Shown: positions 1 to 64,000 of the stretch, one piece after another
Layout: the number at the start of each line of letters is the position of its first letter
Position numbering within the stretch: the stretch's first letter is position 1
NCBI GenBank assembly: GCA_963815115.1
Contig: CAWFFN010000008.1
Location: 768,001 to 832,000 of the forward strand
From: an uncultured delta proteobacterium
GTDB taxonomy: Bacteria > Desulfobacterota > Binatia > DP-6
Direction of reading: 5' to 3'
Length of the DNA stretch: 64,000 nucleotides
Translations under genes and position numbers: made by a program
Notes under the pieces: model-generated
What the model was told of the DNA's origin: nothing
The model's input: the letters and a program-made list of their open reading frames with translations, nothing else
Databases searched by the model: none

Positions 1-1
1 G

Positions 2-136
2 GGACTCGCCTACTGGTACCTCGTCCTCCCGCTCCACCGGCTCGTGTTCGCGGGGATGCTCCGGGCGCTCGGGCGGGCGGCTCTCGACGGCGCCCCGATC
101 GCGACGCCGCGGCCTACAGTTGGGAGCTCGCCATGA
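2..136 (+). CDS. 3' end of SDR/DUF2867-like protein (partial, runs off window start)
   Basis: Frame 2 reads GLAYWYLVLPLHRLVFAGMLRAL..., stop TGA 134-136; resembles the DUF2867 C-terminal motif G..YW....P.H..VF.GML. Confidence 0.65.
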   Translation, partial: GLAYWYLVLPLHRLVFAGMLRALGRAALDGAPIATPRPTVGSSP

Positions 137-391
137 CAGGGCGCAGGTTGCCGCGTGCCAGCGGGGGATCAATCCTCCGCTCGATCGGATTCCCAAGCTG
201 GACGTCGCCGGTTCGACCGCGGTCGCCCGCTCTTCGTAAGCGCCGTGATTCGTCACGGCGTTCTCTTCGGCCTTCGCGAACGCCTCGGTAGCAGCCGTGA
301 TTTTTCTCACCTTCCTGACACCGGGAAGACCCGCGCCGGACGACGAATTCGTCATCACCCCGACCCGAACCTGCTCAGTCGGGCTGAAAAC

Positions 392-1051
392 CTACCCTCT
401 TCCCATCCTCCTCAACACCTCGCCCACATCCCCCTTGTTCAGCAAGCCCACGAACGGATCCCGCGTCGAGTCCTGCTGCCACTCGTACTCCGTCGACTCG
501 GCGATCTGCTGCGCGATCTCCTTGCCGTAGAGTTTGGCGATCACGGCGAGCGCCATGTCCGTGCCGGCCGAGACGCCCGAAGAAGTCGCGACCGGCCCAT
601 CCTCCACCCAGCGCGCTTGCTCGACCCACTTCACGGCCGCGCCCTGCGCTCGTGCGAGATCGAAGAACTGCTTGTTCGAAGTCGCCCGGCGTCCGTCGAG
701 TAGACCTGCCTTCGCCAGAATCGCCGATCCGGAGCATACCGACATCGTCACCTCGGCCGTCGCCGCTCGTCGCCGTAAGAAATCGAGCATCGCGGGATTC
801 TCGAGCTGCGGGATCGTGCCGAAGCCACCCGGCAGAAGGATGAGATCCAGCATCGGCGCGCTCGCGAAGTCGAACTCGGCGACCGTCTTCGGCCGTTGAA
901 ACGACGCGACGGGTCCGGTTTTCTCGGCGACGGTCACAATCCGCAGCTCGGCGCCGATGCTGCCGAACATCTCGAGCGGCCCGTACAGGTCGAGCAGCTC
1001 GAAGTCCTCGTAGAGGACCGCTCCAAGCGTGCGGGTCTTGGGCTTGCTCAT
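392..1051 (-). CDS. DJ-1/PfpI family protein (isonitrile hydratase-like)
   Basis: FELLDLYGPLE, LILLPGG, SVCSG nucleophile elbow, TSSGVSAGTDM; start reset to MSKPK with GAGGAG RBS. Confidence 0.9.
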   Translation of the reverse strand: MSKPKTRTLGAVLYEDFELLDLYGPLEMFGSIGAELRIVTVAEKTGPVASFQRPKTVAEFDFASAPMLDLILLPGGFGTIPQLENPAMLDFLRRRAATAEVTMSVCSGSAILAKAGLLDGRRATSNKQFFDLARAQGAAVKWVEQARWVEDGPVATSSGVSAGTDMALAVIAKLYGKEIAQQIAESTEYEWQQDSTRDPFVGLLNKGDVGEVLRRMGRG

Positions 1052-1262
1052 GGTCGATTCCTCCTCGCCGACATGGACGCTATCACGACTCGCGGGCTCA
1101 CGAGCTAGCAAAAGCCTGCCAAATCCCCCGCACCAACGGACATCGCTCCCAGGGCGGGCCACCTCGGAGGGATGGTCGGCCCGACGTTTTGCCGTCTTCA
1201 AACGGGATCGAAGAAGGTCAGAGGCCGTCGTCCTCGGTGAAGCGGCCGCTTCATTGCATCGG

Positions 1263-1652
1263 CTACGCCGCTTTGCCTTGCCCCGCGTCCGACGACACCA
1301 GCAACCCGCCAAGCACGATCGCCACGAGGAATAGCGCGGGCACGTCCCCGAGCAGGTGCCCGTGATGCGCGGCCGGCATCGACTGCACCGCCATGATGCC
1401 GCCGTGCACGATGCTCGACCACACGGTGAACCAGATCAAGCTGCGATGGGCTTGTGGATCTCTCGACGCGATGAGCAGGAAGACGCCGAGCGTCGCGTAG
1501 ACTCCGACGATCATCATGAAGTACTGCGAGTCGTGGGGGGCGCCCGCGTGCCACGCCCAGCCGGACGGCCACACGATCGCCAGCGGGTAGACGAGGAGGA
1601 AGACGGCGCCGAAGAGGGCCAGGGCGATTTGCAGCAGTCGTTGAGGAGACAT
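1263..1652 (-). CDS. small membrane protein, DUF6632-like
   Basis: Four hydrophobic segments; WPSGWAWH, MIVGVYATLG, IWFTVWSS..H; GGAGGG RBS upstream. Confidence 0.7.
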   Translation of the reverse strand: MSPQRLLQIALALFGAVFLLVYPLAIVWPSGWAWHAGAPHDSQYFMMIVGVYATLGVFLLIASRDPQAHRSLIWFTVWSSIVHGGIMAVQSMPAAHHGHLLGDVPALFLVAIVLGGLLVSSDAGQGKAA

Positions 1653-2101
1653 CGTCAGGATTCCCTCCCTTTCGTGATGGCTCACGAAACCCGTGACCGC
1701 CTGCTGACAGCCAAACGCTCGCACCGACGGTCCGATTCGGTGACGCGAGATCCACCCCGGCCGAAGAAACGCGCGGCTACCTGCTTGCTCCCATGAGGCG
1801 CCGGTCTTCCGGGGACTGCGGAGGCCTTGGTCAACTACCTGGCGGCGCGTCCCATGGCATGCGCTCATGGCGAACATGCTGCTACCCCTCCTGATCTCAC
1901 CAACCCCTTGCCGCTCATAGACGAAACGCGCGTCGGAGTCACTCTCCGACGTGATCATCCGGGGAGTGCGGGGAGCGCGTCGTAGGGCTCGGAAAGTGCT
2001 CGACTTCATGAGCCGGCATCCTGCAAAAGCTGCTACTGAAGTTGCGACTGCGCCCAGCCTTCGTCTCGCTCGGCATCAGCATCGGAGGCGAGGGGAGAAC
2101 A

Positions 2102-2150
2102 TTGACAGAGCGCCCGCCGTCGCCCTACACTAGGCAAGTAGGACTTTCGT
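2102..2150 (+). promoter_or_regulatory. sigma70-type promoter with overlapping inverted-repeat operator for TA copy 1
   Basis: TTGACA 2102-2107, 18 nt, TACACT 2126-2131; CCTAC...GTAGG inverted repeat over the -10; both boxes conserved at 28012-28040. Confidence 0.8.
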
Positions 2151-2154
2151 ACCC

Positions 2155-2451
2155 GTGGCGAGCGCTGCAACCAAGGTCGGCCCGAAGTTCCAGGTCACCA
2201 TCCCGAAGAACGTCCGGGACGCGGTCGGCCTCAAGGTGGGCGATTTGGTCGAGGCCTCCGTCGGGCGCGAGGGCATCGTCCTCCGCCAGAAGGTTCTCAT
2301 CGACAAGCCAGTGAGTCTGGCAAGGCAACTCGAGGAATCGGACGCGGCGGTGAAGGCCGGACGGGTCCTCGGACCATTCAAATCGGCCGGCGCCGCAATG
2401 AAGGCCGTGAAAGCCCATGCGCGCCGTGCTGACCGAACCGTTCGCCGCTAA
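2155..2451 (+). CDS. AbrB/MazE/SpoVT-family antitoxin (copy 1)
   Basis: TKVGPKFQVTIPKNVRDAVGLKVGD swapped-hairpin motif; overlaps the downstream toxin. Confidence 0.9.
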   Translation: MASAATKVGPKFQVTIPKNVRDAVGLKVGDLVEASVGREGIVLRQKVLIDKPVSLARQLEESDAAVKAGRVLGPFKSAGAAMKAVKAHARRADRTVRR

Positions 2452-2662
2452 CCTGATCGCGAGCCCGCCCGAGGTCCAGAAGGCCTTCGGCAAGCAGCTC
2501 ACGAATCTCCTCCGCGACCTGCGCCACCCTTCCCTGCGAGCGAAGAAGTACGAGGAACGCACGGGCCTCTGGCAAGCCCGGATCAACGACGACTGGCGAA
2601 TGTACTTCACCATCGAGGGCGACGTCTACGTGCTGCGAGCGATCACGCCTCACCCGAAGTAG
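2417..2662 (+). CDS. RelE/ParE-superfamily toxin (copy 1)
   Basis: 81 aa; HPSLRAKK..., WQARINDDWRMYF, C-terminal PH; directly downstream of the antitoxin. Confidence 0.8.
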   Translation: MRAVLTEPFAANLIASPPEVQKAFGKQLTNLLRDLRHPSLRAKKYEERTGLWQARINDDWRMYFTIEGDVYVLRAITPHPK

Positions 2663-2689
2663 CTCGCTCGTGCAGGATGCGTCGGCCAC

Positions 2690-2907
2690 ACTCTTGAGCG
2701 GCGGAATCAGTAGGTCAATGTCCTCGACTGAGCATCGGTCAGTCTCCATCCAGTCACCATGCCCATGCCTCCCGGTGCCTGCCGATGGATGAGCGCGACG
2801 CGTAACCTCCGAATCTTCCGAGATACGGCCACCCGCCGGAACCTCCCGGCAACCTCCTGCGTCCTTTCGTAATCAGTAGGTCGCCGGTTCGACTCCGGCG
2901 GGTGGCT
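2690..2907 (+). mobile_element. type A att-like end: conserved arm plus tRNA-Thr(CGT) 3' half (core 2866-2907)
   Basis: TTCGTAA TCAGT AGGTC GCCGG TTCGACT CCGGC GGGTGGC T = anticodon loop, T-arm and 3' acceptor strand; no D-arm; arm shared with 12119-12338 and 28600-28816. Confidence 0.85.
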
Positions 2908-3236
2908 GTTGGGATTCTGCAGACTTACTGCCTGATGCTGCTAAGAAGGTGGCGGGCTGTGGCACCAAGCGCTGGCCGTGCGAGAATCGGTCAGGCGCAA
3001 TTTCCGTTGACATCGCGCCCCGCGGTGACTGACCGACAAGCGCTCGACCTCCTGGGCGGAGAGGTCCTTCCAGCCGTTCCGTGCCTCGACGGCCTCGCGG
3101 AGGATGTCGAGGTACTCGTCGCGGCTGCGCCCGTACGACCCTGATGTCTGATCGGCGTCTCGTCCTCCTGGCGGGGCCGACCGTGATCCTCCAGCAGCGC
3201 GGTCAGGGTCATCGCCATTGCCCAGACCGCGACTAC

Positions 3237-3304
3237 GCCCGACGACCAGGCGATCAGCGGCGGCCCAGCGTGGCCGGCCGTCCGCTGCACCGGCTTGTGC
3301 TGGC
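3237..3304 (-). other. degenerate integron attC-like site
   Basis: Minus strand GCCAGCAC-AAGCCG-GTGCAGCGG-A-CGGCC...GGCCG-CCGCTGAT...GTCGGGC: paired L boxes with two extrahelical bases; both R boxes deviate from consensus. Confidence 0.5.
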
Positions 3305-3890
3305 GCCGGCCTCGCTGCTGCCGGATCACCGGGGCGAGCGCCCGGAGAGCCTCGTTGACCGATGCGCCATCGGGGAAACATCAAGGACGTCAGGATCGAC
3401 GACGACGACGTTCGTTCCCTGGACGATCCGTCACCGCTGGCGCCAGGTAGTTCTCTACCCGCCACTCCGTCGTCGTCCCCCAACGGGGGAGCGACTTGGT
3501 CGCCAGTCGTCACGACAAGGGCCACCGCTCACGTCGATCGGCTGAACCCTGCCCCTTGCGCCCTACCGCCTGCTGCGCGAGGAGAGACGAGGGAGCAGGG
3601 CGAAGCCCGATACACAGACGGTACCCGGTGCACCTGAGCCCGAGACCGACGCCCTCCCAGGCGCGCCATCACCAGGCCGGATCGAGCACGGGTTCGTCTC
3701 GACGTTCCTCGCCCGCTGGGGGGAGGCGGTCGTGCCCCGATCATCGAGCGCGCGGGCGTGTCGCCGGATCTGATCACGCCCCGCAGCCGCATCGCGGCAG
3801 CCTTGACGTGTCGGTGACCCCGCCGAAGCGCCCGCCTTGCCCTCGGCTGGTGTGACGAGTCTCTCCACGCACACTCATCGGCGTACCACA

Positions 3891-3933
3891 ATCGGCGGGC
3901 TCACATCGGCGGGCTCACAATCGGCGGGCTCAC
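3891..3933 (+). repeat. three tandem copies of ATCGGCGGGCTCAC
   Basis: Copies at 3891-3904, 3905-3918 and 3920-3933. Confidence 0.9.
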
Positions 3934-4019
3934 CGCTTGCGCGCCGCCGGCGTCATGGGCTACCCGCTACTGCTCTGGCAGCGCACTGACGACTCACCGG
4001 GGCGAGGGAGAGCGGACGC

Positions 4020-6452
4020 ATGGAGGCGGCGGATGGAATCGGCGGCGGGCAAGTGGGCAGCGCGACGGGAGCCAGGAGGCGCCGAAAGCGCGCGGCCGCG
4101 GCGAAGCTGACGCGAACCCACCCGCCGGCCGACGCGACACTCGAACAGTGGCAGGTAGCCCTCCGGCGGCAGTTCGGCCGGGCGCAGCCCTTTGGCCTGG
4201 AGAACGTCGGGCCGCACCCCGTCGTCTCCGAGTTTCGGGTCACGAACCCCGCGAGTCGCCAAACCTACCGCGTGGCGATCCGTGGCGTGCAACCGGGCGA
4301 CAACTTCTGCTCCTGCCCGGACTTTGCGACCAACCAGCTCGGCACCTGCAAGCACGTCGAGTTCACGCTCGCACGGCTCGAGCGCCAGCCCGGTGGTAGG
4401 CGGGCGCTTCGCGAGCGGGTTCGGCCGCCCTACAGCGAGGTGTTCCTCTCCTACGGAGTCCGCCGCACGGTCCGGTTCCGTCCGGGAGCCGACGCGCCCA
4501 CCGCCCTGGTTCGGCTCGCGGCACGCCACTTCGACCAGGACGGCGTGCTGCGGCCGGGCGCTTTCGCAACGCTCGGGGAGTTCGTCGCGAAAGCATCCCG
4601 CCTCGATCGCGGCCTCCGGTGCTACGAAGATGCACTCGCGTTCGTGGCCGAGGTCCGCGACGCCCGGCAGCGGCGCGATCGACTCGCTCGCGCGTTCCCG
4701 AGCGGGGCGGACAGCCCGGCCTTCGACGACCTCGTGGGCGTCCCCCTCTATCCGTACCAGCGCGAGGGGGCTCTCTTCGCGGCCCGCGCCGGGCGTTGCC
4801 TCATCGGGGACGAGATGGGGCTCGGCAAGACCGTGCAGGCGATCGCCGCTGTCGAGATCCTGGCGCGCCTCTTCGGCGTCGAGCGCGTGCTCGTCGTCTG
4901 CCCCACGTCGCTCAAGCACCAGTGGGAGCGGGAGATCGCGCGGTTCACCCAGCGGGTGGCCTTGGTCGTGGGAGGTGCCCTCGGCGAGCGGCATGCACAG
5001 TTCCTCGCCGACGGCTTCTACAAGATCACCAACTACGACGCCGTCCATCGCGACCTCGAGGCGATCCGGCGCTGGGCGCCCGACGTGGCGATCCTCGACG
5101 AGGCCCAGCGCATCAAGAACTGGACGACGCGCGCCGCCAGGAGCGTCAAGCAGATCATGTCGCCGTATGCGATCATCCTCACGGGTACCCCGCTGGAGAA
5201 CCGACTCCAGGAGCTGGTCTCGATCGTCGAGTTCATCGACCGGCACCGACTCGGGCCGACGTACCGCTTCCTCCACGACCACCAGCTCGTCGACGAGAGT
5301 GGCCGGGTGGTCGGCTACCGCGATCTCGACCGGATCGGCCGCACGCTGGCGCCGATCCTCATCCGGCGGCGCAAGGCGGATGTCCTGTCGCAGCTCCCAG
5401 GGCGCCTCGAGAAGCGGCTCGTCCTGCCGATGACGACCCAGCAGCTCGCGCACCACGAGGAGAACCGCGAGATCGTGGCCCGCATCGTTCACAAGTGGCG
5501 GCGCTACCGATTCCTGTCCGAGGTGGACCAGCGGCGACTGATGGTCGCGCTGCAGCGCATGCGGATGGCGTGCGACAGCACGTACCTGCTCGACGGGACC
5601 ACCGACTTCGGCCCGAAGCCCGACGAGGCCGCGACGCTGCTCGAGGAGATCTTCGAGGAGCCCGAGACCAAGGTCGTCGTCTTCAGCCAGTGGCTCCGCA
5701 TGCACGAGCTGCTGGTGCGCCGGTTCGAGCGGCGGCAGTGGGACCACGTTCTGTTCCACGGCGGCGTCGACGGCCCGCGGCGCGCAGCGCTGGTCGACCG
5801 ATTCCGCGACGACCCGCGCTGCCGGGCCTTCCTCTCCACCGACGCGGGCGGCGTGGGGCTCAACCTGCAGCACGCGTCGGTAGTCCTCAACATGGACCTG
5901 CCATGGAATCCCGCGGTCCTCGAACAGCGGATCGGGCGGGTACATCGGCTCGGGCAGACACGGCCGGTGCGCGTCGTACACTTCATCGCGCAGGGGACGA
6001 TCGAGGAGGGAATGCTCGCGCGGCTCGGCTTCAAGCGGTCGCTGTTCGCCGGCGTCCTCGATGGCGGCGAGCGCGAGGTCTTCCTCGGCGGCAGCCGGCT
6101 GACCCGCTTCATGGAGAGCGTCGAGCAAGCGACAGCGCAGCCTGGCGCCGAGGAGGCCGGGGCGGTTGACGCAGCTGACGGGCGCCGTGCCGGCGATCCG
6201 CTCCCGGCGGCGTCGCTCGTCGATGCCCTCGGGGGACTGCTTCGGAGCAGTCTCGCGCTCCTCGAGCAGATGAATACGGCGCCCCGAAGCGGGCGCGATG
6301 GCGGGTCGCCAGGTGCTACGCGGCCAGGCATCGAGGTGAGGCGGGACGCGGAGACGGGTGAGGCCGAGGTGACGATCCGGCTCGGGGACGCGGAGAAGGT
6401 CCATCGCCTGTTGCGGTCCGCCGGCGAGCTGCTCGAGGGTCTCCGGAGATAG
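4020..6452 (+). CDS. SWIM zinc-finger SNF2-family helicase/ATPase
   Basis: CSCPDF...CKH SWIM motif; DEMGLGKT, DEAQ, LTGTPLEN, STDAGGVGLNL, QRIGRVHR. Confidence 0.93.
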   Translation: MEAADGIGGGQVGSATGARRRRKRAAAAKLTRTHPPADATLEQWQVALRRQFGRAQPFGLENVGPHPVVSEFRVTNPASRQTYRVAIRGVQPGDNFCSCPDFATNQLGTCKHVEFTLARLERQPGGRRALRERVRPPYSEVFLSYGVRRTVRFRPGADAPTALVRLAARHFDQDGVLRPGAFATLGEFVAKASRLDRGLRCYEDALAFVAEVRDARQRRDRLARAFPSGADSPAFDDLVGVPLYPYQREGALFAARAGRCLIGDEMGLGKTVQAIAAVEILARLFGVERVLVVCPTSLKHQWEREIARFTQRVALVVGGALGERHAQFLADGFYKITNYDAVHRDLEAIRRWAPDVAILDEAQRIKNWTTRAARSVKQIMSPYAIILTGTPLENRLQELVSIVEFIDRHRLGPTYRFLHDHQLVDESGRVVGYRDLDRIGRTLAPILIRRRKADVLSQLPGRLEKRLVLPMTTQQLAHHEENREIVARIVHKWRRYRFLSEVDQRRLMVALQRMRMACDSTYLLDGTTDFGPKPDEAATLLEEIFEEPETKVVVFSQWLRMHELLVRRFERRQWDHVLFHGGVDGPRRAALVDRFRDDPRCRAFLSTDAGGVGLNLQHASVVLNMDLPWNPAVLEQRIGRVHRLGQTRPVRVVHFIAQGTIEEGMLARLGFKRSLFAGVLDGGEREVFLGGSRLTRFMESVEQATAQPGAEEAGAVDAADGRRAGDPLPAASLVDALGGLLRSSLALLEQMNTAPRSGRDGGSPGATRPGIEVRRDAETGEAEVTIRLGDAEKVHRLLRSAGELLEGLRR

Positions 6453-6511
6453 CCCGTGGCTACGATGTCGCCGGCAGGTTCGCTCTCGTGCAGTACACCG
6501 AGCCGCCAGGC

Positions 6512-8920
6512 TCAGCTTCGGCCTTCATCCCTCGGTACCCCGTACCCGAGCACCCGGTAGCCGCGTAGTCGCTTCTCGAACATGCGGGCGAGCATCGGTA
6601 CCCGATGATCGACATAGTCGTAGATCCTCACCTCGGTCTTCTGCGGGTGGAGCCGGCTGAGCCGGCCTGCGTACTGGACGACCGTCCCCCTCCACGCGAT
6701 GGGCAAAGCCAGGAAGAGAGTGTCCAGGCGCGCGTCGTCCAGGCCTTCGCCGACGTAACGACCGGTCGCGAGCACGAGCCGCTCCTCGTGGTCTGGGATC
6801 AGCGCAAGACGGTCGAGAGCTGCACGACGCTCCCCCGCTCGGATTCCACCCTGCAGCACGACGACGTGACGTGCGAAGCCTCGAACGTGGTTCGCCAGAT
6901 ATTCCAGATGGTCCCTGCGCTCCGTCAACACGATGGGGGAACGGCCCTCGTCGACCGCGGCGATGATATCGTTGAGGATCAGCTCGTTCCGCGCTTTGTC
7001 ACCTGCGAGCGCAGCATACAGACCCTGGATGCCCGCGTCGGCGTCGATGGCCTCTGCCTCGAAGTCTGTCTGCCGGCAGATCAGGTGGTGCGCGAACGGC
7101 CGGCGGACTGCGTCGCTGCGTGGATCGACCATGTATCGTACCGGGCCACACTGCATGTGGACGATCGGCTGCTGGCCGTCCCGTCGGTAGGGCGTCGCGG
7201 TCAGCCCGACCACGAAGCGTGCCCTCACCTCGGCGAGCACCCGCTCGAACGACACGGCCGGGAGATGGTGGCATTCGTCGACGATCACGTGGCCGTAGCC
7301 GGCGGTCACTTCATCGACATCGCCGTCGCGGACCAGGCTTTGGATCATGGCCACGTCGACCCATCCCGTCACGCAGCGTTTCCCGCCCCCGATCTGGCCG
7401 ATCGCCTTCGCGTCCACGCCGAAGAACAGCGCGAGCTGCGTCCGCCACTGATCGAGCAAGGGCTTGCGGTGGACCAGCACCAGCGTGCTGCGCCCGCGAG
7501 CCGCGGTGAGATAGGTACCCACGACCGTCTTGCCTGTCCCCGGCGGCGCGACGAGCACGCCGGTATCGTGTGTCAGGAGTTGCTTGACGGCGTCCTGCTG
7601 GACCAGCGTTAGCTCACCGTGAAAGCTGGTCTCGATCGCTCGACCCTCGACCCGCCGGTCGTCCACGCGAAGCGTCGCACCATGGCTCCCGAGGAGCTCG
7701 GCCAGGTCTTCGCCACAGCCACGCGGCAGGGCGAGATGCTGTGGCAGATCCTCAGCGCAAGCGATCACCCGCGGCGTGAGCGCCGTCGACAGGCGTGCCT
7801 TCTGCCGCCGGTAAAACTCCGGGTTCTGGAAGGCCGCGAGGCGCTTGATCTGATTCAGGAGGGCCGACGGCAGGCGAGCCTTCTCGACGAAGAGACGCTG
7901 CGCGAGGACGACTCGAACCTCGGCCGGGACCGGCTCTGTGAGGTGTACACCCCTCGATCGTCGCGGGGACGGGATCACCCAGGGCTGCTCGGCGTCCCCG
8001 TCATCGGTCTGACTGATCTGGAGCCCGATGATCTCGCCACGCCGCGTACCCTGCTCTGCAACCGCCTCGACTGCGCCAGGGTTGATCGGGCGGACACTCG
8101 CAAGGAACGCCCATTGGTCGGGGAACGGCACGAGCGCGTCGTCGACGAACACCGTGTTCCCGCGCTGCCTCGCCCCGTGCTGAAGAGGCAGCGCGATCAG
8201 ATTCCCGAACCCTCCGCGTGGAAGCGTGTCCTGGTTCGGGAAGAGCCGATCGTACGACTCGAGAGACAGCTCATGGCGACGAGCCATCGTTTCCGTAATC
8301 AGGTAGCAGCCCATCTTGCGGGCGGTGCTCGCGAGAACCGGCGCCGCGAAGAAGAACCAGACGTGTGCCCCCTCGCCAGAGCGCGAACGCTCGACGGCAA
8401 CCGGCAAGCTCATGGCACGGCACGTGTCGACGAACGCGGCGACGTCGTCTGCCCAGGACTGCTTGTCGAAATCGGCAACGAGCAGCCAACAACGGCCGTC
8501 TTCGAGCATCGGATAGACGCCGACCACGTGGCGTCCCTGGAGATGATCCAACACCGCCTGGTCACTCACCGGGATGAAGGCCTGGTTCGGACAGTCCCCG
8601 CACTTGACGCGAGGCTTCTCGCACACGCCGCGCACCCATTCATTCGCGCAGGCGGGGGCGTAGCCATGACGGCCGGTGCGGAGGTTATCCCAGTACCGCG
8701 GGTAGACGTCATCGCGGCCGCGGAACAACCTTCGGAACAGGGCAACCTTCTCGGCGGACGTGGCGGGCGACGCCGCCGCGGCGATCGACGCAGTGCCGTT
8801 GCCCAGGGAAGCTTCGAGCGCCCGAAGGCGTTCACGCGTCTGAGCGCGCTCCTGCTCGAGCCGGTCGAGCACCGCCTGCTGTCGCGCAATCTCGCCGAGA
8901 ATGGTCTCGCGATCGCCCAC
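6512..8920 (-). CDS. TOTE-type archaeo-eukaryotic primase domain fused to SF2 DEAD/DEAH helicase
   Basis: FRGRDDVY, ADFD, ERSRSGEGAHVW, YDRLFPNQD, GNLIALPLQ; APPGTGKT, DECHH, TATP, QYAGRLSR; GTG start with GAGGAGG RBS. Confidence 0.88.
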   Translation of the reverse strand: MGDRETILGEIARQQAVLDRLEQERAQTRERLRALEASLGNGTASIAAAASPATSAEKVALFRRLFRGRDDVYPRYWDNLRTGRHGYAPACANEWVRGVCEKPRVKCGDCPNQAFIPVSDQAVLDHLQGRHVVGVYPMLEDGRCWLLVADFDKQSWADDVAAFVDTCRAMSLPVAVERSRSGEGAHVWFFFAAPVLASTARKMGCYLITETMARRHELSLESYDRLFPNQDTLPRGGFGNLIALPLQHGARQRGNTVFVDDALVPFPDQWAFLASVRPINPGAVEAVAEQGTRRGEIIGLQISQTDDGDAEQPWVIPSPRRSRGVHLTEPVPAEVRVVLAQRLFVEKARLPSALLNQIKRLAAFQNPEFYRRQKARLSTALTPRVIACAEDLPQHLALPRGCGEDLAELLGSHGATLRVDDRRVEGRAIETSFHGELTLVQQDAVKQLLTHDTGVLVAPPGTGKTVVGTYLTAARGRSTLVLVHRKPLLDQWRTQLALFFGVDAKAIGQIGGGKRCVTGWVDVAMIQSLVRDGDVDEVTAGYGHVIVDECHHLPAVSFERVLAEVRARFVVGLTATPYRRDGQQPIVHMQCGPVRYMVDPRSDAVRRPFAHHLICRQTDFEAEAIDADAGIQGLYAALAGDKARNELILNDIIAAVDEGRSPIVLTERRDHLEYLANHVRGFARHVVVLQGGIRAGERRAALDRLALIPDHEERLVLATGRYVGEGLDDARLDTLFLALPIAWRGTVVQYAGRLSRLHPQKTEVRIYDYVDHRVPMLARMFEKRLRGYRVLGYGVPRDEGRS

Positions 8921-9671
8921 TGCCTCCTCGCACAGCCCGCTACACCCGGCCCCTGGTGGCGGAGTGCACACTAGCGCCCTACGCGTTCGGAGAGAAGGTC
9001 ACCCTCCGCTCCTCCACCTCTCGGGAGGCGCCCCGCAACTCGAGGAAGAGGTAGGTTTCCCACCTCGCCCAAGAGTCGCGGCGCCTTCCCGGGTCGGGTG
9101 TCGCCCTGTCGGCAGATGACGCACGTCATTGGCTTCGTCCTTGTCGACGGCCCCCCAGGATCCCGACGAGGAAGCCGGGGCTGAAGGGGATGACGTCATC
9201 GCTCCTCCTTCGTAACGGCCCCCTCGAGCAGGGTCCGGCACCCAGAGCAAGGGCCACGGCTAGACGGGATGAGGGAGCCGAGCTTCGCAGGCTGTGAACC
9301 CGGCTCAAGCTCCCAAGACACTCGACGACGCGGGCACGCTTCGAATGCTGCTCCGCCGGCGCTCCACCGTCCACCATGCCGGGGTGGGACCAAAACGCTG
9401 GATGACTGCCAAGCACCTCATGCTCCGGAACCGCAGCCCAGCCGAGTAGTCCACGAGGGCGGGACCTAGCCTGGTGAAGGCGGGGGGTCAGATGGTGTTC
9501 CGATTCCCGAGAAAGGGCTGCTGCCTCCGGGCCGTTTTCCGGGGTGTCAATGGACGAACGGAGCCGGCTCGCGATTTGCACCGGCTAGCCGCCAAAGGGT
9601 GCGACGCGTCCGATGTCCGCCATTGCTGCGATGAATGCCGTCGGAAACGGATTTCAGGGGGGCACGCTGGT

Positions 9672-10520
9672 ATGAGCGCCCTCGTCGAGGACGGCTCGCG
9701 CATCAGCCCGACCGCGCACTACACCGCGGACGTCTGGGTGCGCTCGGGTCTCTCGGATCCTGCTCTCTCCACCCGGCTCGGCGCGGTGCTCCATGCCGCG
9801 CTGGCACCGCTGAACCAGACCTACGGCCGCCTCTCGGGGCGGCCGAACCTCGACGCGATGCTCGTGGCGCGTCATCGCGCGCTCGACCGTCTCCTCGAGC
9901 GCGAGATCGCGGCGGGACGCGTCGGGCAGGTGATCGAGATCGCGGCCGGGCTCGCGGGTCGTGGCTACCGTTTCGCGAGACGCTTCCCCGCCTTGCGCTA
10001 CATCGAGACCGACCTGGCCGGCATGGCGGCGTACAAGCGCCGCGCGCTCGACGAGGCCGGGTTGCGCGGACCGAATCACGAGGTGCGGCCGCTCGACGCG
10101 CTCGCGGGCGACGGGCCGGCGAGCCTCGGAGCCGTCGCGGCCGAGCTCGTGGCGTCGCGCGGGCTCGCGATCATCACCGAAGGTCTTCTCAGCTACCTCG
10201 CCCGCGACGCCGTCCTGACGCTCTGGCGACGCGTCGCCGCGACGATCCGCGGCTTCGCGCACGGCTTCTACCTCTCCGACCTCCATCTTGCCTCCGACGT
10301 CGACGGGATGTGGATCCCCGAGCTGTTTCGCGTGGGGCTCGAGCTCTTCGCCCGCGGGCCGGTACGCTATCACTTCGCCTCGGCCGACGAGACGATGGCG
10401 GAGCTCCGCGCCGCGGGTTTCCGCGACGCACGTCTCTACTATCCGTCCGAGGTCGTGCCTCCCGATCGACCCGGCCGCGAGCCGGCGCACGTTATTCGCG
10501 TGCTGGCAGCGACGACTTAA
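9672..10520 (+). CDS. class I SAM-dependent methyltransferase (LCM-like)
   Basis: ISPTAHYT, VIEIAAGL, YIETDL, IITEGLLSYL. Confidence 0.85.
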   Translation: MSALVEDGSRISPTAHYTADVWVRSGLSDPALSTRLGAVLHAALAPLNQTYGRLSGRPNLDAMLVARHRALDRLLEREIAAGRVGQVIEIAAGLAGRGYRFARRFPALRYIETDLAGMAAYKRRALDEAGLRGPNHEVRPLDALAGDGPASLGAVAAELVASRGLAIITEGLLSYLARDAVLTLWRRVAATIRGFAHGFYLSDLHLASDVDGMWIPELFRVGLELFARGPVRYHFASADETMAELRAAGFRDARLYYPSEVVPPDRPGREPAHVIRVLAATT

Positions 10521-10569
10521 AGGAGGACGAGACATCCCGCCCGCCTTGCCCCGTACTCTCCAGATAACG

Positions 10570-10795
10570 CGTGACCCCAACTTCGAGAACGGATCGTGCA
10601 CCAACGCGATCGCGTCGTGCGCCGACATCGCAACCTGCCTCGCTGCGTCGGCGAGTCCGCGGTGGACCAGGCGATCACGCTCTCCTACGCGATGGTCGAA
10701 CCAGGATCAGTTCGGCATGAAATCGACTCTGAACAAGTGCCAGGGCGCGATCGGCAAGGAGACGACGAAGTTTCTGCAGCGAGCGATCTCGACCA
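10570..10795 (+). pseudogene. fragment of Cys-rich secreted repeat protein
   Basis: Frameshifted pieces CADIATCL / RCVGESAVDQAITLSY / LNKCQGAIGKETTKF; no start or stop context. Confidence 0.45.
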
Positions 10796-12118
10796 TGAGG
10801 CCGCGGCGTTGCCGACCCTCGGCCTCCGCGCGTCGGTGCTGTAGCACCACGGTCACGCGAACTGCGGCAAGAAGAGACGCGAACGTGGAGCGCGTGGGTG
10901 GACCTGCCCCGCGAGGGTTGACGAACGCCTCGGAGGCGGACGTTCGCTGGGATCCCTACCTCCGGATCGAGTTCCTCTCCGAGCTGTGCGGCGTCACGCG
11001 GCGATGTTGAGGGAGGCCGTGGCCAAGGCCTTCTCGCGGAGTTGGATCGCCGGGCTCATGACGGTGTAGCCGAGCTCACTGCGGCATCCACCGCACGTCG
11101 GCGGCTCGTACGGGTTGGCCGTGAGGCGCGCGCCGCACATGGGGCATGGCCGCATCGTCGTCGTCATGGCACGTCTCCGAAATCGGTCTCGGCGCCGTCG
11201 AAGTCGTCGCCGGGCCGTCCTTCCGCTGTCCTCAGTGACTCCCCTCGCTGCTCGACACCCTCGATTACACAGACGATACGAAGGTTGGTGTCGTGGCGCG
11301 GTCTGATTGCGGCGTTCTTATCCATGCGATTTTGCAACTCGTTCCGCCTACCCAAGGCGCGACGATCTACGCTCCAGCGGCCTGCGGCCGTTCGCCGCAT
11401 CGACGGTGCGTGCTGAGGAAGAGCGAACGGCGTGCCAACGAGCTATCGCAACTGAATGCCCACCGTTAGGTGATCAGGGCCTGGCTTGCCTGCGGGCCAA
11501 ACGTAGCTGGGAGCGACGAGATCGTGAGCGTAGGGCGCACGTGGATTCGACGCCCGCCGAGGAGATGAGCGGCTCGGGTGCCGGCGTGGTCCCTCCTGCC
11601 TGCCCCAAAATCAGCTAACGGATCGGGTACCCTAGGGACGCCCAGGCCCGTACGGTGTGAATCGTGGCGGCCGGCGTACAGGTTGCGCGGAGCCAATTGA
11701 AGAAACTTCAGCCGACCGGGCGCCCGTTCCCGGCCGGGAAACACGCTCTGCCGCAATACCGTCACCCTGGGGCGAAGGCTACGCGAACGCGCGCGGGACG
11801 GAGGCGGTCCGCAGTCGAGCCTGATGCGACGGTTCTACCTTGGGGTGGCCGTGACTCGCCATGACTGGAGAAACCTATCGCGCCGGGTTGGTTGAGCAGG
11901 CGGGTCACAGCGAAAGACGGCCCACGGCGCTGCGGCTCCGAATTCGCGTCTCGGCTCGCCAGCCCCCCCGCCCGCTTCGCGGCAACGCTATGACGATTCT
12001 GCTGTTCGCAGCGTCGTGCGTTGTCATCGACTAGGAGGAGTCGCGAGGTGTCCCGCGGCGCCCGCACCGGCGACACCGGACGGAGCCGTAACAGCTCAAC
12101 GCGCCACGGGATTTCAAA

Positions 12119-12338
12119 AGCCACCCGCCGGAGTCGAACCGGCGACCTACTAATTACGAAAGGACGCAGGAGGTTGCCGGCAGGTTCCGGCGGGTGCTCG
12201 TCTCTCGGAAGATTCAGGGGTTACGCGTTGGCGCTGACCCACCAGGAGGCACCGGCAGGCATGGGCATGGTGACTGGATGGAGACTGACCGATGCCTTGG
12301 TGAGGACAGTGACCTATTGATTCTCCACCCGCGGTGAG
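12119..12338 (-). mobile_element. type A att-like end, inverted copy (core 12119-12160)
   Basis: Reverse complement aligns to 2690-2907, including CAGTCTCCATCCAGTCACCATGCCCATGCC and the tRNA-Thr 3' half; more diverged arm. Confidence 0.85.
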
Positions 12339-12444
12339 CGCGCGAGGCGAAGAGGATGGCGCGCTGCTTGGGTTGCCGGGGTGACCACTCACAGCCCCCT
12401 TTGGCGTCGCCCCAATAGTGAAGAACATGCGGCCAGGATCGGCC

Positions 12445-12729
12445 TCAGGCCGCGCGCCGGACCCGGATGTAGGCTTCCAGCCCTGCGGCTTCTACGAGCC
12501 GCAGCACGCGATCGATCGTGACCTTCTGCAGGCTCCCTGAGAGAATGCCCGTGACGGCGCTTCGGGAAAGGCCGGAGTGCGCGGCCAGCTCAGCATGCGT
12601 GAGGCCTCGTCGATCGACCTCTCGCAGGACAGCCGCGATGAGCTGTGCCTTGAGCACTGCCTCGAGACCGCGGCTCTTCGGGATGCCGAGGAGCTTTGCC
12701 AGGCGGTCGGCGGACGTCTTCTTGCTCAT
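12445..12729 (-). CDS. XRE-family HTH antitoxin (HigA-like)
   Basis: GLTHAELAAHSGLSRSAVTGILSG HTH; ATGA overlap with the upstream toxin. Confidence 0.85.
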   Translation of the reverse strand: MSKKTSADRLAKLLGIPKSRGLEAVLKAQLIAAVLREVDRRGLTHAELAAHSGLSRSAVTGILSGSLQKVTIDRVLRLVEAAGLEAYIRVRRAA

Positions 12730-13043
12730 TGCGTCAGCTCCTTCAGACGCTTTCGCGCCAGATCGATGTGGCGTCCAGGGGTTGTCTGCGTGGTCTTCTT
12801 GAAGGTGTGTAGGACATGTACCGCTCCACGACGAATGAGCGCGTAGATCACCCGGTAGTGACCGGAACGATCGCGAAGCCGTAGCTCATGGACGGCCCGG
12901 CCAATGCTGGGCATGGCACGTGACAGCGGCATGGCGAGCATGAGGCCAGCGTCGAGGCGGGCGAGCGCATCTGCGAGATCGCTACGCACATCCATCGGGA
13001 ATGCATCAAGCTCTCGGCGACAAGCCGGGACGATGATGATCAC
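12726..13043 (-). CDS. RelE/ParE-family Gp49-like (HigB-type) toxin
   Basis: MPLSRAM, VHELRLRD, YRVIY, VLHTFKKTTQTT. Confidence 0.88.
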   Translation of the reverse strand: MIIIVPACRRELDAFPMDVRSDLADALARLDAGLMLAMPLSRAMPSIGRAVHELRLRDRSGHYRVIYALIRRGAVHVLHTFKKTTQTTPGRHIDLARKRLKELTQ

Positions 13044-13051
13044 ATGCTAGG

Positions 13052-13067
13052 GTCTCATAAATGAGAC
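13052..13067. promoter_or_regulatory. palindromic operator upstream of the higBA-like operon
   Basis: GTCTCAT-AA-ATGAGAC perfect inverted repeat just upstream of the toxin start. Confidence 0.7.
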
Positions 13068-13165
13068 GTGAGGTCCAGTCTGCGGGTGGTCGCGCGCGAG
13101 TGGGAGGCCGGACCTTCCCAGGGGACCGGCGCGTGTCAATGAGATGAGAGAGGGGCATGGTGAAA

Positions 13166-14308
13166 TTACTGTCCCGCCGCGACGTCGAGCTCCGCGAGCA
13201 GGAGGTCGTCCGCAGCCACGAGCATCGAGACTGGGGGGGTACCTGGACCTTGGACCGGCTCCGTTGCGGGCGTCTGCGGGGCTCTGAGCGCGACGTTTCT
13301 TCGCGATCGCGGGCTCGGAACGCCATTGCGGTCGAGGGCCGGCGGATTGATCCACACTTCCGTCGGGGGCTGTTGCACCCGCGGTGTCTTCCCCTTGAAG
13401 CGTTCGGGATGAGCCGCGAATGCCGCCGCGAGCGTTTCCCCCCGTCGTGCCACGATCGCCAGGGCCGTCCCGCTGTGCACGCTCACCGGCGTCAGGAACC
13501 CGATCCCGCTGTGCCGATGCTCTTCGTTGTACCAGGGGAAGAATCGCCGCAGGAATCCCAGGGCGTCCTGCTGCGACCCGAATCGCTCGGGAAACTCCGG
13601 ACGCGACTTCAACGTGCGAAACTGCGACTCCGAAAACGGATTGTCGTTGCTGGTGTACGGTCGCGTCAGGCTCCGCGTGATCGACAGGTCGGCCAACAGC
13701 TGGCCCACCGTCTTCGACGTCATCGCCGGCCCGCGGTCGGAGTGCAGCGTCAGGACCGCCTCCGCGATCCCCTCCTTCTCGCAGCTCTCCTTGATCAAGC
13801 GGCGCGCCAACGTCGCCGACTCTCGATCCGCCAAGAGCCACCCCACCACGTAGCGGCTGAAGATGTCGAGCAGCACGTAGAGGTAGAAGTACGTCCACTT
13901 CGCCGGCCCCTTGAGCTTCGTGATGTCCCACGACCACACCTGGTTCGGTCCCGTCGCCAGGAGCTCGGGCCGCGTCGCCACCGGGTGGCGCAGCTGGTTG
14001 CGCCGCTCGCGGACTTCCCCGTGCCGATCGAGAATCCGGTACATCGTCCGCAGCGAGCAGTGGTAGGTTCCCTCCTCGAGCAACGTCGCGTACACCTCCG
14101 CCGGAGCCTGGTCGATGAACCGTTCCGAATGCAGCACGTCGAGAACGGCAGCCTCCTCGACCTCGGACAATGCCAGCGGCGGCCGCGATCGAACCGCCGT
14201 CTCCGAACATGGTCGCCGCCACCGGTAAAAACTTGCCGGGGCCACGCCCAACGCCCCACAGGCGGCCTGGACCCCCACGGCGTCGGCCAACGTCTGCGCC
14301 GTCGCCAT
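13166..14308 (-). CDS. IS3 transposase OrfB (DDE integrase core)
   Basis: PNQVWSWDIT, LDIFSRYVVGW, LHSDRG, NDNPFSES; in the -1 frame relative to orfA. Confidence 0.92.
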   Translation of the reverse strand: MATAQTLADAVGVQAACGALGVAPASFYRWRRPCSETAVRSRPPLALSEVEEAAVLDVLHSERFIDQAPAEVYATLLEEGTYHCSLRTMYRILDRHGEVRERRNQLRHPVATRPELLATGPNQVWSWDITKLKGPAKWTYFYLYVLLDIFSRYVVGWLLADRESATLARRLIKESCEKEGIAEAVLTLHSDRGPAMTSKTVGQLLADLSITRSLTRPYTSNDNPFSESQFRTLKSRPEFPERFGSQQDALGFLRRFFPWYNEEHRHSGIGFLTPVSVHSGTALAIVARRGETLAAAFAAHPERFKGKTPRVQQPPTEVWINPPALDRNGVPSPRSRRNVALRAPQTPATEPVQGPGTPPVSMLVAADDLLLAELDVAAGQ

Positions 14309-14787
14309 CAGCTCCCGACCTCCTCGTCGCTCGGCGGCAGCCCCAGCAACTGTGAGACTTTTTTTTGAACGTCGATGATCACGTGCGCCTTGCGCAGCTC
14401 CTCCCGCAGCCGCGCGTTCTCCCGCTCCATCCCGGCGAGTCGCTTCGCCAACGGATGCGCCACCGCCTTGCGCCCGCGCGCGTGCCCCGCCAGCCCGACC
14501 AACGCCCCCGCCTCGCGCTGCTGACGCCACACGCTCAGATGCGACGTGTAGAGCCCCTCGCGTCGCAGCAGCGCCCCGATCTCCCCCGGCTCGCGACACC
14601 CGTCGGCCTCGGCCAGGAGCTGTCGCTTGTACTCGGCCGTGAACCGGCGCCGCTGCGCCTTCGCCGGAACCTCCGGATTCTTGCGGCCCGTCGGCGCCGG
14701 CGCGCCCGCAACTTCAGTCGCCCTACGGGCTCCTTCCGTTCCGGGCGCGCTTCCTGATCCCCCGCCATCCCTCACCTTCACTCCCAC
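14308..14787 (-). CDS. IS3 transposase OrfA (HTH plus leucine zipper)
   Basis: RRRFTAEYK, IGALLRREGLY, ENARLREEL...DVQKKV; true start uncertain. Confidence 0.88.
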   Translation of the reverse strand: MGVKVRDGGGSGSAPGTEGARRATEVAGAPAPTGRKNPEVPAKAQRRRFTAEYKRQLLAEADGCREPGEIGALLRREGLYTSHLSVWRQQREAGALVGLAGHARGRKAVAHPLAKRLAGMERENARLREELRKAHVIIDVQKKVSQLLGLPPSDEEVGS

Positions 14788-15973
14788 CTCGCTCGCCTTC
14801 CTCCGTCCCCTCGTACACTAAATTCGGATCGCCTCCTCTCTCACGTTCATTGGCACAGGGGGGCTGTCGTATCAGGTTCCCGAGTCGCCACAGGCCTTTC
14901 GCGCCGTCGTTCATGAAGCTCGCGCCTGCATTCGCGACGATGAAGTGCATGCATCCCGCCCGCGCGATCGGCGCCACCTGTTCGCAGATCTCCCGCGGAC
15001 TGCCGGCATAGATGACCGTCTCGATGATGGCCGCCGTCATCGTCGCGGCTGCCTGGTCCACGTGCTCCCGGCCCACCCACGTCGGTACCAGATCCGGGAA
15101 CCCACCGTGCGATGCCCCCAGCGGATGGCTCCGCCCATGCGCTCGCCACACGCTCGCCGGCGCCCCCAGCGCCATCGCCGCGCACACGAGGCTCCGGAGC
15201 GCCCGTTCGAGCACCTGCTCCCGGCTCTCCCCGAGCGCGACCAGCATCGTGTGCGTCGCCGTGAAGCGCTCGAGGCTCCGTCCCGCCTCCTCGGCGGCGC
15301 GGCGGATCACTCCGAGCCGCTTTGCGTACTCCTCACCCGATACGCGCTGCCCCGGCAGCCAGCCATCGCCGAAGCGGCCCGCGAGACGCAGCATGCGCGG
15401 ATAGTGCGCGGCGACGAAGAGCCGCGGCGGCTTCCGGCCATACAACGGCAGGCCGAACACGGCGTCGCGCAGCGTCCAGAACCGCCCCGAGTAACTGACT
15501 GGCCGCCCGCCGCTCGCCCACAGCAGCCGAATGATCGTCAGCGCCTCCTCGAGCCGCTCGACGTTCTGCCCGTACGGCAGCCCGTACGGCTCGGTGTTCT
15601 CCCGGATGCCGTTGCCGATGCCGAGGATCGCGCGCCCCCGGGAGATGTGGTCGAGCGTCACGAACGACTGTGCAAGCGACATCGGGTGCCGGCGGATGCT
15701 CTCCGTGACCGACGTGCCGACGTCGACGCGCCGAATCCGCTTCGCGGTGAGCGCCAGCACCTGGAGCGGATCGAAGAGAGCGTCGATCGACGGCACGATC
15801 CGCGCCGCGGCCGTGATGCCCGGCCGCCAGACCTCCGGGGGCGTGAAGCTCATGAAGTGGTCGGGTACCCAGATCGCGGACGCGCCCATCAGCCGTGCCA
15901 GGCGCATATTGATCCGCGAGACCCAGAGTGGGTACACGCAGGCGTCTTGGTAGCCGACCGTCACGCGCGCCAT
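14723..15973 (-). CDS. LLM-class flavin/F420-dependent oxidoreductase, 3' end runs into IS3
   Basis: WVPDH, DP...L, RRHP..LAQ, SRGRAILGIG.G, AGRFGDGW; native sequence ends at 14858 and the ORF reads on into the IS end. Confidence 0.85.
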   Translation of the reverse strand: MARVTVGYQDACVYPLWVSRINMRLARLMGASAIWVPDHFMSFTPPEVWRPGITAAARIVPSIDALFDPLQVLALTAKRIRRVDVGTSVTESIRRHPMSLAQSFVTLDHISRGRAILGIGNGIRENTEPYGLPYGQNVERLEEALTIIRLLWASGGRPVSYSGRFWTLRDAVFGLPLYGRKPPRLFVAAHYPRMLRLAGRFGDGWLPGQRVSGEEYAKRLGVIRRAAEEAGRSLERFTATHTMLVALGESREQVLERALRSLVCAAMALGAPASVWRAHGRSHPLGASHGGFPDLVPTWVGREHVDQAAATMTAAIIETVIYAGSPREICEQVAPIARAGCMHFIVANAGASFMNDGAKGLWRLGNLIRQPPCANERERGGDPNLVYEGTEEGERGGSEGEGWRGIRKRARNGRSP

Positions 15974-16035
15974 CGTTCGTCCATCGCCGGCCCGCATAGC
16001 ATGCCGGCGGCGCCGACCCGCTGCAGGCCCCCGCT

Positions 16036-16475
16036 GTGACCTGGCGGGTGATCCAGTGGGCGACCGGCAACGTCGGCCGCGCGGCCGTTCAGGGCATCGT
16101 TTCCCATCCGGAGCTGGAGCTCGTCGGCGCCTGGGTGCAGCGCGGACAAGGCGGGACGCGACGTCGGCGAGCTGTGTGGCGTCGGTCCGCTCGGCGTCCG
16201 GGCCACGGCCGACGTCGACGAGATTTTGACGCTGCGGGCGGACTGCGTCGTCTACGCGCCCCTTCTGCCGCAGTTCGACGAGGTGGTCCGCCTGCTCGAG
16301 TCGGGAAAGAACGTTGTGACGCCCGTAGGCTGGTTCTATCCAGGGCGCTCGGCGGGCGTTGCGGAGCTGGAGGCCGCCTGCCGGACGGGCGGCGTGTCAC
16401 TGCACGGCACCGGCATTCATCCCGGTGGGATCACGGAGCTCTTGCCGCTGACGCTCTCGGCGCTGTCTTGCCATC
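16036..16475 (+). pseudogene. dihydrodipicolinate reductase-like NAD(P)-binding protein, frameshifted 5' fragment
   Basis: RVIQWATGNVG then, in another frame, ADCVVYAP, LLESGKNVV, SLHGTGIHPG; truncated. Confidence 0.8.
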
Positions 16476-16480
16476 CGCCC

Positions 16481-16620
16481 CGAGAGGGTCAGCATATTCA
16501 ACGTCTCGGGCCAGTCGCCGCCCCACGACTCCGTGGTGACCAGCCGCTCGGGCGGCGTGACCTCTCGATACACGCCGCGCATCGCCATCTCGGTGCCGTC
16601 GGAACTGCGCCAGAACAGGG
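16481..16620 (-). pseudogene. SRPBCC/AHSA1 domain internal fragment
   Basis: MRGVYREVTPPERLVTTE. Confidence 0.7.
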
Positions 16621-16747
16621 GGTACCGGGCGAATGGCGGCTATGCCGCCTCGTCGGCTGAGCCCGGGGCCGCGCGGCACGCGGGTATTGCGGCGGCCGCC
16701 GGAACAGCTTCGATGGCGGCTGCCTGCCCGTCGGACCCGCCACCACC

Positions 16748-17030
16748 ACCATCACCCCCGCCCGCTTCGACGCCGTCATCTTCGACCTCGACGGCGTCGT
16801 GACGCACACCGCACAGACAGACGCCGCTGCCTGGAAGCGCACCTTCGACGAGTTCCTCGCCGGCCACGCCGGGGAGCGCCCCGTCGTTCCCTTCAGCGAC
16901 GAAGACTACCGGTCGTTCGTCGACGGCCGCCCCGGGTCTCGACGGGGGGGCGTTTCTCGCGTCGCGCGGCATCGCGCTTCCCGAAGGAACGCCCGACGAC
17001 GCCCCAGGGAGCGCCACCGTGTGGGCGCGT
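16748..17030 (+). pseudogene. HAD beta-phosphoglucomutase-like 5' fragment
   Basis: FDAVIFDLDGVVT, AAAWKRTFD, DY..FVDGRP. Confidence 0.75.
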
Positions 17031-17083
17031 CCGTGGCGACCGGCGGTCGTGGCGGAACCCAGTTTGCTGCTAGGTTCGTCGGC

Positions 17084-17515
17084 ATGAACCCACTCCTCGA
17101 AAGCGTCATGGGTCCGCTGCTCACCGTGCACCAGTGGCTCTACGAGAACACCGATGGACGGATCGGCGCGAGCCTCGGGGGCCGGCCGATGCTGCTTCTG
17201 CGCACCGTCGGGCGTCGTAGCCGTGAGCCCCGCACCGCCGCGCTGCTCTACGTGCGCGATGGGAACGCGTACGCGGTGATCGCGTCGAAGGGTGGCGCGC
17301 CGCACCACCCGGGGTGGTTCCACAACCTCACCGCTCAGCCCGACGTGGAGATCCAGGTGGGCCGCGCGCGGATCCCGGTGCGCGCCCGGGTCGCCGAGGG
17401 CGAGGAGCGCTCCCGACTCTGGGCGCGCGCGGACGAGATCAACCAGGGCCAGTACGCCACGTACCAGTGCCGCACGAGCCGCGTGATCCCGGTCGTGGTG
17501 CTCGAGCCGCGCTGA
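17084..17515 (+). CDS. deazaflavin (F420)-dependent nitroreductase family protein
   Basis: LLLRTVGRRS..PR, IASKGG...HPGWFHNL, YQ.RT.R.IPVV. Confidence 0.9.
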   Translation: MNPLLESVMGPLLTVHQWLYENTDGRIGASLGGRPMLLLRTVGRRSREPRTAALLYVRDGNAYAVIASKGGAPHHPGWFHNLTAQPDVEIQVGRARIPVRARVAEGEERSRLWARADEINQGQYATYQCRTSRVIPVVVLEPR

Positions 17516-18029
17516 GCGCTCGGGATCCCCAATGGTGAGTGCACTCGGCGCCTACCGTCGAAGGAGGACCGCAGGATGCGACGACTCATCGTGCTGCCGA
17601 TCCTGGTCCCGCTGTTCGCCCCGGCCTCGACGAGCGACGCCGCCCAGTGCACCACCCGCAACGAGGCCCGGAGCGTCTGCAAGGTCCTTCGCCGCCGCAT
17701 CGCCTGCAACCAGTGTGCGTTCCGCTCCGCCCCTTCGGGCTCGTGCCTGAGGCCCCCCGCCCCGTCCGCGTGCGCCGGGACCATCGTCGACGACGCGGTG
17801 GCGCTCACCTTCGGCGATAACCTGCTCCCCGCGCACACGTCGACCGCCGCGCGCTCCGGAGCCAGCGGTGCTGCCAGAAGCAGATCGGCAAGGCGGTCGG
17901 CAAGTTCCTCCGCCAGCTCCGCCACGACGGGCCGTAAGCGCGAGCGACGAGCGCACGGGATACAGCTTCGGCGACTCGCCTCCCCCGGTGTCTACCGCCG
18001 GTTGAGGGTGCGAGCGTCGCAGCACGGGC

Positions 18030-18330
18030 TCGCGATCACGGAGGTGCGCGCCATCCGCAAACGCGACTCCTATCTTGCGGCTCAGTACCGCCGGCTCGTC
18101 AAGCGGCGCGGCGACAAGAAGGCCGTCATCGCGGTCGCCCACAGCATCCTGATCATCGCCTACACGTCCTGCGGAACGGGCAGTCCCATCGCGAACTTGG
18201 CGGCGCCTACTTCGACCACCTGAATGCCCAGCGCCTCACCCGGTATCACACGACACGCCTCGCCGCGCTCGGCTACACGGTGACCCTCAGGAAGCACGCG
18301 GCCTGACACCGCCCTCCTTTTTCGTAGTAT
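18030..18330 (+). mobile_element. IS110-family transposase C-terminal remnant and right end
   Basis: SYLAAQYRRLVKRRGDKKAVIAVAHSIL..., YFD...RLAALGYTVTL, stop 18304-18306. Confidence 0.85.
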
Positions 18331-18343
18331 CGACCAAGCCCCG

Positions 18344-20749
18344 CTAATGCTTCTCGGTCAGGTGGATCACGCTCAGATTGGGATCGCTCTGGATTGCGCC
18401 CTCCGTGAAAGGCATATCCACCCAGCCCGACGCGGAGAAGAGCCGCGTCATATCGGCGAAGTGCGGGTTCTCAGGGTCGGTCGATTGCGAGTACGTCACC
18501 ACGGCGCGTGCGTCGGGACCGCTGCGGGTGAAGGTGACCGCCTGGATGTAGCTCGATCCGCTGACGATCGGCGTGAAGCCTACGCCGGGGATCAACGCAG
18601 CCGGGCTGATGGCGTTGTAGACGCCCGAGGTGCCCGAGCCGCCGTGGATCGGAATGGTCTCTCCGCCGCGCGTGTCGAACTGGATTTCCCCCCACGCGAC
18701 GTTGAGCGGAATGTTGGCATCCGCAAAGCGCTTCACGGCCGCCGCGAGGTCGCTCATGATCCTGGCGCGCACGCTCACGCTCGCGAGGTTGACGCCGCGC
18801 GGCGTATTCACCGGGTCAGCGGGATCGAAGGGCACCGCAAAGAGGTTCGGGGCGTTGCTCGCCCGGTTCCAGAACTCGGTCCAGAGGTGCGGCCCGACGC
18901 TGGTGAGCTTGTTCGCACGATCCCAGGCCGCGAGGACGTCGCACGCCTCGGTCACATCCACGATCTGGCCGCCGACATTCACGAGGTGGCTCTCCTCCGC
19001 GCAGAGAGTGAGGACACCGTCGAGCATGATCTCGGCGCTGTAGTGGCGGTCGGCGAAGAGCACGTCCTGGAGCCACTGCCGGCCGAAGCCGGTCCCGGGC
19101 AGGCCGTCGGTGCCCGCCTGGCGGTCACGGATCTGGGTGATGCCCAGGCGGGTGCGGAAGCTCTGCGGGCGCCCCTCGTCGGTCCCGATGATCTGCGGGA
19201 AGCCCTCCAGCCTCGCGTCGGGATTCGCGAGCCAGTAGCTGTCGTTCGAGTTCTGGACGAAGTCACGGCGCTCCAGGCTGGGCAGGTTGCCGGGGCCGAA
19301 GATGCCGGTTTGCGGCGCGTCGGCGTCGGAGCCGAGGTCGCACTGCGAGGTCGAGCCGTCGAGCGTGTACACGCGCGCCGAGGAGAGCGCCAGGGCGACG
19401 GGCGTGTCCGCGCACGCGGCGAGCTTGGCCTTCGTGACGTGCGGCACCGTGCTGATGTCGCCGTAGAAAGCGTCCCCCTGGCGGTCGGCTGCGATCGTAT
19501 TGACCCAGGGGAGCGCGAGATTTGTCCGCAGGGCCTGAGCAAACTCGTCGAGATTCCGTGCGGTCCCCATCTCGCGGAACTGCTTGAGCCCACGCACGTT
19601 CCCGAGGTTCACATCCGTGAGGGCGTACGCTCGCTGCGTGGACCACACGGCCAGCGGCGGCAGCACCATCACGGGGCCGAATTGCGTCATGTAGAAGGTG
19701 TGGTCGACGCTCGCGACCGACCCGTCCGCCTGGAGCACGTCGACGCTCACCACCTCCGGTTTCATCGGCACCACCTGGCCATCGAAAACGTAGGACGTCG
19801 GAGCGCCCGCCGCCAGAGTGAGCTCTCGCACCACGAAGTGCCGCGCCGTCGAGACCGTGTGGCTCCAGGCGATGTCGCGGTTGAAGCCGATGCTCACGAG
19901 AGGGAAGCCATAGATCGCGGAGCCCATCACGTCGTAGCGGCCGGGAATGGTCAGGTGGACGGCGTGGAAGCGCTCGATCCCGAACCAGGGGAAGTGTGGG
20001 TTGCCGAGCAGCGCACCAGCGCCACCCGTGAGGTCGCCGCCGAGCGCGACGGCGTTGCTACCGAAGTGCTCGGTGTTGGTGTCGGGCAGCTCGACCGCGG
20101 CGAGCAGGCGCTTCGCCCGCTGGCCGTTCGTCACCCGCGCTAGGGATGCCGACATCGCGGCCCCGCCGGTCGCCTTGGCGACCGGCACCGCGGGCGGCAC
20201 GGCGCCAACGAGGGAGGAGATGAAGTTGGCGGTCCCCGCGCGTAGCGTGAGCTTCTTCAGCACCTTGAGCATGTCGAACTCATCGATCGGCCGCACCCAG
20301 GCGGCGCCGCGGCAGTCGGCGGCGAGCGCGTCCACACCCGTGTCGCGGAGATAGCGGTTGTAGCCGTCCGCGTAACCGCGCAGGAGGTCCTGCGTGTCGG
20401 TGTCGAGGCTCTCCCAGTCTGCGCGCGTCAGCGCGTCGGTGTTGACCAGCCCGTACACGAAATCCGAGGCGAGATTGCCGCCCTGCGGGCCGAAGAAGCG
20501 CGACTTGGTTCCGGTCGCGACGAGGACGTCACCGGCCAGTACACAGATGTTGTCCTGCGCGAACGCGTACCCGTAGCCGTAGCCGAGGCTCCCCCAGTCC
20601 GAGGCGCGCACGTGCGGGATGCCGAAGGACGTGCGCCGCACCTTTGCCTGGTAGTGGACCTTGGCATTTTTCGCATGAACGATCTCTCCGTTGGAGACGA
20701 GCACGAGCGCCGAGACGGTGAGCGTGACGAGCACGGAAGAGCAACGCAT
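18344..20749 (-). CDS. secreted penicillin acylase / AHL acylase family Ntn hydrolase
   Basis: Signal peptide; RRTSFGIPHV, GYGYAFAQD, G|SNA beta-chain nucleophile, LGNPHFPW, NSNDSYW, TYSQS. Confidence 0.93.
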   Translation of the reverse strand: MRCSSVLVTLTVSALVLVSNGEIVHAKNAKVHYQAKVRRTSFGIPHVRASDWGSLGYGYGYAFAQDNICVLAGDVLVATGTKSRFFGPQGGNLASDFVYGLVNTDALTRADWESLDTDTQDLLRGYADGYNRYLRDTGVDALAADCRGAAWVRPIDEFDMLKVLKKLTLRAGTANFISSLVGAVPPAVPVAKATGGAAMSASLARVTNGQRAKRLLAAVELPDTNTEHFGSNAVALGGDLTGGAGALLGNPHFPWFGIERFHAVHLTIPGRYDVMGSAIYGFPLVSIGFNRDIAWSHTVSTARHFVVRELTLAAGAPTSYVFDGQVVPMKPEVVSVDVLQADGSVASVDHTFYMTQFGPVMVLPPLAVWSTQRAYALTDVNLGNVRGLKQFREMGTARNLDEFAQALRTNLALPWVNTIAADRQGDAFYGDISTVPHVTKAKLAACADTPVALALSSARVYTLDGSTSQCDLGSDADAPQTGIFGPGNLPSLERRDFVQNSNDSYWLANPDARLEGFPQIIGTDEGRPQSFRTRLGITQIRDRQAGTDGLPGTGFGRQWLQDVLFADRHYSAEIMLDGVLTLCAEESHLVNVGGQIVDVTEACDVLAAWDRANKLTSVGPHLWTEFWNRASNAPNLFAVPFDPADPVNTPRGVNLASVSVRARIMSDLAAAVKRFADANIPLNVAWGEIQFDTRGGETIPIHGGSGTSGVYNAISPAALIPGVGFTPIVSGSSYIQAVTFTRSGPDARAVVTYSQSTDPENPHFADMTRLFSASGWVDMPFTEGAIQSDPNLSVIHLTEKH

Positions 20750-21247
20750 GGCGGGCTCCTTTCGGGGTCACTTGGCCCCCATCTCGGGGACGGATTGATC
20801 GACCGGACCGGGCGGGCCGCCCTCCGAGCTGCTCACACACCTCGCCTATCACCCGTAACGACCAAACCGTCAAGCCACCCATGCCCCGCCGCCGATCGAC
20901 GTCTGCGCCTGGCCCAGGGCGTCCCGCTCGACGCAATGATCGGGTGCTACCAGCTCGCCCGTGTGATCTGGGCAGGGGAGCCGCTGTCGGGGGAGAGATG
21001 CAGGACGACGCGCGACGATTCACGGGCACGAAGGCGGCCGTGCGGCCCCTTCGACCGCACCGAGCACCGATTGATCGTCCATGAGATTGGCGGACACGAC
21101 ATCGGCCTCCGCCGCCACCGCCGCGACAGAGGCTGCGACGGTCGCGCCAGCATCCGCGACGGGCGCATCTTCGCGGCCGTCCGGGCGACAGCCCCGTTGC
21201 ACCGGACGCAGGCCGATTTTAGGAGGTGCGAGCGCGCGCGCCTGGCG

Positions 21248-21470
21248 ATGAGCTGCGACGGACTGACAGGCTGGCTCAAGCATCTCGTGGGACGACAGCC
21301 CTTCTTCCCGCATCAGATGTCGTTCATCCTGGAGCTTCCGGCGCGGCGGCTCTTGATCACACCGTCACAGCTGGCGGACCGACTGCATCTGGCGCCGAGC
21401 TCGAAGGTGCTCGAGGTCGGCTGCGGTTCGGGCGTGTTCAGCGTCGAGGTGGCGCGACACCTGCCCGCCC
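21248..21470 (+). pseudogene. class I methyltransferase 5' fragment
   Basis: VLEVGCGSG motif I, then an abrupt switch to an unrelated fragment (TYGRDVDWARN). Confidence 0.65.
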
Positions 21471-21819
21471 TGGAGCTACACCGCAAACTTCCGGCGACCG
21501 TGATCCCGATGACCTACGGGCGCGATGTCGACTGGGCCCGTAATCTCGTCAAGGCGCGCGCCGGCGAGGTCGTCCAGCTGGGCCGGCGCTTCACCCTCGC
21601 CTTACCCTCTCCCATCTCGTGGTGCAGGTTCCGTGCCGGTGCCGCGACGCCACTCTGCGTGCCGTTCCGGATCGAGGCACGAGCAGACGATTCCCAGGGA
21701 TGAAAGTCGTCGGCAGTCCGGCGGTTCCGCCGGTGAGCAACGGCATCAGGTTCCCCGGCGGCCCCGCGTCGCCAGTTGGTGATTGCAGGGACGGCACGCC
21801 GGGAGGTATGGCCTCGCGG

Positions 21820-22158
21820 ATGGTTGATGCGACGATCCCATCCGCCGAGGCCCTCGAGATCGGTTCCCTGCTCGCGTACGCGGAGCAGGGAATCGCCAGC
21901 CGCGTGCTCGCCAAGACCGGCGGTGGAAACGTGACGCTGTTCGCGTTCGATACCGGGCAGGGGCTCAGTGAGCACACGGCGCCGTTCGACGCGCTCGTGT
22001 TCGTGCTGGACGGAGGGCTGACGCTCACCGTCGGCGGGCGCCCCGTCGCCGCCCTGCCCGGCACGGTCGTCCGCATGCCCGCCCACGTGCCGCACGCCCT
22101 CGAAGCGACGTCGCGCACGAAGGTGCTGCTCGTCATGCTGCGCGTGCAGGGCGAGTGA
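21820..22158 (+). CDS. cupin domain protein
   Basis: VTLFAFDTGQGLSEHTAPFDA, MPAHVPHAL. Confidence 0.88.
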   Translation: MVDATIPSAEALEIGSLLAYAEQGIASRVLAKTGGGNVTLFAFDTGQGLSEHTAPFDALVFVLDGGLTLTVGGRPVAALPGTVVRMPAHVPHALEATSRTKVLLVMLRVQGE

Positions 22159-22343
22159 GCACCGCCGCTCGCAACGTTGATGCGCCAGAAAGACTCACCG
22201 CAGCGGCGCGGAGACGCGGAGATAGTGTGCTTGAGATTTGTGTCCGCGGTTGAATCTTCTCGAGGCCGCTTCTTCTCATCGGGTCGCGTTGAAGCGCGTC
22301 GTGGCGCTCTAACCCGAGGGATGAAATGACACCGCGGCCACCA

Positions 22344-22556
22344 ATGATCGACGGACGGATCGTTCTGCCGGACGATCGTCGGCTCGGCTTCGCGGAGTTC
22401 GGCGCGCCGACCGGGAAGCCGGTGTCCTGGTTCCACCGCACGCCGGGCGCGCGGCGCCAGATCCCGCCTGAGGCGCGTCTGGGGGCGCAACGGCTCGGGG
22501 TCCGCTTGATCGCCCTCGATCGACCGGGAGTGGGCGATTCGACGCCGCATCGCGCC
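22344..22556 (+). pseudogene. alpha/beta hydrolase 5' fragment
   Basis: LPDDRRLGFAEFG, RLIALDRPGVGDS; truncated. Confidence 0.75.
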
Positions 22557-22579
22557 GCGCGTCGCGGGCGGCGGACTCT

Positions 22580-23067
22580 AGGGTGGCACCCCTTGCCGAA
22601 GGGCGTGGCCTTCCTGCCGCGCTACGCCACTGTGTCGGCCGCGGCCAACCATCGCTACCTCGATGCCCTGGCCGTCGTCGACGACCCCGCCCCCGCTCAT
22701 CGTGCCCTCGACCGCCTCGTGCAGCCAGTGCGGGATCGCCACGGCCGGTCGTCGAGTGCCTTCAAGCCCACGACCACCCCCGTCGTCACCCTGTTCGCCG
22801 CTGTGCTCCGTGGGGAGCACACGCTCCAGGGCTTCCGCAACCGCGAGCTGCGGCACGCGGCTGTTCGGTCCCACTGCTGCTGCCGATCGCCGGCGCAGCG
22901 GACAGGTCTCACGCCTTGTCAAACGGCTTCACCTGCGCGGCCTGGTCGCGAAGATTCCTCGCTCGTGCCGCTGGCGGATCACCCAACTCGGACATGCCCT
23001 CCTGAGCGCGGCCATCCAGCTCCGCGAGGAGGCGTTCCCCACCGCCTTCCTCAAGACCGCCGCGTGA
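22580..23067 (+). pseudogene. C-terminal remnant of a putative mobile-element protein with winged-helix tail
   Basis: AANHRYLDALA, GFRNRELR, frameshift, VSRLVKRLHLRGLVAKIP...WRIT..G. Confidence 0.55.
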
Positions 23068-23122
23068 CGCGGCAAGATGTCCGCACGTTGCAGAGAACTC
23101 GGACAGGAAGAGTCCATCTGCC

Positions 23123-23671
23123 TCAGAAGTCGCGTTCGATCCGCAACGCGACGATAGTGGTTGCGAGGCTATCGTATTGCGCCACGAGCAAGCAGAATTC
23201 GATCATCCGGCGGTCGTCGAGATGTGCCGCCAGCGCAGCCCAGGTGGTGTCGTCGAGGTCCTTGGTCTCGATGAGGGAACCGACAGCCGTCAATAACGCG
23301 CGGTGTCGCGGGCTCCATCCTTCGGCACCGGGTCCCGTCAGGATGCGCTCCAGGATCTCGGCGGTGACCCCGGCGCGGCGTCCCAGGCGAACGTGATGGT
23401 CCATCTCGTACTGGCAACCGCGCAGGTGTGCGACGCGGAGTATCACCAGCTCCGTCTCATGACGCGACAGCTTGCCGCCGGGCATGAGCTTGCCGGAGAA
23501 GTGGAGCCAACCTCGGAACAGCCCCTTGGTGCGACCGAGCGTACTGAACAGATGGACATCGCGTACTCCGGCGCCGAGGGACAAAATCCTCCACAGCCCC
23601 CAGTTAATGAGGCCGAGCTCCTTGAAGCGTCCGGGAGGGATGCGGGATGCCGACGCGTTGCCGGTACTCAC
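23123..23671 (-). CDS. carboxymuconolactone decarboxylase/AhpD family protein
   Basis: ETELVILRVAHLRGCQYEMDHH; GTG start inferred. Confidence 0.85.
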   Translation of the reverse strand: MSTGNASASRIPPGRFKELGLINWGLWRILSLGAGVRDVHLFSTLGRTKGLFRGWLHFSGKLMPGGKLSRHETELVILRVAHLRGCQYEMDHHVRLGRRAGVTAEILERILTGPGAEGWSPRHRALLTAVGSLIETKDLDDTTWAALAAHLDDRRMIEFCLLVAQYDSLATTIVALRIERDF

Positions 23672-23775
23672 CTTGTCCTTTCGGGCAGCGCGGTGGATTC
23701 CGGAAAGCACGGTGATCAACCGAGGAACTTCGGTGGATCCGAACTTCGCGATCGTGACGCCGTGAGCGCGCCGCC

Positions 23776-26205
23776 TCATCTCGGCCGGCCGAGATCGTCC
23801 TGGCTCCAGTCGCAGACGCCTTCCGGGAAGATCTGGTTCAGGCGGTCGCGCTCGGCGGGGCTCGGCACCCAGCTGCCGTAGGTGCCGGATGCGATCGCCG
23901 CGTCCACGCTCTGGAGCCCGCACTTGAAGATGCCGCCCTCGAACGGGCCGCCCGCCACGCGGCGCGAGCTGCTGTGGGTCGGGAACATCTGCGTGCACGG
24001 GCCGGGCGGCAGGTCGTCGAGCACGCCGTCCCACACGTGCGGGCCGTGGGCGATCTCGACGCCCGCCGTGGTGAAGCAGCGGTCCACCGCGAGCGCCGGC
24101 TTGTTGCCCGCCACGCCGCGCTGCGGCCGCTGCCGGATGTTCTTCATCCACTCGTCCATCACCGCGAAGGCCTCCGGCGTCTGGTCGAAGGCGACGGCGG
24201 GTCGCGCGTCGGTGAACCAGATCACCTGGTTGTCCGCATTGCCGTTCGCGATCTGGATGCGCCGGCGCGTCGCGAACGACTGGTGGCTGTGGTGCATGTC
24301 GAGCTCTTCCTCGAGGTAGTGCCGCCAGTCGATCACCGGGACGTCGATCGAGCCGTCGAAGCGCATGCCGCTCTGGTAGGCGGCATTCATCGCCTCGAGG
24401 CTGCCGTGCCGGCGCGGCGCCGGCGTGACGCCGCCGTCGGGCGAGAGGTTCATGTTGCGCTCGCTCCACGGATCGAAGGTCGCCGGGCTCGGCGCGCCGA
24501 TGAAGGGGAAGCCCTCCTGGACCATGTCGCCGGGCTCCTTCCAGCTGCCGATCTTCGCGTTCAGGTCCAGGAACTCCGCCGGCGTGATCACGCCGTCCAC
24601 CAGCGCCTGCAGTCCGTACTGCACGCCGACGTTGTCCCAGGGCGTGCGCCCGAAGCCCTGCGCGTCGGTGCCATAGATGTTCACGAGGTCGCCGGCGTGG
24701 GTCCAGTCAACGTCCGCGGCGCCCTGCGCCAGCTTGTCGAGATCCTGCACGTCGGTGAAGTTCGGGTTCAGCACCAGCGGCGTCAGCCCGAACCAGGCGC
24801 GCCGACACTCGGTGATGGCGGGCACCGGCGAACCCGGCTCGGGCACTGGCGCGTTCAGGCCGAGCAGCGCGTAGAGGCCGTAGAGCTGGAACCACTGCGT
24901 CGCCTCGGAAGCGTCCATGAAGGGCATGCGGCTCGCGTTGAGGCCCTCGACGGCGCGCCGGTTCAGCACGTCGTCCCACTTGTTGTTGGTGAGATCGGTC
25001 TTGTCGAAGTAGTGCTCGAGCAGCTCGCAGTCTCCGACGTGGATCGTCTGTGTGATCATGTCCGAGTAGGAGTACTGCGGGATCAGCGCGTCGAGCAGGC
25101 CCGGGTGGTTCTGGGCGTAGACGTACTGCTGGATCGCGCCGCCCGAGCCGCCGACGCCGACGGTGTAGAGCGGCACGCCGTGGGCCTCGACAAAGCGCTC
25201 CTTCAGCATCAGCGCCGTCTCGCCGCCGAGCTGGAGGTTGTAGTGGGTGTTGGTGCGCAGTCCGCTCGAGCTCACCACCGCGTAGCCGAGCTTCAGCACG
25301 TCGTCGCGCAGCATGGCGCCGCCGCCGATCGTCCCCTGGGTGCGCCCGATGGCGACGCCGCCCTCCATGCTGAAGACCAGACGGCCGTTCCACAGCGAGT
25401 CGTCGGGATCGGACGGATCCGTCTCGCCGGCCGGCGCCAGCATGGCGATCGCGTAGATGAAGCGATTGATGGTGCCGCGCTCGCGGCGCACGATGTAGGG
25501 CACCGTGTCGCCGTCGAGTGTCGTCGTCATCGCGATGTCGCCCGGCAGCGGCCCGGCCGGGTTCGGCAGCGCCGCGAAGGCGCCGGCCGTGTTGCGGTAG
25601 ACGTAGTCGAAGCGGCGGTTCGCCGCGCAGTTCTTGCTCCAGCCGACGATCACGGCGCCGGCGGTGGGATAGCCGCGCCCGTCGCGCGGGTAGTTGCCGC
25701 TCGCGTCCTCCTGCGCGACGGGAATGCCGAAGTGGTCCTGGTTGTCGACGATCGGCTGGCCGATGCCGGCGCGCGCCGTCGTGCACACGAAGGGCTGCTG
25801 CTGCGGACCCGAGAAGATCGGGCCGCTGGCGGGGTAGTTGGTGACGACGAGCTGGGCGTGGGGCTGCGAGTTCGGCCCCGACTTCAGCACCAGCAGGTTG
25901 TCGCCGAGCTCGAAGCCGGTGACGACGCCGATCAGGTCTCCCTTGCTCTGCTGGAGCTGATCGGTGACGTCCACGCCGTTCAGCAGCAGCAGCGCGTTCT
26001 TCTTGACCTTCTTGCCCGGGAAGCCGACGCGCACCAGCGCGTCGCCGCCGGTCACCTGGTACGGCGCGCTCGACAGGATCTCGATCTTCCAGGTGTCCTT
26101 TTCCTCACTGGCAAAGGCCCCGACCGCGACGACGAGCGAGGCGGCGCCAAGCAGAGCGAGGGCGAGGCAGCGGCGAGAGACACGAGCGCAACGGCGGTTC
26201 GCCAT
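23776..26205 (-). CDS. secreted DUF6351-family protein (tannase/feruloyl esterase-like fold)
   Basis: Signal peptide; VTGGDALV, GPIFSGPQQ.PF.C, ERGTINR, GGSGGAIQQ, DNVGVQYGL, FP.GVCDWS. Confidence 0.85.
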   Translation of the reverse strand: MANRRCARVSRRCLALALLGAASLVVAVGAFASEEKDTWKIEILSSAPYQVTGGDALVRVGFPGKKVKKNALLLLNGVDVTDQLQQSKGDLIGVVTGFELGDNLLVLKSGPNSQPHAQLVVTNYPASGPIFSGPQQQPFVCTTARAGIGQPIVDNQDHFGIPVAQEDASGNYPRDGRGYPTAGAVIVGWSKNCAANRRFDYVYRNTAGAFAALPNPAGPLPGDIAMTTTLDGDTVPYIVRRERGTINRFIYAIAMLAPAGETDPSDPDDSLWNGRLVFSMEGGVAIGRTQGTIGGGAMLRDDVLKLGYAVVSSSGLRTNTHYNLQLGGETALMLKERFVEAHGVPLYTVGVGGSGGAIQQYVYAQNHPGLLDALIPQYSYSDMITQTIHVGDCELLEHYFDKTDLTNNKWDDVLNRRAVEGLNASRMPFMDASEATQWFQLYGLYALLGLNAPVPEPGSPVPAITECRRAWFGLTPLVLNPNFTDVQDLDKLAQGAADVDWTHAGDLVNIYGTDAQGFGRTPWDNVGVQYGLQALVDGVITPAEFLDLNAKIGSWKEPGDMVQEGFPFIGAPSPATFDPWSERNMNLSPDGGVTPAPRRHGSLEAMNAAYQSGMRFDGSIDVPVIDWRHYLEEELDMHHSHQSFATRRRIQIANGNADNQVIWFTDARPAVAFDQTPEAFAVMDEWMKNIRQRPQRGVAGNKPALAVDRCFTTAGVEIAHGPHVWDGVLDDLPPGPCTQMFPTHSSSRRVAGGPFEGGIFKCGLQSVDAAIASGTYGSWVPSPAERDRLNQIFPEGVCDWSQDDLGRPR

Positions 26206-26363
26206 GAGCAGTTCCTCCAACCGGCGGCGCGGGCTATCCACAGAGAGCTCCGCGGAATTCACCCTACGCGTCGGGCGAATCGGGTGTCAACCGCGCACGC
26301 CTCGCGCAGCGAGGCGCAGCCGATCGAAGTCAGCGGAACGACCCTGCAGGCTGCAGAAAACGC

Positions 26364-27030
26364 TCAGCGCTTGAGCTCGGAGAACTGGATCGAGCAGACG
26401 CAGATGTACCCTCTCGACCCGTCACGCGGCCTGGTCGTGCCCAATGCGGGCGCCACGACGGCGCCGCACGTGCTGCACCCAAGCATGCTCGGGACTCTCA
26501 ACGGGCTCCCCGTCGACCCGGCGATCCAGTGCACCCTCTCGACGAGCCAGCGCCCAAATGCATTCCTCCGCAGCCCGATCAGGGAGCTCGCCACGGGAGA
26601 CCTGCGCCATCCGACACAACCGCGTCACCGGATACCGACCTTTCTCCGCCTCGACGAACCGGTAGCGGCTCATCGGGTTTCCATCGCGAAGAAAGCCGCC
26701 CGCTTCAGGATGTCTCGCTCCTCGTGCAGCACCTGCACCTCCCGCCGCAACCGCCGCAGCTCCTCGCGCTCTTCGATCGTCAACCCGTCGCGCTCGCCCG
26801 CGTCCACGGCCGCCTGCCCGACCCAGCGCCGCACCGCCGTCTCACTCAGGTCCAGCTCACGACAGATCGCTGGCAGCGATCGCTCGCCCCGGCGCACCAC
26901 GGCGATGACCTCGGCCTTGAACTCCGGCGTGAACGACCGCCGCTGCCGCCGGCGTGCCCCGTTCCCTTCCGCCTTCTTCCCCATTCGGACTCCCTCCACG
27001 TGGGCTCACGCCCACATCCGGGATGTCCAC
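26364..27030 (-). mobile_element. decayed IS3-family element (orfA intact, orfB largely deleted)
   Basis: orfA 26670-26999 RRSFTPEFK...EERDILKRAAFFA; orfB start MSRYRFVEAEK..YPV..LC then collapses. Confidence 0.85.
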
Positions 27031-27039
27031 GCGTTCGTA

Positions 27040-27450
27040 TCGATGAAGGCGCACGGGCTGTCCTCCGCGCCACTGCGGTACGGTCCGCAGCACACCACGG
27101 GGTCATCCGCGAGGAGCCCCAATCGACGACGGGAGGACAGCTCGATGGAACGCTACTACGTGGGTCTCGACGTGCATAGCCGCGAGAGTGTGTTCGTCAT
27201 CAAGAGGCATGACGGGGAGCTCGTCGACCGCGGCGCGCTCCCCACGACCGCGCTGGGTCTCGCGCGCCTCCGCGACGAGCACGGCTTGCCCCCAGGGACG
27301 CCCATCGCCCTCGAGACCGGCACGTCCGCCTTCTTCGTGGCGAGCTCGCCCGCCTCGACCTCACGCCGGTCGTGATCGATGCACACGAGGTCCGCCGCAA
27401 GGCCCACCGCCCGCTCCAGAAGAGTGACCGCCGCGACGCACTCGAGGAGT
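27040..27450 (+). mobile_element. IS110-family left end and DEDD N-terminal transposase remnant
   Basis: ATG 27145 YYVGLDVH, ALETGT, frameshift, KSDRRDA; upstream inverted repeat 27057-27066 / 27132-27141. Confidence 0.85.
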
Positions 27451-27595
27451 CGCTGGCGCTCATTCACGAGATTCGTCCCCGAGGAGTTCGATGCGGACGA
27501 ACCGATCATCAAGCCATGACTTCGGGGGGGCCACCCAGCTTCAGCTGCTTGGCAACGGGTCCTTCATCGCGTCGGTCGCGCTCGATGCACAGGCA

Positions 27596-27829
27596 GCGCG
27601 TCGCGACGTACACTGGCTACATCCGGTCCCTCGGCATCGGAGTACCGACTGATTCAACGGTAGCGCCGCGGACGACGGTTTCTGCTACCGCGCTGCTACC
27701 ACTCCCACCCAACCCAGGACGCACGAGGCGAAAGTGTGGTCACTCGTGATCGTCGGTTTTCCGTGGGGATAGGTCTCCCTGGTGCTGCGAAGTTTCGCCT
27801 CTATCCGAGTTCGTAATCAGTCGGTCGCC
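27596..27829 (+). mobile_element. type B att-like end with truncated tRNA-Thr core (27810-27829)
   Basis: Aligns to 41211-41458; TGCTACC direct repeats; TTCGTAATCAGTCGGTCGCC then breaks off. Confidence 0.75.
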
Positions 27830-28011
27830 CTCCGAGGCGAACCTCGTTCGTCGTCCCATGATTCCATCCAACTCGACGTCTGCAGCCTCGCGAAACTCGG
27901 GGCGGTTCAATCCTCGATGAGAAGGCGTTGGAGGAAGGGATGAAGAGAAATGGAAGCGGACCGCGTTCTGCGAACCCGCGGGCGCCTTGGGCACACCGGA
28001 GGAGAGGAGCG

Positions 28012-28060
28012 TTGACAGAACGACCCAGCCTTCCTACACTACGAAAGTAGGACTTTCCTA
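28012..28060 (+). promoter_or_regulatory. sigma70-type promoter and operator for TA copy 2
   Basis: TTGACA, 17 nt, TACACT; CCTAC/GTAGG and GTAGGA-CTT-TCCTAC inverted repeats. Confidence 0.82.
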
Positions 28061-28063
28061 CCC

Positions 28064-28360
28064 ATGGCAACCGCTGCAACCAAGGTCGGACCGAAGTTCC
28101 AGGTCACCATCCCGAAGAACGTCCGGGATGCCGTCGGGCTGAAGGTGGGCGACCTGGTCGAGGCCTCCGTGGGGCGCGAGGGCATCGTCCTCCGCCAGAA
28201 GGTTCTCATCGACAAGCCAGTGAGCCTGGCAAGGCAGCTCGAGGAATCGGAAGCGGCGGTGAAGGCGGGGCGGGTCCTCGGACCGTTCAAGTCGGCCGGT
28301 ACCGCAATGAGGGCCGTGAAAGCCCATGCGCGCCGTGCTGACCGAACCGTTCGCCGCTAA
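28064..28360 (+). CDS. AbrB/MazE/SpoVT-family antitoxin (copy 2)
   Basis: Four amino-acid differences from copy 1. Confidence 0.9.
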   Translation: MATAATKVGPKFQVTIPKNVRDAVGLKVGDLVEASVGREGIVLRQKVLIDKPVSLARQLEESEAAVKAGRVLGPFKSAGTAMRAVKAHARRADRTVRR

Positions 28361-28571
28361 CCTGATCGCGAGCCCGCCGGAGGTCCAGAAGGCTTTCGGC
28401 AAGCAGCTCACGAATCTCCTCCGCGACCTGCGCCACCCTTCCCTGCGAGCGAAGAAGTACGAGGAACGCACGGGCCTCTGGCAAGCCCGGATCAACGACG
28501 ACTGGCGGATGTACTTCACCATCGAGGGCGACGTCTACGTGCTGCGAGCGATCACGCCTCACCCGAAGTAG
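28326..28571 (+). CDS. RelE/ParE-superfamily toxin (copy 2)
   Basis: Protein identical to copy 1; only synonymous changes seen. Confidence 0.8.
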   Translation: MRAVLTEPFAANLIASPPEVQKAFGKQLTNLLRDLRHPSLRAKKYEERTGLWQARINDDWRMYFTIEGDVYVLRAITPHPK

Positions 28572-28599
28572 CTCGCTCGTGCAGGGTGCGACGGCCACA

Positions 28600-28816
28600 C
28601 TCTCGAGCGGCGGAATCAGTAGGTCAGTGTCCTCGACTGAGCATCGGTCAGTCTCCATCCAGTCACCATGCCCATGCCTCCCGGTGCCTGCCGATGGATG
28701 AGCGCGACGCGTAACCTCCGAATCTTCCGAGACACGGCCACCCGCCGGAACCTCCCGGCAACCTCCTGCGTCCTTTCGTAATTAGTAGCTCGCCGGTTCG
28801 ACTCCGGCGGGTGGCT
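28600..28816 (+). mobile_element. type A att-like end (core 28775-28816)
   Basis: Near-identical to 2690-2907. Confidence 0.85.
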
Positions 28817-29234
28817 CTAGAATTCTCCGTCTTTTGTGGGGCTTGCACGACCCGCACCGGGATAGTGGAGGTTTCATCGCACCGGTGTGTGCCTATGGTG
28901 TGCCTCTCTCCACAGCGCGCGCTTCAGAGTTGTCGTCGCAGCCTGGTTCGAGGGCCAACCGATGGCAGAACAGTCGACCCAGCCGCAGCCCAATGACCTT
29001 CGTGAGACATTCCATGAGGCGTTGACCGACTTCTCTCGGTTCGCTCAGAAGCGCCAGACGGCGAAGGCGCAAGCAGCGTTGCACCGGCTGTTCACAACGC
29101 TCATCGACGTCGACCGAGATGGCGACGTGGTCGGCTCGCGGATCACTGGTGGAAGCAAGAATGCATCCTCCCGCATGAACCAGAAGGGCTTCAGGGATGC
29201 GGGCACGGCTGCGCGCTCGGCCAGGTGCAGGGCG

Positions 29235-29374
29235 GCACGTCGCTGAACGCGATTCAGCAGCTCCTCGGGCATAGCTCGCTCGCCACGACGAGCGTCTACC
29301 TCCGCAACATCGCCCCCGCGGCGGCCGTTGCCGAGGCGACGGCCAAGACGGCGCACCTGACGGTTGAGCCGTAG
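29235..29374 (+). pseudogene. tyrosine recombinase C-terminal remnant
   Basis: Frame absent from the ORF track reads LNAIQQLLGHSSLATTSVYL (box II LGH...Y). Confidence 0.8.
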
Positions 29375-29540
29375 CCGGCGGCACAGGGAAGACGTTTCCC
29401 GGGCTCAGCACATCGTCGCGGGCCGCGATGCAGGTCGCGAGAGGAACTCTCGCACCGCGACACCGCGCCCGGCATGCACGTTCGCGACGCGTCCTGACCT
29501 TCCCCACCACCTCCGGTTGATGGCATGCTGGGGCCGCGCG

Positions 29541-30072
29541 ATGGCACGGGACCCGCGAGACGTGCTGCGCCGGGCAGCGTTCGGCACGATCCTCTTCGTT
29601 CTGCTCGCGCCAGGTACCGTGGTCGTCCTCGGGCCGTGGCTCCTCACCGGCTGGCGCTTCGCGCCGCCGTTGCTCGGGTGGAGCATGACGCGCTGGCTCG
29701 GGGCCGTGCTCCTTGTGCTCGCATTGCCGCTCTTTGCCGCATTCAACCTGCGCTTCGTGATCGAGGGGCCACGGGACGCCTGCGCCGATCGCCCCGACCG
29801 AACTTCTCGTCGTGGGAGGACCATTCCGCTGGGTGCGCAACCCGGGCTACGTCTCGGTAATCGCCCTCCTGGTAGGACAGGCATTGCTCTTCGCGAGCCC
29901 CGGCCTCTTCGGGTATGCGGCCGTCGTCGCACTCGCCTTTCACCTCTTCGTCGTGCTCTACGAGGAGCCGACATTGCGACGGCAGTTCGGCGCGGAGTAC
30001 GAGACGTACTGCCGCGCCGTACCGCGGTGGATTCCGCGGCTCCGGCCCGCAGCGAAGCCACCACCCTGCTGA
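29541..30072 (+). pseudogene. isoprenylcysteine carboxylmethyltransferase/PEMT-like membrane protein, frameshifted
   Basis: LVVGGPFRWVRNPGY, YEEPTLRRQFG.EY..Y...VPRW; frameshift near 29770. Confidence 0.8.
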
Positions 30073-30089
30073 CGCGCTGGGCGCGCGGG

Positions 30090-30600
30090 GATCGCCGGGA
30101 ACGAGACCACGCGAAACGCGATGACGGGCGGCGTGCTCGCCTTCCTTGAGCATCCCGGCGAATGGCGGCGCCTCCGCGCGGACCCCGCGCTCCTCGACAC
30201 CGCCGTCGAGGAGATCGTAGGCTGGACGACGCCGGTCATCCAGTTTGATCGCACGGCGACCCGTGACTACACGCTGCGTGAGACGACCATCCGGAAAGGC
30301 CAGGCGGTGTGCCCCTTCTACCCCTCGGCGAACCGCGACGAGGACGTGTTCGCCGATCCCTTCGCCTTTCGCATCGATCGCGTGCCGAACGAGCACATCG
30401 GCTTCGGCATCGGCGACATGTCTGCCTGGGCGCGCATCTCGCCCGGCTCGAACTGCGCCACGCCTTCATGCAGCTTCGCGACCGACTCGAGCACTGCGAA
30501 CTCGCGGGTCCCGTCGAACGTGTGCGATCGAGCTTCGTCGGGGGAATCAAGCATGCGCCGATGCACTGGAGGATCGCGGGAGGGCGCGGGGCGGGGACGA
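30090..30600 (+). pseudogene. cytochrome P450 C-terminal fragment
   Basis: IAGNETT, EEI..W, SANRDE.VF, FG.G/HVCLG split by a frameshift. Confidence 0.88.
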
Positions 30601-31148
30601 GCCCGGGCGGGTAAGCCGGCGTCGTGCGGCCGATGAGGCCCTTGGAAGGCGAGACGTTCCAGGGCCTCGTTTCTTCTGCGCCCGCGGCCGCTCGGGGGGG
30701 CTGGCTGGTAGGAGGTCGCTTGCTATGGCGAGACACCGCGGCCCTGCGAACACGGCAGGGCAGCACTGGGTCCCGCTAACGATCCCCAGGCGGTTCCGGC
30801 GTGGAGCGCGAAGGCTCGCGGAACGTTGTCGTTGGCGGATTCGAGAGGAATCGGATGCGCTTCTACCCCACCACCCTCACCGGTCGCCAGCAGACGCGCC
30901 AGGAGGGCGGAGTGACACGGCCACGGAAAGCCGGCCGTCTCCGCCGGGACCTTGACGTCGCGGCGCGCTCGGGGGTAGGGCCCACGGCATGCGTGGAGAC
31001 GCCGTGAGGAGGGTGCACGATCTACTCGTCGCCGGGGCTGCCGGGCGTACTCCCCGCGCGCTCGCCGCCCGATCGTGATCGCCGACGCCGACTTCGACCT
31101 GGCGGTCGCCGCGGCTGACACGCTCGTCGTTGGCCTTCATCAGAAGAC

Positions 31149-31850
31149 ATGACTTCGCCGCATCGCAGCGCCGCACGGGCCACAAGTCCTCATTGGACCA
31201 TCGCCCAAGCGTTCATGGAGTGGGATCCGCTTGTCCGAATCTATGAGAGTCGCCTGTGGAGACGGAGCCCGCTCCTCACGCTCCTGACCGGGATATCCTT
31301 CGATCGCGAATACTCGCTGATTGCGGCGGCTCTTCAGATCGATACCGCGCATCGCATCCTCGACCTCGCCTGCGGTCCTGGCATCTACACTCGCAGATTC
31401 GCTCAGCACCGTCCCGAAGCTGCAGTTGTCGGCATGGACCTGTCCGCACCGATGCTCGGCTACGCTGTGCGCCGGGCGCGGGAGGCGCGGCTGGCCAACG
31501 TGGCACTTGTCCGTGGCGACGCGTTGGCGTTCCCTTTCAGGGCGAATCTTTTCGATGGCGTCAACTGTTGCGGCGCGTTGCACCTATTTCCTGACGTCGA
31601 TGGGGTCTTGAGCGAGATCCGCCGTGTACTCCGCGAGGGAGGCCGCCTGACCATCGCGGCATTCCGCCGGGGCGACAGCACGTTCGCCAGGGCCCGAGCA
31701 GACCTCCGTCGGCGGCTCTACGGCGTCGACGCCTTCAGCCCGACCGGGCTCAGAGAGCGCCTCGAAGGCGCCGGTTTCTCACATGTCCGCTGCCTCCACG
31801 CGGCAGGAGTCTGGCTGGTCATCTCCGCCGAGACGACGAAGGCTGCGTAA
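31149..31850 (+). CDS. class I SAM-dependent methyltransferase (UbiE-like)
   Basis: ILDLACGPG, GMDLS..ML, GDALAFPF, RVLREGG. Confidence 0.9.
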   Translation: MTSPHRSAARATSPHWTIAQAFMEWDPLVRIYESRLWRRSPLLTLLTGISFDREYSLIAAALQIDTAHRILDLACGPGIYTRRFAQHRPEAAVVGMDLSAPMLGYAVRRAREARLANVALVRGDALAFPFRANLFDGVNCCGALHLFPDVDGVLSEIRRVLREGGRLTIAAFRRGDSTFARARADLRRRLYGVDAFSPTGLRERLEGAGFSHVRCLHAAGVWLVISAETTKAA

Positions 31851-32269
31851 CAAGAGTAGCTCCTTTCCTCCGCAGGAAGGGCCCTTTCTGTAGCATCTCG
31901 CGGCCCCATGACCGACGAAGCGAACACCGGATGGCTCGAGCCGCCACTTCTCCAAGTGGGAAGTCCGGGACAGCAGCCTATGGTTGGTGCAGCACCTTGC
32001 AGCGCGTGGTGCGGGACACACGGCTCCGCAAGCGCCTCGGGCGCTGTTGACTCCGATGGACGGAGCATTCTAGGGAGGTGGACCCATGGCGGCGATCAGG
32101 GTGTTGATCTCGAGCACATACCTGGACAACGCCGAACGGCGAAAGCGGGTCGAGGACGCCGTCCTCTTAGCTGCCGCCCGCCTGACCCGGGGCCGCTCCG
32201 CGATCGCGAGGTCGAAGAGGCGTTGCGCGAGCTGACCACGTCGACCGTCTCGACCCCAACGCCTGACCT

Positions 32270-32334
32270 GCCATCTTGCTAACCGCCTCGAAGAGCTGGG
32301 CCACGAGCTCATCCTCGAGCCCCTCACGGCCTGA
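32270..32334 (+). mobile_element. IS110-like extreme C-terminal remnant
   Basis: HLANRLEELGHELILEPLTA-stop resembles the RL..LGY.V.L tail. Confidence 0.5.
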
Positions 32335-32382
32335 TCCCAGGTGACTTGCGAACCAAATCTGCATATCAGAAACACCCCATGC

Positions 32383-33555
32383 ATGCCGGTGACCAGGACA
32401 CGTCGCACGCCGACCCTCGGGCTCGTCCTCTCGGGCGGCGGGGCGCGCGCGGCCTTTCAGGTCGGCGTGATCGAGCGGCTCCTCGAGGATGTCCACTTCG
32501 CCGCCGGTCCGACGGTGCTCTCCGGGACGTCCGCGGGCGGGATCAACGCGGCCCTGCTGGCAGCGGGCAAGACGCCGGCCGAGATGATGGCGTTCTGGCG
32601 CGCCATCGGGACGAACCCGCCTGTCGTCGCCAGCCAGCTCTTCTTCGACGGCGTGCTGCGCGGAGTGCTGCGCCTGACGCTCGGCGAGATCCGTCGCTGC
32701 CTTTCCGGCCCTACCCTGTTCCTGGCGTTCCTCCAGCGACTGAAGAATCATCTCTCGCCGGCACCCTCGAGCGTCCTGGCCCTCTGGGTCGAATACCTGT
32801 TGACGCAGCGGTTCGAGCTGGTGAGCCGGTTGCTCGAGACAATCCGCGAGCCATACCTCGCCGACACGACCCCGCTGCGGGAGCGGCTGGTCGACGCGCT
32901 GGGCGGTGAGCGCGTCTCGACCCGCGGCACGCGCCTGGCGATCAGCACGGTGGACGCGCACACCGGGCAGGTAGTGCGGTTCGTGTCCGCGCCGTCGCCG
33001 GCCACGCGGTCGCCCGAGTACGTGGTGGTGGAGGCCATCACCGTCGACATGGTCCTCGCAACGGCCAGCATCCCGCTCCTTTTCCCACCGGTCGAGATCG
33101 GACCGCATCTCTGCTGGGATGGCGGGTTGCTCGTGAACACCCCCCTGGCGCCCGTCGTGGCGCTCGGGGCCGACGAGATCATCACCGTCCTGGTCACCGA
33201 GTCGCCCGATCCCACCAGTGGGCAGCTTGCGCACTTCGGGCGAGCCGTCGAGCGCACCGTCGACAGCTTCCTCGACAACGCCTACAACGTGGACCGAAAG
33301 CTCCTGCTCGAGCGTAACCGCCTCGCGCAGGCGCAACCAGCGAGCGCGCCCTACCGCGCCGTCACGCTTTACGAAGCGGTGCGGCCTGAGCGCGACGCTT
33401 GCTTCAACACCGGCTCATACCTCTACTTCGAGGCCGGGGTGCTCGACTCGATGTACGAGTCGGGCCTTCGCGCAGCGACGAGGTGGTTGGCGGCGGGCCC
33501 GGTGGTCGACCACCTCGACGAACCGCCGTCGCCGCCCGTAGCGTCCAACGCCTGA
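32383..33555 (+). CDS. patatin-like phospholipase
   Basis: LSGGGARA, GTSAG, SIP.LFP, DGG. Confidence 0.92.
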   Translation: MPVTRTRRTPTLGLVLSGGGARAAFQVGVIERLLEDVHFAAGPTVLSGTSAGGINAALLAAGKTPAEMMAFWRAIGTNPPVVASQLFFDGVLRGVLRLTLGEIRRCLSGPTLFLAFLQRLKNHLSPAPSSVLALWVEYLLTQRFELVSRLLETIREPYLADTTPLRERLVDALGGERVSTRGTRLAISTVDAHTGQVVRFVSAPSPATRSPEYVVVEAITVDMVLATASIPLLFPPVEIGPHLCWDGGLLVNTPLAPVVALGADEIITVLVTESPDPTSGQLAHFGRAVERTVDSFLDNAYNVDRKLLLERNRLAQAQPASAPYRAVTLYEAVRPERDACFNTGSYLYFEAGVLDSMYESGLRAATRWLAAGPVVDHLDEPPSPPVASNA

Positions 33556-33759
33556 CGCCACGACTCCGGATCGTCCGTCGCCATCGGCGGGCGCAAGCGA
33601 CGTGCGATGAGTGACGGCACCGGAGGCGCGGGCGAGCCAAGGGGCGATTAGTGTACCGTCCAGATCGCATCAACATTATCGCGCTCGAACGGACCAAACC
33701 CGCCCGCGTGCTCACCGGCTCGCCCCATCGGGATCGTGATCTCGACTCGACCGAGGTGT

Positions 33760-34145
33760 ACTTGCGCCACGCACGCCGAACGCGTGGCCGGCGACGCGAC
33801 GAGCGTCGCGGACGCGATGCGCGCCATCGCCGCCCTCGGCCTCCAGGTGGCCCCCACACGGAGGTCGATGCACCGACCTTCCCCGACACCCCGGACCGCC
33901 TCGCCGAGCAGGCCCGGCGGGTCCGCGCGCTCGTGGAGGCGTGCCTCGGGGTGCGACGCTGCACGGACCTGATCTTTTGGGACCGCAGGACGCGGAGTCC
34001 TGGTTGAACACCTTGTTCCAGCGGGACGACCTCGCGCCGACCCTGTTCGACGCGGCGCTCGCGCCGAAACCGGTCTACGTCGCCGTGCGGAATGCGCTCT
34101 CGACGGCTACGGCGACGAGCAGGACGAGCGGCGAGAAACGATAGA
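33760..34145 (+). pseudogene. GH10 endo-xylanase-like C-terminal fragment
   Basis: LGLQVA/TEVD, EAC....C....WG..D..SW, LFD....PKP.Y across three frames. Confidence 0.7.
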
Positions 34146-34442
34146 CCCGAGCCGTGCCGCCATCCAGCGCGCGTCCCGCTGATCCGGTGTCAGCCCCCGG
34201 CCGAGTACTCCCACCGGCGTTGGGTTCTCGCGCTGGTGACAGCGGCGATCACAACCCGATCCTGCTATGGATGCGTGGACGCCGTCGTCGCCGTCGAGGG
34301 TGCCCCGGATGCCGCGCCGCCACCCGGCGCAAGCAGCGGGGCCGTACTACAAGCTACGGGCTAGCGACCGTCACAGTCCACGTGGCATAAACCGCGGCCG
34401 CCGGTCGTTGCCTGTGGTCACACACCGATGAGGGAGGCCCCG

Positions 34443-35363
34443 ATGTCCAAGGCTGTGAGGTTCGACGAGTACGGCGGGATCGACGTGCTCAAGGTCGTCG
34501 AAGTGGACCGTCCGGCGCCGCAGGCGGGGCAGGTCCTCGTCCAGGTCAAGGCGGCTGGCATCAATCCCGGCGAGGCATACATCCGGCAGGGCGTGTTCGC
34601 GCAGTGGTGGCCGGCGACGTTCCCATCCGGGCAGGGCAGCGACTTCGCCGGTGTCGTGGCCGAACTCGGCACCGGCGTCACGGGTTTCGCGGTGGGCGAC
34701 GAGGTCCTGGGGTTCACCCACAAGCGTGCGAGCCAGGCCGAGTTCGTCGTCGCCGAAGCGACCGACCTCGTGCGCAAGCCCGGGAACGTCTCCTGGGAGC
34801 AGGCAGGTTCTCTCTTCGTGGCCGGCACCACGGCCTATGCGGCGGTTCGCGCCGTGTCTTTGTCCGAAGGGGACACTGTCGCCGTATCGGGTGCCGCTGG
34901 TGGCGTGGGTTCGCTCGTCGTGCAGCTGGCCGTCAACGCGGGCGCGAAGGTGATCGGCCTTGCCGGCGAGGCCAACCAGGCGTGGCTCGCCGAGCACGGC
35001 GTGATCCCCGTGCTCTACGGCGAGGGTGTGCTCGACCGGATCCGGGAGGCCGCCGGCGGTCAGGTCGACGCGTTCATCGACACCTTCGGTGCCGACTATG
35101 TCGAGATCGCTCTGGAACTGGGGGTCAAGCCCGAGCGGATCGACACCATCATCAACTTCGCGGCGGCGGAGAAGTACGGCGTCAAGATCGAGGGCAACAT
35201 GGACGCCGCGAGCGCCGAGGTGCTGGCGGAGCTGACCGGGTTGGTCAGCGCCGGCAAGCTCGACGTCGTGGTCGCCAAGGTCTACCCGCTGGAGCAGGTC
35301 CAGGACGCCTACCGCGAGTTGGAGCAGCGCCACACCCGGGGCAAGATCGTGCTGCGGCCCTGA
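34443..35363 (+). CDS. NADP-dependent quinone oxidoreductase (MDR family)
   Basis: VKAAGINP, GSDFAGVV, GAAGGVG, HTRGKIVL. Confidence 0.92.
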   Translation: MSKAVRFDEYGGIDVLKVVEVDRPAPQAGQVLVQVKAAGINPGEAYIRQGVFAQWWPATFPSGQGSDFAGVVAELGTGVTGFAVGDEVLGFTHKRASQAEFVVAEATDLVRKPGNVSWEQAGSLFVAGTTAYAAVRAVSLSEGDTVAVSGAAGGVGSLVVQLAVNAGAKVIGLAGEANQAWLAEHGVIPVLYGEGVLDRIREAAGGQVDAFIDTFGADYVEIALELGVKPERIDTIINFAAAEKYGVKIEGNMDAASAEVLAELTGLVSAGKLDVVVAKVYPLEQVQDAYRELEQRHTRGKIVLRP

Positions 35364-35369
35364 TTCACC

Positions 35370-35500
35370 TGACACCACTTCGACCGCTTGAGCACCGACC
35401 CCCTCACCCGCTACCACACCCGCCGGCTCGCTGCCCTCGGCTACGCCGTCACACTCACTCCCCGTGCCGCCTGAGCCGACCCAATCCCGTTTCCGTAGGA
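35370..35500 (+). mobile_element. IS110 C-terminal remnant and right end
   Basis: HFDRLSTDPLTRYHTRRLAALGYAVTLTPRAA-stop 35474; homologous to 18210-18306. Confidence 0.75.
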
Positions 35501-35814
35501 TCGGCGCAGGGTGCCGAAGACGGCTCGCAGCACGTCCGCCTGCGGGTTCTCGAACGCCGGCACGCGGTCGTGCGGCAGGCAGGCCAGGCGGTAGAGGGCG
35601 CGATAGAGGACGTTGGTCGCTGGCCGGCAGGATCCAGCCCGACCGGCGATCGTGCCGACTATCGGTCGCTGCTCGATCACGGGCGTGGATTCACGCTCGA
35701 CAGCCGGCCGGGCGGCGCTACGTTCGCGGTTGCCGGAGAGGAGTGACGCGATGGGGAGGAACGGCATCGACGGTGCGATGCACCGGCCGGCTTGGCCCGG
35801 CAGCGCGCGCATTT

Positions 35815-36035
35815 GCCGTCCCAGAGAACGTGGTGGCCGAGTGGGTGTCGCGCGGCCGCGGGACGCATCCGACGCGGCCGGCGACGCGCGAGTATGCGGA
35901 GTTTGCGCACGCAACAAAACGGCGAGGGCGAGTGGGAAACGGCCATGCTCGCGCGCAATCACCGCGGCGGCTGACGCGAAAGCGGAGCACTGGACAGCGG
36001 CCGCCTGGTCGCTGGAGCGCCTCCCTCTCCAGGAT
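35815..36035 (+). pseudogene. possible phage terminase-small-subunit-like fragment
   Basis: EW..RG...EYAEF followed by WTAAAWSLER across frameshifts. Confidence 0.4.
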
Positions 36036-36062
36036 CGGAGACGACCGAGACGGCAGAGAGGA

Positions 36063-36758
36063 CTACAGCCGTACCGTGTACTCCATGCCGTCTCCGAGGA
36101 ACAACGTCACCGAGAGGAAGCCGTTGATGGGATCCTGCACGTACGCGACGTAGGGTGCGAGGGCCCACCGAAACGTGAAGATATTGTCGGCCAGCACCAC
36201 GGCACCCTGCCGCAGACCAGGCGTGAGTATCTTGAGGATCGAGAGGTAGAGCTGCTTGAAGCCGTCGAGGAGCACCATGTCGACCGTCCCACCAGGATCC
36301 TTCAGGGTATGCTGCGCGTCCCCTTCGCGGATATCGACGAAGGTGCTCAGGCCGGCCTCCTCGAGGTTGCGGCGCGCGGTCGCGACCTTTCCGGGTTCGA
36401 GTTCGGAGCCCACGACGACACCGCCGCCGTTATCGCGCACCGCCGCGGCCAGGTAGGTCGTCGAGATGCCAAAGGAGGTGCCGAACTCGACAATGCGTTG
36501 AGCGCGCAAGGAACGCGCGACGAGATACAGGAGCCGGCCCTGCTTTGGCGACACGGGCACGTAGAGATCCTTGAGACGCTCCACCTCCTCCGCCACGGAC
36601 GGTTGGTGGCCACGGAGCTTGTCGCCGACGAACGATCCCAGCAGACGGACCAAGCTCAGGGTTTGCTTGCCCGCGTCCTCGTGCAGGCGATCGAGCACCC
36701 TCCGGACGCGCGGGTCGGCGATCGCGCACGGCGCACGGCTCGACGAGTCCTGTGTCAT
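36063..36758 (-). CDS. O-methyltransferase
   Basis: IVEFGTSFGISTTYLAAA, GDA..TL, DMVLLDG, ADN. Confidence 0.9.
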   Translation of the reverse strand: MTQDSSSRAPCAIADPRVRRVLDRLHEDAGKQTLSLVRLLGSFVGDKLRGHQPSVAEEVERLKDLYVPVSPKQGRLLYLVARSLRAQRIVEFGTSFGISTTYLAAAVRDNGGGVVVGSELEPGKVATARRNLEEAGLSTFVDIREGDAQHTLKDPGGTVDMVLLDGFKQLYLSILKILTPGLRQGAVVLADNIFTFRWALAPYVAYVQDPINGFLSVTLFLGDGMEYTVRL

Positions 36759-36835
36759 CTGACGTGGGCTGACCGGCAGATACACGGGGGGTGTCGCCGT
36801 CGCAAGACCCGATGAGATCCGGCGCTCATCGAGAG

Positions 36836-37915
36836 TCAATACCTCCGCATCACCTGCTCGGCGAATTCCTTGAACACCGTGCGCGCCACGGCCATCGGCG
36901 CCATCAGGCCGACCTCCTTCAGGCCGCCCCTCTCGGCCTCGCGGATGCGGGCGACGAGCTCGTCCGGCTCACCGACGAGCGTGGAGGCGCGAATCGTCGT
37001 CTCGTTCACGAAGCGGCGCTCCTCGGGTATGAGGAACGTACAGTGGCCGTTGTGCAGCTGCAGGTAGCGCTTCTCCCTCGGGGTCTCCATCTTCTCGACG
37101 TAGTCGCAGTACTCTCGCCAGACGCCCTCGAAGCCGTGCGGGATTGCCGCCTCGTTCTTGGTGAGCTTGACGATCTCGTACGCGAAATGCAGCCCGGCAG
37201 CGACTTGTGAGCCGCATTGCTCGACCACGCGGTCCGAGTCGGCCTTTTCCCCGGGGCGCAGCACGACCGCCGAGGTCAGCGTGGCCGTGTGAAAGTCCTT
37301 CGGCAGCACGCGGCCGACGCGCTTCGCTCCTTCGGCGATGCCGGTCAGGTGCGAGGCCAGTACCTGTGGGATCTCGTTCCCGACCGAGACGAGGCCGTCC
37401 CCGAACTCGCCGACCGCGCGCAGCGCCAACGGACCGTTGGCCGCCAGGTAGAGCGGGATCGGATGGATGAGATCGAGAAAACCGAGGTCCTGGTGGAGGA
37501 AACGGATCGTGCGTGTCACCCCGTTCAGCGTGTACTCGACCTCCTCGCCGGTAAGCAGCGCGCGCACGACGCGGAGGTATTCGCGGAAATCGCGGATCTT
37601 CATCGGGTCCATGCCCATCACGCGCATGGCGGTGTGGCCAGTGCCGATGCCGAGAAAGACGCGGCCCGGGGCGATCCGGTTGATCGACGCAATCGAGTGA
37701 GCGGTTACCGGCGCGATGCGCGTGCCGGGGATGGCCACGCCGGTGCCGAGTTTGATGCGCTGGGTATTGTGCGCTGCGAGCGCGAGGGTGGCGTAGCAAT
37801 CCGACCAGATCATCTGCGAGTCGGGGATCCAGGCGCGGTCGTAGCCGAGATTCTCGGCGTATTGGATCAGCTGCCAGTCGTCGATCCTGGTGGCGACGAA
37901 GACGCCGAACTCCAT
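36836..37915 (-). CDS. LLM-class flavin/F420-dependent oxidoreductase (Mer-like)
   Basis: AWIPDSQ, T.RIKLGTGV, APGRVFLGIGTG, YLAANGP. Confidence 0.92.
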   Translation of the reverse strand: MEFGVFVATRIDDWQLIQYAENLGYDRAWIPDSQMIWSDCYATLALAAHNTQRIKLGTGVAIPGTRIAPVTAHSIASINRIAPGRVFLGIGTGHTAMRVMGMDPMKIRDFREYLRVVRALLTGEEVEYTLNGVTRTIRFLHQDLGFLDLIHPIPLYLAANGPLALRAVGEFGDGLVSVGNEIPQVLASHLTGIAEGAKRVGRVLPKDFHTATLTSAVVLRPGEKADSDRVVEQCGSQVAAGLHFAYEIVKLTKNEAAIPHGFEGVWREYCDYVEKMETPREKRYLQLHNGHCTFLIPEERRFVNETTIRASTLVGEPDELVARIREAERGGLKEVGLMAPMAVARTVFKEFAEQVMRRY

Positions 37916-38290
37916 CCTTGACCCCCGCTCATGGGCTCGCTCCGGAGAGCGGCGGATCACTCGTAGCGCAGTGTCGGGATCGGGTCGAGCCGCGAGGCCA
38001 ACGCGGTCAGGCTCCCATCAGAGGCACAAGCACGAGCCCGGAGACGGCCGAGGGGAGAACGCCCGAGATCGAGCACCGGCGAGGCGGGCGAGCGCTGCGG
38101 CTCACGCCCCCTGATCTGCACGTTTGCGGCGACACCGTGGGCGCCCGGCGGAACAGCCTGCGTGGTGCTGGACGGCGGCCTGCACGGGCGGACGACGCCG
38201 CAGCCGAGCATGCCTGTTTCAAGCCGACCGCTGCCGAGGACGAACGTGGAGTTGCACTGCGCGCGCGGGTTGGCGTACTCGTGGTCGCCG

Positions 38291-39529
38291 ATGAGCGTCG
38301 TCGCATTTCGCGACTGCACTCTGCTCGACTGCACCGGCGCCGAACCGGCCGGGCGTTCGACGGTGGTCGTCGAAGGAGATAGGATCGCCCGCGTCGTGCG
38401 CGGTGGCGAACCCGAGCTGACGCGCGACGCGGAGCGCATCGAATGCGGCGGGCGGACGCTCATGCCGGGTCTCACCGACTCCCACGTCCACTGCGCCATC
38501 ATCGAGACGGATCCTGGCAAGGCGCGTCGCGACTCTCCAGCGACGGCGGCGCTGCGCATCAAGGACGTGCTCGAGCAGACGCTCGACGCCGGCTTCACCA
38601 CCGTCCGTGACGCCTTCGGCATCGACTGGGGCTTTGCCCAGGCGATAGAGCGCGGGCTTCTTCGCGGTCCGCGTGTGCTCTTCGTCGGTCCGTGTCTGTC
38701 ACAGACCGGTGGGCACGGCGACTGGCGCGAGCCGCACCAGAACCAGGTCCCCGTGGAGGGGACAGATGGTCTCTTCGCGGCGCCTCGCATCTGCGACTCG
38801 CCCGACGAGATGCGCCGCGCCGCGCGCGAGATCCTGCGCACTGGCGCACACGGGATCAAGATCATGGGCGGCGGCGGGTGCATGTCGCCCACCGACGAGC
38901 TGGAGCAGACGCAGTTCACCATCGAGGAGATGGCGGCCGCCGCCTACGAAGCGACGGCGCGGCAGAAGATCACCCTCGCCCACGTCTACACACCACGGAG
39001 CATCATGAACGCGGTGAAGGCCGGCGTCCGCAGCATCGAGCACGCGAACTTCCTTGACGAGGAATCGGCTGCGGCGATGAAGAACGCCGACGCCTTCTTC
39101 GTGCCCACGCTCACGACCTACGAGCTGATCAGCGCCTTTGGTGAGTCGCAGGGTGTGCCAGCCAACATGCTCGCCAAGATCAACAAGGCCAAGGCCGGCG
39201 GGTTGCGCTCGCTCGAAGTCGCGCGGGCAGCGGGGTTGCAGATCTGCTCGGGCTCCGATGTCCTCGCTTCGATGCAACCGTTCAAAGCGATGGAGCTGTC
39301 CCTCAAGGCCACGGCCCTCGGGACACACGAGGCGATCCTCTCGGCGACGCGAACCAACGCTCGCCTGTTCGGGCTCGCCGATCGCATCGGAACCGTCGAA
39401 GAGGGGAAACTCGCCGATCTGATCCTCGTGAACGGCCAGCCGCTCGATGACGTCGCCCTGCTCCAGGATGCCGACCGGGTGCACGTTGTCATGCGCGAAG
39501 GGCAGATCTACAAGAGAAGGCAGGCTTGA
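38291..39529 (+). CDS. metal-dependent amidohydrolase (prolidase-like)
   Basis: MPGLTDSHVH, GFTTVRDA, IK..GGG, AH, SIEH, GSD, GKLADL. Confidence 0.93.
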   Translation: MSVVAFRDCTLLDCTGAEPAGRSTVVVEGDRIARVVRGGEPELTRDAERIECGGRTLMPGLTDSHVHCAIIETDPGKARRDSPATAALRIKDVLEQTLDAGFTTVRDAFGIDWGFAQAIERGLLRGPRVLFVGPCLSQTGGHGDWREPHQNQVPVEGTDGLFAAPRICDSPDEMRRAAREILRTGAHGIKIMGGGGCMSPTDELEQTQFTIEEMAAAAYEATARQKITLAHVYTPRSIMNAVKAGVRSIEHANFLDEESAAAMKNADAFFVPTLTTYELISAFGESQGVPANMLAKINKAKAGGLRSLEVARAAGLQICSGSDVLASMQPFKAMELSLKATALGTHEAILSATRTNARLFGLADRIGTVEEGKLADLILVNGQPLDDVALLQDADRVHVVMREGQIYKRRQA

Positions 39530-39593
39530 ACTTTTCAGGATGAGAGTCGGCGCGGTCCCGGTGACCAGCTAACTGGCGTTTTGCAGCGGGCGG

Positions 39594-40316
39594 TCAGCCA
39601 CGCGGGACAACGTAGAACGCGACGACGACATAGTGTGCGACCGCTGCTGCGATCACGAGCGCATGGAACACCTCGTGATAGCCGAACACTTCGGGCGCGG
39701 GGTCCGGACGTCTGAGGGCGTAGACTGCGGCACCCGCCGAGTAGAACACGCCGCCCAGCACGATCAGGCCGGTGGCCGTCGCGCCGAGCTGCGAGACGAG
39801 CTCGGGGAAGGCCACGACGGCTACCCAGCCGAGCGAGATGTACACGATGGCGCTGAACCATTTCGGGGCGTCGATCCAGACCATGTTCAGCGCCATTCCC
39901 AGGAGCGCCCCGCCCCACACCACGGCGAGTACGACGAGCGCGAGCGTCCCCGGGAGTACCAGTACGCCGAACGGTGTGTACGTGCCGGCGATCAGCAGGA
40001 AGATCATCGAGTGGTCGAGCCGCCGCATCCACCGACGTACGGGAACCGACCACGTCACTTCATTGTAGAGCGCGCTTACGCCGAATAGTGCCGAGAGGCT
40101 GAGGGCATAGACCATCGCTGCGGCGACGGCCCTCTTGGTGGGGGCTACGAGGATCAGAGCGACGCCCGTAAACAGGGAGGCGAAGAAGGCCCATCGGTGC
40201 GATACGCCTCGAAGCCGCGGCTTCACGAGCCGCGGCTGGCCGCCGATGGGCTCGGGGGCTTCAGGGTCACTCGCTGCGCGGCTCGGGAGAGGCCGGAAGT
40301 AGTGCGAGCCCTTCAC
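39594..40316 (-). CDS. hemolysin III / PAQR family membrane protein
   Basis: KPRLRGVSH, RRLDHSMIFLLIAGTYTP, FGYHEVFH. Confidence 0.92.
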   Translation of the reverse strand: MKGSHYFRPLPSRAASDPEAPEPIGGQPRLVKPRLRGVSHRWAFFASLFTGVALILVAPTKRAVAAAMVYALSLSALFGVSALYNEVTWSVPVRRWMRRLDHSMIFLLIAGTYTPFGVLVLPGTLALVVLAVVWGGALLGMALNMVWIDAPKWFSAIVYISLGWVAVVAFPELVSQLGATATGLIVLGGVFYSAGAAVYALRRPDPAPEVFGYHEVFHALVIAAAVAHYVVVAFYVVPRG

Positions 40317-40604
40317 CTCGATGCTCGACTGACGCGTATCACGTCGTTCTTCGCGGTAGGGCGAGCCTCTGCGCGAACGAGGAAGAGGCTCGCCGCACGA
40401 GGAGAGCGGCAGGAAGTCGAGGCATGAAAGCGCCTCCTATGGCATCACTTCTGCGCTTCGCAATCCGGTCGGTATCCGAAGGGCCAGCGGCCGATATCCC
40501 ATTGACGAGGTCGTGAGCCCCGGCGCGTAGCTTGGCCGGTGTCGACGCGCCGGCCGAACTCGCCGGCGTGCAAGTGAGCGTGAGCATGCTTGTTGATGGC
40601 GTTG

Positions 40605-40830
40605 CGCTCACGCCTCAAGCATCGCCGCGGTCCGATGAAGGCCATCGTCGCGGTGGCCACCTCCATGCTCACGGCCGGCTACTACATGCTGCGCGACGAC
40701 CAAGAGTATCACGACCTCGGGGCCGCCCGCTTCCAGCGCGGTGACCACGACCGCCTCGTCGCCGTGCTCACCCGCCGCCTCCACCACCTCGGCTACGAGG
40801 TCATCCCCCCCGCCCCACCGCATGACGCCG
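40605..40830 (+). mobile_element. IS110 transposase C-terminal remnant
   Basis: RRGPMKAIVAVATSML...YHDLG...RRLHHLGYEV. Confidence 0.8.
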
Positions 40831-41210
40831 CGTACGGAGCGAGTTGCTTGGTAGCCCACCGCCCTTCCGTAACGACGGGAGCCTGAGAGGAACAGCCGCA
40901 AGGTCCGCAGGCTGTTCCGCGATCTCTGGAGCAATGAGGACGCCGGCACGAACCGCGTCGCGGCGAGCGTGATGCAGGGCGAGCAGGTGTGGCTCGAGGC
41001 AGGGGCCATGGACATCGGCCTCACGCCGGAGGCCTTCAAGACGCGCTCGCTACTGGCGCAGCGTCGGGAGAGTTCCGAGAGAGCGGCCGCGGACGCGTCG
41101 TGACACCTCTACTACCAGGGCCTCGACGCGGACCAGGCCGCCCACGTCGAGGTACCTCCGTCACGCTCGCCGACGACGAATCACGAAGCGGAGGTGAGCC
41201 CGGCGGGCAA

Positions 41211-41458
41211 TGCGTCGGAACGTACACTGGCCACATCCGGTCTCGGCATCGGGGGTACCGACAGCGGTAGAGGCACTGGAGGTCGGTCTCTGCTACCACG
41301 CTGCTACCACTCTGCCCCAAACCAGGACGCACGAGGCGAAAGTGTGGTCAGTCGGGATCCTCGGTTTTCTGCTGGGATAGCTCTTCCTCGTGCGGCGGAG
41401 TTTCGCGCCGATCGGAGTTCGCAATCAGAGGTCGCCGGTTCGACTCCGGCGGGTGGCT
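41211..41458 (+). mobile_element. type B att-like end plus tRNA-Thr 3' half (core 41418-41458)
   Basis: TTCGCAATCAGAGGTCGCCGGTTCGACTCCGGCGGGTGGCT; arm homologous to 27596-27809. Confidence 0.82.
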
Positions 41459-41482
41459 CTCCGATTGGCAAATGATTTCGAT

Positions 41483-41935
41483 GGTCTTGGGACGGCGAGG
41501 TCACGATCGGCGAGTCGGGCGCCATCCTCGAGCACGTGATCGAGCGCCACGGCGGCGGGCGCCTGGCGCCGCCCGTCGGCTCAACCGGGCACGGTCGCTA
41601 CCGCGCACTGGCTCCACTTCGCCGAAGACACGCTCTCGGTCCCGCTGTCGACCATCCTCTGGCACGCCGTCTAAAAAGGGCGACGCCGGCTGCTGACCGC
41701 AGTGGCCGACGCGAGCGAGCACGCGCACACGACGCTCGCGATCGTCGAGCAGGCGCTCGAGGGGCGCGAGTACCTCGCCGACCCGGGGTTCACGGTTCGC
41801 AGACATCATGATCGGCTGAAGGCTGATCGCGGCCCGCGTGCTCGGCGTGCTCGACGGGCGCTACCCGAACCTCATCGCCTATCTCGCGCGTCTCGGGGCG
41901 CGGCCGGTGTTTCGGCGCGCCGCCGCGGACTCAAG
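41483..41935 (+). pseudogene. glutathione S-transferase, 5'-truncated and frameshifted
   Basis: DGEVTIGESGAILEH, LEGREYL...FT.ADIM, YPNL.AY..RL.ARP. Confidence 0.8.
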
Positions 41936-42743
41936 TGTTCGCGCGGAGGAAATCCGTCACGAGCTGATGGACCCCGACCGGGTCCTGCGCCGGATAACCG
42001 TGGCCGGCGCCGGCGACGATGTGCAGCCGAGCGCCGGGAATGCGCCGCGCCAGCACGTGCGCGTTCTCGACGGGGATCAGCACGTCGCGGTCGCCGTGCA
42101 CGATCAGCGTCGGCGCCGTGATCTCCGGAAGACGCTCGTGCGTGGTCCAGCCGAACAGGCCGGCCATCGCGTGGTGCGCCGTCTCCGGCGGCGTCGGCGG
42201 GAGCATCGGCGCCATCATCAGGAGCAGGTCGCGGATCGCCGGGTTGGCGGCGATCCACTCCGGCGTGAAGAGGAGCGGCAGCTGGCGATCGACCCACGCT
42301 TCGACATCCCCGTTGCCCATGCTCCCGACGACGTCGATGAGCGTCTCGATGATCTCGGGGTCGGCCATCGTCGAGTGCTCGCCGCCACAGAGCGTGCAGC
42401 CGAGGACGAGGGAGCGAACCCTGGTCGAATGACGCAGCACCAGCTCCTGCGCGATCATGCCGCCCATCGATACGCCGTAGACATGAGCGCGCGCGATGCC
42501 GAGATGATCGAGCAGCCCGGCAGCGTCGTTGGCCATCTGCACGATGGTGTAAGGTCCGGCCGGCCTGTCGCTCCGCCCGGTGCCGCGGTTGTCGTAGTAG
42601 ATGCAGCGGAAGCCGTTCAGGAAGGGCAGGGAGCCGAGCCACGCGTCTCCTGGCATGCCATAGCCCATGATGAGCAGGAGCGGCTCGCCCTCGCCCGCTT
42701 CGTCGTAGTGGATCTTCACCCCGTCGATCGTCGTGTGCGGCAT
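41931..42743 (-). CDS. alpha/beta hydrolase
   Basis: DNRGTGRS, GVSMGG, HGDRD, GAGH; GGAG RBS. Confidence 0.92.
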   Translation of the reverse strand: MPHTTIDGVKIHYDEAGEGEPLLLIMGYGMPGDAWLGSLPFLNGFRCIYYDNRGTGRSDRPAGPYTIVQMANDAAGLLDHLGIARAHVYGVSMGGMIAQELVLRHSTRVRSLVLGCTLCGGEHSTMADPEIIETLIDVVGSMGNGDVEAWVDRQLPLLFTPEWIAANPAIRDLLLMMAPMLPPTPPETAHHAMAGLFGWTTHERLPEITAPTLIVHGDRDVLIPVENAHVLARRIPGARLHIVAGAGHGYPAQDPVGVHQLVTDFLRANT

Positions 42744-42775
42744 TGTCTCCGTGCCTAGCACGACGACCGCCGGCT

Positions 42776-43925
42776 TCAAATGCCGCCGGCCCGGCCGGCA
42801 CGGACCGGCAGCCGCTCGAGCCCGCGCAGGATGAGGGTTTGGCGCCACACCGGCTCGCCCGCGAGCCCGAGACGAGGGAAGCGCGCGAGCAACGCGGGAA
42901 TGGCGGCGCGCGCCTCCATGCGGGAGAGCTGCGCGCCCGGGCAGAAATGGGTTCCGAGCCCGAAGCCCAAGTGGGGGTTCGGCGTGCGCGTCAGATCGAG
43001 CCGGCCGGGCGAGGTAAAGGCGGCCGGGTCGCGATTGGCCGGCCCGATGCCGAGCAGGCACGGACTCGCCCGGTCGAAGCGGCTTGCCCCGGAGCTCGCA
43101 CGGCTGTGCGACGACGCGGGACACGAACTGCGGCGGGCCGTCCCAGCGCACGAGCTCCTCGACGGCGGGCACGGCGAGCGCGGGGTCCGCGCGCAGCCGC
43201 GCGAGCTCCGCCGGATGTCGCCGGAGCGCGAGCACGCCGTTCGCGATCAGGCTGACGGTCGTCTCGTGTCCCCCGAAGACGAGCACCGCGCACATGGCGA
43301 CGACCTCGAGCGGCGCGAGCCGATCGCCGTCGTGCTCCGCGCGGAGCAGCCGCCGGACGAGGTCGTCGCCCGGGGTATCCGCACGCTCCGTGACGAGCTC
43401 GAGAAAGTACGTGCCGAGCTGACGGAGGCCGCTCGCCGCGTCGTCGCTCCCGTAGAAGCGATCCATGCCGCCGGCGATCGCACGCGAGAGCGCCTGGAAC
43501 CGCCCCGATCGGCCTCGGGGACGTCGAACAGCTCGGCGATGACGCGGATCGGGAGCGCGTACGCGAAGTCGGCGACTAGGTCGACCTCGGTCGCGCCGGT
43601 GAGGCCGGCCACGAGTTCCTCGACGATCGCGTCGATGCGCGGCGCGATCGCGCGGACACGAGGAACGAGCGCCGCGTTGAGGAGCGCTCGCACGGCGAGG
43701 CAGTTGGGCGGGTCGGACGAGATCGTGCGGAGGCTCGCCGGCGGCGCCGGCTGCGGGGCGCGCGACGCCCGGCGGCGATCGGCCGAGAATCGGTCGTCGT
43801 CGCGGAGCGCCGCCGCGACGCCGTCGTGGCGGAAGAGCACCCACGCCCGGAGCTTCTCGCTGCAGCGCACGGGGTCCGCGGCGCGCAGGATGGCGGGCAG
43901 GACGGCCGCGTTCCCGGCGCTGCTA
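42776..43925 (-). pseudogene. cytochrome P450, multiply frameshifted
   Basis: LPIRVIAEL, GGHETT, EELVR, ANRDP, FGLGTHFCPG in three frames. Confidence 0.88.
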
Positions 43926-43997
43926 GGGCCGCACGTCTGCCGCGATCGTCCTCGGCATTTCGCCGATCACGAAGCCCCCCGGAGTGGAGAGAGCCGC

Positions 43998-44975
43998 ATG
44001 CGAATCGAAGACGGAACTCACGGATTTCGATCCGAGGATCGGTGCCATCCCGCGCCCCGCGGATCGACCCTCGCGGGTTCCATCGTCCTCGCCGCCAGGC
44101 TGCTTCTCGGCGGCGACGCCCGAGCAGTCCTCCTCCAGCCGGGCTTCGACCAGGTGTTCATCGACGACGTCGCCGGTCAGACCCGGGCCTGGGGCATCGC
44201 CGTCGCGGACTTCGACGACGACGGCATCGACATCGTCTCCGGCAATACGGCGGGAGACGTCCACCTCTACACCGGCAACGGCGACGGGACGTTCGTCGAT
44301 CGCGGCGTCCGGATCCAACATGTCGTTCAACGACGCGTACGGTCTCGCCGCCGGGGGACTTCAACGGGCACGCCGACTTCGTGCTGAGCCGCACGGGCGG
44401 CAGCGCGACGTCGACCACCGACGGCAACCTCCTCCTCTACCTCGGCAACGGCACGTTCCAGTCGACGGGCTTTCCCCAGCTCGGCCTTCTCGTCGGCGAC
44501 GCTGGGACGGACGTCGTGACGCTCGCCGCGGCCGACGTGGACGCCGACGGCGACGTGAACCCAGTCGCCGGGCGACGTCACCGCCGCGCCGACGTCGCGG
44601 TCTTCCGCAACGGCGACAACGACGCGCTCGGCTATCCGCTCTGGACCGCCTCGACGGTGATCTCGGCGGCCACTCTCTCGCCCCCCCCGAGCCGGAGCAG
44701 CCGCCCTACTTCCCCCCGACGAGCTTCCTGCAGGGCTCGCGTTCGGTGACGTCGACGGCGACGGCGACCCCGATCTGCTCGTGGGCGACCGGGCGAGCTA
44801 CCTCTACGTCTACGCGAACGACGGCGCCGGCCGCTTCGCCGCGATCCGGTACGATCGCATCGGGACGCGACCCTTCGCCTTCGATCGCATCCACGAGACC
44901 TTCGCGACCCAGCTCCCCATCGCGACCGGCGATCTGAACGCCGACGGGCTCGTCGACTGCGTCACCCGCGCGACC
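43998..44975 (+). pseudogene. FG-GAP/VCBS repeat secreted protein, frameshifted
   Basis: ADFDDDG.D, GNGDGTF, GDFNG, ADVDADGD, GDVDGDGDPDL, GDLNADGLVD. Confidence 0.78.
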
Positions 44976-45347
44976 GGACAGATAGGGCGGACAATGCCAA
45001 TGCCGGTCGGCCAGCGTGAAAGTGGCATTCTCATTGAGTGCCCCATCTTCAAGTCGCCCTCGTGACCCAGAACGTTTTCGGCGTCGTCGCGATCTGCGGC
45101 GCGGCGTCGGACACCTGCCTCACGTTCGGAGACGGGGGCACCCGGACCTGGCTCTGGCGCTCGGCCTCGCTCCATTGCGAGTCGACCTGGCACCGCCTGC
45201 GGACGGAAGCGGACGGCGGAGCGACCTGCGAGCTCTCGCTCGACGCCGGCTATCCGCGCGAGTGGCTCGATGCAGCTCCGCTCTGCTGGGACGAGCGGTG
45301 AGGCATCGCCACCCACCGCGACGGAGGCTGACCCCGGTCTGGGCGCC

Positions 45348-46232
45348 TCACGAGCGCGCGCGGATCTCGGCGACCGCGATTCGGTAGAAGGCGTAGCCAC
45401 GCTGCGGCTCGGCGCCCTTGAGGTAGCGCGCGCGGTACTCGTCGGCGTTCAGGTCCTCGACCAGGCAGAGCCCACACCGCTCGACGAAGGGCGCGACCTG
45501 CGGCGGGTGGAGGCCGAAGGTCCACGGCTCTCCGAGCTCGCGCACGTTGCGCATCATGTGCTCACCGCCGTCGAAGCGCGCGCTGCCATCGAGGAGCCCG
45601 CCGTGCACGTAGGTGAACACCACCGCGCTGCCCGCGGGGCCCCGACCGATCCACGACAGCACGGACACGACGGCAGCCTCGGTGAGGTAGTTCGTCACGC
45701 CCTCCCAGATGAAGAGCGTCGGAGCGCCCGCGTCCCAGCCCTCGGCGGCGAGGCGCTGCGCCGGATCGTCGCGCAGGAAGTCCACCGCCACGTAGTGCAC
45801 GTCGCCGCGCACCGGCAGCGTCACCTGCCTCAGCCGGTCGCGCTTGTAGGCCTGCGTCTCGGCGCGATCGACCTCGTATACCGCCGCCTCCCGCAGCTCG
45901 GGCAGCCGGTGCGCGCGGCAGTCGAAGCCCGCGCCGAGCAGCACCACCTGCCGCACGCCCGCGGCGGCTCGCCGCCGCACCACCTCGTCGATGAAGCAGG
46001 TGCGCGCGATGGCAGAGGTGCGCGCCCCCGGAGCACGGCGGTCGGCGTAGCGCGTCAGTAGCCTCCGAAATGGCTTGAGCCGCGCGGCGCGCACCAGCAT
46101 CGCCAGGTCGGCGGTGAGGAAGGCGGTCGCGAACGGGTCGCGGAACCGCGGCCTCGGAGCGCCCGTCTCCAGCGCCCGGTAGAGCGCCACGTACCGTGCG
46201 GTGCGGCTCACGCCGATGGTGCGTTCCGTCAC
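45348..46232 (-). CDS. SAM-dependent methyltransferase, LCM family
   Basis: VSRTA..VA..RA, DPFA, RT.FID, QVVLLGAGFD.RA.RL, WEGVTNYL. Confidence 0.9.
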   Translation of the reverse strand: MTERTIGVSRTARYVALYRALETGAPRPRFRDPFATAFLTADLAMLVRAARLKPFRRLLTRYADRRAPGARTSAIARTCFIDEVVRRRAAAGVRQVVLLGAGFDCRAHRLPELREAAVYEVDRAETQAYKRDRLRQVTLPVRGDVHYVAVDFLRDDPAQRLAAEGWDAGAPTLFIWEGVTNYLTEAAVVSVLSWIGRGPAGSAVVFTYVHGGLLDGSARFDGGEHMMRNVRELGEPWTFGLHPPQVAPFVERCGLCLVEDLNADEYRARYLKGAEPQRGYAFYRIAVAEIRARS

Positions 46233-46625
46233 GGCGCAATCAAACCAGCCCTCGACTTGCCGAGGAAGAACGCGACCGCGGCGCAGGGCAGCCCCGCCAC
46301 CGCGGTGAGCACGATGACGCGCGAGCGGCGGGCCAGCCCCTCTTCGGTGCCGCGGTGGCGGGCGATGACGAGCCCCACGCACACCGCGTTCGCCGCCACG
46401 GCGGCGAGGCCGAACGCGACCTTCACCGCCAGCGCGCCGTCGAGCACCCGCCCCCGGAGCAGCGCCGCGCCGCTGCCCACCACCGCCGCCAAGAGGGGCA
46501 GCTCGACGAACAGGTCCACGCAATAGTGCAGCGTCGCCACCGCCCGGCGCAGCTCGGGCCGCGCCCGGGCGAAGAGCTCGAGGACCGACTCCGCGAGCAC
46601 CACCCCGCCCCAGAGCTCCAGCACA
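46229..46625 (-). pseudogene. membrane protein, 5'-truncated
   Basis: WGGVVLAE, HY.VDL.VELP; 5' end replaced by the toxin remnant. Confidence 0.6.
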
Positions 46626-46787
46626 CGAAATCTCCTCCGTGACCTGCGCCACCCCTCCTTGCGAGCCAAGAAGTACGAGGAACGTACGGACGTCTGGCAA
46701 GCTCGGATCAACGACGACTGGCGCATGTATTTCACCATCGAAGGGGACGCCTACGTACTGCGAGCGATCACACCACACCCCAAGTAG
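46626..46787 (+). pseudogene. third, 5'-truncated copy of the RelE-like toxin
   Basis: NLLRDLRHPSLRAKKYEERTDVWQARINDDWRMYFTIEGDAYVLRAITPHPK-stop. Confidence 0.9.
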
Positions 46788-46906
46788 CTAGCTCGCGACA
46801 TCTTCGTAGGGCTTCCCATACGAGCGCGGTCGCCAGCGATCCCGCGCCGCAGGCCTCACCGGCGCGTGGAATCAATAGCTCATCACCGCCCGCCCATCCC
46901 TCGCAC

Positions 46907-47290
46907 ATGACACAGGCACGCCGCCCACCACGAGCCCACAGGTGGGAGTTCGCCGCGCGGTTTCGCCGCCACGCCTTCGGCTGGAGGTCGGCGCCCGCGA
47001 TCGAGCGGGTTCGGCAGGCGGTGGCGGAGATCAAGGCCGTCGCGAGACGGGACGCCGTGCTGGCTGCCGACGGCGCGGTCGTGTTCCTCGAGCGCGTGTC
47101 GCCCGCGCTCGAGCAGGTGGACAGCTCCTCGGAGGCGATCGGCACCGCGGTCAACCAGGCGATCGCCAAGCTGGTGCGGGTGATCGCCGCCGCGCCCGCC
47201 GATGCCAGCCCCGACCCAAACCTGCGCGGGCACTTCCATGGGACATCGGCGTGTCTGAGCGCCCTCTACCGGGCCGGCGAGCAGCTTGAT
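46907..47290 (+). pseudogene. conserved hypothetical protein, internally deleted
   Basis: WEF..RFRRHAFGWRS, FLERVSPALEQVDSSS.AIG, FHGTSACLSAL; abuts the integrase remnant. Confidence 0.55.
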
Positions 47291-47299
47291 CTCGGCGAG

Positions 47300-47849
47300 G
47301 ATTGCCCGGGCCCTGCCTCAGCGGCATCCGGTGCGCCGTCCCGTTTTCTCCGTCTCGGGCGGGATCGTCCACCAGCCCGACCCGAAGTGGATCTGGTTCC
47401 CAACGCATCCCCAGAATCTCACCGCCGCGCCGGGCAGTGAGCAGCCGCGGCTTGTAGCTCGCCATCACGAGGGGACGCTCCGCCTCGAACTCCTTCCAGA
47501 GCACGCCGATCTCGGACTCGGCGAGCACCCGGTCGCGGCGGTGCTCAGGCGCTGGCTGCGGCAGCCCGTGGCCGCTTTCACCTCCGCCGGGTCCGTCCCC
47601 TGGAAGACCTGGCTCATCACGGTCTTCGCCCGCGCTCGCGCGTCCGCGAGCGGCACATAGGGATACGGCCCGATGGTGACCCGGCGCACCCGACCGCGGA
47701 ACCGGTACATGACGACCCACGACTTCCGCCCCGCCGGTGACACGCGCACGCCGGAGCCCGGCCAGCGCAGGTCGAAGTAGTCGACCTGACGGGATCGGAT
47801 CGGGACGCAGCGCCTGCACGGTGCGATCGGTGAGTTTCCCGCGCGGCAT
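47300..47849 (-). pseudogene. tyrosine integrase remnant with N-terminal arm-binding domain
   Basis: KLTDR.V..L, GVRVSPAGRKSWVVMYR, TIG.YP.V.LADAR..A, DP; RDRVL..EI, LLTARRGGEI..MRW; deleted and frameshifted. Confidence 0.88.
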
Positions 47850-48086
47850 CTGTTACCTCCTGTTACCTTCGCCCGCTCGAGGCCGGAAAAGTCACACTGG
47901 CCTGCGGGGACGACCTGCGCCGAGGGTCTCGCGGCGGCGCTACGCCTGATGGCCGCGGGTAGCCTTCCGGCGTCGGTTTGCGTAACCTTCCCAGGCTCGA
48001 TCCTTCCAACTCGACACTGCTCTATGGGTATGGATGGACGGATCCGTCTGACGCACGCGCGACGGCCGCGAAGCGAGCAGTAGACA

Positions 48087-50093
48087 ATGGCGAACCCACC
48101 AACTGAGAAGGCGCCGGCAGGTCCCGCTGGCGACGGGTCCAAGAGCTCGAAAGACACTGCTTCCGGCCAGCGGCGTATGCTGCCGCCGCCCTGGTGGCTG
48201 ATCTTCCTGGTCGTCATGACGGCCAACTACATGGTGATGCGAGTGCTCTCCCCGGAGCCATCCTCGGTTGCGGTCTCCTATACGTTCTTCAAGAGGCAGG
48301 TCGAGGCGGGCAATGTCGAGAGTGTCACCAGTGTGGGCGACTCGATCCGCGGTACCTTCAAGACGGAAGTCACCTATCCACCCCAGGAGTCTCAGGCGCC
48401 GAGCGCCAAAGCGCCAGCGTCGCCTTCCTCGGATCAACCCAAGCCGCGCACGTCGATGCGGTTCAAGACGCAGCGGCCGGTCTTCGCCGACCCGGGTCTC
48501 GAACGGTTGCTCGAAGAGAAGGGCGTGGTGGTCGAGGCCGTGGATGAGAGTCGTTCATCCTGGTTCACGCTGTTGGTCGGCTTCGGTCCCACCCTGCTAC
48601 TGATCGCTGCGTTCGTGTGGATCAGTCGCCGCGCCGCGGCGGCGGGTGGCGGGCTGTTCAGCCTCGGTCGCAGCCGCGCCAAGCGCTACAGTGAGGAGCA
48701 GCCGAAGGTCACCTTCGACGATGTCGCCGGCATCGACGAGGCCGAGAACGAGCTCGTCGAGATCGTCGACTTCCTGAAGAACCCGGCCAAGTACCAGCGG
48801 CTCGGCGGCACGGTGCCGAAGGGCGTGCTGCTGGTCGGTGCGCCCGGAACCGGCAAGACGCTGCTGGCGCGGGCGATTGCCGGACAGGCGGGCGTCCCCT
48901 TCTTCAGTCTCAGCGCCTCCGAGTTCGTCGAGATGATCGTTGGCGTCGGCGCGTCGCGCGTACGCGACCTGTTCAGGCAGGCTCGAGAGGCCGCACCGTC
49001 GATCATCTTCATCGACGAGCTGGACGCCATCGGTCGCACGCGCGGCAGCGGCGCGCAGCTCGGCGGCCACGACGAGCGCGAACAGACATTGAACCAGATC
49101 CTGACCGAGATGGACGGCTTCGACTCTCGGGAAGGTGTCATTGTCCTGGCCGCCACCAACCGCGCCGACGTGCTGGACCTCGCGCTGCTGCGACCGGGCC
49201 GCTTCGACCGCCGCGTCGTGGTGCAGCGTCCCGACCGTGCCGGCCGCGCCGCGATTCTCAAGGTGCACACGAAGAACGTCCCATTGGCGCCGGATGTCTC
49301 TCTCGAGCGCATTGCCGCCGAGACGCCCGGTCTGGTGGGCGCCGAGCTGCGCAACTTGGTCAACGAGGCGGCTCTGCTGGCAGCGCGCAAGGACGCGAGC
49401 GCCGTCCGCGCCGAGGACTTTGCGGAAGCGATGGAGAAGATCACCCTCGGACCGGCCCGCAACATTTTGCTCAACCCGGTCGATCGGGAGCGTACCGCTT
49501 ATCACGAGGCGGGCCACGCGCTGCTCGCACTTTTGCTGCCCCGCAGCGACCCGGTTCACCGCGTCTCGATCGTGCCGCGCGGCATGGCGCTGGGAGTGAC
49601 GTATCAACTCCCCGTCGACGATCGTACCAGCTACGCCGAAGACTACCTGCGGGCGCGCATCACCAGCGCACTCGGCGGCCGGGCGGCCGAGAAGCTCGTC
49701 TATGGAGTGATGACGACGGGTGCCGAGAACGACCTCCAGCAGGTCACCGAGATTGCGCGTCACATGGTGCTGCGTTGGGGAATGAGTGAGAAGCTCGGCC
49801 CGATCAGCTTTGTCGCGCCCCAGGACGAGGGCTTGCCGCCGGCCTTCCAGCACCAGCCCTACAGCGAGGCCACCTCGGAGCTCATCGACGCCGAGGTCCG
49901 CCGTATCGTCGAGGAGAGTCACCGTGAAGCCGACCGGCTGCTGGCTGTGCACCGCGACAAGCTGGAGGCTCTCGCTCAGGCTCTCCTGAAAGCGGAATCC
50001 CTCAACGAGAAGGAGATCCGGGAAGTCACCGGCCTGACCGAGCCGCCCGGGCAGGAGGACACGTCCTCACGCCTCCACGCGGGCAAGAGATAG
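48087..50093 (+). CDS. ftsH: ATP-dependent zinc metalloprotease FtsH
   Basis: Two TM segments, [30 protein letters not shown]. Confidence 0.96.
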
Positions 50094-50439
50094 CGCTATA
50101 GCGTCCCACCGCGATCGGTCCGCTCGCTCCACTCCGCGGGGAGTCGGCACCGCCATGCTCAACTACTGATAGCCCGTTCGCAACACGTAGAGCACGCCGT
50201 CGAGGGACCTGGCGTGCCGGAATCCAGGGGTGCCGCGCGAGCGCCGTAACTCCTCGCGAGGCAGCACGTGTTGCACGATGAGCCAAAAAATGATCCGCGA
50301 CCCGCCAGATCGTCTGTGTGTGCTGCCGCTCCTATCTCAGCCCAAGACCCCTGCTCCAGGCAGTGCGTGTGCGGGTTACCACAGGTCGCAAAACGGATCC
50401 ACTCTTGAGCACGTGTCGGATAAGTTTTTCGGAGCGATT

Positions 50440-50997
50440 CTGAAGCGAGGGCGTACCGGCGTCGCCTGGGCAACGGGTGTGCTCCTGCTCGTGGCGGTCG
50501 GCGTCCCGCTCGCCATCCTCGGGCTACGCGACCGCGAACGAAGTCTGCCGCGCTGGCTCCAGCGCCTTCCGTGGGCTCACGAGGTGTTCGCAGCGATCGC
50601 CGACGCCCATCCCGGTGCAATCTTCGGCGGGACGCTGGCCCCGGAGACCGTGACGCTCCAGCTCGCGATCTTCGCACTCGACGCGACCACGCTCGGGATC
50701 ATGCTGCTCGCGATCGCAACACCGACCGACGCGGCGGTGGTCTTTGCGAGCTTCGTCGTCGCGTCGATGGTGGCTACGCTCTCCTGGGTGCCTGGCGGGC
50801 TCGGGACCTTCGAGGGGACCTGCGTGGCCATGCTGCACGTACACGGCGTAGCGATCGAGGCGGCGCTGGCCGCCACGCTCCTCGCGCGCGGCTTCACCTT
50901 CTGGCTTCCCATGGCGCCGGGCCTTGCAATTGCGCGGCGCGAGATGATGCGCGGGACGACCACCGCTGGGCCAACAACCTGGGCGGAGACGCCGTGA
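50440..50997 (+). pseudogene. lysylphosphatidylglycerol synthase-like TM domain, C-terminal part
   Basis: PGGLGTFEG, AATLL.RGFTFWLP; overlaps the mgtA start; no credible 5' end. Confidence 0.7.
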
Positions 50998-53537
50998 CAG
51001 GACCCGACACATCTCTCCACGGCTTTTGGGACAGGCCGCTGCGCGATCTGCTTGGACTGCTGCAGGCAACGCCGGCCGGCCTGAGTTCCGATGAGGCGAC
51101 GCGGCGCCTGCGTCTCTATGGCCCCAACAGCCTTGTGCGCGAGTCGCGCTTTGCAGGGCCGATCGGTTTCCTCCGCTTCCTGGCCAATCCCCTCGTCATC
51201 ATCCTTCTCGTAGCCAGCGTCATTACTCTCGCGCTCGGTGACAGGGTCGGCGGACTGATCATCATCTCGCTCGTCCTGTTCAGCGTGCTACTGAACTTCT
51301 TCATGGAGTTCCAGGCCCGACATGCGGTGGAGGAAATTCAGAAGCAGGTCGCCACAACGGCGGCCGTTGTGCGTGACGGGCGAGAACAGGAACTGCCGAT
51401 AGCGGAACTGGTCCGAGGGGACATCGTCAGGCTCGCTGCCGGAGACCTCGTGCCCGCGGACGCCCGTTTGTTGGAAACAAAGGACCTGCACGTGCGTGAG
51501 TCGTCCCTCACTGGAGAGTCTTTGCCCGTCGAGAAGGCAGCCAAGGATCTTCCCGAGGGAAAGCACGGCGTTGCCGACGCCAGCAACAGCGTCTTCCTGG
51601 GCACTGCCGTCCAGACAGGGATGGCCACCGCGGTCATCGTTTGCACAGGGACAGACACCGCTTTCGGCGCGATTGCCCAGCGCTTGGCGATGCGGCCGCC
51701 GGAGACCGAGTTCGGCCGTGGCATACGCCACTTCGGGCTGATGATCACACGGGTGATCATGCTGCTGGTGCTGTTCGTTCTGCTGGTCAACATCGTTTTC
51801 AAGCGCCCGCTGCTGGAGTCGTTTCTCTTCTCTGTCGCACTCGCAGTCGGGATGACACCTGAGATGATGCCGATGATCATCACCGTCACCCTGGCGCAAG
51901 GCGCGCGGCGGATGGCGAGGAAGAAGGTCCTCGTCAAGCAACTGGCGGCCATTGAGGACTTCGGGAGCGTGGGAATCCTGTGCAGCGACAAGACGGGCAC
52001 ACTGACCGACGGCGAAATCGTGCTCGATCGGCACGTGGATGTCCAAGGCACTGATGACGACAATATCCTGCGCTTCATCTACCTGAACAGCTACTTCCAA
52101 GCGGGCCTCAAGAGTCCCTTGGACGACGCGATCTTGAAGCACGAGCACCCGGCCATCGTCGAGTACGAGAAGGTGGACGAGATCCCGTTCGACTTCAACC
52201 GCAAACGCCTCTCGGTGGTGGTGCGACGAGGTAGCGAACATCTCCTGGTCACCAAAGGCGAGGCCGAGAGCGTCCTTGCCATCTGCGAGACGGTGACCAT
52301 CGATGGGACTCCCCAGCCGTTCGACGACAGTCGCCGCGCTCGGGCCGCCGAGACCTTCCAAAAGCTGAGTGCCGACGGGTATCGCACGCTGGGAGTCGCA
52401 GTGCGACGGGTGGCGAAGCAGGATGTCTACACCTCGGCGGCCGAGCAGGGCATGACGCTGGCCGGGTTCGCGGCCTTCCTCGACCCGCCCAAGGAGGGGA
52501 TTCTCTCCGTCCTCGAGGCGCTGAAACAAAATGGCGTCGCCGTGGTCATCATGACCGGCGACAACCAGTATGTCACCAAGAAGGTGGCGCACGACGTGGG
52601 TCTGGAAGCAGACCGCATCGTCACCGGGAACCAGATCGACACGATGGATGATGCCGCCCTGGCCTACCAGGCGGAGAACGGCGCCATCTTTGCCCGCGTG
52701 TCTCCGGAACAGAAAAACCGGGTCATCCTTTCCCTGAAGGCACGTGGGCACGTCGTCGGGTACATCGGTGACGGCATCAACGACGCCCCGTCACTGCACA
52801 CCGCAGATGTGGGAATTTCCGTCGTCAACGGCGTGGAGGTAGCGAAGGACGCCGCGAAGATCATTCTGCTCGAGAAGGATCTGGCGGTCTTGAACGACGG
52901 GGTCATCGAGGGGCGGCGCAGCTTCGCCAACATCATGAAGTACATCATCATGGGGACGAGCTCGAACTTCGGCAACATGTTCAGCATGGCCGCGGCATCG
53001 CTCTTCCTGCCATTCCTGCCTATGCTGCCGACTCAAATCCTGCTGAACAACTTGCTGTACGACGTCTCGCAGATCACCATCCCCATCGACACCGTCGATG
53101 CCGCGCTCCTCCGCCAGCCCAAGCGATGGCAGATCGGGTTCATCCGCCAGTTCATGATGATCATCGGCCCGATCAGTTCGATCTACGACTTCCTCACGTT
53201 CGGCCTCCTGTTCTGGGTGTTCCAGGCATCCGCAAACCCGTCGCTCTTCCACACGGGATGGTTCGTGGAATCGCTGGCGACGCAGACGCTCGTCGTGTTC
53301 GTGATCCGGACCGCCGGCAACCCCTTCAAGAGCCGCCCGAGCTGGCCGCTGCTGATCGCGGTACTGACCGTCGTAGCCGTCGCGACCGGGCTGCCGTATA
53401 CCCCGCTGCGGGATCCGCTGGGGTTCACCCCCTTGCCGCTTCTGCTCTTGGGAACGATCGCGCTTCTGACCCTCACGTACCTCGTGCTGGTTCAGGTAGT
53501 GAAGACCTGGTTCTATCGGAGACACGCGTTGCTCTGA
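50994..53537 (+). CDS. mgtA: magnesium-translocating P-type ATPase
   Basis: LTGES, AVGMTPEM, DKTGTLT, TGD, GDGIND, SSNFGNMFS, GWFVESL.TQ. Confidence 0.95.
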   Translation: MTGPDTSLHGFWDRPLRDLLGLLQATPAGLSSDEATRRLRLYGPNSLVRESRFAGPIGFLRFLANPLVIILLVASVITLALGDRVGGLIIISLVLFSVLLNFFMEFQARHAVEEIQKQVATTAAVVRDGREQELPIAELVRGDIVRLAAGDLVPADARLLETKDLHVRESSLTGESLPVEKAAKDLPEGKHGVADASNSVFLGTAVQTGMATAVIVCTGTDTAFGAIAQRLAMRPPETEFGRGIRHFGLMITRVIMLLVLFVLLVNIVFKRPLLESFLFSVALAVGMTPEMMPMIITVTLAQGARRMARKKVLVKQLAAIEDFGSVGILCSDKTGTLTDGEIVLDRHVDVQGTDDDNILRFIYLNSYFQAGLKSPLDDAILKHEHPAIVEYEKVDEIPFDFNRKRLSVVVRRGSEHLLVTKGEAESVLAICETVTIDGTPQPFDDSRRARAAETFQKLSADGYRTLGVAVRRVAKQDVYTSAAEQGMTLAGFAAFLDPPKEGILSVLEALKQNGVAVVIMTGDNQYVTKKVAHDVGLEADRIVTGNQIDTMDDAALAYQAENGAIFARVSPEQKNRVILSLKARGHVVGYIGDGINDAPSLHTADVGISVVNGVEVAKDAAKIILLEKDLAVLNDGVIEGRRSFANIMKYIIMGTSSNFGNMFSMAAASLFLPFLPMLPTQILLNNLLYDVSQITIPIDTVDAALLRQPKRWQIGFIRQFMMIIGPISSIYDFLTFGLLFWVFQASANPSLFHTGWFVESLATQTLVVFVIRTAGNPFKSRPSWPLLIAVLTVVAVATGLPYTPLRDPLGFTPLPLLLLGTIALLTLTYLVLVQVVKTWFYRRHALL

Positions 53538-53588
53538 ACGGATCGCACGGCCAGGACTGGCGCGCACGCCGGGCAGGCCCGGTGCGTC

Positions 53589-54128
53589 CTATGGGCGTCG
53601 TCTTGCTTTTGCGGCGGGCACCTTGCGGGGCTGCCAGCTCGCAAGCAGGGTCCGATCGTCCGACCACACGTAGGACGTGCGGCCCCCGAAGGCCTTCTTC
53701 AGCTCGTGGGCGATCCGATGTGCGAGCTTCTGTGAGGTGGTGAGCACCTCGAGGACCTTTCCGCGGCGCTCGACCGACACGACCCGCCGCTCGGGCTGCG
53801 TGAAGGCCGCGCGCGCAGCAACGTTCTGGATGCGGCGGCGGATGGCGTCTTCGTCCGCTGCGGCAGCGTCGCGGATGAGGACTCTCCCGAAGTACTCCTC
53901 GCACCCCGTCTGCCGGCAGGCGGGACATACCACCCACCTGGCCCGGGCCAACAAAGCATCGCTGACCGCGTGGTTCCGTCGCCACGTTCGGCGCGAGAAC
54001 GACGCTCCGCAGCGCTCGCACATCGCGGCCTCTCCCGGACGACCGGCCCTTGCCTCGACCGGGCGCACCTTCTCGCTTCGAGTGCCGCGGCGGTTGAGGC
54101 TCCGGATGAGGCCCTTGCCCTGATCCAT
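53589..54128 (-). CDS. BCAM0308-like Zn-ribbon protein
   Basis: CERCG...W, CPAC, LTTSQKLAHRI..L.KAF.G. Confidence 0.65.
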   Translation of the reverse strand: MDQGKGLIRSLNRRGTRSEKVRPVEARAGRPGEAAMCERCGASFSRRTWRRNHAVSDALLARARWVVCPACRQTGCEEYFGRVLIRDAAAADEDAIRRRIQNVAARAAFTQPERRVVSVERRGKVLEVLTTSQKLAHRIAHELKKAFGGRTSYVWSDDRTLLASWQPRKVPAAKARRRP

Positions 54129-54146
54129 TCCGCCTACCCCAAGGCT

Positions 54147-54473
54147 TTAGCGCTTGGCCGTGTGATGCTGGGCGCTCGCTTCGGCCCGCGCGCCTCTCCG
54201 CTTGGCCGCTTCGGCCAGCAGCTCCGATGCCAGGGTTCCGACCTCCCGGTTGATCCCGCGGATCACATCGTAGATCGCCCCGATCGTGTGATCCCGCACG
54301 CGCCGCACTTCCTTGGCCGACCCTCTCAGCAGCTCGCTCTCTTCGAGCATCTTGAGCGGCAGGTCGGCGATCGACTTGTGTATCTCCTCGACCGTCGTCG
54401 CTCCCTTGTCGATGGCGTCCTGAATGAAGCTGGCCAGTGCCTTCCCTTTTTCACTGTGCCCTTCGGTGGTCAT
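54147..54473 (-). CDS. hypothetical helical protein
   Basis: DAIDKGATTVEEIHKSIA; GGAGG RBS. Confidence 0.7.
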   Translation of the reverse strand: MTTEGHSEKGKALASFIQDAIDKGATTVEEIHKSIADLPLKMLEESELLRGSAKEVRRVRDHTIGAIYDVIRGINREVGTLASELLAEAAKRRGARAEASAQHHTAKR

Positions 54474-55093
54474 GACATGTCCTCCCGCGCGCTAACGGAG
54501 CAACCGCCATGCCGCCCACCGACGTGAGGAGCCCGGCCCCTCTCCCGGCTCGACTTTCTCATCGGCGGGAACGATTACCCATCTCCTTCGCGGGGCCGCG
54601 AAAAGCACACGAGCAATCAAGTCAACAGGGATCGGCTCTCAACGAAATTATCGACAGGCCATGGGCCACGTGGGCAGAAGGGACGGGAGGCCATGGACAG
54701 CCGGCACCTCTCACGGACAAGCACCCGTGGAGGCGGGAGCCATCGAGAAGCGTGAATCAGCGCTTGAGCGTTATCAGGGTCGCTTGCCACCCCGCCGCCC
54801 GCGCCGCCGCGAGCATCTCCGGCGCACCCTCCACCGGATCACCGTAGCGGTCTACGAGCGACGAGCGGTTCGTCGAAACCTGGGTGCACTACTGTCACGA
54901 TCTCATGACCGGCACATCGACATGACAAAAATGGAACTCCGGGAAAGCCGGGGCTGTTTAGAATCGGCGATCCCAGAAATTCCCCTGCGCTACCCACTCG
55001 CCACCCGGCGGCCTCGAGGCGCTTCCTTGTCCGTACCGCATATGCCCAAGGGTATGGCGATCACCGGCGGCGGCCGACGGCTGCATCGTCATT

Positions 55094-55357
55094 TTACGCC
55101 GCGACTTCGACGGTCGCGTAGAAGTCGACCTGACAAGGGGTACGGCGCGGCCTGATGGCACGATGCCGCGGGGCGGGAATCTTGAGACCATCCTCGCGCA
55201 TCCCGCGAAGGTGTATCTCGATCGCTCCCTCGATCCGCCGCAGCGCCGAGTCGATCGTCTTCCCCGTCGCGACGCAGCCGGGAAGATCCGGGACCGATGC
55301 CCCCCAGTCGCTCCCCGGATCTTTGTTGATTCGAACCAGATACTGGACCCTCTTCAT
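55094..55357 (-). CDS. hicB: HicB-family antitoxin
   Basis: WGASVPDLPGCVATGKT...IEGAIEIHL..MREDG..IP. Confidence 0.88.
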   Translation of the reverse strand: MKRVQYLVRINKDPGSDWGASVPDLPGCVATGKTIDSALRRIEGAIEIHLRGMREDGLKIPAPRHRAIRPRRTPCQVDFYATVEVAA

Positions 55358-55359
55358 CG

Positions 55360-55407
55360 GAGCTCCCTCAACTGGCCTGCCGTCGTACCGACCTCCCGCA
55401 CCTTCAC
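55360..55407 (-). pseudogene. HicA toxin vestige (internal deletion)
   Basis: GTG AAG GTG CGG GAG GTC (MKVREV) followed within 30 bp by RQA, directly upstream of hicB. Confidence 0.5.
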
Positions 55408-55581
55408 GTGCGCAACGTATCAGCTCGAATCGCCCCAATCGACACCGACCGATGCGCCATCGGGAACCAACAAGGTGAGCCTGCTGCCGCTGAAGGCGTT
55501 TCGGGAATTCCAATTCTGCGTCCCCGGCAGTTCGGGGAGCACTGCTCCTGACCGTCGGCCGCGAACGACTGGTGGGGCGCC

Positions 55582-57951
55582 CTACCCTTCGAGCCTGAGC
55601 GCGGCGCGCAGGCGCGCGAAATCAAACCGCGCTCCCTCCGCGAGCCGACTCTCGTGGTTCTCCAGCTCCTTCAAGAGCACGTCCACGCGCTCCCGGCCGG
55701 CCTTGGTGCGCACCGCCTCACGAGGCGTCTGGCCGCGGAGCACCGGGAGCGGCTGGTCAATCCAGTCCGCATAGTGGCGCTCCTTGTAGGCGCGCAGGAG
55801 CTCGGTCGCCTCCGGCGATTCGACCGGCACGGGTACCCCGCGGTGGGCTGCCTGCACACGCGGGGACGTTGGATCGACGTGTTCGCGCGCCCGGTGTCGG
55901 AGGCGGCCGCCGCACGCCGTCTCGATCCGCTGGCGGAGTGTGTCCGCCCGGCGCACCGAGTTCGTCTCGAGCTTCAGCGTACCGTCGGCCACGACCGCCC
56001 GGCCGACGACGGTGTTTTCCCAGCTCTTGTGCATGGCGTTCCCGGGACGCACGAAGGTGAAGCCGGGCTCTGGCTCGTCCGCTTCCGGCAACTGCACGTG
56101 CTCCATCCCCCCGAGGCACGCCTCGACGTCGGCGCGATCGGTGGGCGCGAAAACGAAGTGGTCGATCGTGAGCAGGAGCGGGTCGCCGTCGGTGTTGTGG
56201 AGCTGGGGTGGAACCGCCTGTGCCCGGTCGAGGTCGGCGACGGCGTCCTCCCAGCGCGCGATCAGGCGGCGGCCGATCGTGCCGTCGCGCAGGCGCTCCA
56301 CGGGAACGGGCCCTTTGGTGCGGAGCGTGGTGCGGATCCGCCGCACGACCGTGGCCGCCGCGGCCGGTGGGAGTGGCCGGGGATGGCTGCCGCAGAAGAC
56401 GGCTTCTCCGGCGTGCTCGACCACCCGCGCGAGCACGGCATCCCTCCGGACAAGCGTCCGCGAACCGCTGACCTCGTGGACCTGCCGCTCTTCTCCACTG
56501 AGGAGGTCCCGCAGGGTGATCCCCGCCCCGGGCTCGACCGTGAGCACTTCCCAGACGGAGAGCCACGCCTGCTGCTGCGCTGCGAGCCAGTCGCGCGCCG
56601 CGGTCGGCAGATGCCGGCCGCGCTCCGCCAGGTACCAGGCGACAATCGGGCGCCCCTCCACGTGAAAACCATAGACCGCCCAGGGACAGAAGAGCTGCAG
56701 GGTGGTCTCGGGGTCGTGGAAATCCCGGGCCGCACGCGAGATCACGTCGCCGAAGCGGCGACGCGCGTAGTGCATCATGTCGAGGACGAGCCGTTCATCG
56801 ATGGCATGGACGGGCGCTGGTTGGGCTGCGGGCGCCCTCTCGTCGCCGGCACGGAGGCAGCACTTCTTGTACTTCTTCCCGCTGCCACACGGGCACGGGG
56901 CGTTGCGCGCGACCTTCGGCGCAGCCCGGCGGCTCGGCTCGAGCGGCGGCTCATCGAGTGCGAACGCACCGTGCGCCTCGTACGGGACCGTCACCCGGAC
57001 GGCCAGATCGGCTTCGTCGGTGTACGTCTCGCAGACGGGCTCAGCGGGCTCCTGCGCGAAGACCCGCGGATGCCGCACGCTGAATGCGACGAGCGCCTGG
57101 GCACACGCGGCCACGACGCGCACATCCTGCTCGGTGAGGGGACGCGGCAGCCCGTCGCGGTCGCGGTGCTCGACTCGCGGATAGGCCTGCGGTCCGGCCA
57201 CCGGCCAGCCGTGCGCGGCGAGCTCGCGCCGCCGCGAGGGGGCCACGTCGGCCCCGCGTTCGAAGGTCAGGGAGAGGGCCGTCGTGCCGAAGTCGAGTTC
57301 CTCACGGCGGGATGCGTCTGCCGTATCGATGAACGCCTCATAGCCCGCCAGCGACGGGAAGAGTACGAAGCCCAGGCTTTCCCCGAGGCCCCCGATGATG
57401 GACAGGCACGCGCCATGGACCCCGAGCGCCGGGATGTCGACGCGGAGGACCTGGTCGTCGCTCGCGGTCTTCCACGGGGCGAGGCGATAGAGCATCTCCG
57501 CCGCCCGGAAGAGGATCGCGACGACGTCGGCCGGCACGCGCCCCGCCTCGAGATAGCTCTCCCGCTCGTCGCTCGCCGGCATGGCCGCGGCCATCTGGGC
57601 GAGCACGGCGTGCAGCTCCGGCGTCGGGGCCACGACCACGTCGATGTCGGGCACCGCGGCCCGCACCTCGACGGCGAGCGCCCGATCGGCCACGCGGATC
57701 CGCGCCGGCCGGCGCGGCCGTCCGACGAGCGGCTGCGCCATGGTGCGCACGAGGATCTGGGTGACCGAGACGGGGGCCCGGGGATCGACGACTTCCGTGC
57801 CGACTACGACGGCGTCGGGCAGCTCGAGCCAGAGGACCACCTCGACCCGGTATGGCTCGCCCGCCATCACATACGCCGGGGCGGCGAGCTGCCCGCCCAC
57901 CCACTCGCCCGTGTCGATCGAGGGCGGGTGCCGATTCCGTCGCGTGCTCAC
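55582..57951 (-). CDS. multidomain SEC-C motif protein with MbcA/ParS-like C-terminal domain
   Basis: [17 protein letters not shown]; C-terminal [16 protein letters not shown]; GTGA overlap with the upstream ORF. Confidence 0.8.
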
Positions 57952-58235
57952 GTGGCCCCCCGGGCTCGTGCCCGGTATCTCTTCCGAAGCTCCGCCATGA
58001 CTTGCTCGCCGGGAGGCGCTGCGCCCCGATCGAGGGCGGCGACGAGTTTCCGGTCGATTCGCTTGCGGAGCTTCCGCTCAAGAGCGTCGAGCACGGGAGC
58101 ATCCCGGATGGGCTTCCTCGTGAGCAGCGCCTTCATGAGCCGGCCCTGCCGTCTCGGCGTGGCGGTGCTGGAACTCACGGACGAGCTCGCGCACGAATTC
58201 GCTGGGGGTGCTGCCCGAGCCGCTTTCCCCTTCGC
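57948..58235 (-). pseudogene. second ParD-like antitoxin remnant
   Basis: SG.GSTPSEFVRELVRE, then after a frameshift [12 protein letters not shown]. Confidence 0.6.
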
Positions 58236-58397
58236 GTAATGGCCCCATCTCGGGCATCCCAGCCAGGAGCTCGAAGGCTCGCTCGACAGCTTCAGAAACT
58301 CCTCCGCCTTCTCAACCGAGCCACGTTCACCGATGTAAACGAAGTGGTCGAGGAGGTCGACCTTGGCGCGGGGTCGCTCGAGGACCCGAGCGCTCAC
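58236..58397 (-). pseudogene. ParE-like toxin, frameshifted and truncated
   Basis: PRAKVDLLDHFVYIGE...AEEFL / AVERAFELLAGMPEMG. Confidence 0.78.
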
Positions 58398-58663
58398 CTC
58401 ACCTTCTTCGTTCGCTTGGCGAGCCGCCGGCGGCCTTCACGGCGGATGTCGTCCCAATCCTTCTTCGTCATCGGCGTGGGTTCACCGCTGTCGAGAGCCT
58501 CCAGGAGATTCTGGTCGACCTCTGCGCGAAGCTCGCGCTGCTGTTCCCGTCGAAGAACGTGACGGACGAACTCACTCGCCGTCCCGTAGCCACGACGCTT
58601 CACTTGTTCCTCGACCCAGGTGCGCATGTCTGGGAGCACGGAGATGTTCAGGGCAGCACGCAT
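58394..58663 (-). CDS. ParD-like ribbon-helix-helix antitoxin
   Basis: LNISV...WVEEQV..GYGTASEFVR, LLEALDSG. Confidence 0.88.
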   Translation of the reverse strand: MRAALNISVLPDMRTWVEEQVKRRGYGTASEFVRHVLRREQQRELRAEVDQNLLEALDSGEPTPMTKKDWDDIRREGRRRLAKRTKKVR

Positions 58664-58704
58664 GGGTCGGGTCTACCACGATCGGCAAACTGTGCCACAG
58701 GATA

Positions 58705-58870
58705 TTACAGGCCCAGCGCGTTGCCCTTCTTCGCGAGCTTGCTGGACACCTGTACGCCCGCCTGCGCCGCGGCGTCGGCCGTGTTGAGCAGTTCCGCCGT
58801 CGTCGTCTCGTCGAGATACTCCCGCCGCAATTGTCGCAGACGCGCGCGGGCACCCCCCGGATAAACGCCG
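58705..58870 (-). pseudogene. YgiT/MqsA-type zinc finger fragment
   Basis: IRGVPARVCDNCG / EYLDETT..ELL. Confidence 0.7.
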
Positions 58871-59038
58871 GTTGCCCCACCGCGCTCCCAGCGTCTCGTG
58901 GCCTGCTTGCGAACGAGGTCGATCGCGCGCTGGCGCTATCGAACACGTCCCCCAGGCTGGGCAGCACACAACGAGCGCGCGTTTGGCGGTTGAATCCCCC
59001 CCCGCCCGGCGCAGGATCGCTGAGCGACGCCTCCCGCC

Positions 59039-59734
59039 CTAGAGCAGGGGGGCGATGCGCAGGTGGAGCCGCACGTGCAGGTTGTGAATGCCCACGTCGC
59101 GGAGCGGCAGCTCGAGAATGGTGCCGTCCCACACTCGCGGCGGGATGTGCACCCGGACCGGCGCCTCGGTCTCGACGACGCCGCGGTCGTCGCAGGTAGG
59201 GCAGGAGTGCAACCAATCACCACCGGTCCCACCGCAACGCGGGCAGGTCCGGAAGACGGGCACGCCTAGCCGCACGACGCCGCCCCGCTCGACCTCCGCT
59301 CCCGACAGGACCAGCTCGACGTCCAATGGCTGGAGCCGCTCGGCCTTGCTGGCCCGCGCGGTGAGCAGGTTGTGCAAGACGCGATCGAGGAGCTCCTCCG
59401 GCGAGGGATCCACGTGCCGGAACCCGCGCGGGATCGACACAGGCAGCGGTGCGAGCGGTTCCGGGGGCACGTCGTCCGCGAGCACGATCGAGTCCGGCGC
59501 GACGTCGAGCCGGCCCTCCGCGCGGCGCAGACCCTGGTCGTGGAGAGCGCGCTGTTCGTCGTGGGAGAGGACCTCGTAGGCCTCGACGACATCCCGGAAC
59601 GCCGTGGCTCCCTCGGGACCAGCCCGGTCGGGATGGTACTGCTTCGCCAGCTGGCGATATGCGTCGCGGATGCCGCGCGGGTCCTGCTCGTCCCGGGGAA
59701 CGCCGAGAATCAGATAGTAGTTCTTCATCATCAT
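59039..59734 (-). CDS. DnaJ-domain protein with Zn finger
   Basis: NYYLILGV, AYRQLAKQYHPD, CPRCGGTG, CPTC. Confidence 0.88.
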   Translation of the reverse strand: MMMKNYYLILGVPRDEQDPRGIRDAYRQLAKQYHPDRAGPEGATAFRDVVEAYEVLSHDEQRALHDQGLRRAEGRLDVAPDSIVLADDVPPEPLAPLPVSIPRGFRHVDPSPEELLDRVLHNLLTARASKAERLQPLDVELVLSGAEVERGGVVRLGVPVFRTCPRCGGTGGDWLHSCPTCDDRGVVETEAPVRVHIPPRVWDGTILELPLRDVGIHNLHVRLHLRIAPLL

Positions 59735-59807
59735 CGGGCTCCGTCCGCCGGCACCTCTCGAGGTGACGGCGCCACGGTAGGCCCGGGCGTGCACGTGCGC
59801 AAGACGG

Positions 59808-59960
59808 TCAGTGGGCGCCGAGCGGCTTCGGCGTCTCGATCGGGACGACCCGGTTAACCTCCCGTCCGCAGTCGGATATCACCGCGCCGCGCCCCCGCTT
59901 CACCTTGCGAAGAATCTCGCTCAGCTTCGCCTTGGCCTCGTGGACCGGCTAGGCGCGCGC
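59808..59960 (-). pseudogene. Phd/YefM antitoxin remnant
   Basis: VHEAKAKLSEILRKVKRG, frameshift, VISDCGREV.RVVPI. Confidence 0.7.
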
Positions 59961-60168
59961 GGCCTGTATCATCAGCATGGTCTTGATGGTCGAATAGTGT
60001 TGGTTCGTCGAGATCGACCCGCCCTTCACACGTAGCGCGCGGTCACACCCGGCTCGCGGACGTACGGCGCCACCGCGAGCACCAGGGAAGATGTGCACAG
60101 GTGGTCGTGCAGGGGCCGATGATTGGTTGAGGTCGTGAATCTGCGCCTCGAGGGACGGGAGTGGGTCG

Positions 60169-61801
60169 TTGCTTGACGCCCGCCGCGCCTTGTGCAACCC
60201 CGCGTCGCTCGTGGCGATTCGAAAACGCCTGGACCGGCTCGCGGCCCTCGCGGGTGTGGTCGCGCTCCTCGCGCTTGCGGCCCCCGGCTCCGCGACCGAG
60301 ACCGCCAGGTCGAAGCAGACCGGCGCGAAGGACCAGCCGAAGGCCGCCCCGGTCGCCGTACCCGCCTTCGATTTCGAGCGGGTCGCCAAGCTGGCCCGCA
60401 AGCTGGCGGCGGAGCCCTACCGGGACCCGAAGGGCGAGATACCCGACTGGCTACTCGGCATCAGCTACGACCAGTGGCGTGACATCCGCTTCCGGCCCGA
60501 CCACGCGCTCTGGGCAGACGGGTCGTCGCCGTTCCAGGTGCAGTTCTTTCACCCGGGGCTCTTCTATGACCGTCACGTGGCGATCAACGTGGTCGACGAC
60601 CAGGGCTCGAGGCCGGTCGCGTTCTCACCGTCGCTCTTCGACTACGGCCACAACGACTTCGCCAGCCGCGTGCCGCAGGACCTCGGCTTCGCGGGCTTCC
60701 GCCTCCACTATCCCTTGAAGAAGCCCGACTACCACGACGAGGTCATCGTGTTCCTCGGCGCGAGCTACTTCCGGGCGCTCGGGAAGGACGAGGTGTTCGG
60801 GCTGTCGGCGCGGGGACTCGCCATCGACACGGCGGAGTCGTGGGGGGAGGAGTTCCCCTGGTTCCGCGAGTTCTGGATCGTGCGTCCCGAGGCGAAGGCG
60901 AAGACGATCACGCTCTATGCGCTGCTCGACAGCCCACGCGTGGCCGGCGCCTACCGCTTCGTGGTCGAGCCCGGTGAGCAGACGCGGGTCGACGTCGAGT
61001 GCCAGCTCTTCCTGCGCGCGGAGGTGAAGAAGCTCGGCCTCGCGCCCCTCACCAGCATGTTCTTCCACGGGGAGAACACGGTGCGGCCGTTCGTCGACTT
61101 CCGGCCGGAGGCGCACGACTCGGACGGGCTCCTGCTGCTGCTCGGGAGCGGTGAATGGCTGTGGCGGCCGCTCGACAACCCGGCGCGCTTGAGCGTGAGC
61201 GCTCCACGCGCCGAGGCGCTGGCAGGCTTCGGCCTCCTCCAGCGCGACCGCAACTTCGATCACTACCAGGATCTCGAGACCACCTCGGAGCGGCGGCCGA
61301 GCGTCTGGCAGGTGCCGTGGGGCTGGGAGCCGGGCCGCGTCGAGCTGGTCGAGATCCCGACCAGCCGCGATACCAACGACAACGTCGTGACGTATTTCGT
61401 GCCCGACGCATGTGCCGAAGCCGGGCGAGGAGGCACGCTTCGGCTACACGCAGTGGTGGTACGGCGAGGACCCGACCCGCCCGCCTGACGGGCGCGTGCT
61501 GGGTACGCGGCGCGACGCCGGGACCATCGAGGGCGCAACGCGGTTCGTGATCGACTTCGCGGGCGGGAAGCTCGGCACCCTGCCGCCCGACGAAGTCCTG
61601 CGCGGCGTGGTGGACGTGACGGGTGGCGACGCGCAGGCCGAGATCCGGGACCAGCAGGTGGTGGCGAACCCGCACGTCGGGGGGTGGCGGCTCAGCTTCC
61701 AGGTGGTGCCGAAGAAGCGCGAGCCGGTCGAGCTGCGGGCGCACCTCGAGCGCGGCGGAGAGGTGCTCACGGAAATCTGGTCTTCTGCTATTCTTCCCTG
61801 A
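60169..61801 (+). CDS. opgG: periplasmic glucan biosynthesis protein G (frameshift near 61410; start uncertain)
   Basis: YDQWRDIRF, FLGASYFR, GLSARGLAIDT, APLTSMF, DFRPEAHDSDGL; C-terminus in ORF 61412-61801. Confidence 0.93.
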
Positions 61802-61805
61802 CCCC

Positions 61806-64000
61806 ATGGGGGAGTACCGAGCCAGCGCGGCTGGAGAGCACCGAACTCGCCACCGGCGAGACCGCCGCCGGCGGCCGCCTGGTCCAGAACTGGGGGGACG
61901 CGCACGAGCGCGCGCTGGCGTACCTGGACGCGCTCGGCCTGCCGGACGAGGAGCGGAGCGAGATCGCCCTGGTCGCCGTGCAGGAGGCGTCGGCGCGGCC
62001 CTGGACGCCGCGGAGCAACGCCGTGGCCGCGACCCTCGAGGAGGTGCGGCGGCGGCTCGCCGGTGACGACGACGGCCGGCAGGCCTTCGTGCGCTGGCGG
62101 CTCGTGCGCGAGTTCGGCACCGGCGCCGAGGCCGGGCTCGCGGCCACTCCGCCGCTGCGCCGCACGCCGATGGGCTACGAGCTCATCCGCCGCCGCTCGG
62201 GCGACGGGCGCAGCCGCCGGCGCGGCGGGACCGGGTCCGCCGCCGAGTCCGTCCTCTACGGCCGCCCGTTGCGGCGGCTGCGCCGCTCTCTCGCGTGGAC
62301 GCGCGCGGCGCACCGCAGGAGGCTGCTGCTCGTGCTGCTGGTCCTCGTGCCGACCACGGTCGCCAGCGCGTTCATGGTGAACGTGCTGCCGCACCAGGGG
62401 GGAACCTGGCTCGAGGTGGCGATCGTCGCCTTCTTCGGCGTGCTCTTCGGCTGGGTGTCCGTCGGCTTCTGGACCGCGCTGTTCGGCTTCGTGACGCTCG
62501 CGCGCGGCCGCGACCGCTTCGCGATCACCGGGCTTGCCGCGGGGGATCCGGCGGGGGCGGCGGGCCCGCCGTCGGCCGACCCGAACGAGATGCCGACGGC
62601 GATCATCATGCCGATCGCCAACGAGCCGGTGGAACGCGTGTTCGCGGGCCTCCAGGCCATCTACCGCTCGCTCGAGCGCGCGGGCGCCGTCGAGCGCTTC
62701 CACTTCTTCGTCCTGAGCGACTCGAACGATCCCGACGTGATGGTGGCGGAGGAGGCGGCATGGGCCGCGTGGTGCCGCGCGGTCGACGGGTTCGGGCGCA
62801 TCTTCTACCGCCGGCGGCGGGCCCGCATCGAGCGCAAGAGCGGCAACGTCGCCGACTTCTGCCGGCGCTGGGGCGCGCACTACCGGTACATGGTCACGCT
62901 CGACGCCGACAGCCTGATGGCCGGCCCCACCATCGTGCGCCTCGTCGAGCTGATGGACATGCACCCGCATGTCGGCATGATCCAGACCGCCGCCACGGCG
63001 GTGAACCGCCGCTCGCTGTTCGCGCGCCTGCAGCAGTTCGCGAGCCATGTCTACGGGCCGATGTTCGCCGCCGGGCTGCACTGGTGGCAGCTCGGCGACG
63101 GACAGTACTGGGGACACAACACGATCATCCGCGTCGCGCCCTTCATGGCGCACTGCGGGCTGCCGCGGCTCCGGGGACGGGAGCCGCTCGGCGGGGAGAT
63201 ACTGAGCCACGACTTCGTCGAAGCGGCGCTCATGGGACGCGCCGGCTGGGGCATCTGGCTGGCGTACGACCTCGGCGGCAGCTGGGAGGAGGTGCCGTCG
63301 ACCTTGCTCGAGGAGATGAAACGCGACCGGCGCTGGTGTCAGGGGAACCTCCAGCATCTGCGGCTGCTGTTCACGGAGGGCCTCTTCGGCGCGCATCGCG
63401 CGCTCTTCCTGAACGGCGTCTTCTCGTACGTCTCGGCGGCGCTGTGGTTCGCCTTCCTGAGCCTCTCGACCGTGGAGGCCATCGACAACGCGCTGCGCGC
63501 GCCCGACTATTTCCCGCACGGGCCGAGCCTCTTTCCGGAGTGGCCCATCTGGCGTCCCGACTGGGCGATGTGGCTGATGGCGGTGATCGGCGTCCTGCTC
63601 TTCCTGCCGAAGTTGCTCGCGATCCTGCTCATCTGGCTCGGGCGGCGGGAGGCCCGGGCCTACGGCGGCCTCGCCCGGCTTTCGCTCTCCGTGCTGCTCG
63701 AGATCCTCGTCTCGAGCCTGCTCGCGCCCATCCGGATGGCATTCCACACGCGCTTCGTGCTGACGAACCTCCTCGGGCGCACCGTCGGCTGGGGCTCGTC
63801 GGGACGGGAGGAGGCGGAGACGGGCTGGAGTCAGGCGCTTCGACATCACGGCTTCGACTCGCTCGTCGCCAGCGTCTGGGGCGCCGGGCTGTACTGGCTC
63901 AACCCGGGCTACTTCTGGTGGGTCACGCCGATCATCGGGGCGCTCCTCCTCTCCGTCCCGCTCTCGGTCGTGCTCAGCCGCGTCCGTCTGGGCGACGTCA
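61806..64000 (+). CDS. opgH: glucans biosynthesis glucosyltransferase H (partial; apparent extra G just after the ATG)
   Basis: Frame 1 open to the window end: RKSGNVADFCRRWG, LDADS, YWGHN, ILSHDFVEAA, RDRRWCQGNLQH. Confidence 0.95.

Follow-up and report, generated by a model that had tools for sequence, protein, structure and literature searches.

Why do several attachment ends in one bacterial chromosome each lie beside a toxin–antitoxin (TA) pair? The window analyzed here, a 64,000-nucleotide stretch of contig C8 of an uncultured delta proteobacterium (genome G000), contains three such ends. A preliminary description had proposed that every end of this type is joined to an intact, exchangeable TA module that protects it, as part of an undescribed family of non-autonomous elements.

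Attachment ends and their tRNA target

At each of the three ends, an arm of ∼165 bp (arm A) precedes a core. Copies 1 and 2 lie on the plus strand, with arms at 2704–2865 and 28613–28774 and cores at 2866–2907 and 28775–28816, the second core carrying two substitutions, while copy 3 is inverted (arm 12161–12323, core 12119–12160, minus strand). The core is a displaced 3′ half of tRNA-Thr(CGT), starting in the anticodon loop, and the intact gene is found at C8:696366–696439, 71 kb upstream of the in-window ends. Displaced tRNA 3′ fragments downstream of an intact gene are the attR signature of tRNA-targeted tyrosine-integrase islands. Among the best 150 of 330 matches, none consisted of the 5′ half of tRNA-Thr(CGT) alone. 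The idea that arm and core together rebuild a tRNA was rejected, with ARAGORN predicting zero tRNAs in the window.

In total, the genome contains six arm A ends, all on C8, three inside the window and three outside. The six arms differ pairwise at 2–24 of about 168 sites, and non-twin copies are 86–91% identical. Arm A was also found in 22 contigs from eight independent metagenomes. The arm contains a tandem 10-bp arm-type repeat, confined within G000 to the six right arms, and its last ∼40 bp repeat the tRNA 3′ half imperfectly and in inverted orientation. A core-like motif, which may be an IHF site, marks its left end in all 28 loci covering that stretch.

TA pairs beside the arms

Copies 1 and 2 (2155–2662 and 28064–28571, plus strand) each combine an AbrB/MazE-type antitoxin gene (2155–2451 and 28064–28360; PF04014 and TIGR01439 above cut-off) with an 81-aa RelE-like toxin gene (2417–2662 and 28326–28571), the two toxins having zero amino-acid changes in the codons compared. 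The family call of this toxin rests on a PHROG 1213 match (E 1.4e-5) that lies below curated Pfam/NCBIfam cut-offs, accompanied by weak YoeB/HigB matches in the PDB and, for a close homologue, a weak ParE_like match. Copy 3 (13043–12445, minus strand) consists of a Gp49-like RelE toxin (12726–13043) and an HTH_37 antitoxin (12445–12729), both identified by profile matches, as was an IS3-like rve transposase (13166–14599, minus strand) just upstream of the Gp49 gene. As the preliminary description had reported, all three pairs have open frames and are directed at the core, their stop codons lying 41 bp (copies 1 and 2) or about 121 bp (copy 3) before the arm. With an antitoxin-family and a toxin-family gene, both small and overlapping, sharing an operon, the layout is that of a putative type II TA system.

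Upstream of copy 1, we found a sigma-70-type promoter-like site (2102–2131, plus strand) that agrees with the consensus at 10 of 12 positions, against 0.1 such sites expected in shuffled sequence; a search after the same copy revealed no short intrinsic terminator. Two RNA sequencing runs cover parts of the unit, and strand and expression are not readable from them. Broken pairs occur as well: between the HTH gene and the arm, copy 3 retains a 65-bp degenerate RelE-like 3′ tail (12364–12428, minus strand), apparently left after loss of an AbrB/RelE pair and found at the same junction in metagenome locus L032, and the 3′ two-thirds of an orphan RelE-like gene (46619–46795, plus strand) is followed by only the first arm A motif.

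Among intact AbrB, RelE and HTH copies, pN/pS was about 0.04–0.12, which shows purifying selection on the intact TA genes, and the AbrB copies differ mainly at synonymous sites. Copies 1 and 2 are mosaic, with 21, 8, 6 and 5 differences per 100 bp across the promoter and AbrB gene and 1–3 in the RelE gene and arm. Synonymous TA sites (pS 0.19–0.30) are less conserved than the arms, and selection on the arm was therefore recent. Such recent selection in a genome in which no A-type integrase was found counts against the explanation that we prefer below.

The search for a cognate element

The hotspot downstream of the tRNA spans 134 kb, and its segments carry metabolic and defence cargo. None of the 18 PF00589 matches of G000 fell within C8:696–846 kb; the integrase search was genome-wide, while the Pfam scan took in 49 of the roughly 150 ORFs called in the hotspot. 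Integrase remnants are found in the window, as a C-terminal tyrosine integrase fragment in the next element (29225–29374, plus strand; PF00589, below cut-off) and as a frameshifted piece of another tyrosine integrase (47319–47713, minus strand; tblastn, 55% to the G018 integrase). A second kind of end, type B, is represented by an arm (27592–27829, plus strand) whose core, at 27810, is degenerate and cut short and precedes TA copy 2 by 250 bp, and by a ParE 3′ relic followed by a type B arm and core (41104–41460, plus strand; 83% to C8:707757–707889). As G000 has neither an A-type left arm nor a cognate integrase, the arm A segments look like one-ended relics.

A recurrent non-tRNA right arm is also present in G000; searches of 24 genomes of the family and of viral contigs did not recover it. 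A putative left end is the non-tRNA arm at C8:746682. One 24-kb segment has a conserved non-tRNA arm on one side, arm A on the other, and no integrase.

The closest counterpart was found in relative G006, in which the same tRNA holds a 10.2-kb element encoding a 430-aa integrase, an HTH protein, a primase, an HNH protein and a large terminase; judging by gene order, we presume it to be PICI-like. Its attR aligns with arm A end to end and its attL has the same type of tandem repeat, so that arm-type repeats, putatively bound by the integrase, are common to both ends of an integrase-encoding element. Because a homologous arm ends this intact element, arm A is the P arm of an attR. It is a previously undescribed arm family with an intact satellite-like relative. 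The slot at the arm of the G006 element is occupied by the terminase region and not by a TA pair, contrary to the idea that the TA is intrinsic to the arm.

Further homologues were scarce. BLAST found arm A in none of 60 relatives, and a pattern search of 400 genomes of the class gave one true match (G006) and two chance matches. Four pattern matches in viral contigs included no genuine case, and a loose motif scan of genome contigs gave seven matches, of which one was real (L035) and six were discarded as chance. Relatives of the G006 integrase were absent from viral contigs and only distant within the family, and four that we inspected carry other repeats. An A-type element that is autonomous and bears a TA pair at attR did not emerge from these searches.

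TA states across arm A loci

We tabulated the DNA preceding arm A, as the preliminary description had proposed, and found TA DNA within 1.3 kb of the arm at 24 of 27 informative loci (genome and metagenomes combined), compared with 1 of 21 other attR-like ends. TA loci number roughly one for every 100 kb or more of the genome, and the adjacency is therefore not a matter of chance; profile matches in its 6.9 Mb number 40 for PIN, 24 for Phd, 6 for AbrB, 5 for ParE and 5 for Gp49. Homologues of the RelE-like gene occur in 8 of 60 relatives. The claim that every arm A end has an intact TA failed: a verifiably intact pair was present at 9 of the 27 loci, relics only at 11 and no TA at 3, although assembly error may account for some of the frameshifts seen in metagenome contigs. 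Outside the window, one end in the genome has a frameshifted AbrB/RelE pair, another an AbrB fragment with a divergently transcribed UPF0175/DUF3368 pair, and the third a frameshifted ParE gene.

Exchangeability held in part: six TA families occupy the slot before arm A, but a clean swappable cassette is not what we see. Four loci (L013, L014, L019 and L030) have the order Gp49/HTH, AbrB/RelE, arm, and all four contain at least one broken gene. MazEF precedes a ParE relic in L016 and L024, Phd precedes one in L012, and the derived states in copy 3 and L032 retain the older toxin tail. The breakpoints are scattered, at about –35, –44, –95, –162, –200, –354 and –382, and the deletions extend into the TA itself. 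Three loci with no TA (L017, L022 and L027) end abruptly at the first motif of the arm or no more than 10 bp from it, and this could be a recombination point. Conservation of the arm was the same whatever the TA state (identity 0.894 in the 7 arms that have an intact TA and 0.894 in the 11 that do not; p = 0.79), which argues against the TA protecting the end.

Explanations for the TA slot

The reading that we favor, with a probability of roughly two in three, is that arm A and core form the attR of islands in which, in this lineage, the TA operon in the last slot was renewed by stacking and deletion and not by cassette swap. A tyrosine integrase would have inserted the islands in succession at the anticodon loop of tRNA-Thr(CGT), and a TA at the attR of the ancestral element would have served as its addiction module when excised. 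Related elements may then have accreted in tandem, losing the integrase and left arms while their TAs eroded. New TAs would have come in upstream within the TA-rich hotspot, so that the older pair was no longer needed and was largely removed by deletions whose ends are scattered; the ends may be reshuffled when the ∼800-bp TA-plus-arm repeats undergo homologous recombination. This order of events is read from the relics, and the tree is unrooted and mostly unresolved.

The slot could instead belong, along the lines of the preliminary description, to a living family of non-autonomous elements, mobilized in trans, that keeps a TA at attR as protector of end and cargo and exchanges it for other addiction or defence modules. 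The association of TA DNA with arm A, the six arms in one genome, the constrained arms and TA genes, and the integrase-less 24-kb segment all suit such a family. The 14 loci with relics or no TA, the indifference of arm identity to TA state, the deletions reaching into the TA, and the lack in G000 of a cognate integrase and of a left arm with the A-type repeat do not, leaving the family unproven and, in our judgment, unlikely. We regard as rather improbable a related proposal of an active, helper-dependent arm A family, in which addiction modules replaced in relay at a dedicated TA slot keep the end in the population, the integrase reads an 85-bp palindrome made from an inverted tRNA copy, and the recurrent AlpA-linked arm acts as a short-core left end by which the tRNA is not restored. 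Pure hitchhiking, in which one or two ancestral TA–arm fusions were inherited and other TA families only reflect a TA-rich hotspot, gains from about seven further TA loci located away from the arms, the crowding of TA pairs at the same tRNA in relatives G005, G006, G013 and G056, the close kinship of all arm A loci, and the occurrence of the same ParE relic before a type B arm. Four further families (Gp49/HTH, MazEF, Phd and UPF0175/PIN) have nevertheless settled no farther than 1.3 kb from the arm among the 27 loci, and intact pairs are enriched there (9/27 versus 1/21; Fisher p = 0.03, the kin not being independent), making pure hitchhiking improbable.

Integron-like exchange, with the arm–core hairpin and the left core-like motif as sites for swapping or stacking TA cassettes, draws on a predicted structure: the inverted tRNA copy gives an 85-nt imperfect hairpin across arm and core (z –4.8 and –5.9), and none of 1,000 arm-only shuffles was as stable. 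The ubiquity of the left motif and the degenerate core upstream of TA copy 2 point in the same direction. However, the crossover point falls in the hairpin loop and not the stem, no comparable fold forms at the type B junction (z –0.65), the arm also occurs on an ordinary integrase element in G006, and stacked TA modules show no motif between them and no fixed junctions; we consider such exchange very improbable. An assembly artefact of repeated sequence is next to negligible. No contig from a sequencing run spans the whole TA–arm–core unit with both flanks, the best run containing 0.35 of its words, but the arms differ, the copies diverge with a synonymous bias, C8 is 846 kb long, and the same units and junctions recur in the independent metagenomes.

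Comparison with known systems

The arrangement is a variant of a known pattern, an addiction module at the right end of an island, and not a new cassette system or class, because most pairs are broken and were likely replaced through stacking and deletion. A TA beside attR is already in print: Shewanella GI21 has its integrase at attL and hipAB, a type II TA, adjoining attR21, interpreted as an addiction module of the excised form (PMC8978831). SXT mosAT and SGI1 sgiAT reportedly follow the same pattern. Unlike in those islands, six TA families, most of them eroded and known from sequence alone, succeed one another here.

The hotspot resembles the CIMEs formed by tandem ICE/IME accretion at one att site, in which decayed elements devoid of integrase pile up at the target gene's 3′ end, with chimeric att junctions of several integrase families between them (PMC5704250). 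Integration and transfer genes have likewise been lost here, but whereas a CIME retains both attL and attR of one family, the family A ends in this genome are all right arms, six in number, with a TA slot alongside. The G006 element, with integrase, HTH, primase, HNH and large terminase within 10 kb, is like the PICI-like satellites at tRNA genes; the G000 segments lack these genes and carry metabolic and defence cargo instead. In 5 of 24 arm A junctions, the right arm joins at the loop and the tRNA is not rebuilt, as in the short-core attP of tRNA-dependent lysogeny (PMC10865867); unlike there, we found no disrupted or element-borne tRNA, and the resemblance is a lead only. The accessible part of the KKP paper does not treat att-end slots (PMC11341870). 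Chromosomal TAs of Photorhabdus are similarly acquired and eroded, clustering in high-turnover spots and becoming pseudogenes with their neighbours neither protected nor conserved, while att arms of tRNA islands are not treated in the available portion of that study (PMC13617665).

Implications

Beside a single fixed landmark, the arm A loci show clearly, in a series provided by nature, how TAs succeed one another through stacked, half-deleted and relic states, and they define an arm family and its satellite-like relative in an uncultured soil lineage. The series bears on whether chromosomal TAs protect neighbouring DNA, and the evidence here is that they do not.

Toxin-Antitoxin Pairs at the Arm A Ends

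The three toxin-antitoxin (TA) units reported next to arm A, the ~165-bp arm preceding a displaced tRNA-Thr(CGT) 3' half (core), are present in the window at 2155-2907 (copy 1), 28064-28816 (copy 2), and, inverted, 13043-12119 (copy 3). Their frames are open and all directed toward the core, with TA-to-arm distances of 41, 41, and about 121 bp. The antitoxins and Gp49 exceed curated cut-offs, while for the 81-aa toxin only a PHROG hit and weak PDB matches point to a RelE-like protein; the rve transposase upstream of the Gp49 gene is presumably IS3-like. Copy 3 is flanked by an 88-bp inverted repeat (80%; 10987-11074 and 22987-23074), possibly the trace of a 12-kb inversion.

Assembly duplication, a possibility raised in the preliminary description, does not explain the copies, because the arms are distinguished by 2-24 differences over about 168 sites and the differences between the AbrB genes of copies 1 and 2 are mostly synonymous (16 synonymous, 4 nonsynonymous). 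The genome under study (G000) has six arm A ends, and the three outside the window contradict the claim that every such end carries an intact TA: the first follows a frameshifted AbrB/RelE pair, the second an AbrB fragment and a divergent UPF0175/DUF3368 pair, and the third a frameshifted ParE.

An exact search with a 24-base motif found 22 arm A loci in eight metagenomes, and a looser search gave seven matches, one of them real (L035). Together with the six G000 copies, the set comprised 29 loci, 27 of which were informative after excluding two with less than 100 bp of upstream DNA (L021 and L026). An intact TA pair lay within 1.3 kb of the arm in 9 loci (eight directed toward the arm and one divergent); in 4 the TA was cut by the contig end or its partner was unknown, 11 had only broken TA genes or relics, a count in which some metagenome frameshifts are possibly errors, and 3 had no TA, one of these with just 292 bp of upstream DNA. 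The families involved were AbrB/RelE-like, Gp49/HTH, ParE-type, MazEF, Phd, and UPF0175/PIN. As a control, we used 21 other attR-like ends at tRNA-Thr(CGT) from 11 relatives, in 20 regions picked from the best 150 of 330 matches, and scanned 137 of the 147 ORFs within 1 kb; one end had a TA. The control is blind to relics, and the fair comparison is therefore 9/27 intact pairs vs. 1/21 (p = 0.03, the loci being kin and not independent). The association extends beyond the window and is real and lineage-specific. The L035 contig, with intact AbrB/RelE and arm A, matches C8:731-733 kb over 1.4 kb at 91%; its metagenome-assembled genome is labeled Actinomycetota, which suggests either mis-binning or transfer. 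Relatives from other families (G041, G057, G025, and G056; L066-L072) likewise have several attR arms, of other types, at tRNA-Thr(CGT); these lack integrases and have no TAs.

Likely Turnover of the TA Slot

The suggestion that the TA is exchangeable holds in that six families occupy the slot. A clean cassette exchange is not supported: the deletions end at scattered positions, and the stacked modules of the surveyed loci have no core-like site between them. Four loci (L013, L014, L019, and L030) have the order Gp49/HTH, AbrB/RelE, arm, each with at least one broken gene. In window copy 3 and L032, the same stack has lost AbrB/RelE except for the toxin tail. A ParE tail is preceded by MazEF in L016 and L024 and by Phd in L012, and in L015 a broken AbrB/RelE is followed by a broken ParE pair. 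Copies 1 and 2 are mosaic, and the near identity of RelE and arm beside a diverged promoter and AbrB points to homologous recombination. A ParE tail also stands ahead of an arm of type B (window 41104-41237), and the TA link is therefore not exclusive to type A.

Arm A as a Probable Attachment Arm

The left end of arm A bears a core-like motif that may be IHF-like. The arm also contains a 10-bp tandem repeat, and directly before the crossover it copies the tRNA 3' half imperfectly and in inverted orientation. This inverted copy makes arm and core fold as an 85-nt imperfect hairpin (window 2827-2908; z of -4.8 and -5.9), whose stability was equaled in none of 1,000 shuffles of the arm part; the type B junction gave no hairpin fold. 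At C8:720924, a truncated core is preceded by a shorter inverted tRNA copy.

An intact, satellite-like 10.2-kb element, presumably PICI-like, lies at tRNA-Thr(CGT) in the relative G006 (L057:7710-17875, contig C9) and codes for a 430-aa integrase, HTH proteins, a primase, an HNH protein, and a large terminase, as well as a 415-aa gene with no NCBIfam match. Arm A is alignable end to end with its attR, and its attL carries a tandem repeat of the arm A type. By this homology, arm A would be the P arm of attR for a G006-type integrase. The arm-adjacent gene in G006 belongs to the terminase region, not to a TA; two TA pairs lie just past attR. Elsewhere in G000 the A-type repeat was not found; it is confined to the six right arms, and the G000 segments therefore lack A-type left ends. 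No close G006-type integrase was detected, the nearest being 30-36% identical with other repeats.

Of the 24 loci with sequence beyond the anticodon loop, 5 carry a conserved non-tRNA arm joined to arm A exactly at that loop (G000:C8:746682-747062, equal to L003:16682-17062; L023, L027, L029, and L033). This second arm has the start of an AlpA gene and a symmetrical core-like site whose inverted halves enclose a different 7-bp spacer. The arm tree, though poorly resolved, puts these loci on separate branches. The non-tRNA arm could represent a left end with a short core, of the kind described for tRNA-dependent lysogeny (PMC10865867), or else a secondary target. Directly behind its arm A core, L015 has an integrase that looks intact, accompanied by an HTH_17 excisionase (1759-3426), both of the type B repeat family; its frame continues through the tRNA fragment.

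The Island Stack

The window is C8:768001-832000 of the G000 genome (6.9 Mb, 70% GC, 12 contigs), which is very TA-rich overall, with 40 matches to PIN and 24 to Phd. The core repeated here corresponds to the tRNA-Thr(CGT) 3' half beginning at the anticodon loop; the intact gene, 71 kb upstream of the window, occupies C8:696366-696439. Between this gene and about 816 kb, island remnants are stacked, with cores, at least four arm types, IS pieces, metabolic cargo, and defense-like genes. None of the 18 genome-wide PF00589 matches falls within this stack, which contains two integrase remnants. Convergent SNF2 helicase and AEP-TOTE primase-helicase genes (window 4020-8971) are probable defense cargo, and TOTE is also present near arm A in L033. 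A carotenoid-type gene cluster, read from translations (G000:C8:758336-766635; L004), lies inside a 24-kb segment ending in arm A copy 1, and a methyltransferase region is duplicated at 95% identity (G000:C8:698553-699405 and window 35903-36754).

Discussion

The arm A ends are likely attR sites with an adjoining TA, left in a tandem array of decayed islands, the TA slot turning over by stacking and erosion. Against this reading, conservation is stronger in the arms than at synonymous sites even though no cognate integrase was found, and three TA-less loci break close to the arm's left motif. The proposal that the TA protects the att end is opposed by the arm identity, which is equal with (0.894, n = 7) and without (0.894, n = 11) an intact TA; the intact TA genes themselves are under purifying selection.

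In the literature searched, largely open-access articles, we found no report of TAs replacing one another in series at a single att arm. Decayed elements are known to accumulate at one att site (PMC5704250), and the G000 stack, which likewise consists of decayed islands at one tRNA site, resembles such CIME-like accretion. GI21, which has been described and tested, has its integrase at attL and, like arm A, a TA beside attR (PMC8978831); TA clustering and erosion with no protection of neighbors are also known (PMC13617665). The association of TAs with arm A is real and well above chance, yet a variant of described patterns.

Follow-up and report, generated by a model that had tools for sequence, protein, structure and literature searches.

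The region analyzed here is, to judge from its sequence, very probably a tandem array of att sites formed behind a single tRNA-Thr(CGT) gene, and the island of about 131 kb behind that gene was likely built by successive insertions of tyrosine-integrase elements at the anticodon loop. The window, that is, the whole stretch of 64,000 nt that was analyzed (positions 768,001 to 832,000 of contig CAWFFN010000008.1, here C8, of genome G000), contains 5 of the 8 tRNA-Thr half-gene junctions (J1 to J8) that lie on C8 within 113 kb downstream of the parent tRNA, and the array spans about twice the window. The array is a record of the growth of a 131-kb accessory region with at least four integrase families (A, B, C, and D) at one tRNA. 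This kind of system is already known, and the value of the array is that of an example, not of a new mechanism.

Results

Displaced tRNA-Thr halves

The first-pass annotation had placed five tRNA-Thr(CGT) cores in the window, each starting at the anticodon loop, and all five are present (Table 1), with matches to the tRNA ranging from 19/20 to 42/42. The BLAST alignments of the four long cores begin at position 32 of the tRNA, where the 7-nt anticodon loop starts, and the truncated core J6 also begins with the loop; a 42-mer with at most 3 mismatches would be expected about 6e-15 times by chance in 128 kb. The search for a parent gene, suggested by the same annotation, recovered an intact tRNA-Thr(CGT) at C8:696366-696439, 71.6 kb upstream of the window. 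Seven of the 8 junctions lie on the strand of this gene, and the inverted J5 sits within a 7.4-kb segment that was probably turned round by a later inversion: in the Ala(GGC) island of contig C5, two blocks share a strand with 200 bp between them, but in the window they lie on different strands (9374-11870 and 16755-17524). No tRNA-Thr junction was found in the rest of the genome, as judged from a list of tRNA fragments left incomplete by a filter that dropped 25 of 61 ARAGORN calls, some real tRNAs among them.

Three of the 8 fragments in G000 are truncated (at 8, 20, and 40 nt), J1 is fused into the tail of a helicase gene, and truncated fragments recur in metagenome loci (20 nt in L050, 29 nt in L045). 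Contig loose ends from four soil runs cluster at 2866 and at 2899-2909; those before 2866 also come from ordinary tRNA genes of other species.

Table 1. Features of the window, in window coordinates
Feature	Position	Strand	Basis or remark
tRNA-Gly(CCC) 3' half from anticodon loop	190..232	+	97.7% over 43 nt to C9 tRNA-Gly(CCC), positions 31-73
AbrB/MazE-type antitoxin and small putative RelE/YoeB-like toxin, adjoining arm A	2155..2662	+	PF04014 and TIGR01439 over cut-off
Arm A before J4	2704..2865	+	162 bp; likely P arm of attR
J4, tRNA-Thr(CGT) 3' half	2866-2907	+	42/42 identical to tRNA positions 32-73
Probable later inversion turning J5 round	9374..16754	.	Block strands compared with C5 Ala(GGC) island; breakpoints not clean
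J5, inverted tRNA-Thr 3' half	12160-12119	-	41/42 (97.6% over 42 nt)
Arm A, inverted copy at J5	12161..12323	-	87% to 2704-2865
Gp49/HTH_37 toxin-antitoxin pair upstream of inverted arm A	12445..13043	-	PF05973, PF13744
Arm B before J6	27592..27809	+	80.5% to 41206-41417; likely P arm of second family
J6, tRNA-Thr fragment truncated after 20 nt	27810-27829	+	19/20
Second copy, AbrB-type antitoxin and putative toxin	28064..28571	+	94% over 828 bp to 2080-2907 copy
Arm A before J7	28613..28774	+	98.8% to 2704-2865
J7, tRNA-Thr 3' half, two substitutions	28775-28817	+	95.3% over 43 nt
Repeat pair of family-C left (P') arm	28887..28905	+	Same motif pair in G016 and L060
C-terminal tyrosine-integrase remnant, family C	29192..29374	+	52% over 40 aa to G016 integrase fragment
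Arm B before J8	41206..41417	+	88% to arm before G001 Thr fragment
J8, last tRNA-Thr 3' half	41418-41459	+	95.3%; 1-nt deletion, altered loop
Partial third copy of arm-A-linked toxin gene, without arm or core	46619..46795	+	88.7% over 177 bp
Broken P4-like integrase, family D	47319..47867	-	Frameshift and internal deletion; own repeat pair at 47850-47867
SEC-C/DUF7309 cargo gene	55492..57976	-	88.9% over 2495 bp to G001 Thr-island gene; Pfam

Conserved arms and downstream flanks

Two kinds of conserved arm precede the cores, and their assignment by the first-pass annotation holds: arm A stands before three cores of the window (2866, 12160, and 28775) and arm B before the other two (27810 and 41418), while in the whole array six junctions carry arm A and two carry arm B. 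The arm A copy at J4 has a core-like half-site at its left edge and a repeat pair of 11-bp period inside, and close to its right end the T-arm of the tRNA recurs in inverted form; the repeat pair corresponds to the one at the left end of the element found in genome G006 (see below). Pairwise, the three copies in the window are 87-99% identical. Beyond G000, arm A was seen only in G006, where it was found with the core attached, and in metagenomes; searched without the core against 24 genomes of the family at E <= 0.001, it gave no match, G006 included. Arm B also occurs in G001, G004, and partly G003.

The flanks downstream of the cores had been described as unrelated. They do not match one another, but they are not random either, as several are the left arms of other families: behind the J7 core at 28775 come a left arm of family C and the tail of an integrase. 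The downstream flank of J5 resembles that of metagenome locus L060, which carries the family-C repeat pair.

Integrase remnants, toxin-antitoxin pairs, and cargo

An intact tRNA or integrase had been reported as absent from the window, and with regard to intact genes this is borne out: ARAGORN found no tRNA gene there, and PF00589 at E <= 0.001 had no match in the window or the array, compared with 18 elsewhere in the genome. Two broken integrase genes do occur, however (29192-29374 and 47852-47319). The former, the family-C remnant, falls below the cut-off for PF00589 (E 4.7e-4); the latter, from family D, matches PF13356 (E 1.5e-16), the G002 integrase at 82% and 66%, and the integrases of G010 and G018 at 49-64%. 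No family-A integrase was found in G000, the best matches being 30-36% identical and at other loci, and all five directly oriented modules that end in arm A lack any trace of it. The only large serine recombinase lies on contig C9, and conjugation families were absent from a Pfam scan that covered 105 of the 127 called proteins.

Toxin-antitoxin genes adjoin several arms (Table 1). The putative toxin at 2155..2662 has weak YoeB/HigB matches only (E 0.2-0.7), the Gp49/HTH_37 pair is 94% identical to a block in the Thr island of G001, and the entire module between J6 and J7 amounts to only 965 bp.

That the whole region is an accretion of element cargo, as had been proposed, agrees with the finding that its cargo is common to the Thr islands of the relatives G001, G002, G006, G013, and G018; scars of tRNA-Gly(CCC), with three halves in the Thr array, and IS elements also contributed. 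Compared with two control regions, the array has a lower coding density by our own gene caller (0.66 vs 0.91 and 0.80) and a lower GC content (0.686 vs 0.714 and 0.704); the DNA between the sites has a foreign character and breaks the synteny. The SEC-C/DUF7309 gene sits directly before arm B in the Thr island of G001 and, being common to that island, indicates that island material extends to at least 58 kb of the window; the conserved distal flank begins near 60.2 kb (near C8:828 kb), as in G013.

Intact elements in relatives and arm-A loci in metagenomes

Intact tyrosine-integrase elements that cross over at the same tRNA loop are present in the relatives G006, G010, and G018. In G006, the order is tRNA, a repeat pair at +89, a PF00589 integrase, a TerL-like gene, an arm-A homologue (73% over 215 bp, core included), the core, and a second integrase; the arm-A element, with an integrase and a TerL ATPase domain, is satellite-like. 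G010 and G018 each carry a single element, in which a P4-like integrase adjoins the displaced fragment. The G006 integrase has matches in 4 of 201 genomes of the class at E <= 1e-40, and the profile of the family-A integrase clade matches in 1 of 25 genomes of the order. Among 17 metagenome loci with arm A, a left-arm repeat pair and a convergent integrase lie directly behind the core in four (L046, L047, L049, and L055), and one further locus (L060) has the family-C pair.

An HNH gene was considered as the original flank that had been copied behind every junction, but this was rejected: the HNH gene adjoining the tRNA in G013 is closer to another gene of the array (65%) than to the junction remnants (45%). 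The matches of the HNH ORF on the arms are an artefact, as the ORF reads through into the tRNA and the arm.

Discussion

The lambda-type integration model, with Islander site class A, is the basis for the insertion steps proposed here. Each new element would integrate at the tRNA, restore it, and push older DNA outward, so that the junction left behind would consist of the right (P) arm of the element, the displaced 3' half of the tRNA, and the left (P') arm of the previous occupant. Arm A would then be the P arm of the family represented intact by the satellite-like G006 element, with the link to the G006 integrase coming from one genome, and arm B the P arm of a second family, while families C and D are represented by left arms or integrase remnants. 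The suggestion that at least two element families reused one site extends to at least four. Less certainly, the integrase-bearing left ends may have been removed mainly by deletions that started in or just behind the displaced fragment; such deletions would have fixed the cargo in place, and the toxin-antitoxin pairs beside the arms would favour retention of the right ends. We consider it fairly probable that deletion was the main route of integrase loss, and it best accounts for the one-sided bias of arm A, the main rival being hitch-hiking on a visiting helper.

According to that rival, which we regard as possible but rather unlikely, a visiting family-A helper integrates at the tRNA, excises by way of a distal arm-A junction and so takes the neighbouring module along, integrates in a new host, and there excises alone. 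The array would be the same, but it would have grown by another route. The expected module starts directly behind the 3' end of the tRNA and ends in arm A and the core; it has neither a left arm nor an integrase and resembles a single-site cassette. A cognate left arm is present behind none of 23 arm-A junctions (three are too short to cover one, and the loci are not independent), and modules whose left neighbour is not arm A lack it as well (tRNA to J1, J6 to J7, and L057). Also consistent with such transport are the lack of a family-A integrase in G000, the conservation of the arm motifs at 84-99% arm identity, the presence of the family-A integrase clade in soil metagenomes, and cargo common to the Thr islands of different strains. 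The work on Prochlorococcus tycheposons proposes the same idea, with transient elements that bring flanking DNA and then excise again (bioRxiv 10.1101/2020.12.28.424599), and cis-mobilisation of CIMEs is reviewed in PMC5704250. However, no module has been seen to move as a unit, viral contigs yielded no relative of arm A or its integrase, the three truncated fragments in G000 make deletion necessary in any case, and an arm-A junction that kept its cognate left arm would amount to a full attP and may simply be unstable. Deletion alone, in turn, leaves unexplained why families B, C, and E often retain a left arm of their own and arm A never does. Neither excision nor a circular form of an element was observed.

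A broader form of the same idea, which we put forward yet more tentatively, is that arm-A modules are "attR-only" single-site cassettes, moved by a visiting satellite-type helper that excises at the distal arm-A junction and dropped at the tRNA-Thr(CGT) of another cell, after which the helper departs; the tRNA would be an integron-like entry site with a non-resident integrase, and within one genome cargo would also pass among its Thr, Ala, Lys, and tmRNA islands. The module sizes of 1-26 kb and the tRNA-derived cores appear to fit poorly with single-gene cassettes of the integron/CALIN kind.

It is improbable that arm A is a two-ended integron-like site whose left half-site serves as a second regular crossover point for swapping cargo. 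In L048, L050, and L051 the left half-site is indeed joined at the anticodon loop to an inverted 3' half of tRNA-Gly(CCC), and one contig of run X5 joins two arm A copies head to tail. Yet the three Gly loci, whose arms are almost identical, seem to stem from a single event, the X5 joint is off register by one base and occurs in a single contig, and the first 30 columns inside arm A track the flank outside it on the left (0 of 1000 label shuffles reached the observed identity; 20 of 23 arms), which implies that crossovers there are rare.

That segmental duplication, or mis-assembly of strain variants, multiplied one or two junctions is highly improbable. The arms of J4 and J7 are 98.8% identical with flanks at 94% over 828 bp, the genome has several duplicated blocks of 92-99.9% elsewhere, and it is an uncultured assembly; but 14 of the 15 arm-A pairs in the array are merely 84-91% identical, contig loose ends in the independent runs X5 and X1 match the sequences of junctions J1 and J3, and 5 of the 17 metagenome loci have J3-type junctions. 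The least credible reading is that arms and core form a MITE, or a dispersed repeat derived from a tRNA, that moves by itself without integrase crossover: although arm A is sharp-ended with its inverted T-arm copy, and C5 and C9 carry partial copies of the gene end that lies upstream of arm B, genome-wide searches placed all six matches of arm A and both matches of the core-proximal 158 bp of arm B inside the one array behind the cognate tRNA, contrary to dispersal, the tRNA identity begins at the loop every time, and in G006 the arm-A homologue lies at the far end of an intact integrase element.

Several known systems resemble the tandem att array. One is the tandem tDNA island of site class A in Islander (PMC4383910), with a regenerated tRNA, displaced 3' fragments, and crossover in the anticodon loop, which accounts for 2083 of 3919 islands surveyed; here too an intact tDNA is followed downstream by cognate 3' fragments on the same replicon. 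Islander calls tandems only if each member has its own integrase, giving 4 tandems of at least three in 2168 genomes, and the present array, with two remnants only, would fail this filter. The Dehalococcoides ssrA islands (McMurdie et al. 2011, PMC3146451) likewise have many displaced fragments of one tDNA in the roughly 100 kb that follow it, and the sequence on the element side of each fragment is conserved. Those islands involve a serine recombinase, crossover in the T-loop, and one module family, 16 having intact modules and 15 being reported without an integration module and read as possible CIMEs; in contrast, our array has at least four tyrosine-integrase families, anticodon-loop crossover, and no intact integrase left.

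CIMEs and site-specific accretion, as reviewed in PMC5704250, share with this array the loss of integration and transfer genes, tandem stacking, and chimeric internal sites from unrelated integrases, but CIMEs by definition keep attL and attR, whereas the arm-A modules keep the right arm only, without a cognate left arm. The tycheposon islands (bioRxiv 10.1101/2020.12.28.424599) are likewise tRNA-anchored, with scattered partial tRNAs, fragmented integrases, and PICI-like members; they differ in host and probably in integrase lineage, and in the present array the junctions are marked by long, conserved P arms and one tRNA serves several families. Tycheposons and PICIs are defined by modules for integration, replication, and packaging or cargo that lie between att sites, and the G000 modules lack these. 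Literature searches covering main texts turned up no description of the array, or of any att array from the lineage.

The stacking of inserted, decaying mobile elements is a known way in which bacterial gene islands grow, and the array offers an unusually readable record of such growth in an uncultured soil lineage, in which both arms of several junctions can be assigned. With arm A surviving on one side only and an intact element of its kind present in G006, the proposed but little-tested route of bringing in flanking DNA and then excising again becomes open to test.

The tRNA-Thr(CGT) array of contig C8

All five tRNA-Thr(CGT) 3'-half cores reported in the first-pass annotation lie in the window (G000, C8:768001-832000) at the positions claimed; four are near-complete (95–100% identical to tRNA-Thr(CGT) positions 32–73/74), one (J6) is cut short, and the chance expectation of a core match is ~6e-15. 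Alignment places arm A (162 bp) before three cores and arm B before two, as proposed, and ARAGORN detected no tRNA gene within the window. The parent gene, for which a search had been recommended, is intact at C8:696366-696439 (+), 71.6 kb upstream of the window. Genome-wide dispersal of the arms had been raised as the alternative, but all 6 arm-A matches and both matches to the core-proximal part of arm B in the genome under study (G000) fall in the array, and a genome-wide search found no tRNA-Thr(CGT) fragment elsewhere in G000. Across 25 family genomes, many of them fragmented assemblies, a 20-nt core pattern matched seven times in G000 and at most twice in any other.

A gene at C8:826 kb is 89% identical to the gene preceding arm B in the relative G001, so island material extends at least that far; from 828 kb, C8 is conserved flank matching DNA downstream of the Thr fragment in G013, which gives an array of ~131 kb. 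Its GC content is 0.686 versus 0.714 and 0.704 in two control regions, and its coding density, from our own hexamer gene caller, is 0.66 versus 0.91 and 0.80. Pfam annotation (105 of 127 called proteins) yielded catabolic enzymes, a carotenoid cluster, helicases, HNH nucleases, toxin-antitoxin genes, and IS fragments. The carotenoid cluster encodes HMG-CoA reductase, phytoene synthase, a desaturase-like oxidoreductase, polyprenyl synthetase, and a B12-binding MerR regulator, and the AEP-TOTE primase-helicase gene is ~70% like DNA of the G006 Thr array. Cargo blocks 91–99.9% identical are common to the Thr array and the Ala(GGC), tmRNA, Lys(CTT), and Gly(GCC) islands of G000; they could stem from recent exchange among these tDNA islands, from repeated uptake events, or from the assembly itself.

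Junctions and associated features (C5–C12, G000 contigs; L001, L004, L005, stretches of C8; L051–L061, metagenome arm-A loci; L020, G006 locus)
Feature	Location	Remark
J1	C8:708115	downstream of tRNA-Thr(CGT)
J2	C8:733925	downstream of tRNA-Thr(CGT)
J3	C8:746675	fragment cut after 8 nt
J4	C8:770866	in window at 2866
J5	C8:780160	inverted
J6	C8:795810	fragment cut after 20 nt
J7	C8:796775	downstream of tRNA-Thr(CGT)
J8	C8:809418	downstream of tRNA-Thr(CGT)
J3-type junction	L004:13675-14120 (C8:746675 onward); L051, L053, L056, L059, L061	arm A + loop, then 12-bp inverted repeat around 7-bp spacer; no tRNA 3' half
Intact satellite-like element at tRNA-Thr(CGT)	L020:3680-13918 (G006)	10.2 kb
Family D integrase remnant	window 47852-47319	82% and 66% to G002 integrase
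Family-C integrase tail	window 29192-29374	52% over 40 aa to that of G016; family-C repeat pair precedes
Cargo blocks common to other G000 islands	window 359-1182, 1197-1703, 9374-11870, 16755-17524, 29497-30054; C8:715857-718812	
Carotenoid cluster	L005:5426-16133 (C8:757-768 kb)	cargo between J3 and J4; GC host-like
SNF2 helicase and AEP-TOTE primase-helicase gene	window 4020-8920	
tRNA-Gly(CCC) 3' halves in Thr array (three)	window 190-232; C8:714764-714809; C8:747481-747523	one shared orientation
Further tRNA-Gly(CCC) 3' halves	C8:15943; C5:1226229; C12	
5' halves of tRNA-Gly(GCC) and tRNA-Glu(TTC)	C7:457609-457649; C7:690618-690659	
Arm-B-type repeat pairs	L001:15345-15470 (C8:695345-695470)	~0.9 kb upstream of tRNA-Thr(CGT)
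Inverted remnant of L001 antitoxin	window 59816-59991	near far end of array

The parent tRNA-Gly(CCC) lies at the end of contig C9, overlapping the start of C12. The 5' halves on C7 suggest elements displacing the 5' side. The metagenomic Thr fragment of L045 stops directly after the T-loop, a single case that could reflect crossover by a T-loop-type integrase. The arm-B-type pairs of L001 show 79% similarity, in inverted orientation, to the left end of family B in the metagenomic locus L046, and are followed by an antitoxin-PIN pair.

The orientation of J5 probably arose by inversion of window 9374-16754. Two cargo blocks, one inside this segment (9374-11870) and one just beyond it (16755-17524), lie on opposite strands; their counterparts in the Ala(GGC) island of C5 share a strand and are 200 bp apart. 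Inverting the segment would realign the blocks and restore J5 to the tRNA orientation, although the breakpoints are not clean.

Integrases and intact elements in relatives

A PF00589 profile search gave 18 matches in G000 and none in the array; the only large serine recombinase of G000 is on C9. The claim that the window holds no intact integrase is borne out, since this search and queries with relatives' integrases detected only the two remnants, both through the latter. In G006, a repeat pair (marker of the left, P', arm) stands at +89 behind the tRNA, and a 430-aa PF00589 integrase in convergent orientation, HTH genes, a TerL-like gene, and an arm-A homologue come next; after these follow the displaced tRNA fragment, 10.2 kb away from the tRNA, and a second, shorter integrase. 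The element encodes the integrase, two HTH proteins, a 562-aa protein without Pfam match, and a TerL ATPase domain. Arm A carries the G006-type repeat motif with an 11-bp period, and this shared motif, from one genome, appears to tie arm A to the G006 integrase family (family A). No family-A integrase was found in G000, where the best matches are 30–36% identical and at other loci; the clade is present in metagenomes, at 61–89% to the G006 integrase. A P4-like integrase (family D) adjoins the displaced fragment in G010 and G018. Several families do share the site, as annotated, but the proposed minimum of two was too low, there being at least four integrase families.

Sequence around arm A

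A single metagenome scan recovered 17 arm-A junctions on short contigs. Behind the core, L046 carries an arm-B-type pair and integrase, L060 a family-C pair, and L047, L049, and L055 a different repeat pair with a 422-aa integrase (family E). These junctions are the expected chimeric internal site of new right arm, displaced fragment, and older left arm. In 5 of the 17, the core is followed by the non-tRNA sequence of J3, an inverted repeat around a 7-bp spacer that in J3 precedes an AlpA-like remnant identified by eye; this junction type occurs with three different left flanks. Arm-A-ended modules without integrase also occur in other samples (L057, 2.8 kb; L053, ~1.5 kb). Contig loose ends in four soil runs concentrate at window 2866 and 2899-2909; other species' tRNA genes produce ends at 2866 as well. 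The sequences of junctions J1 and J3 were seen again in soil runs X5 and X1.

Arm A, like its G006 homologue, starts with a core-like half-site 162 bp ahead of the loop. In L048, L050, and L051, the anticodon loop is the point where this half-site meets an inverted tRNA-Gly(CCC) 3' half, beyond which L051 has an integrase. Shuffle tests covered 20 of the 23 arms, all but three incomplete copies, with flank labels assigned by us. The first 30 columns follow the left flank (0/1000 shuffles) and the remaining columns follow neither flank (456/1000 and 733/1000), which indicates that exchange at the left site is infrequent. The site may have an accessory or decoy role, and it also resembles an IHF box. 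One X5 contig (record 21) holds arm A twice in head-to-tail arrangement, the right core of one copy joined to the left half-site of the other with the register off by one base.

Proposed successive insertion and loss of integrases

The array geometry, its confinement to the locus, the cognate intact elements in relatives, and the integrase remnants are direct observations. In the mechanism that we infer, lambda-type tyrosine integrases would insert successively at the tRNA-Thr(CGT) anticodon loop, each insertion pushing older DNA outward, and integrases would be lost through deletions starting inside or just behind the displaced fragments. We favour deletion because truncation affects 3 of the 8 fragments in G000, J1 has become fused to a helicase tail, and gene pieces abound in the region. 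Alternatively, modules may hitch-hike on a helper that visits the site and afterwards excises by itself. This route predicts precisely the absence of family-A left arms: the family-A left pair follows none of the 23 arm-A junctions examined (6 from G000 and 17 metagenomic), of which three are too short to reach its position and which are not independent loci. An unstable complete attP could likewise remove A-after-A junctions.

Relation to known systems

Dehalococcoides ssrA arrays are described with many direct repeats inside 100 kb, and 15 islands there lack an integration module (PMC3146451). A review covers CIMEs and accretion (PMC5704250); a CIME has to keep attL, which the arm-A modules here do not. 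Islander, as outlined in PMC4383910, defines the site class and requires one integrase per member, and the tycheposon preprint presents islands with partial tRNAs and fragmented integrases and proposes the drop-off route given above as the alternative (10.1101/2020.12.28.424599). A literature search found no paper on this array. The initial observation is thus real and its interpretation right in outline, the array being larger and more mixed than the window reveals, and it belongs to an already known kind of system.
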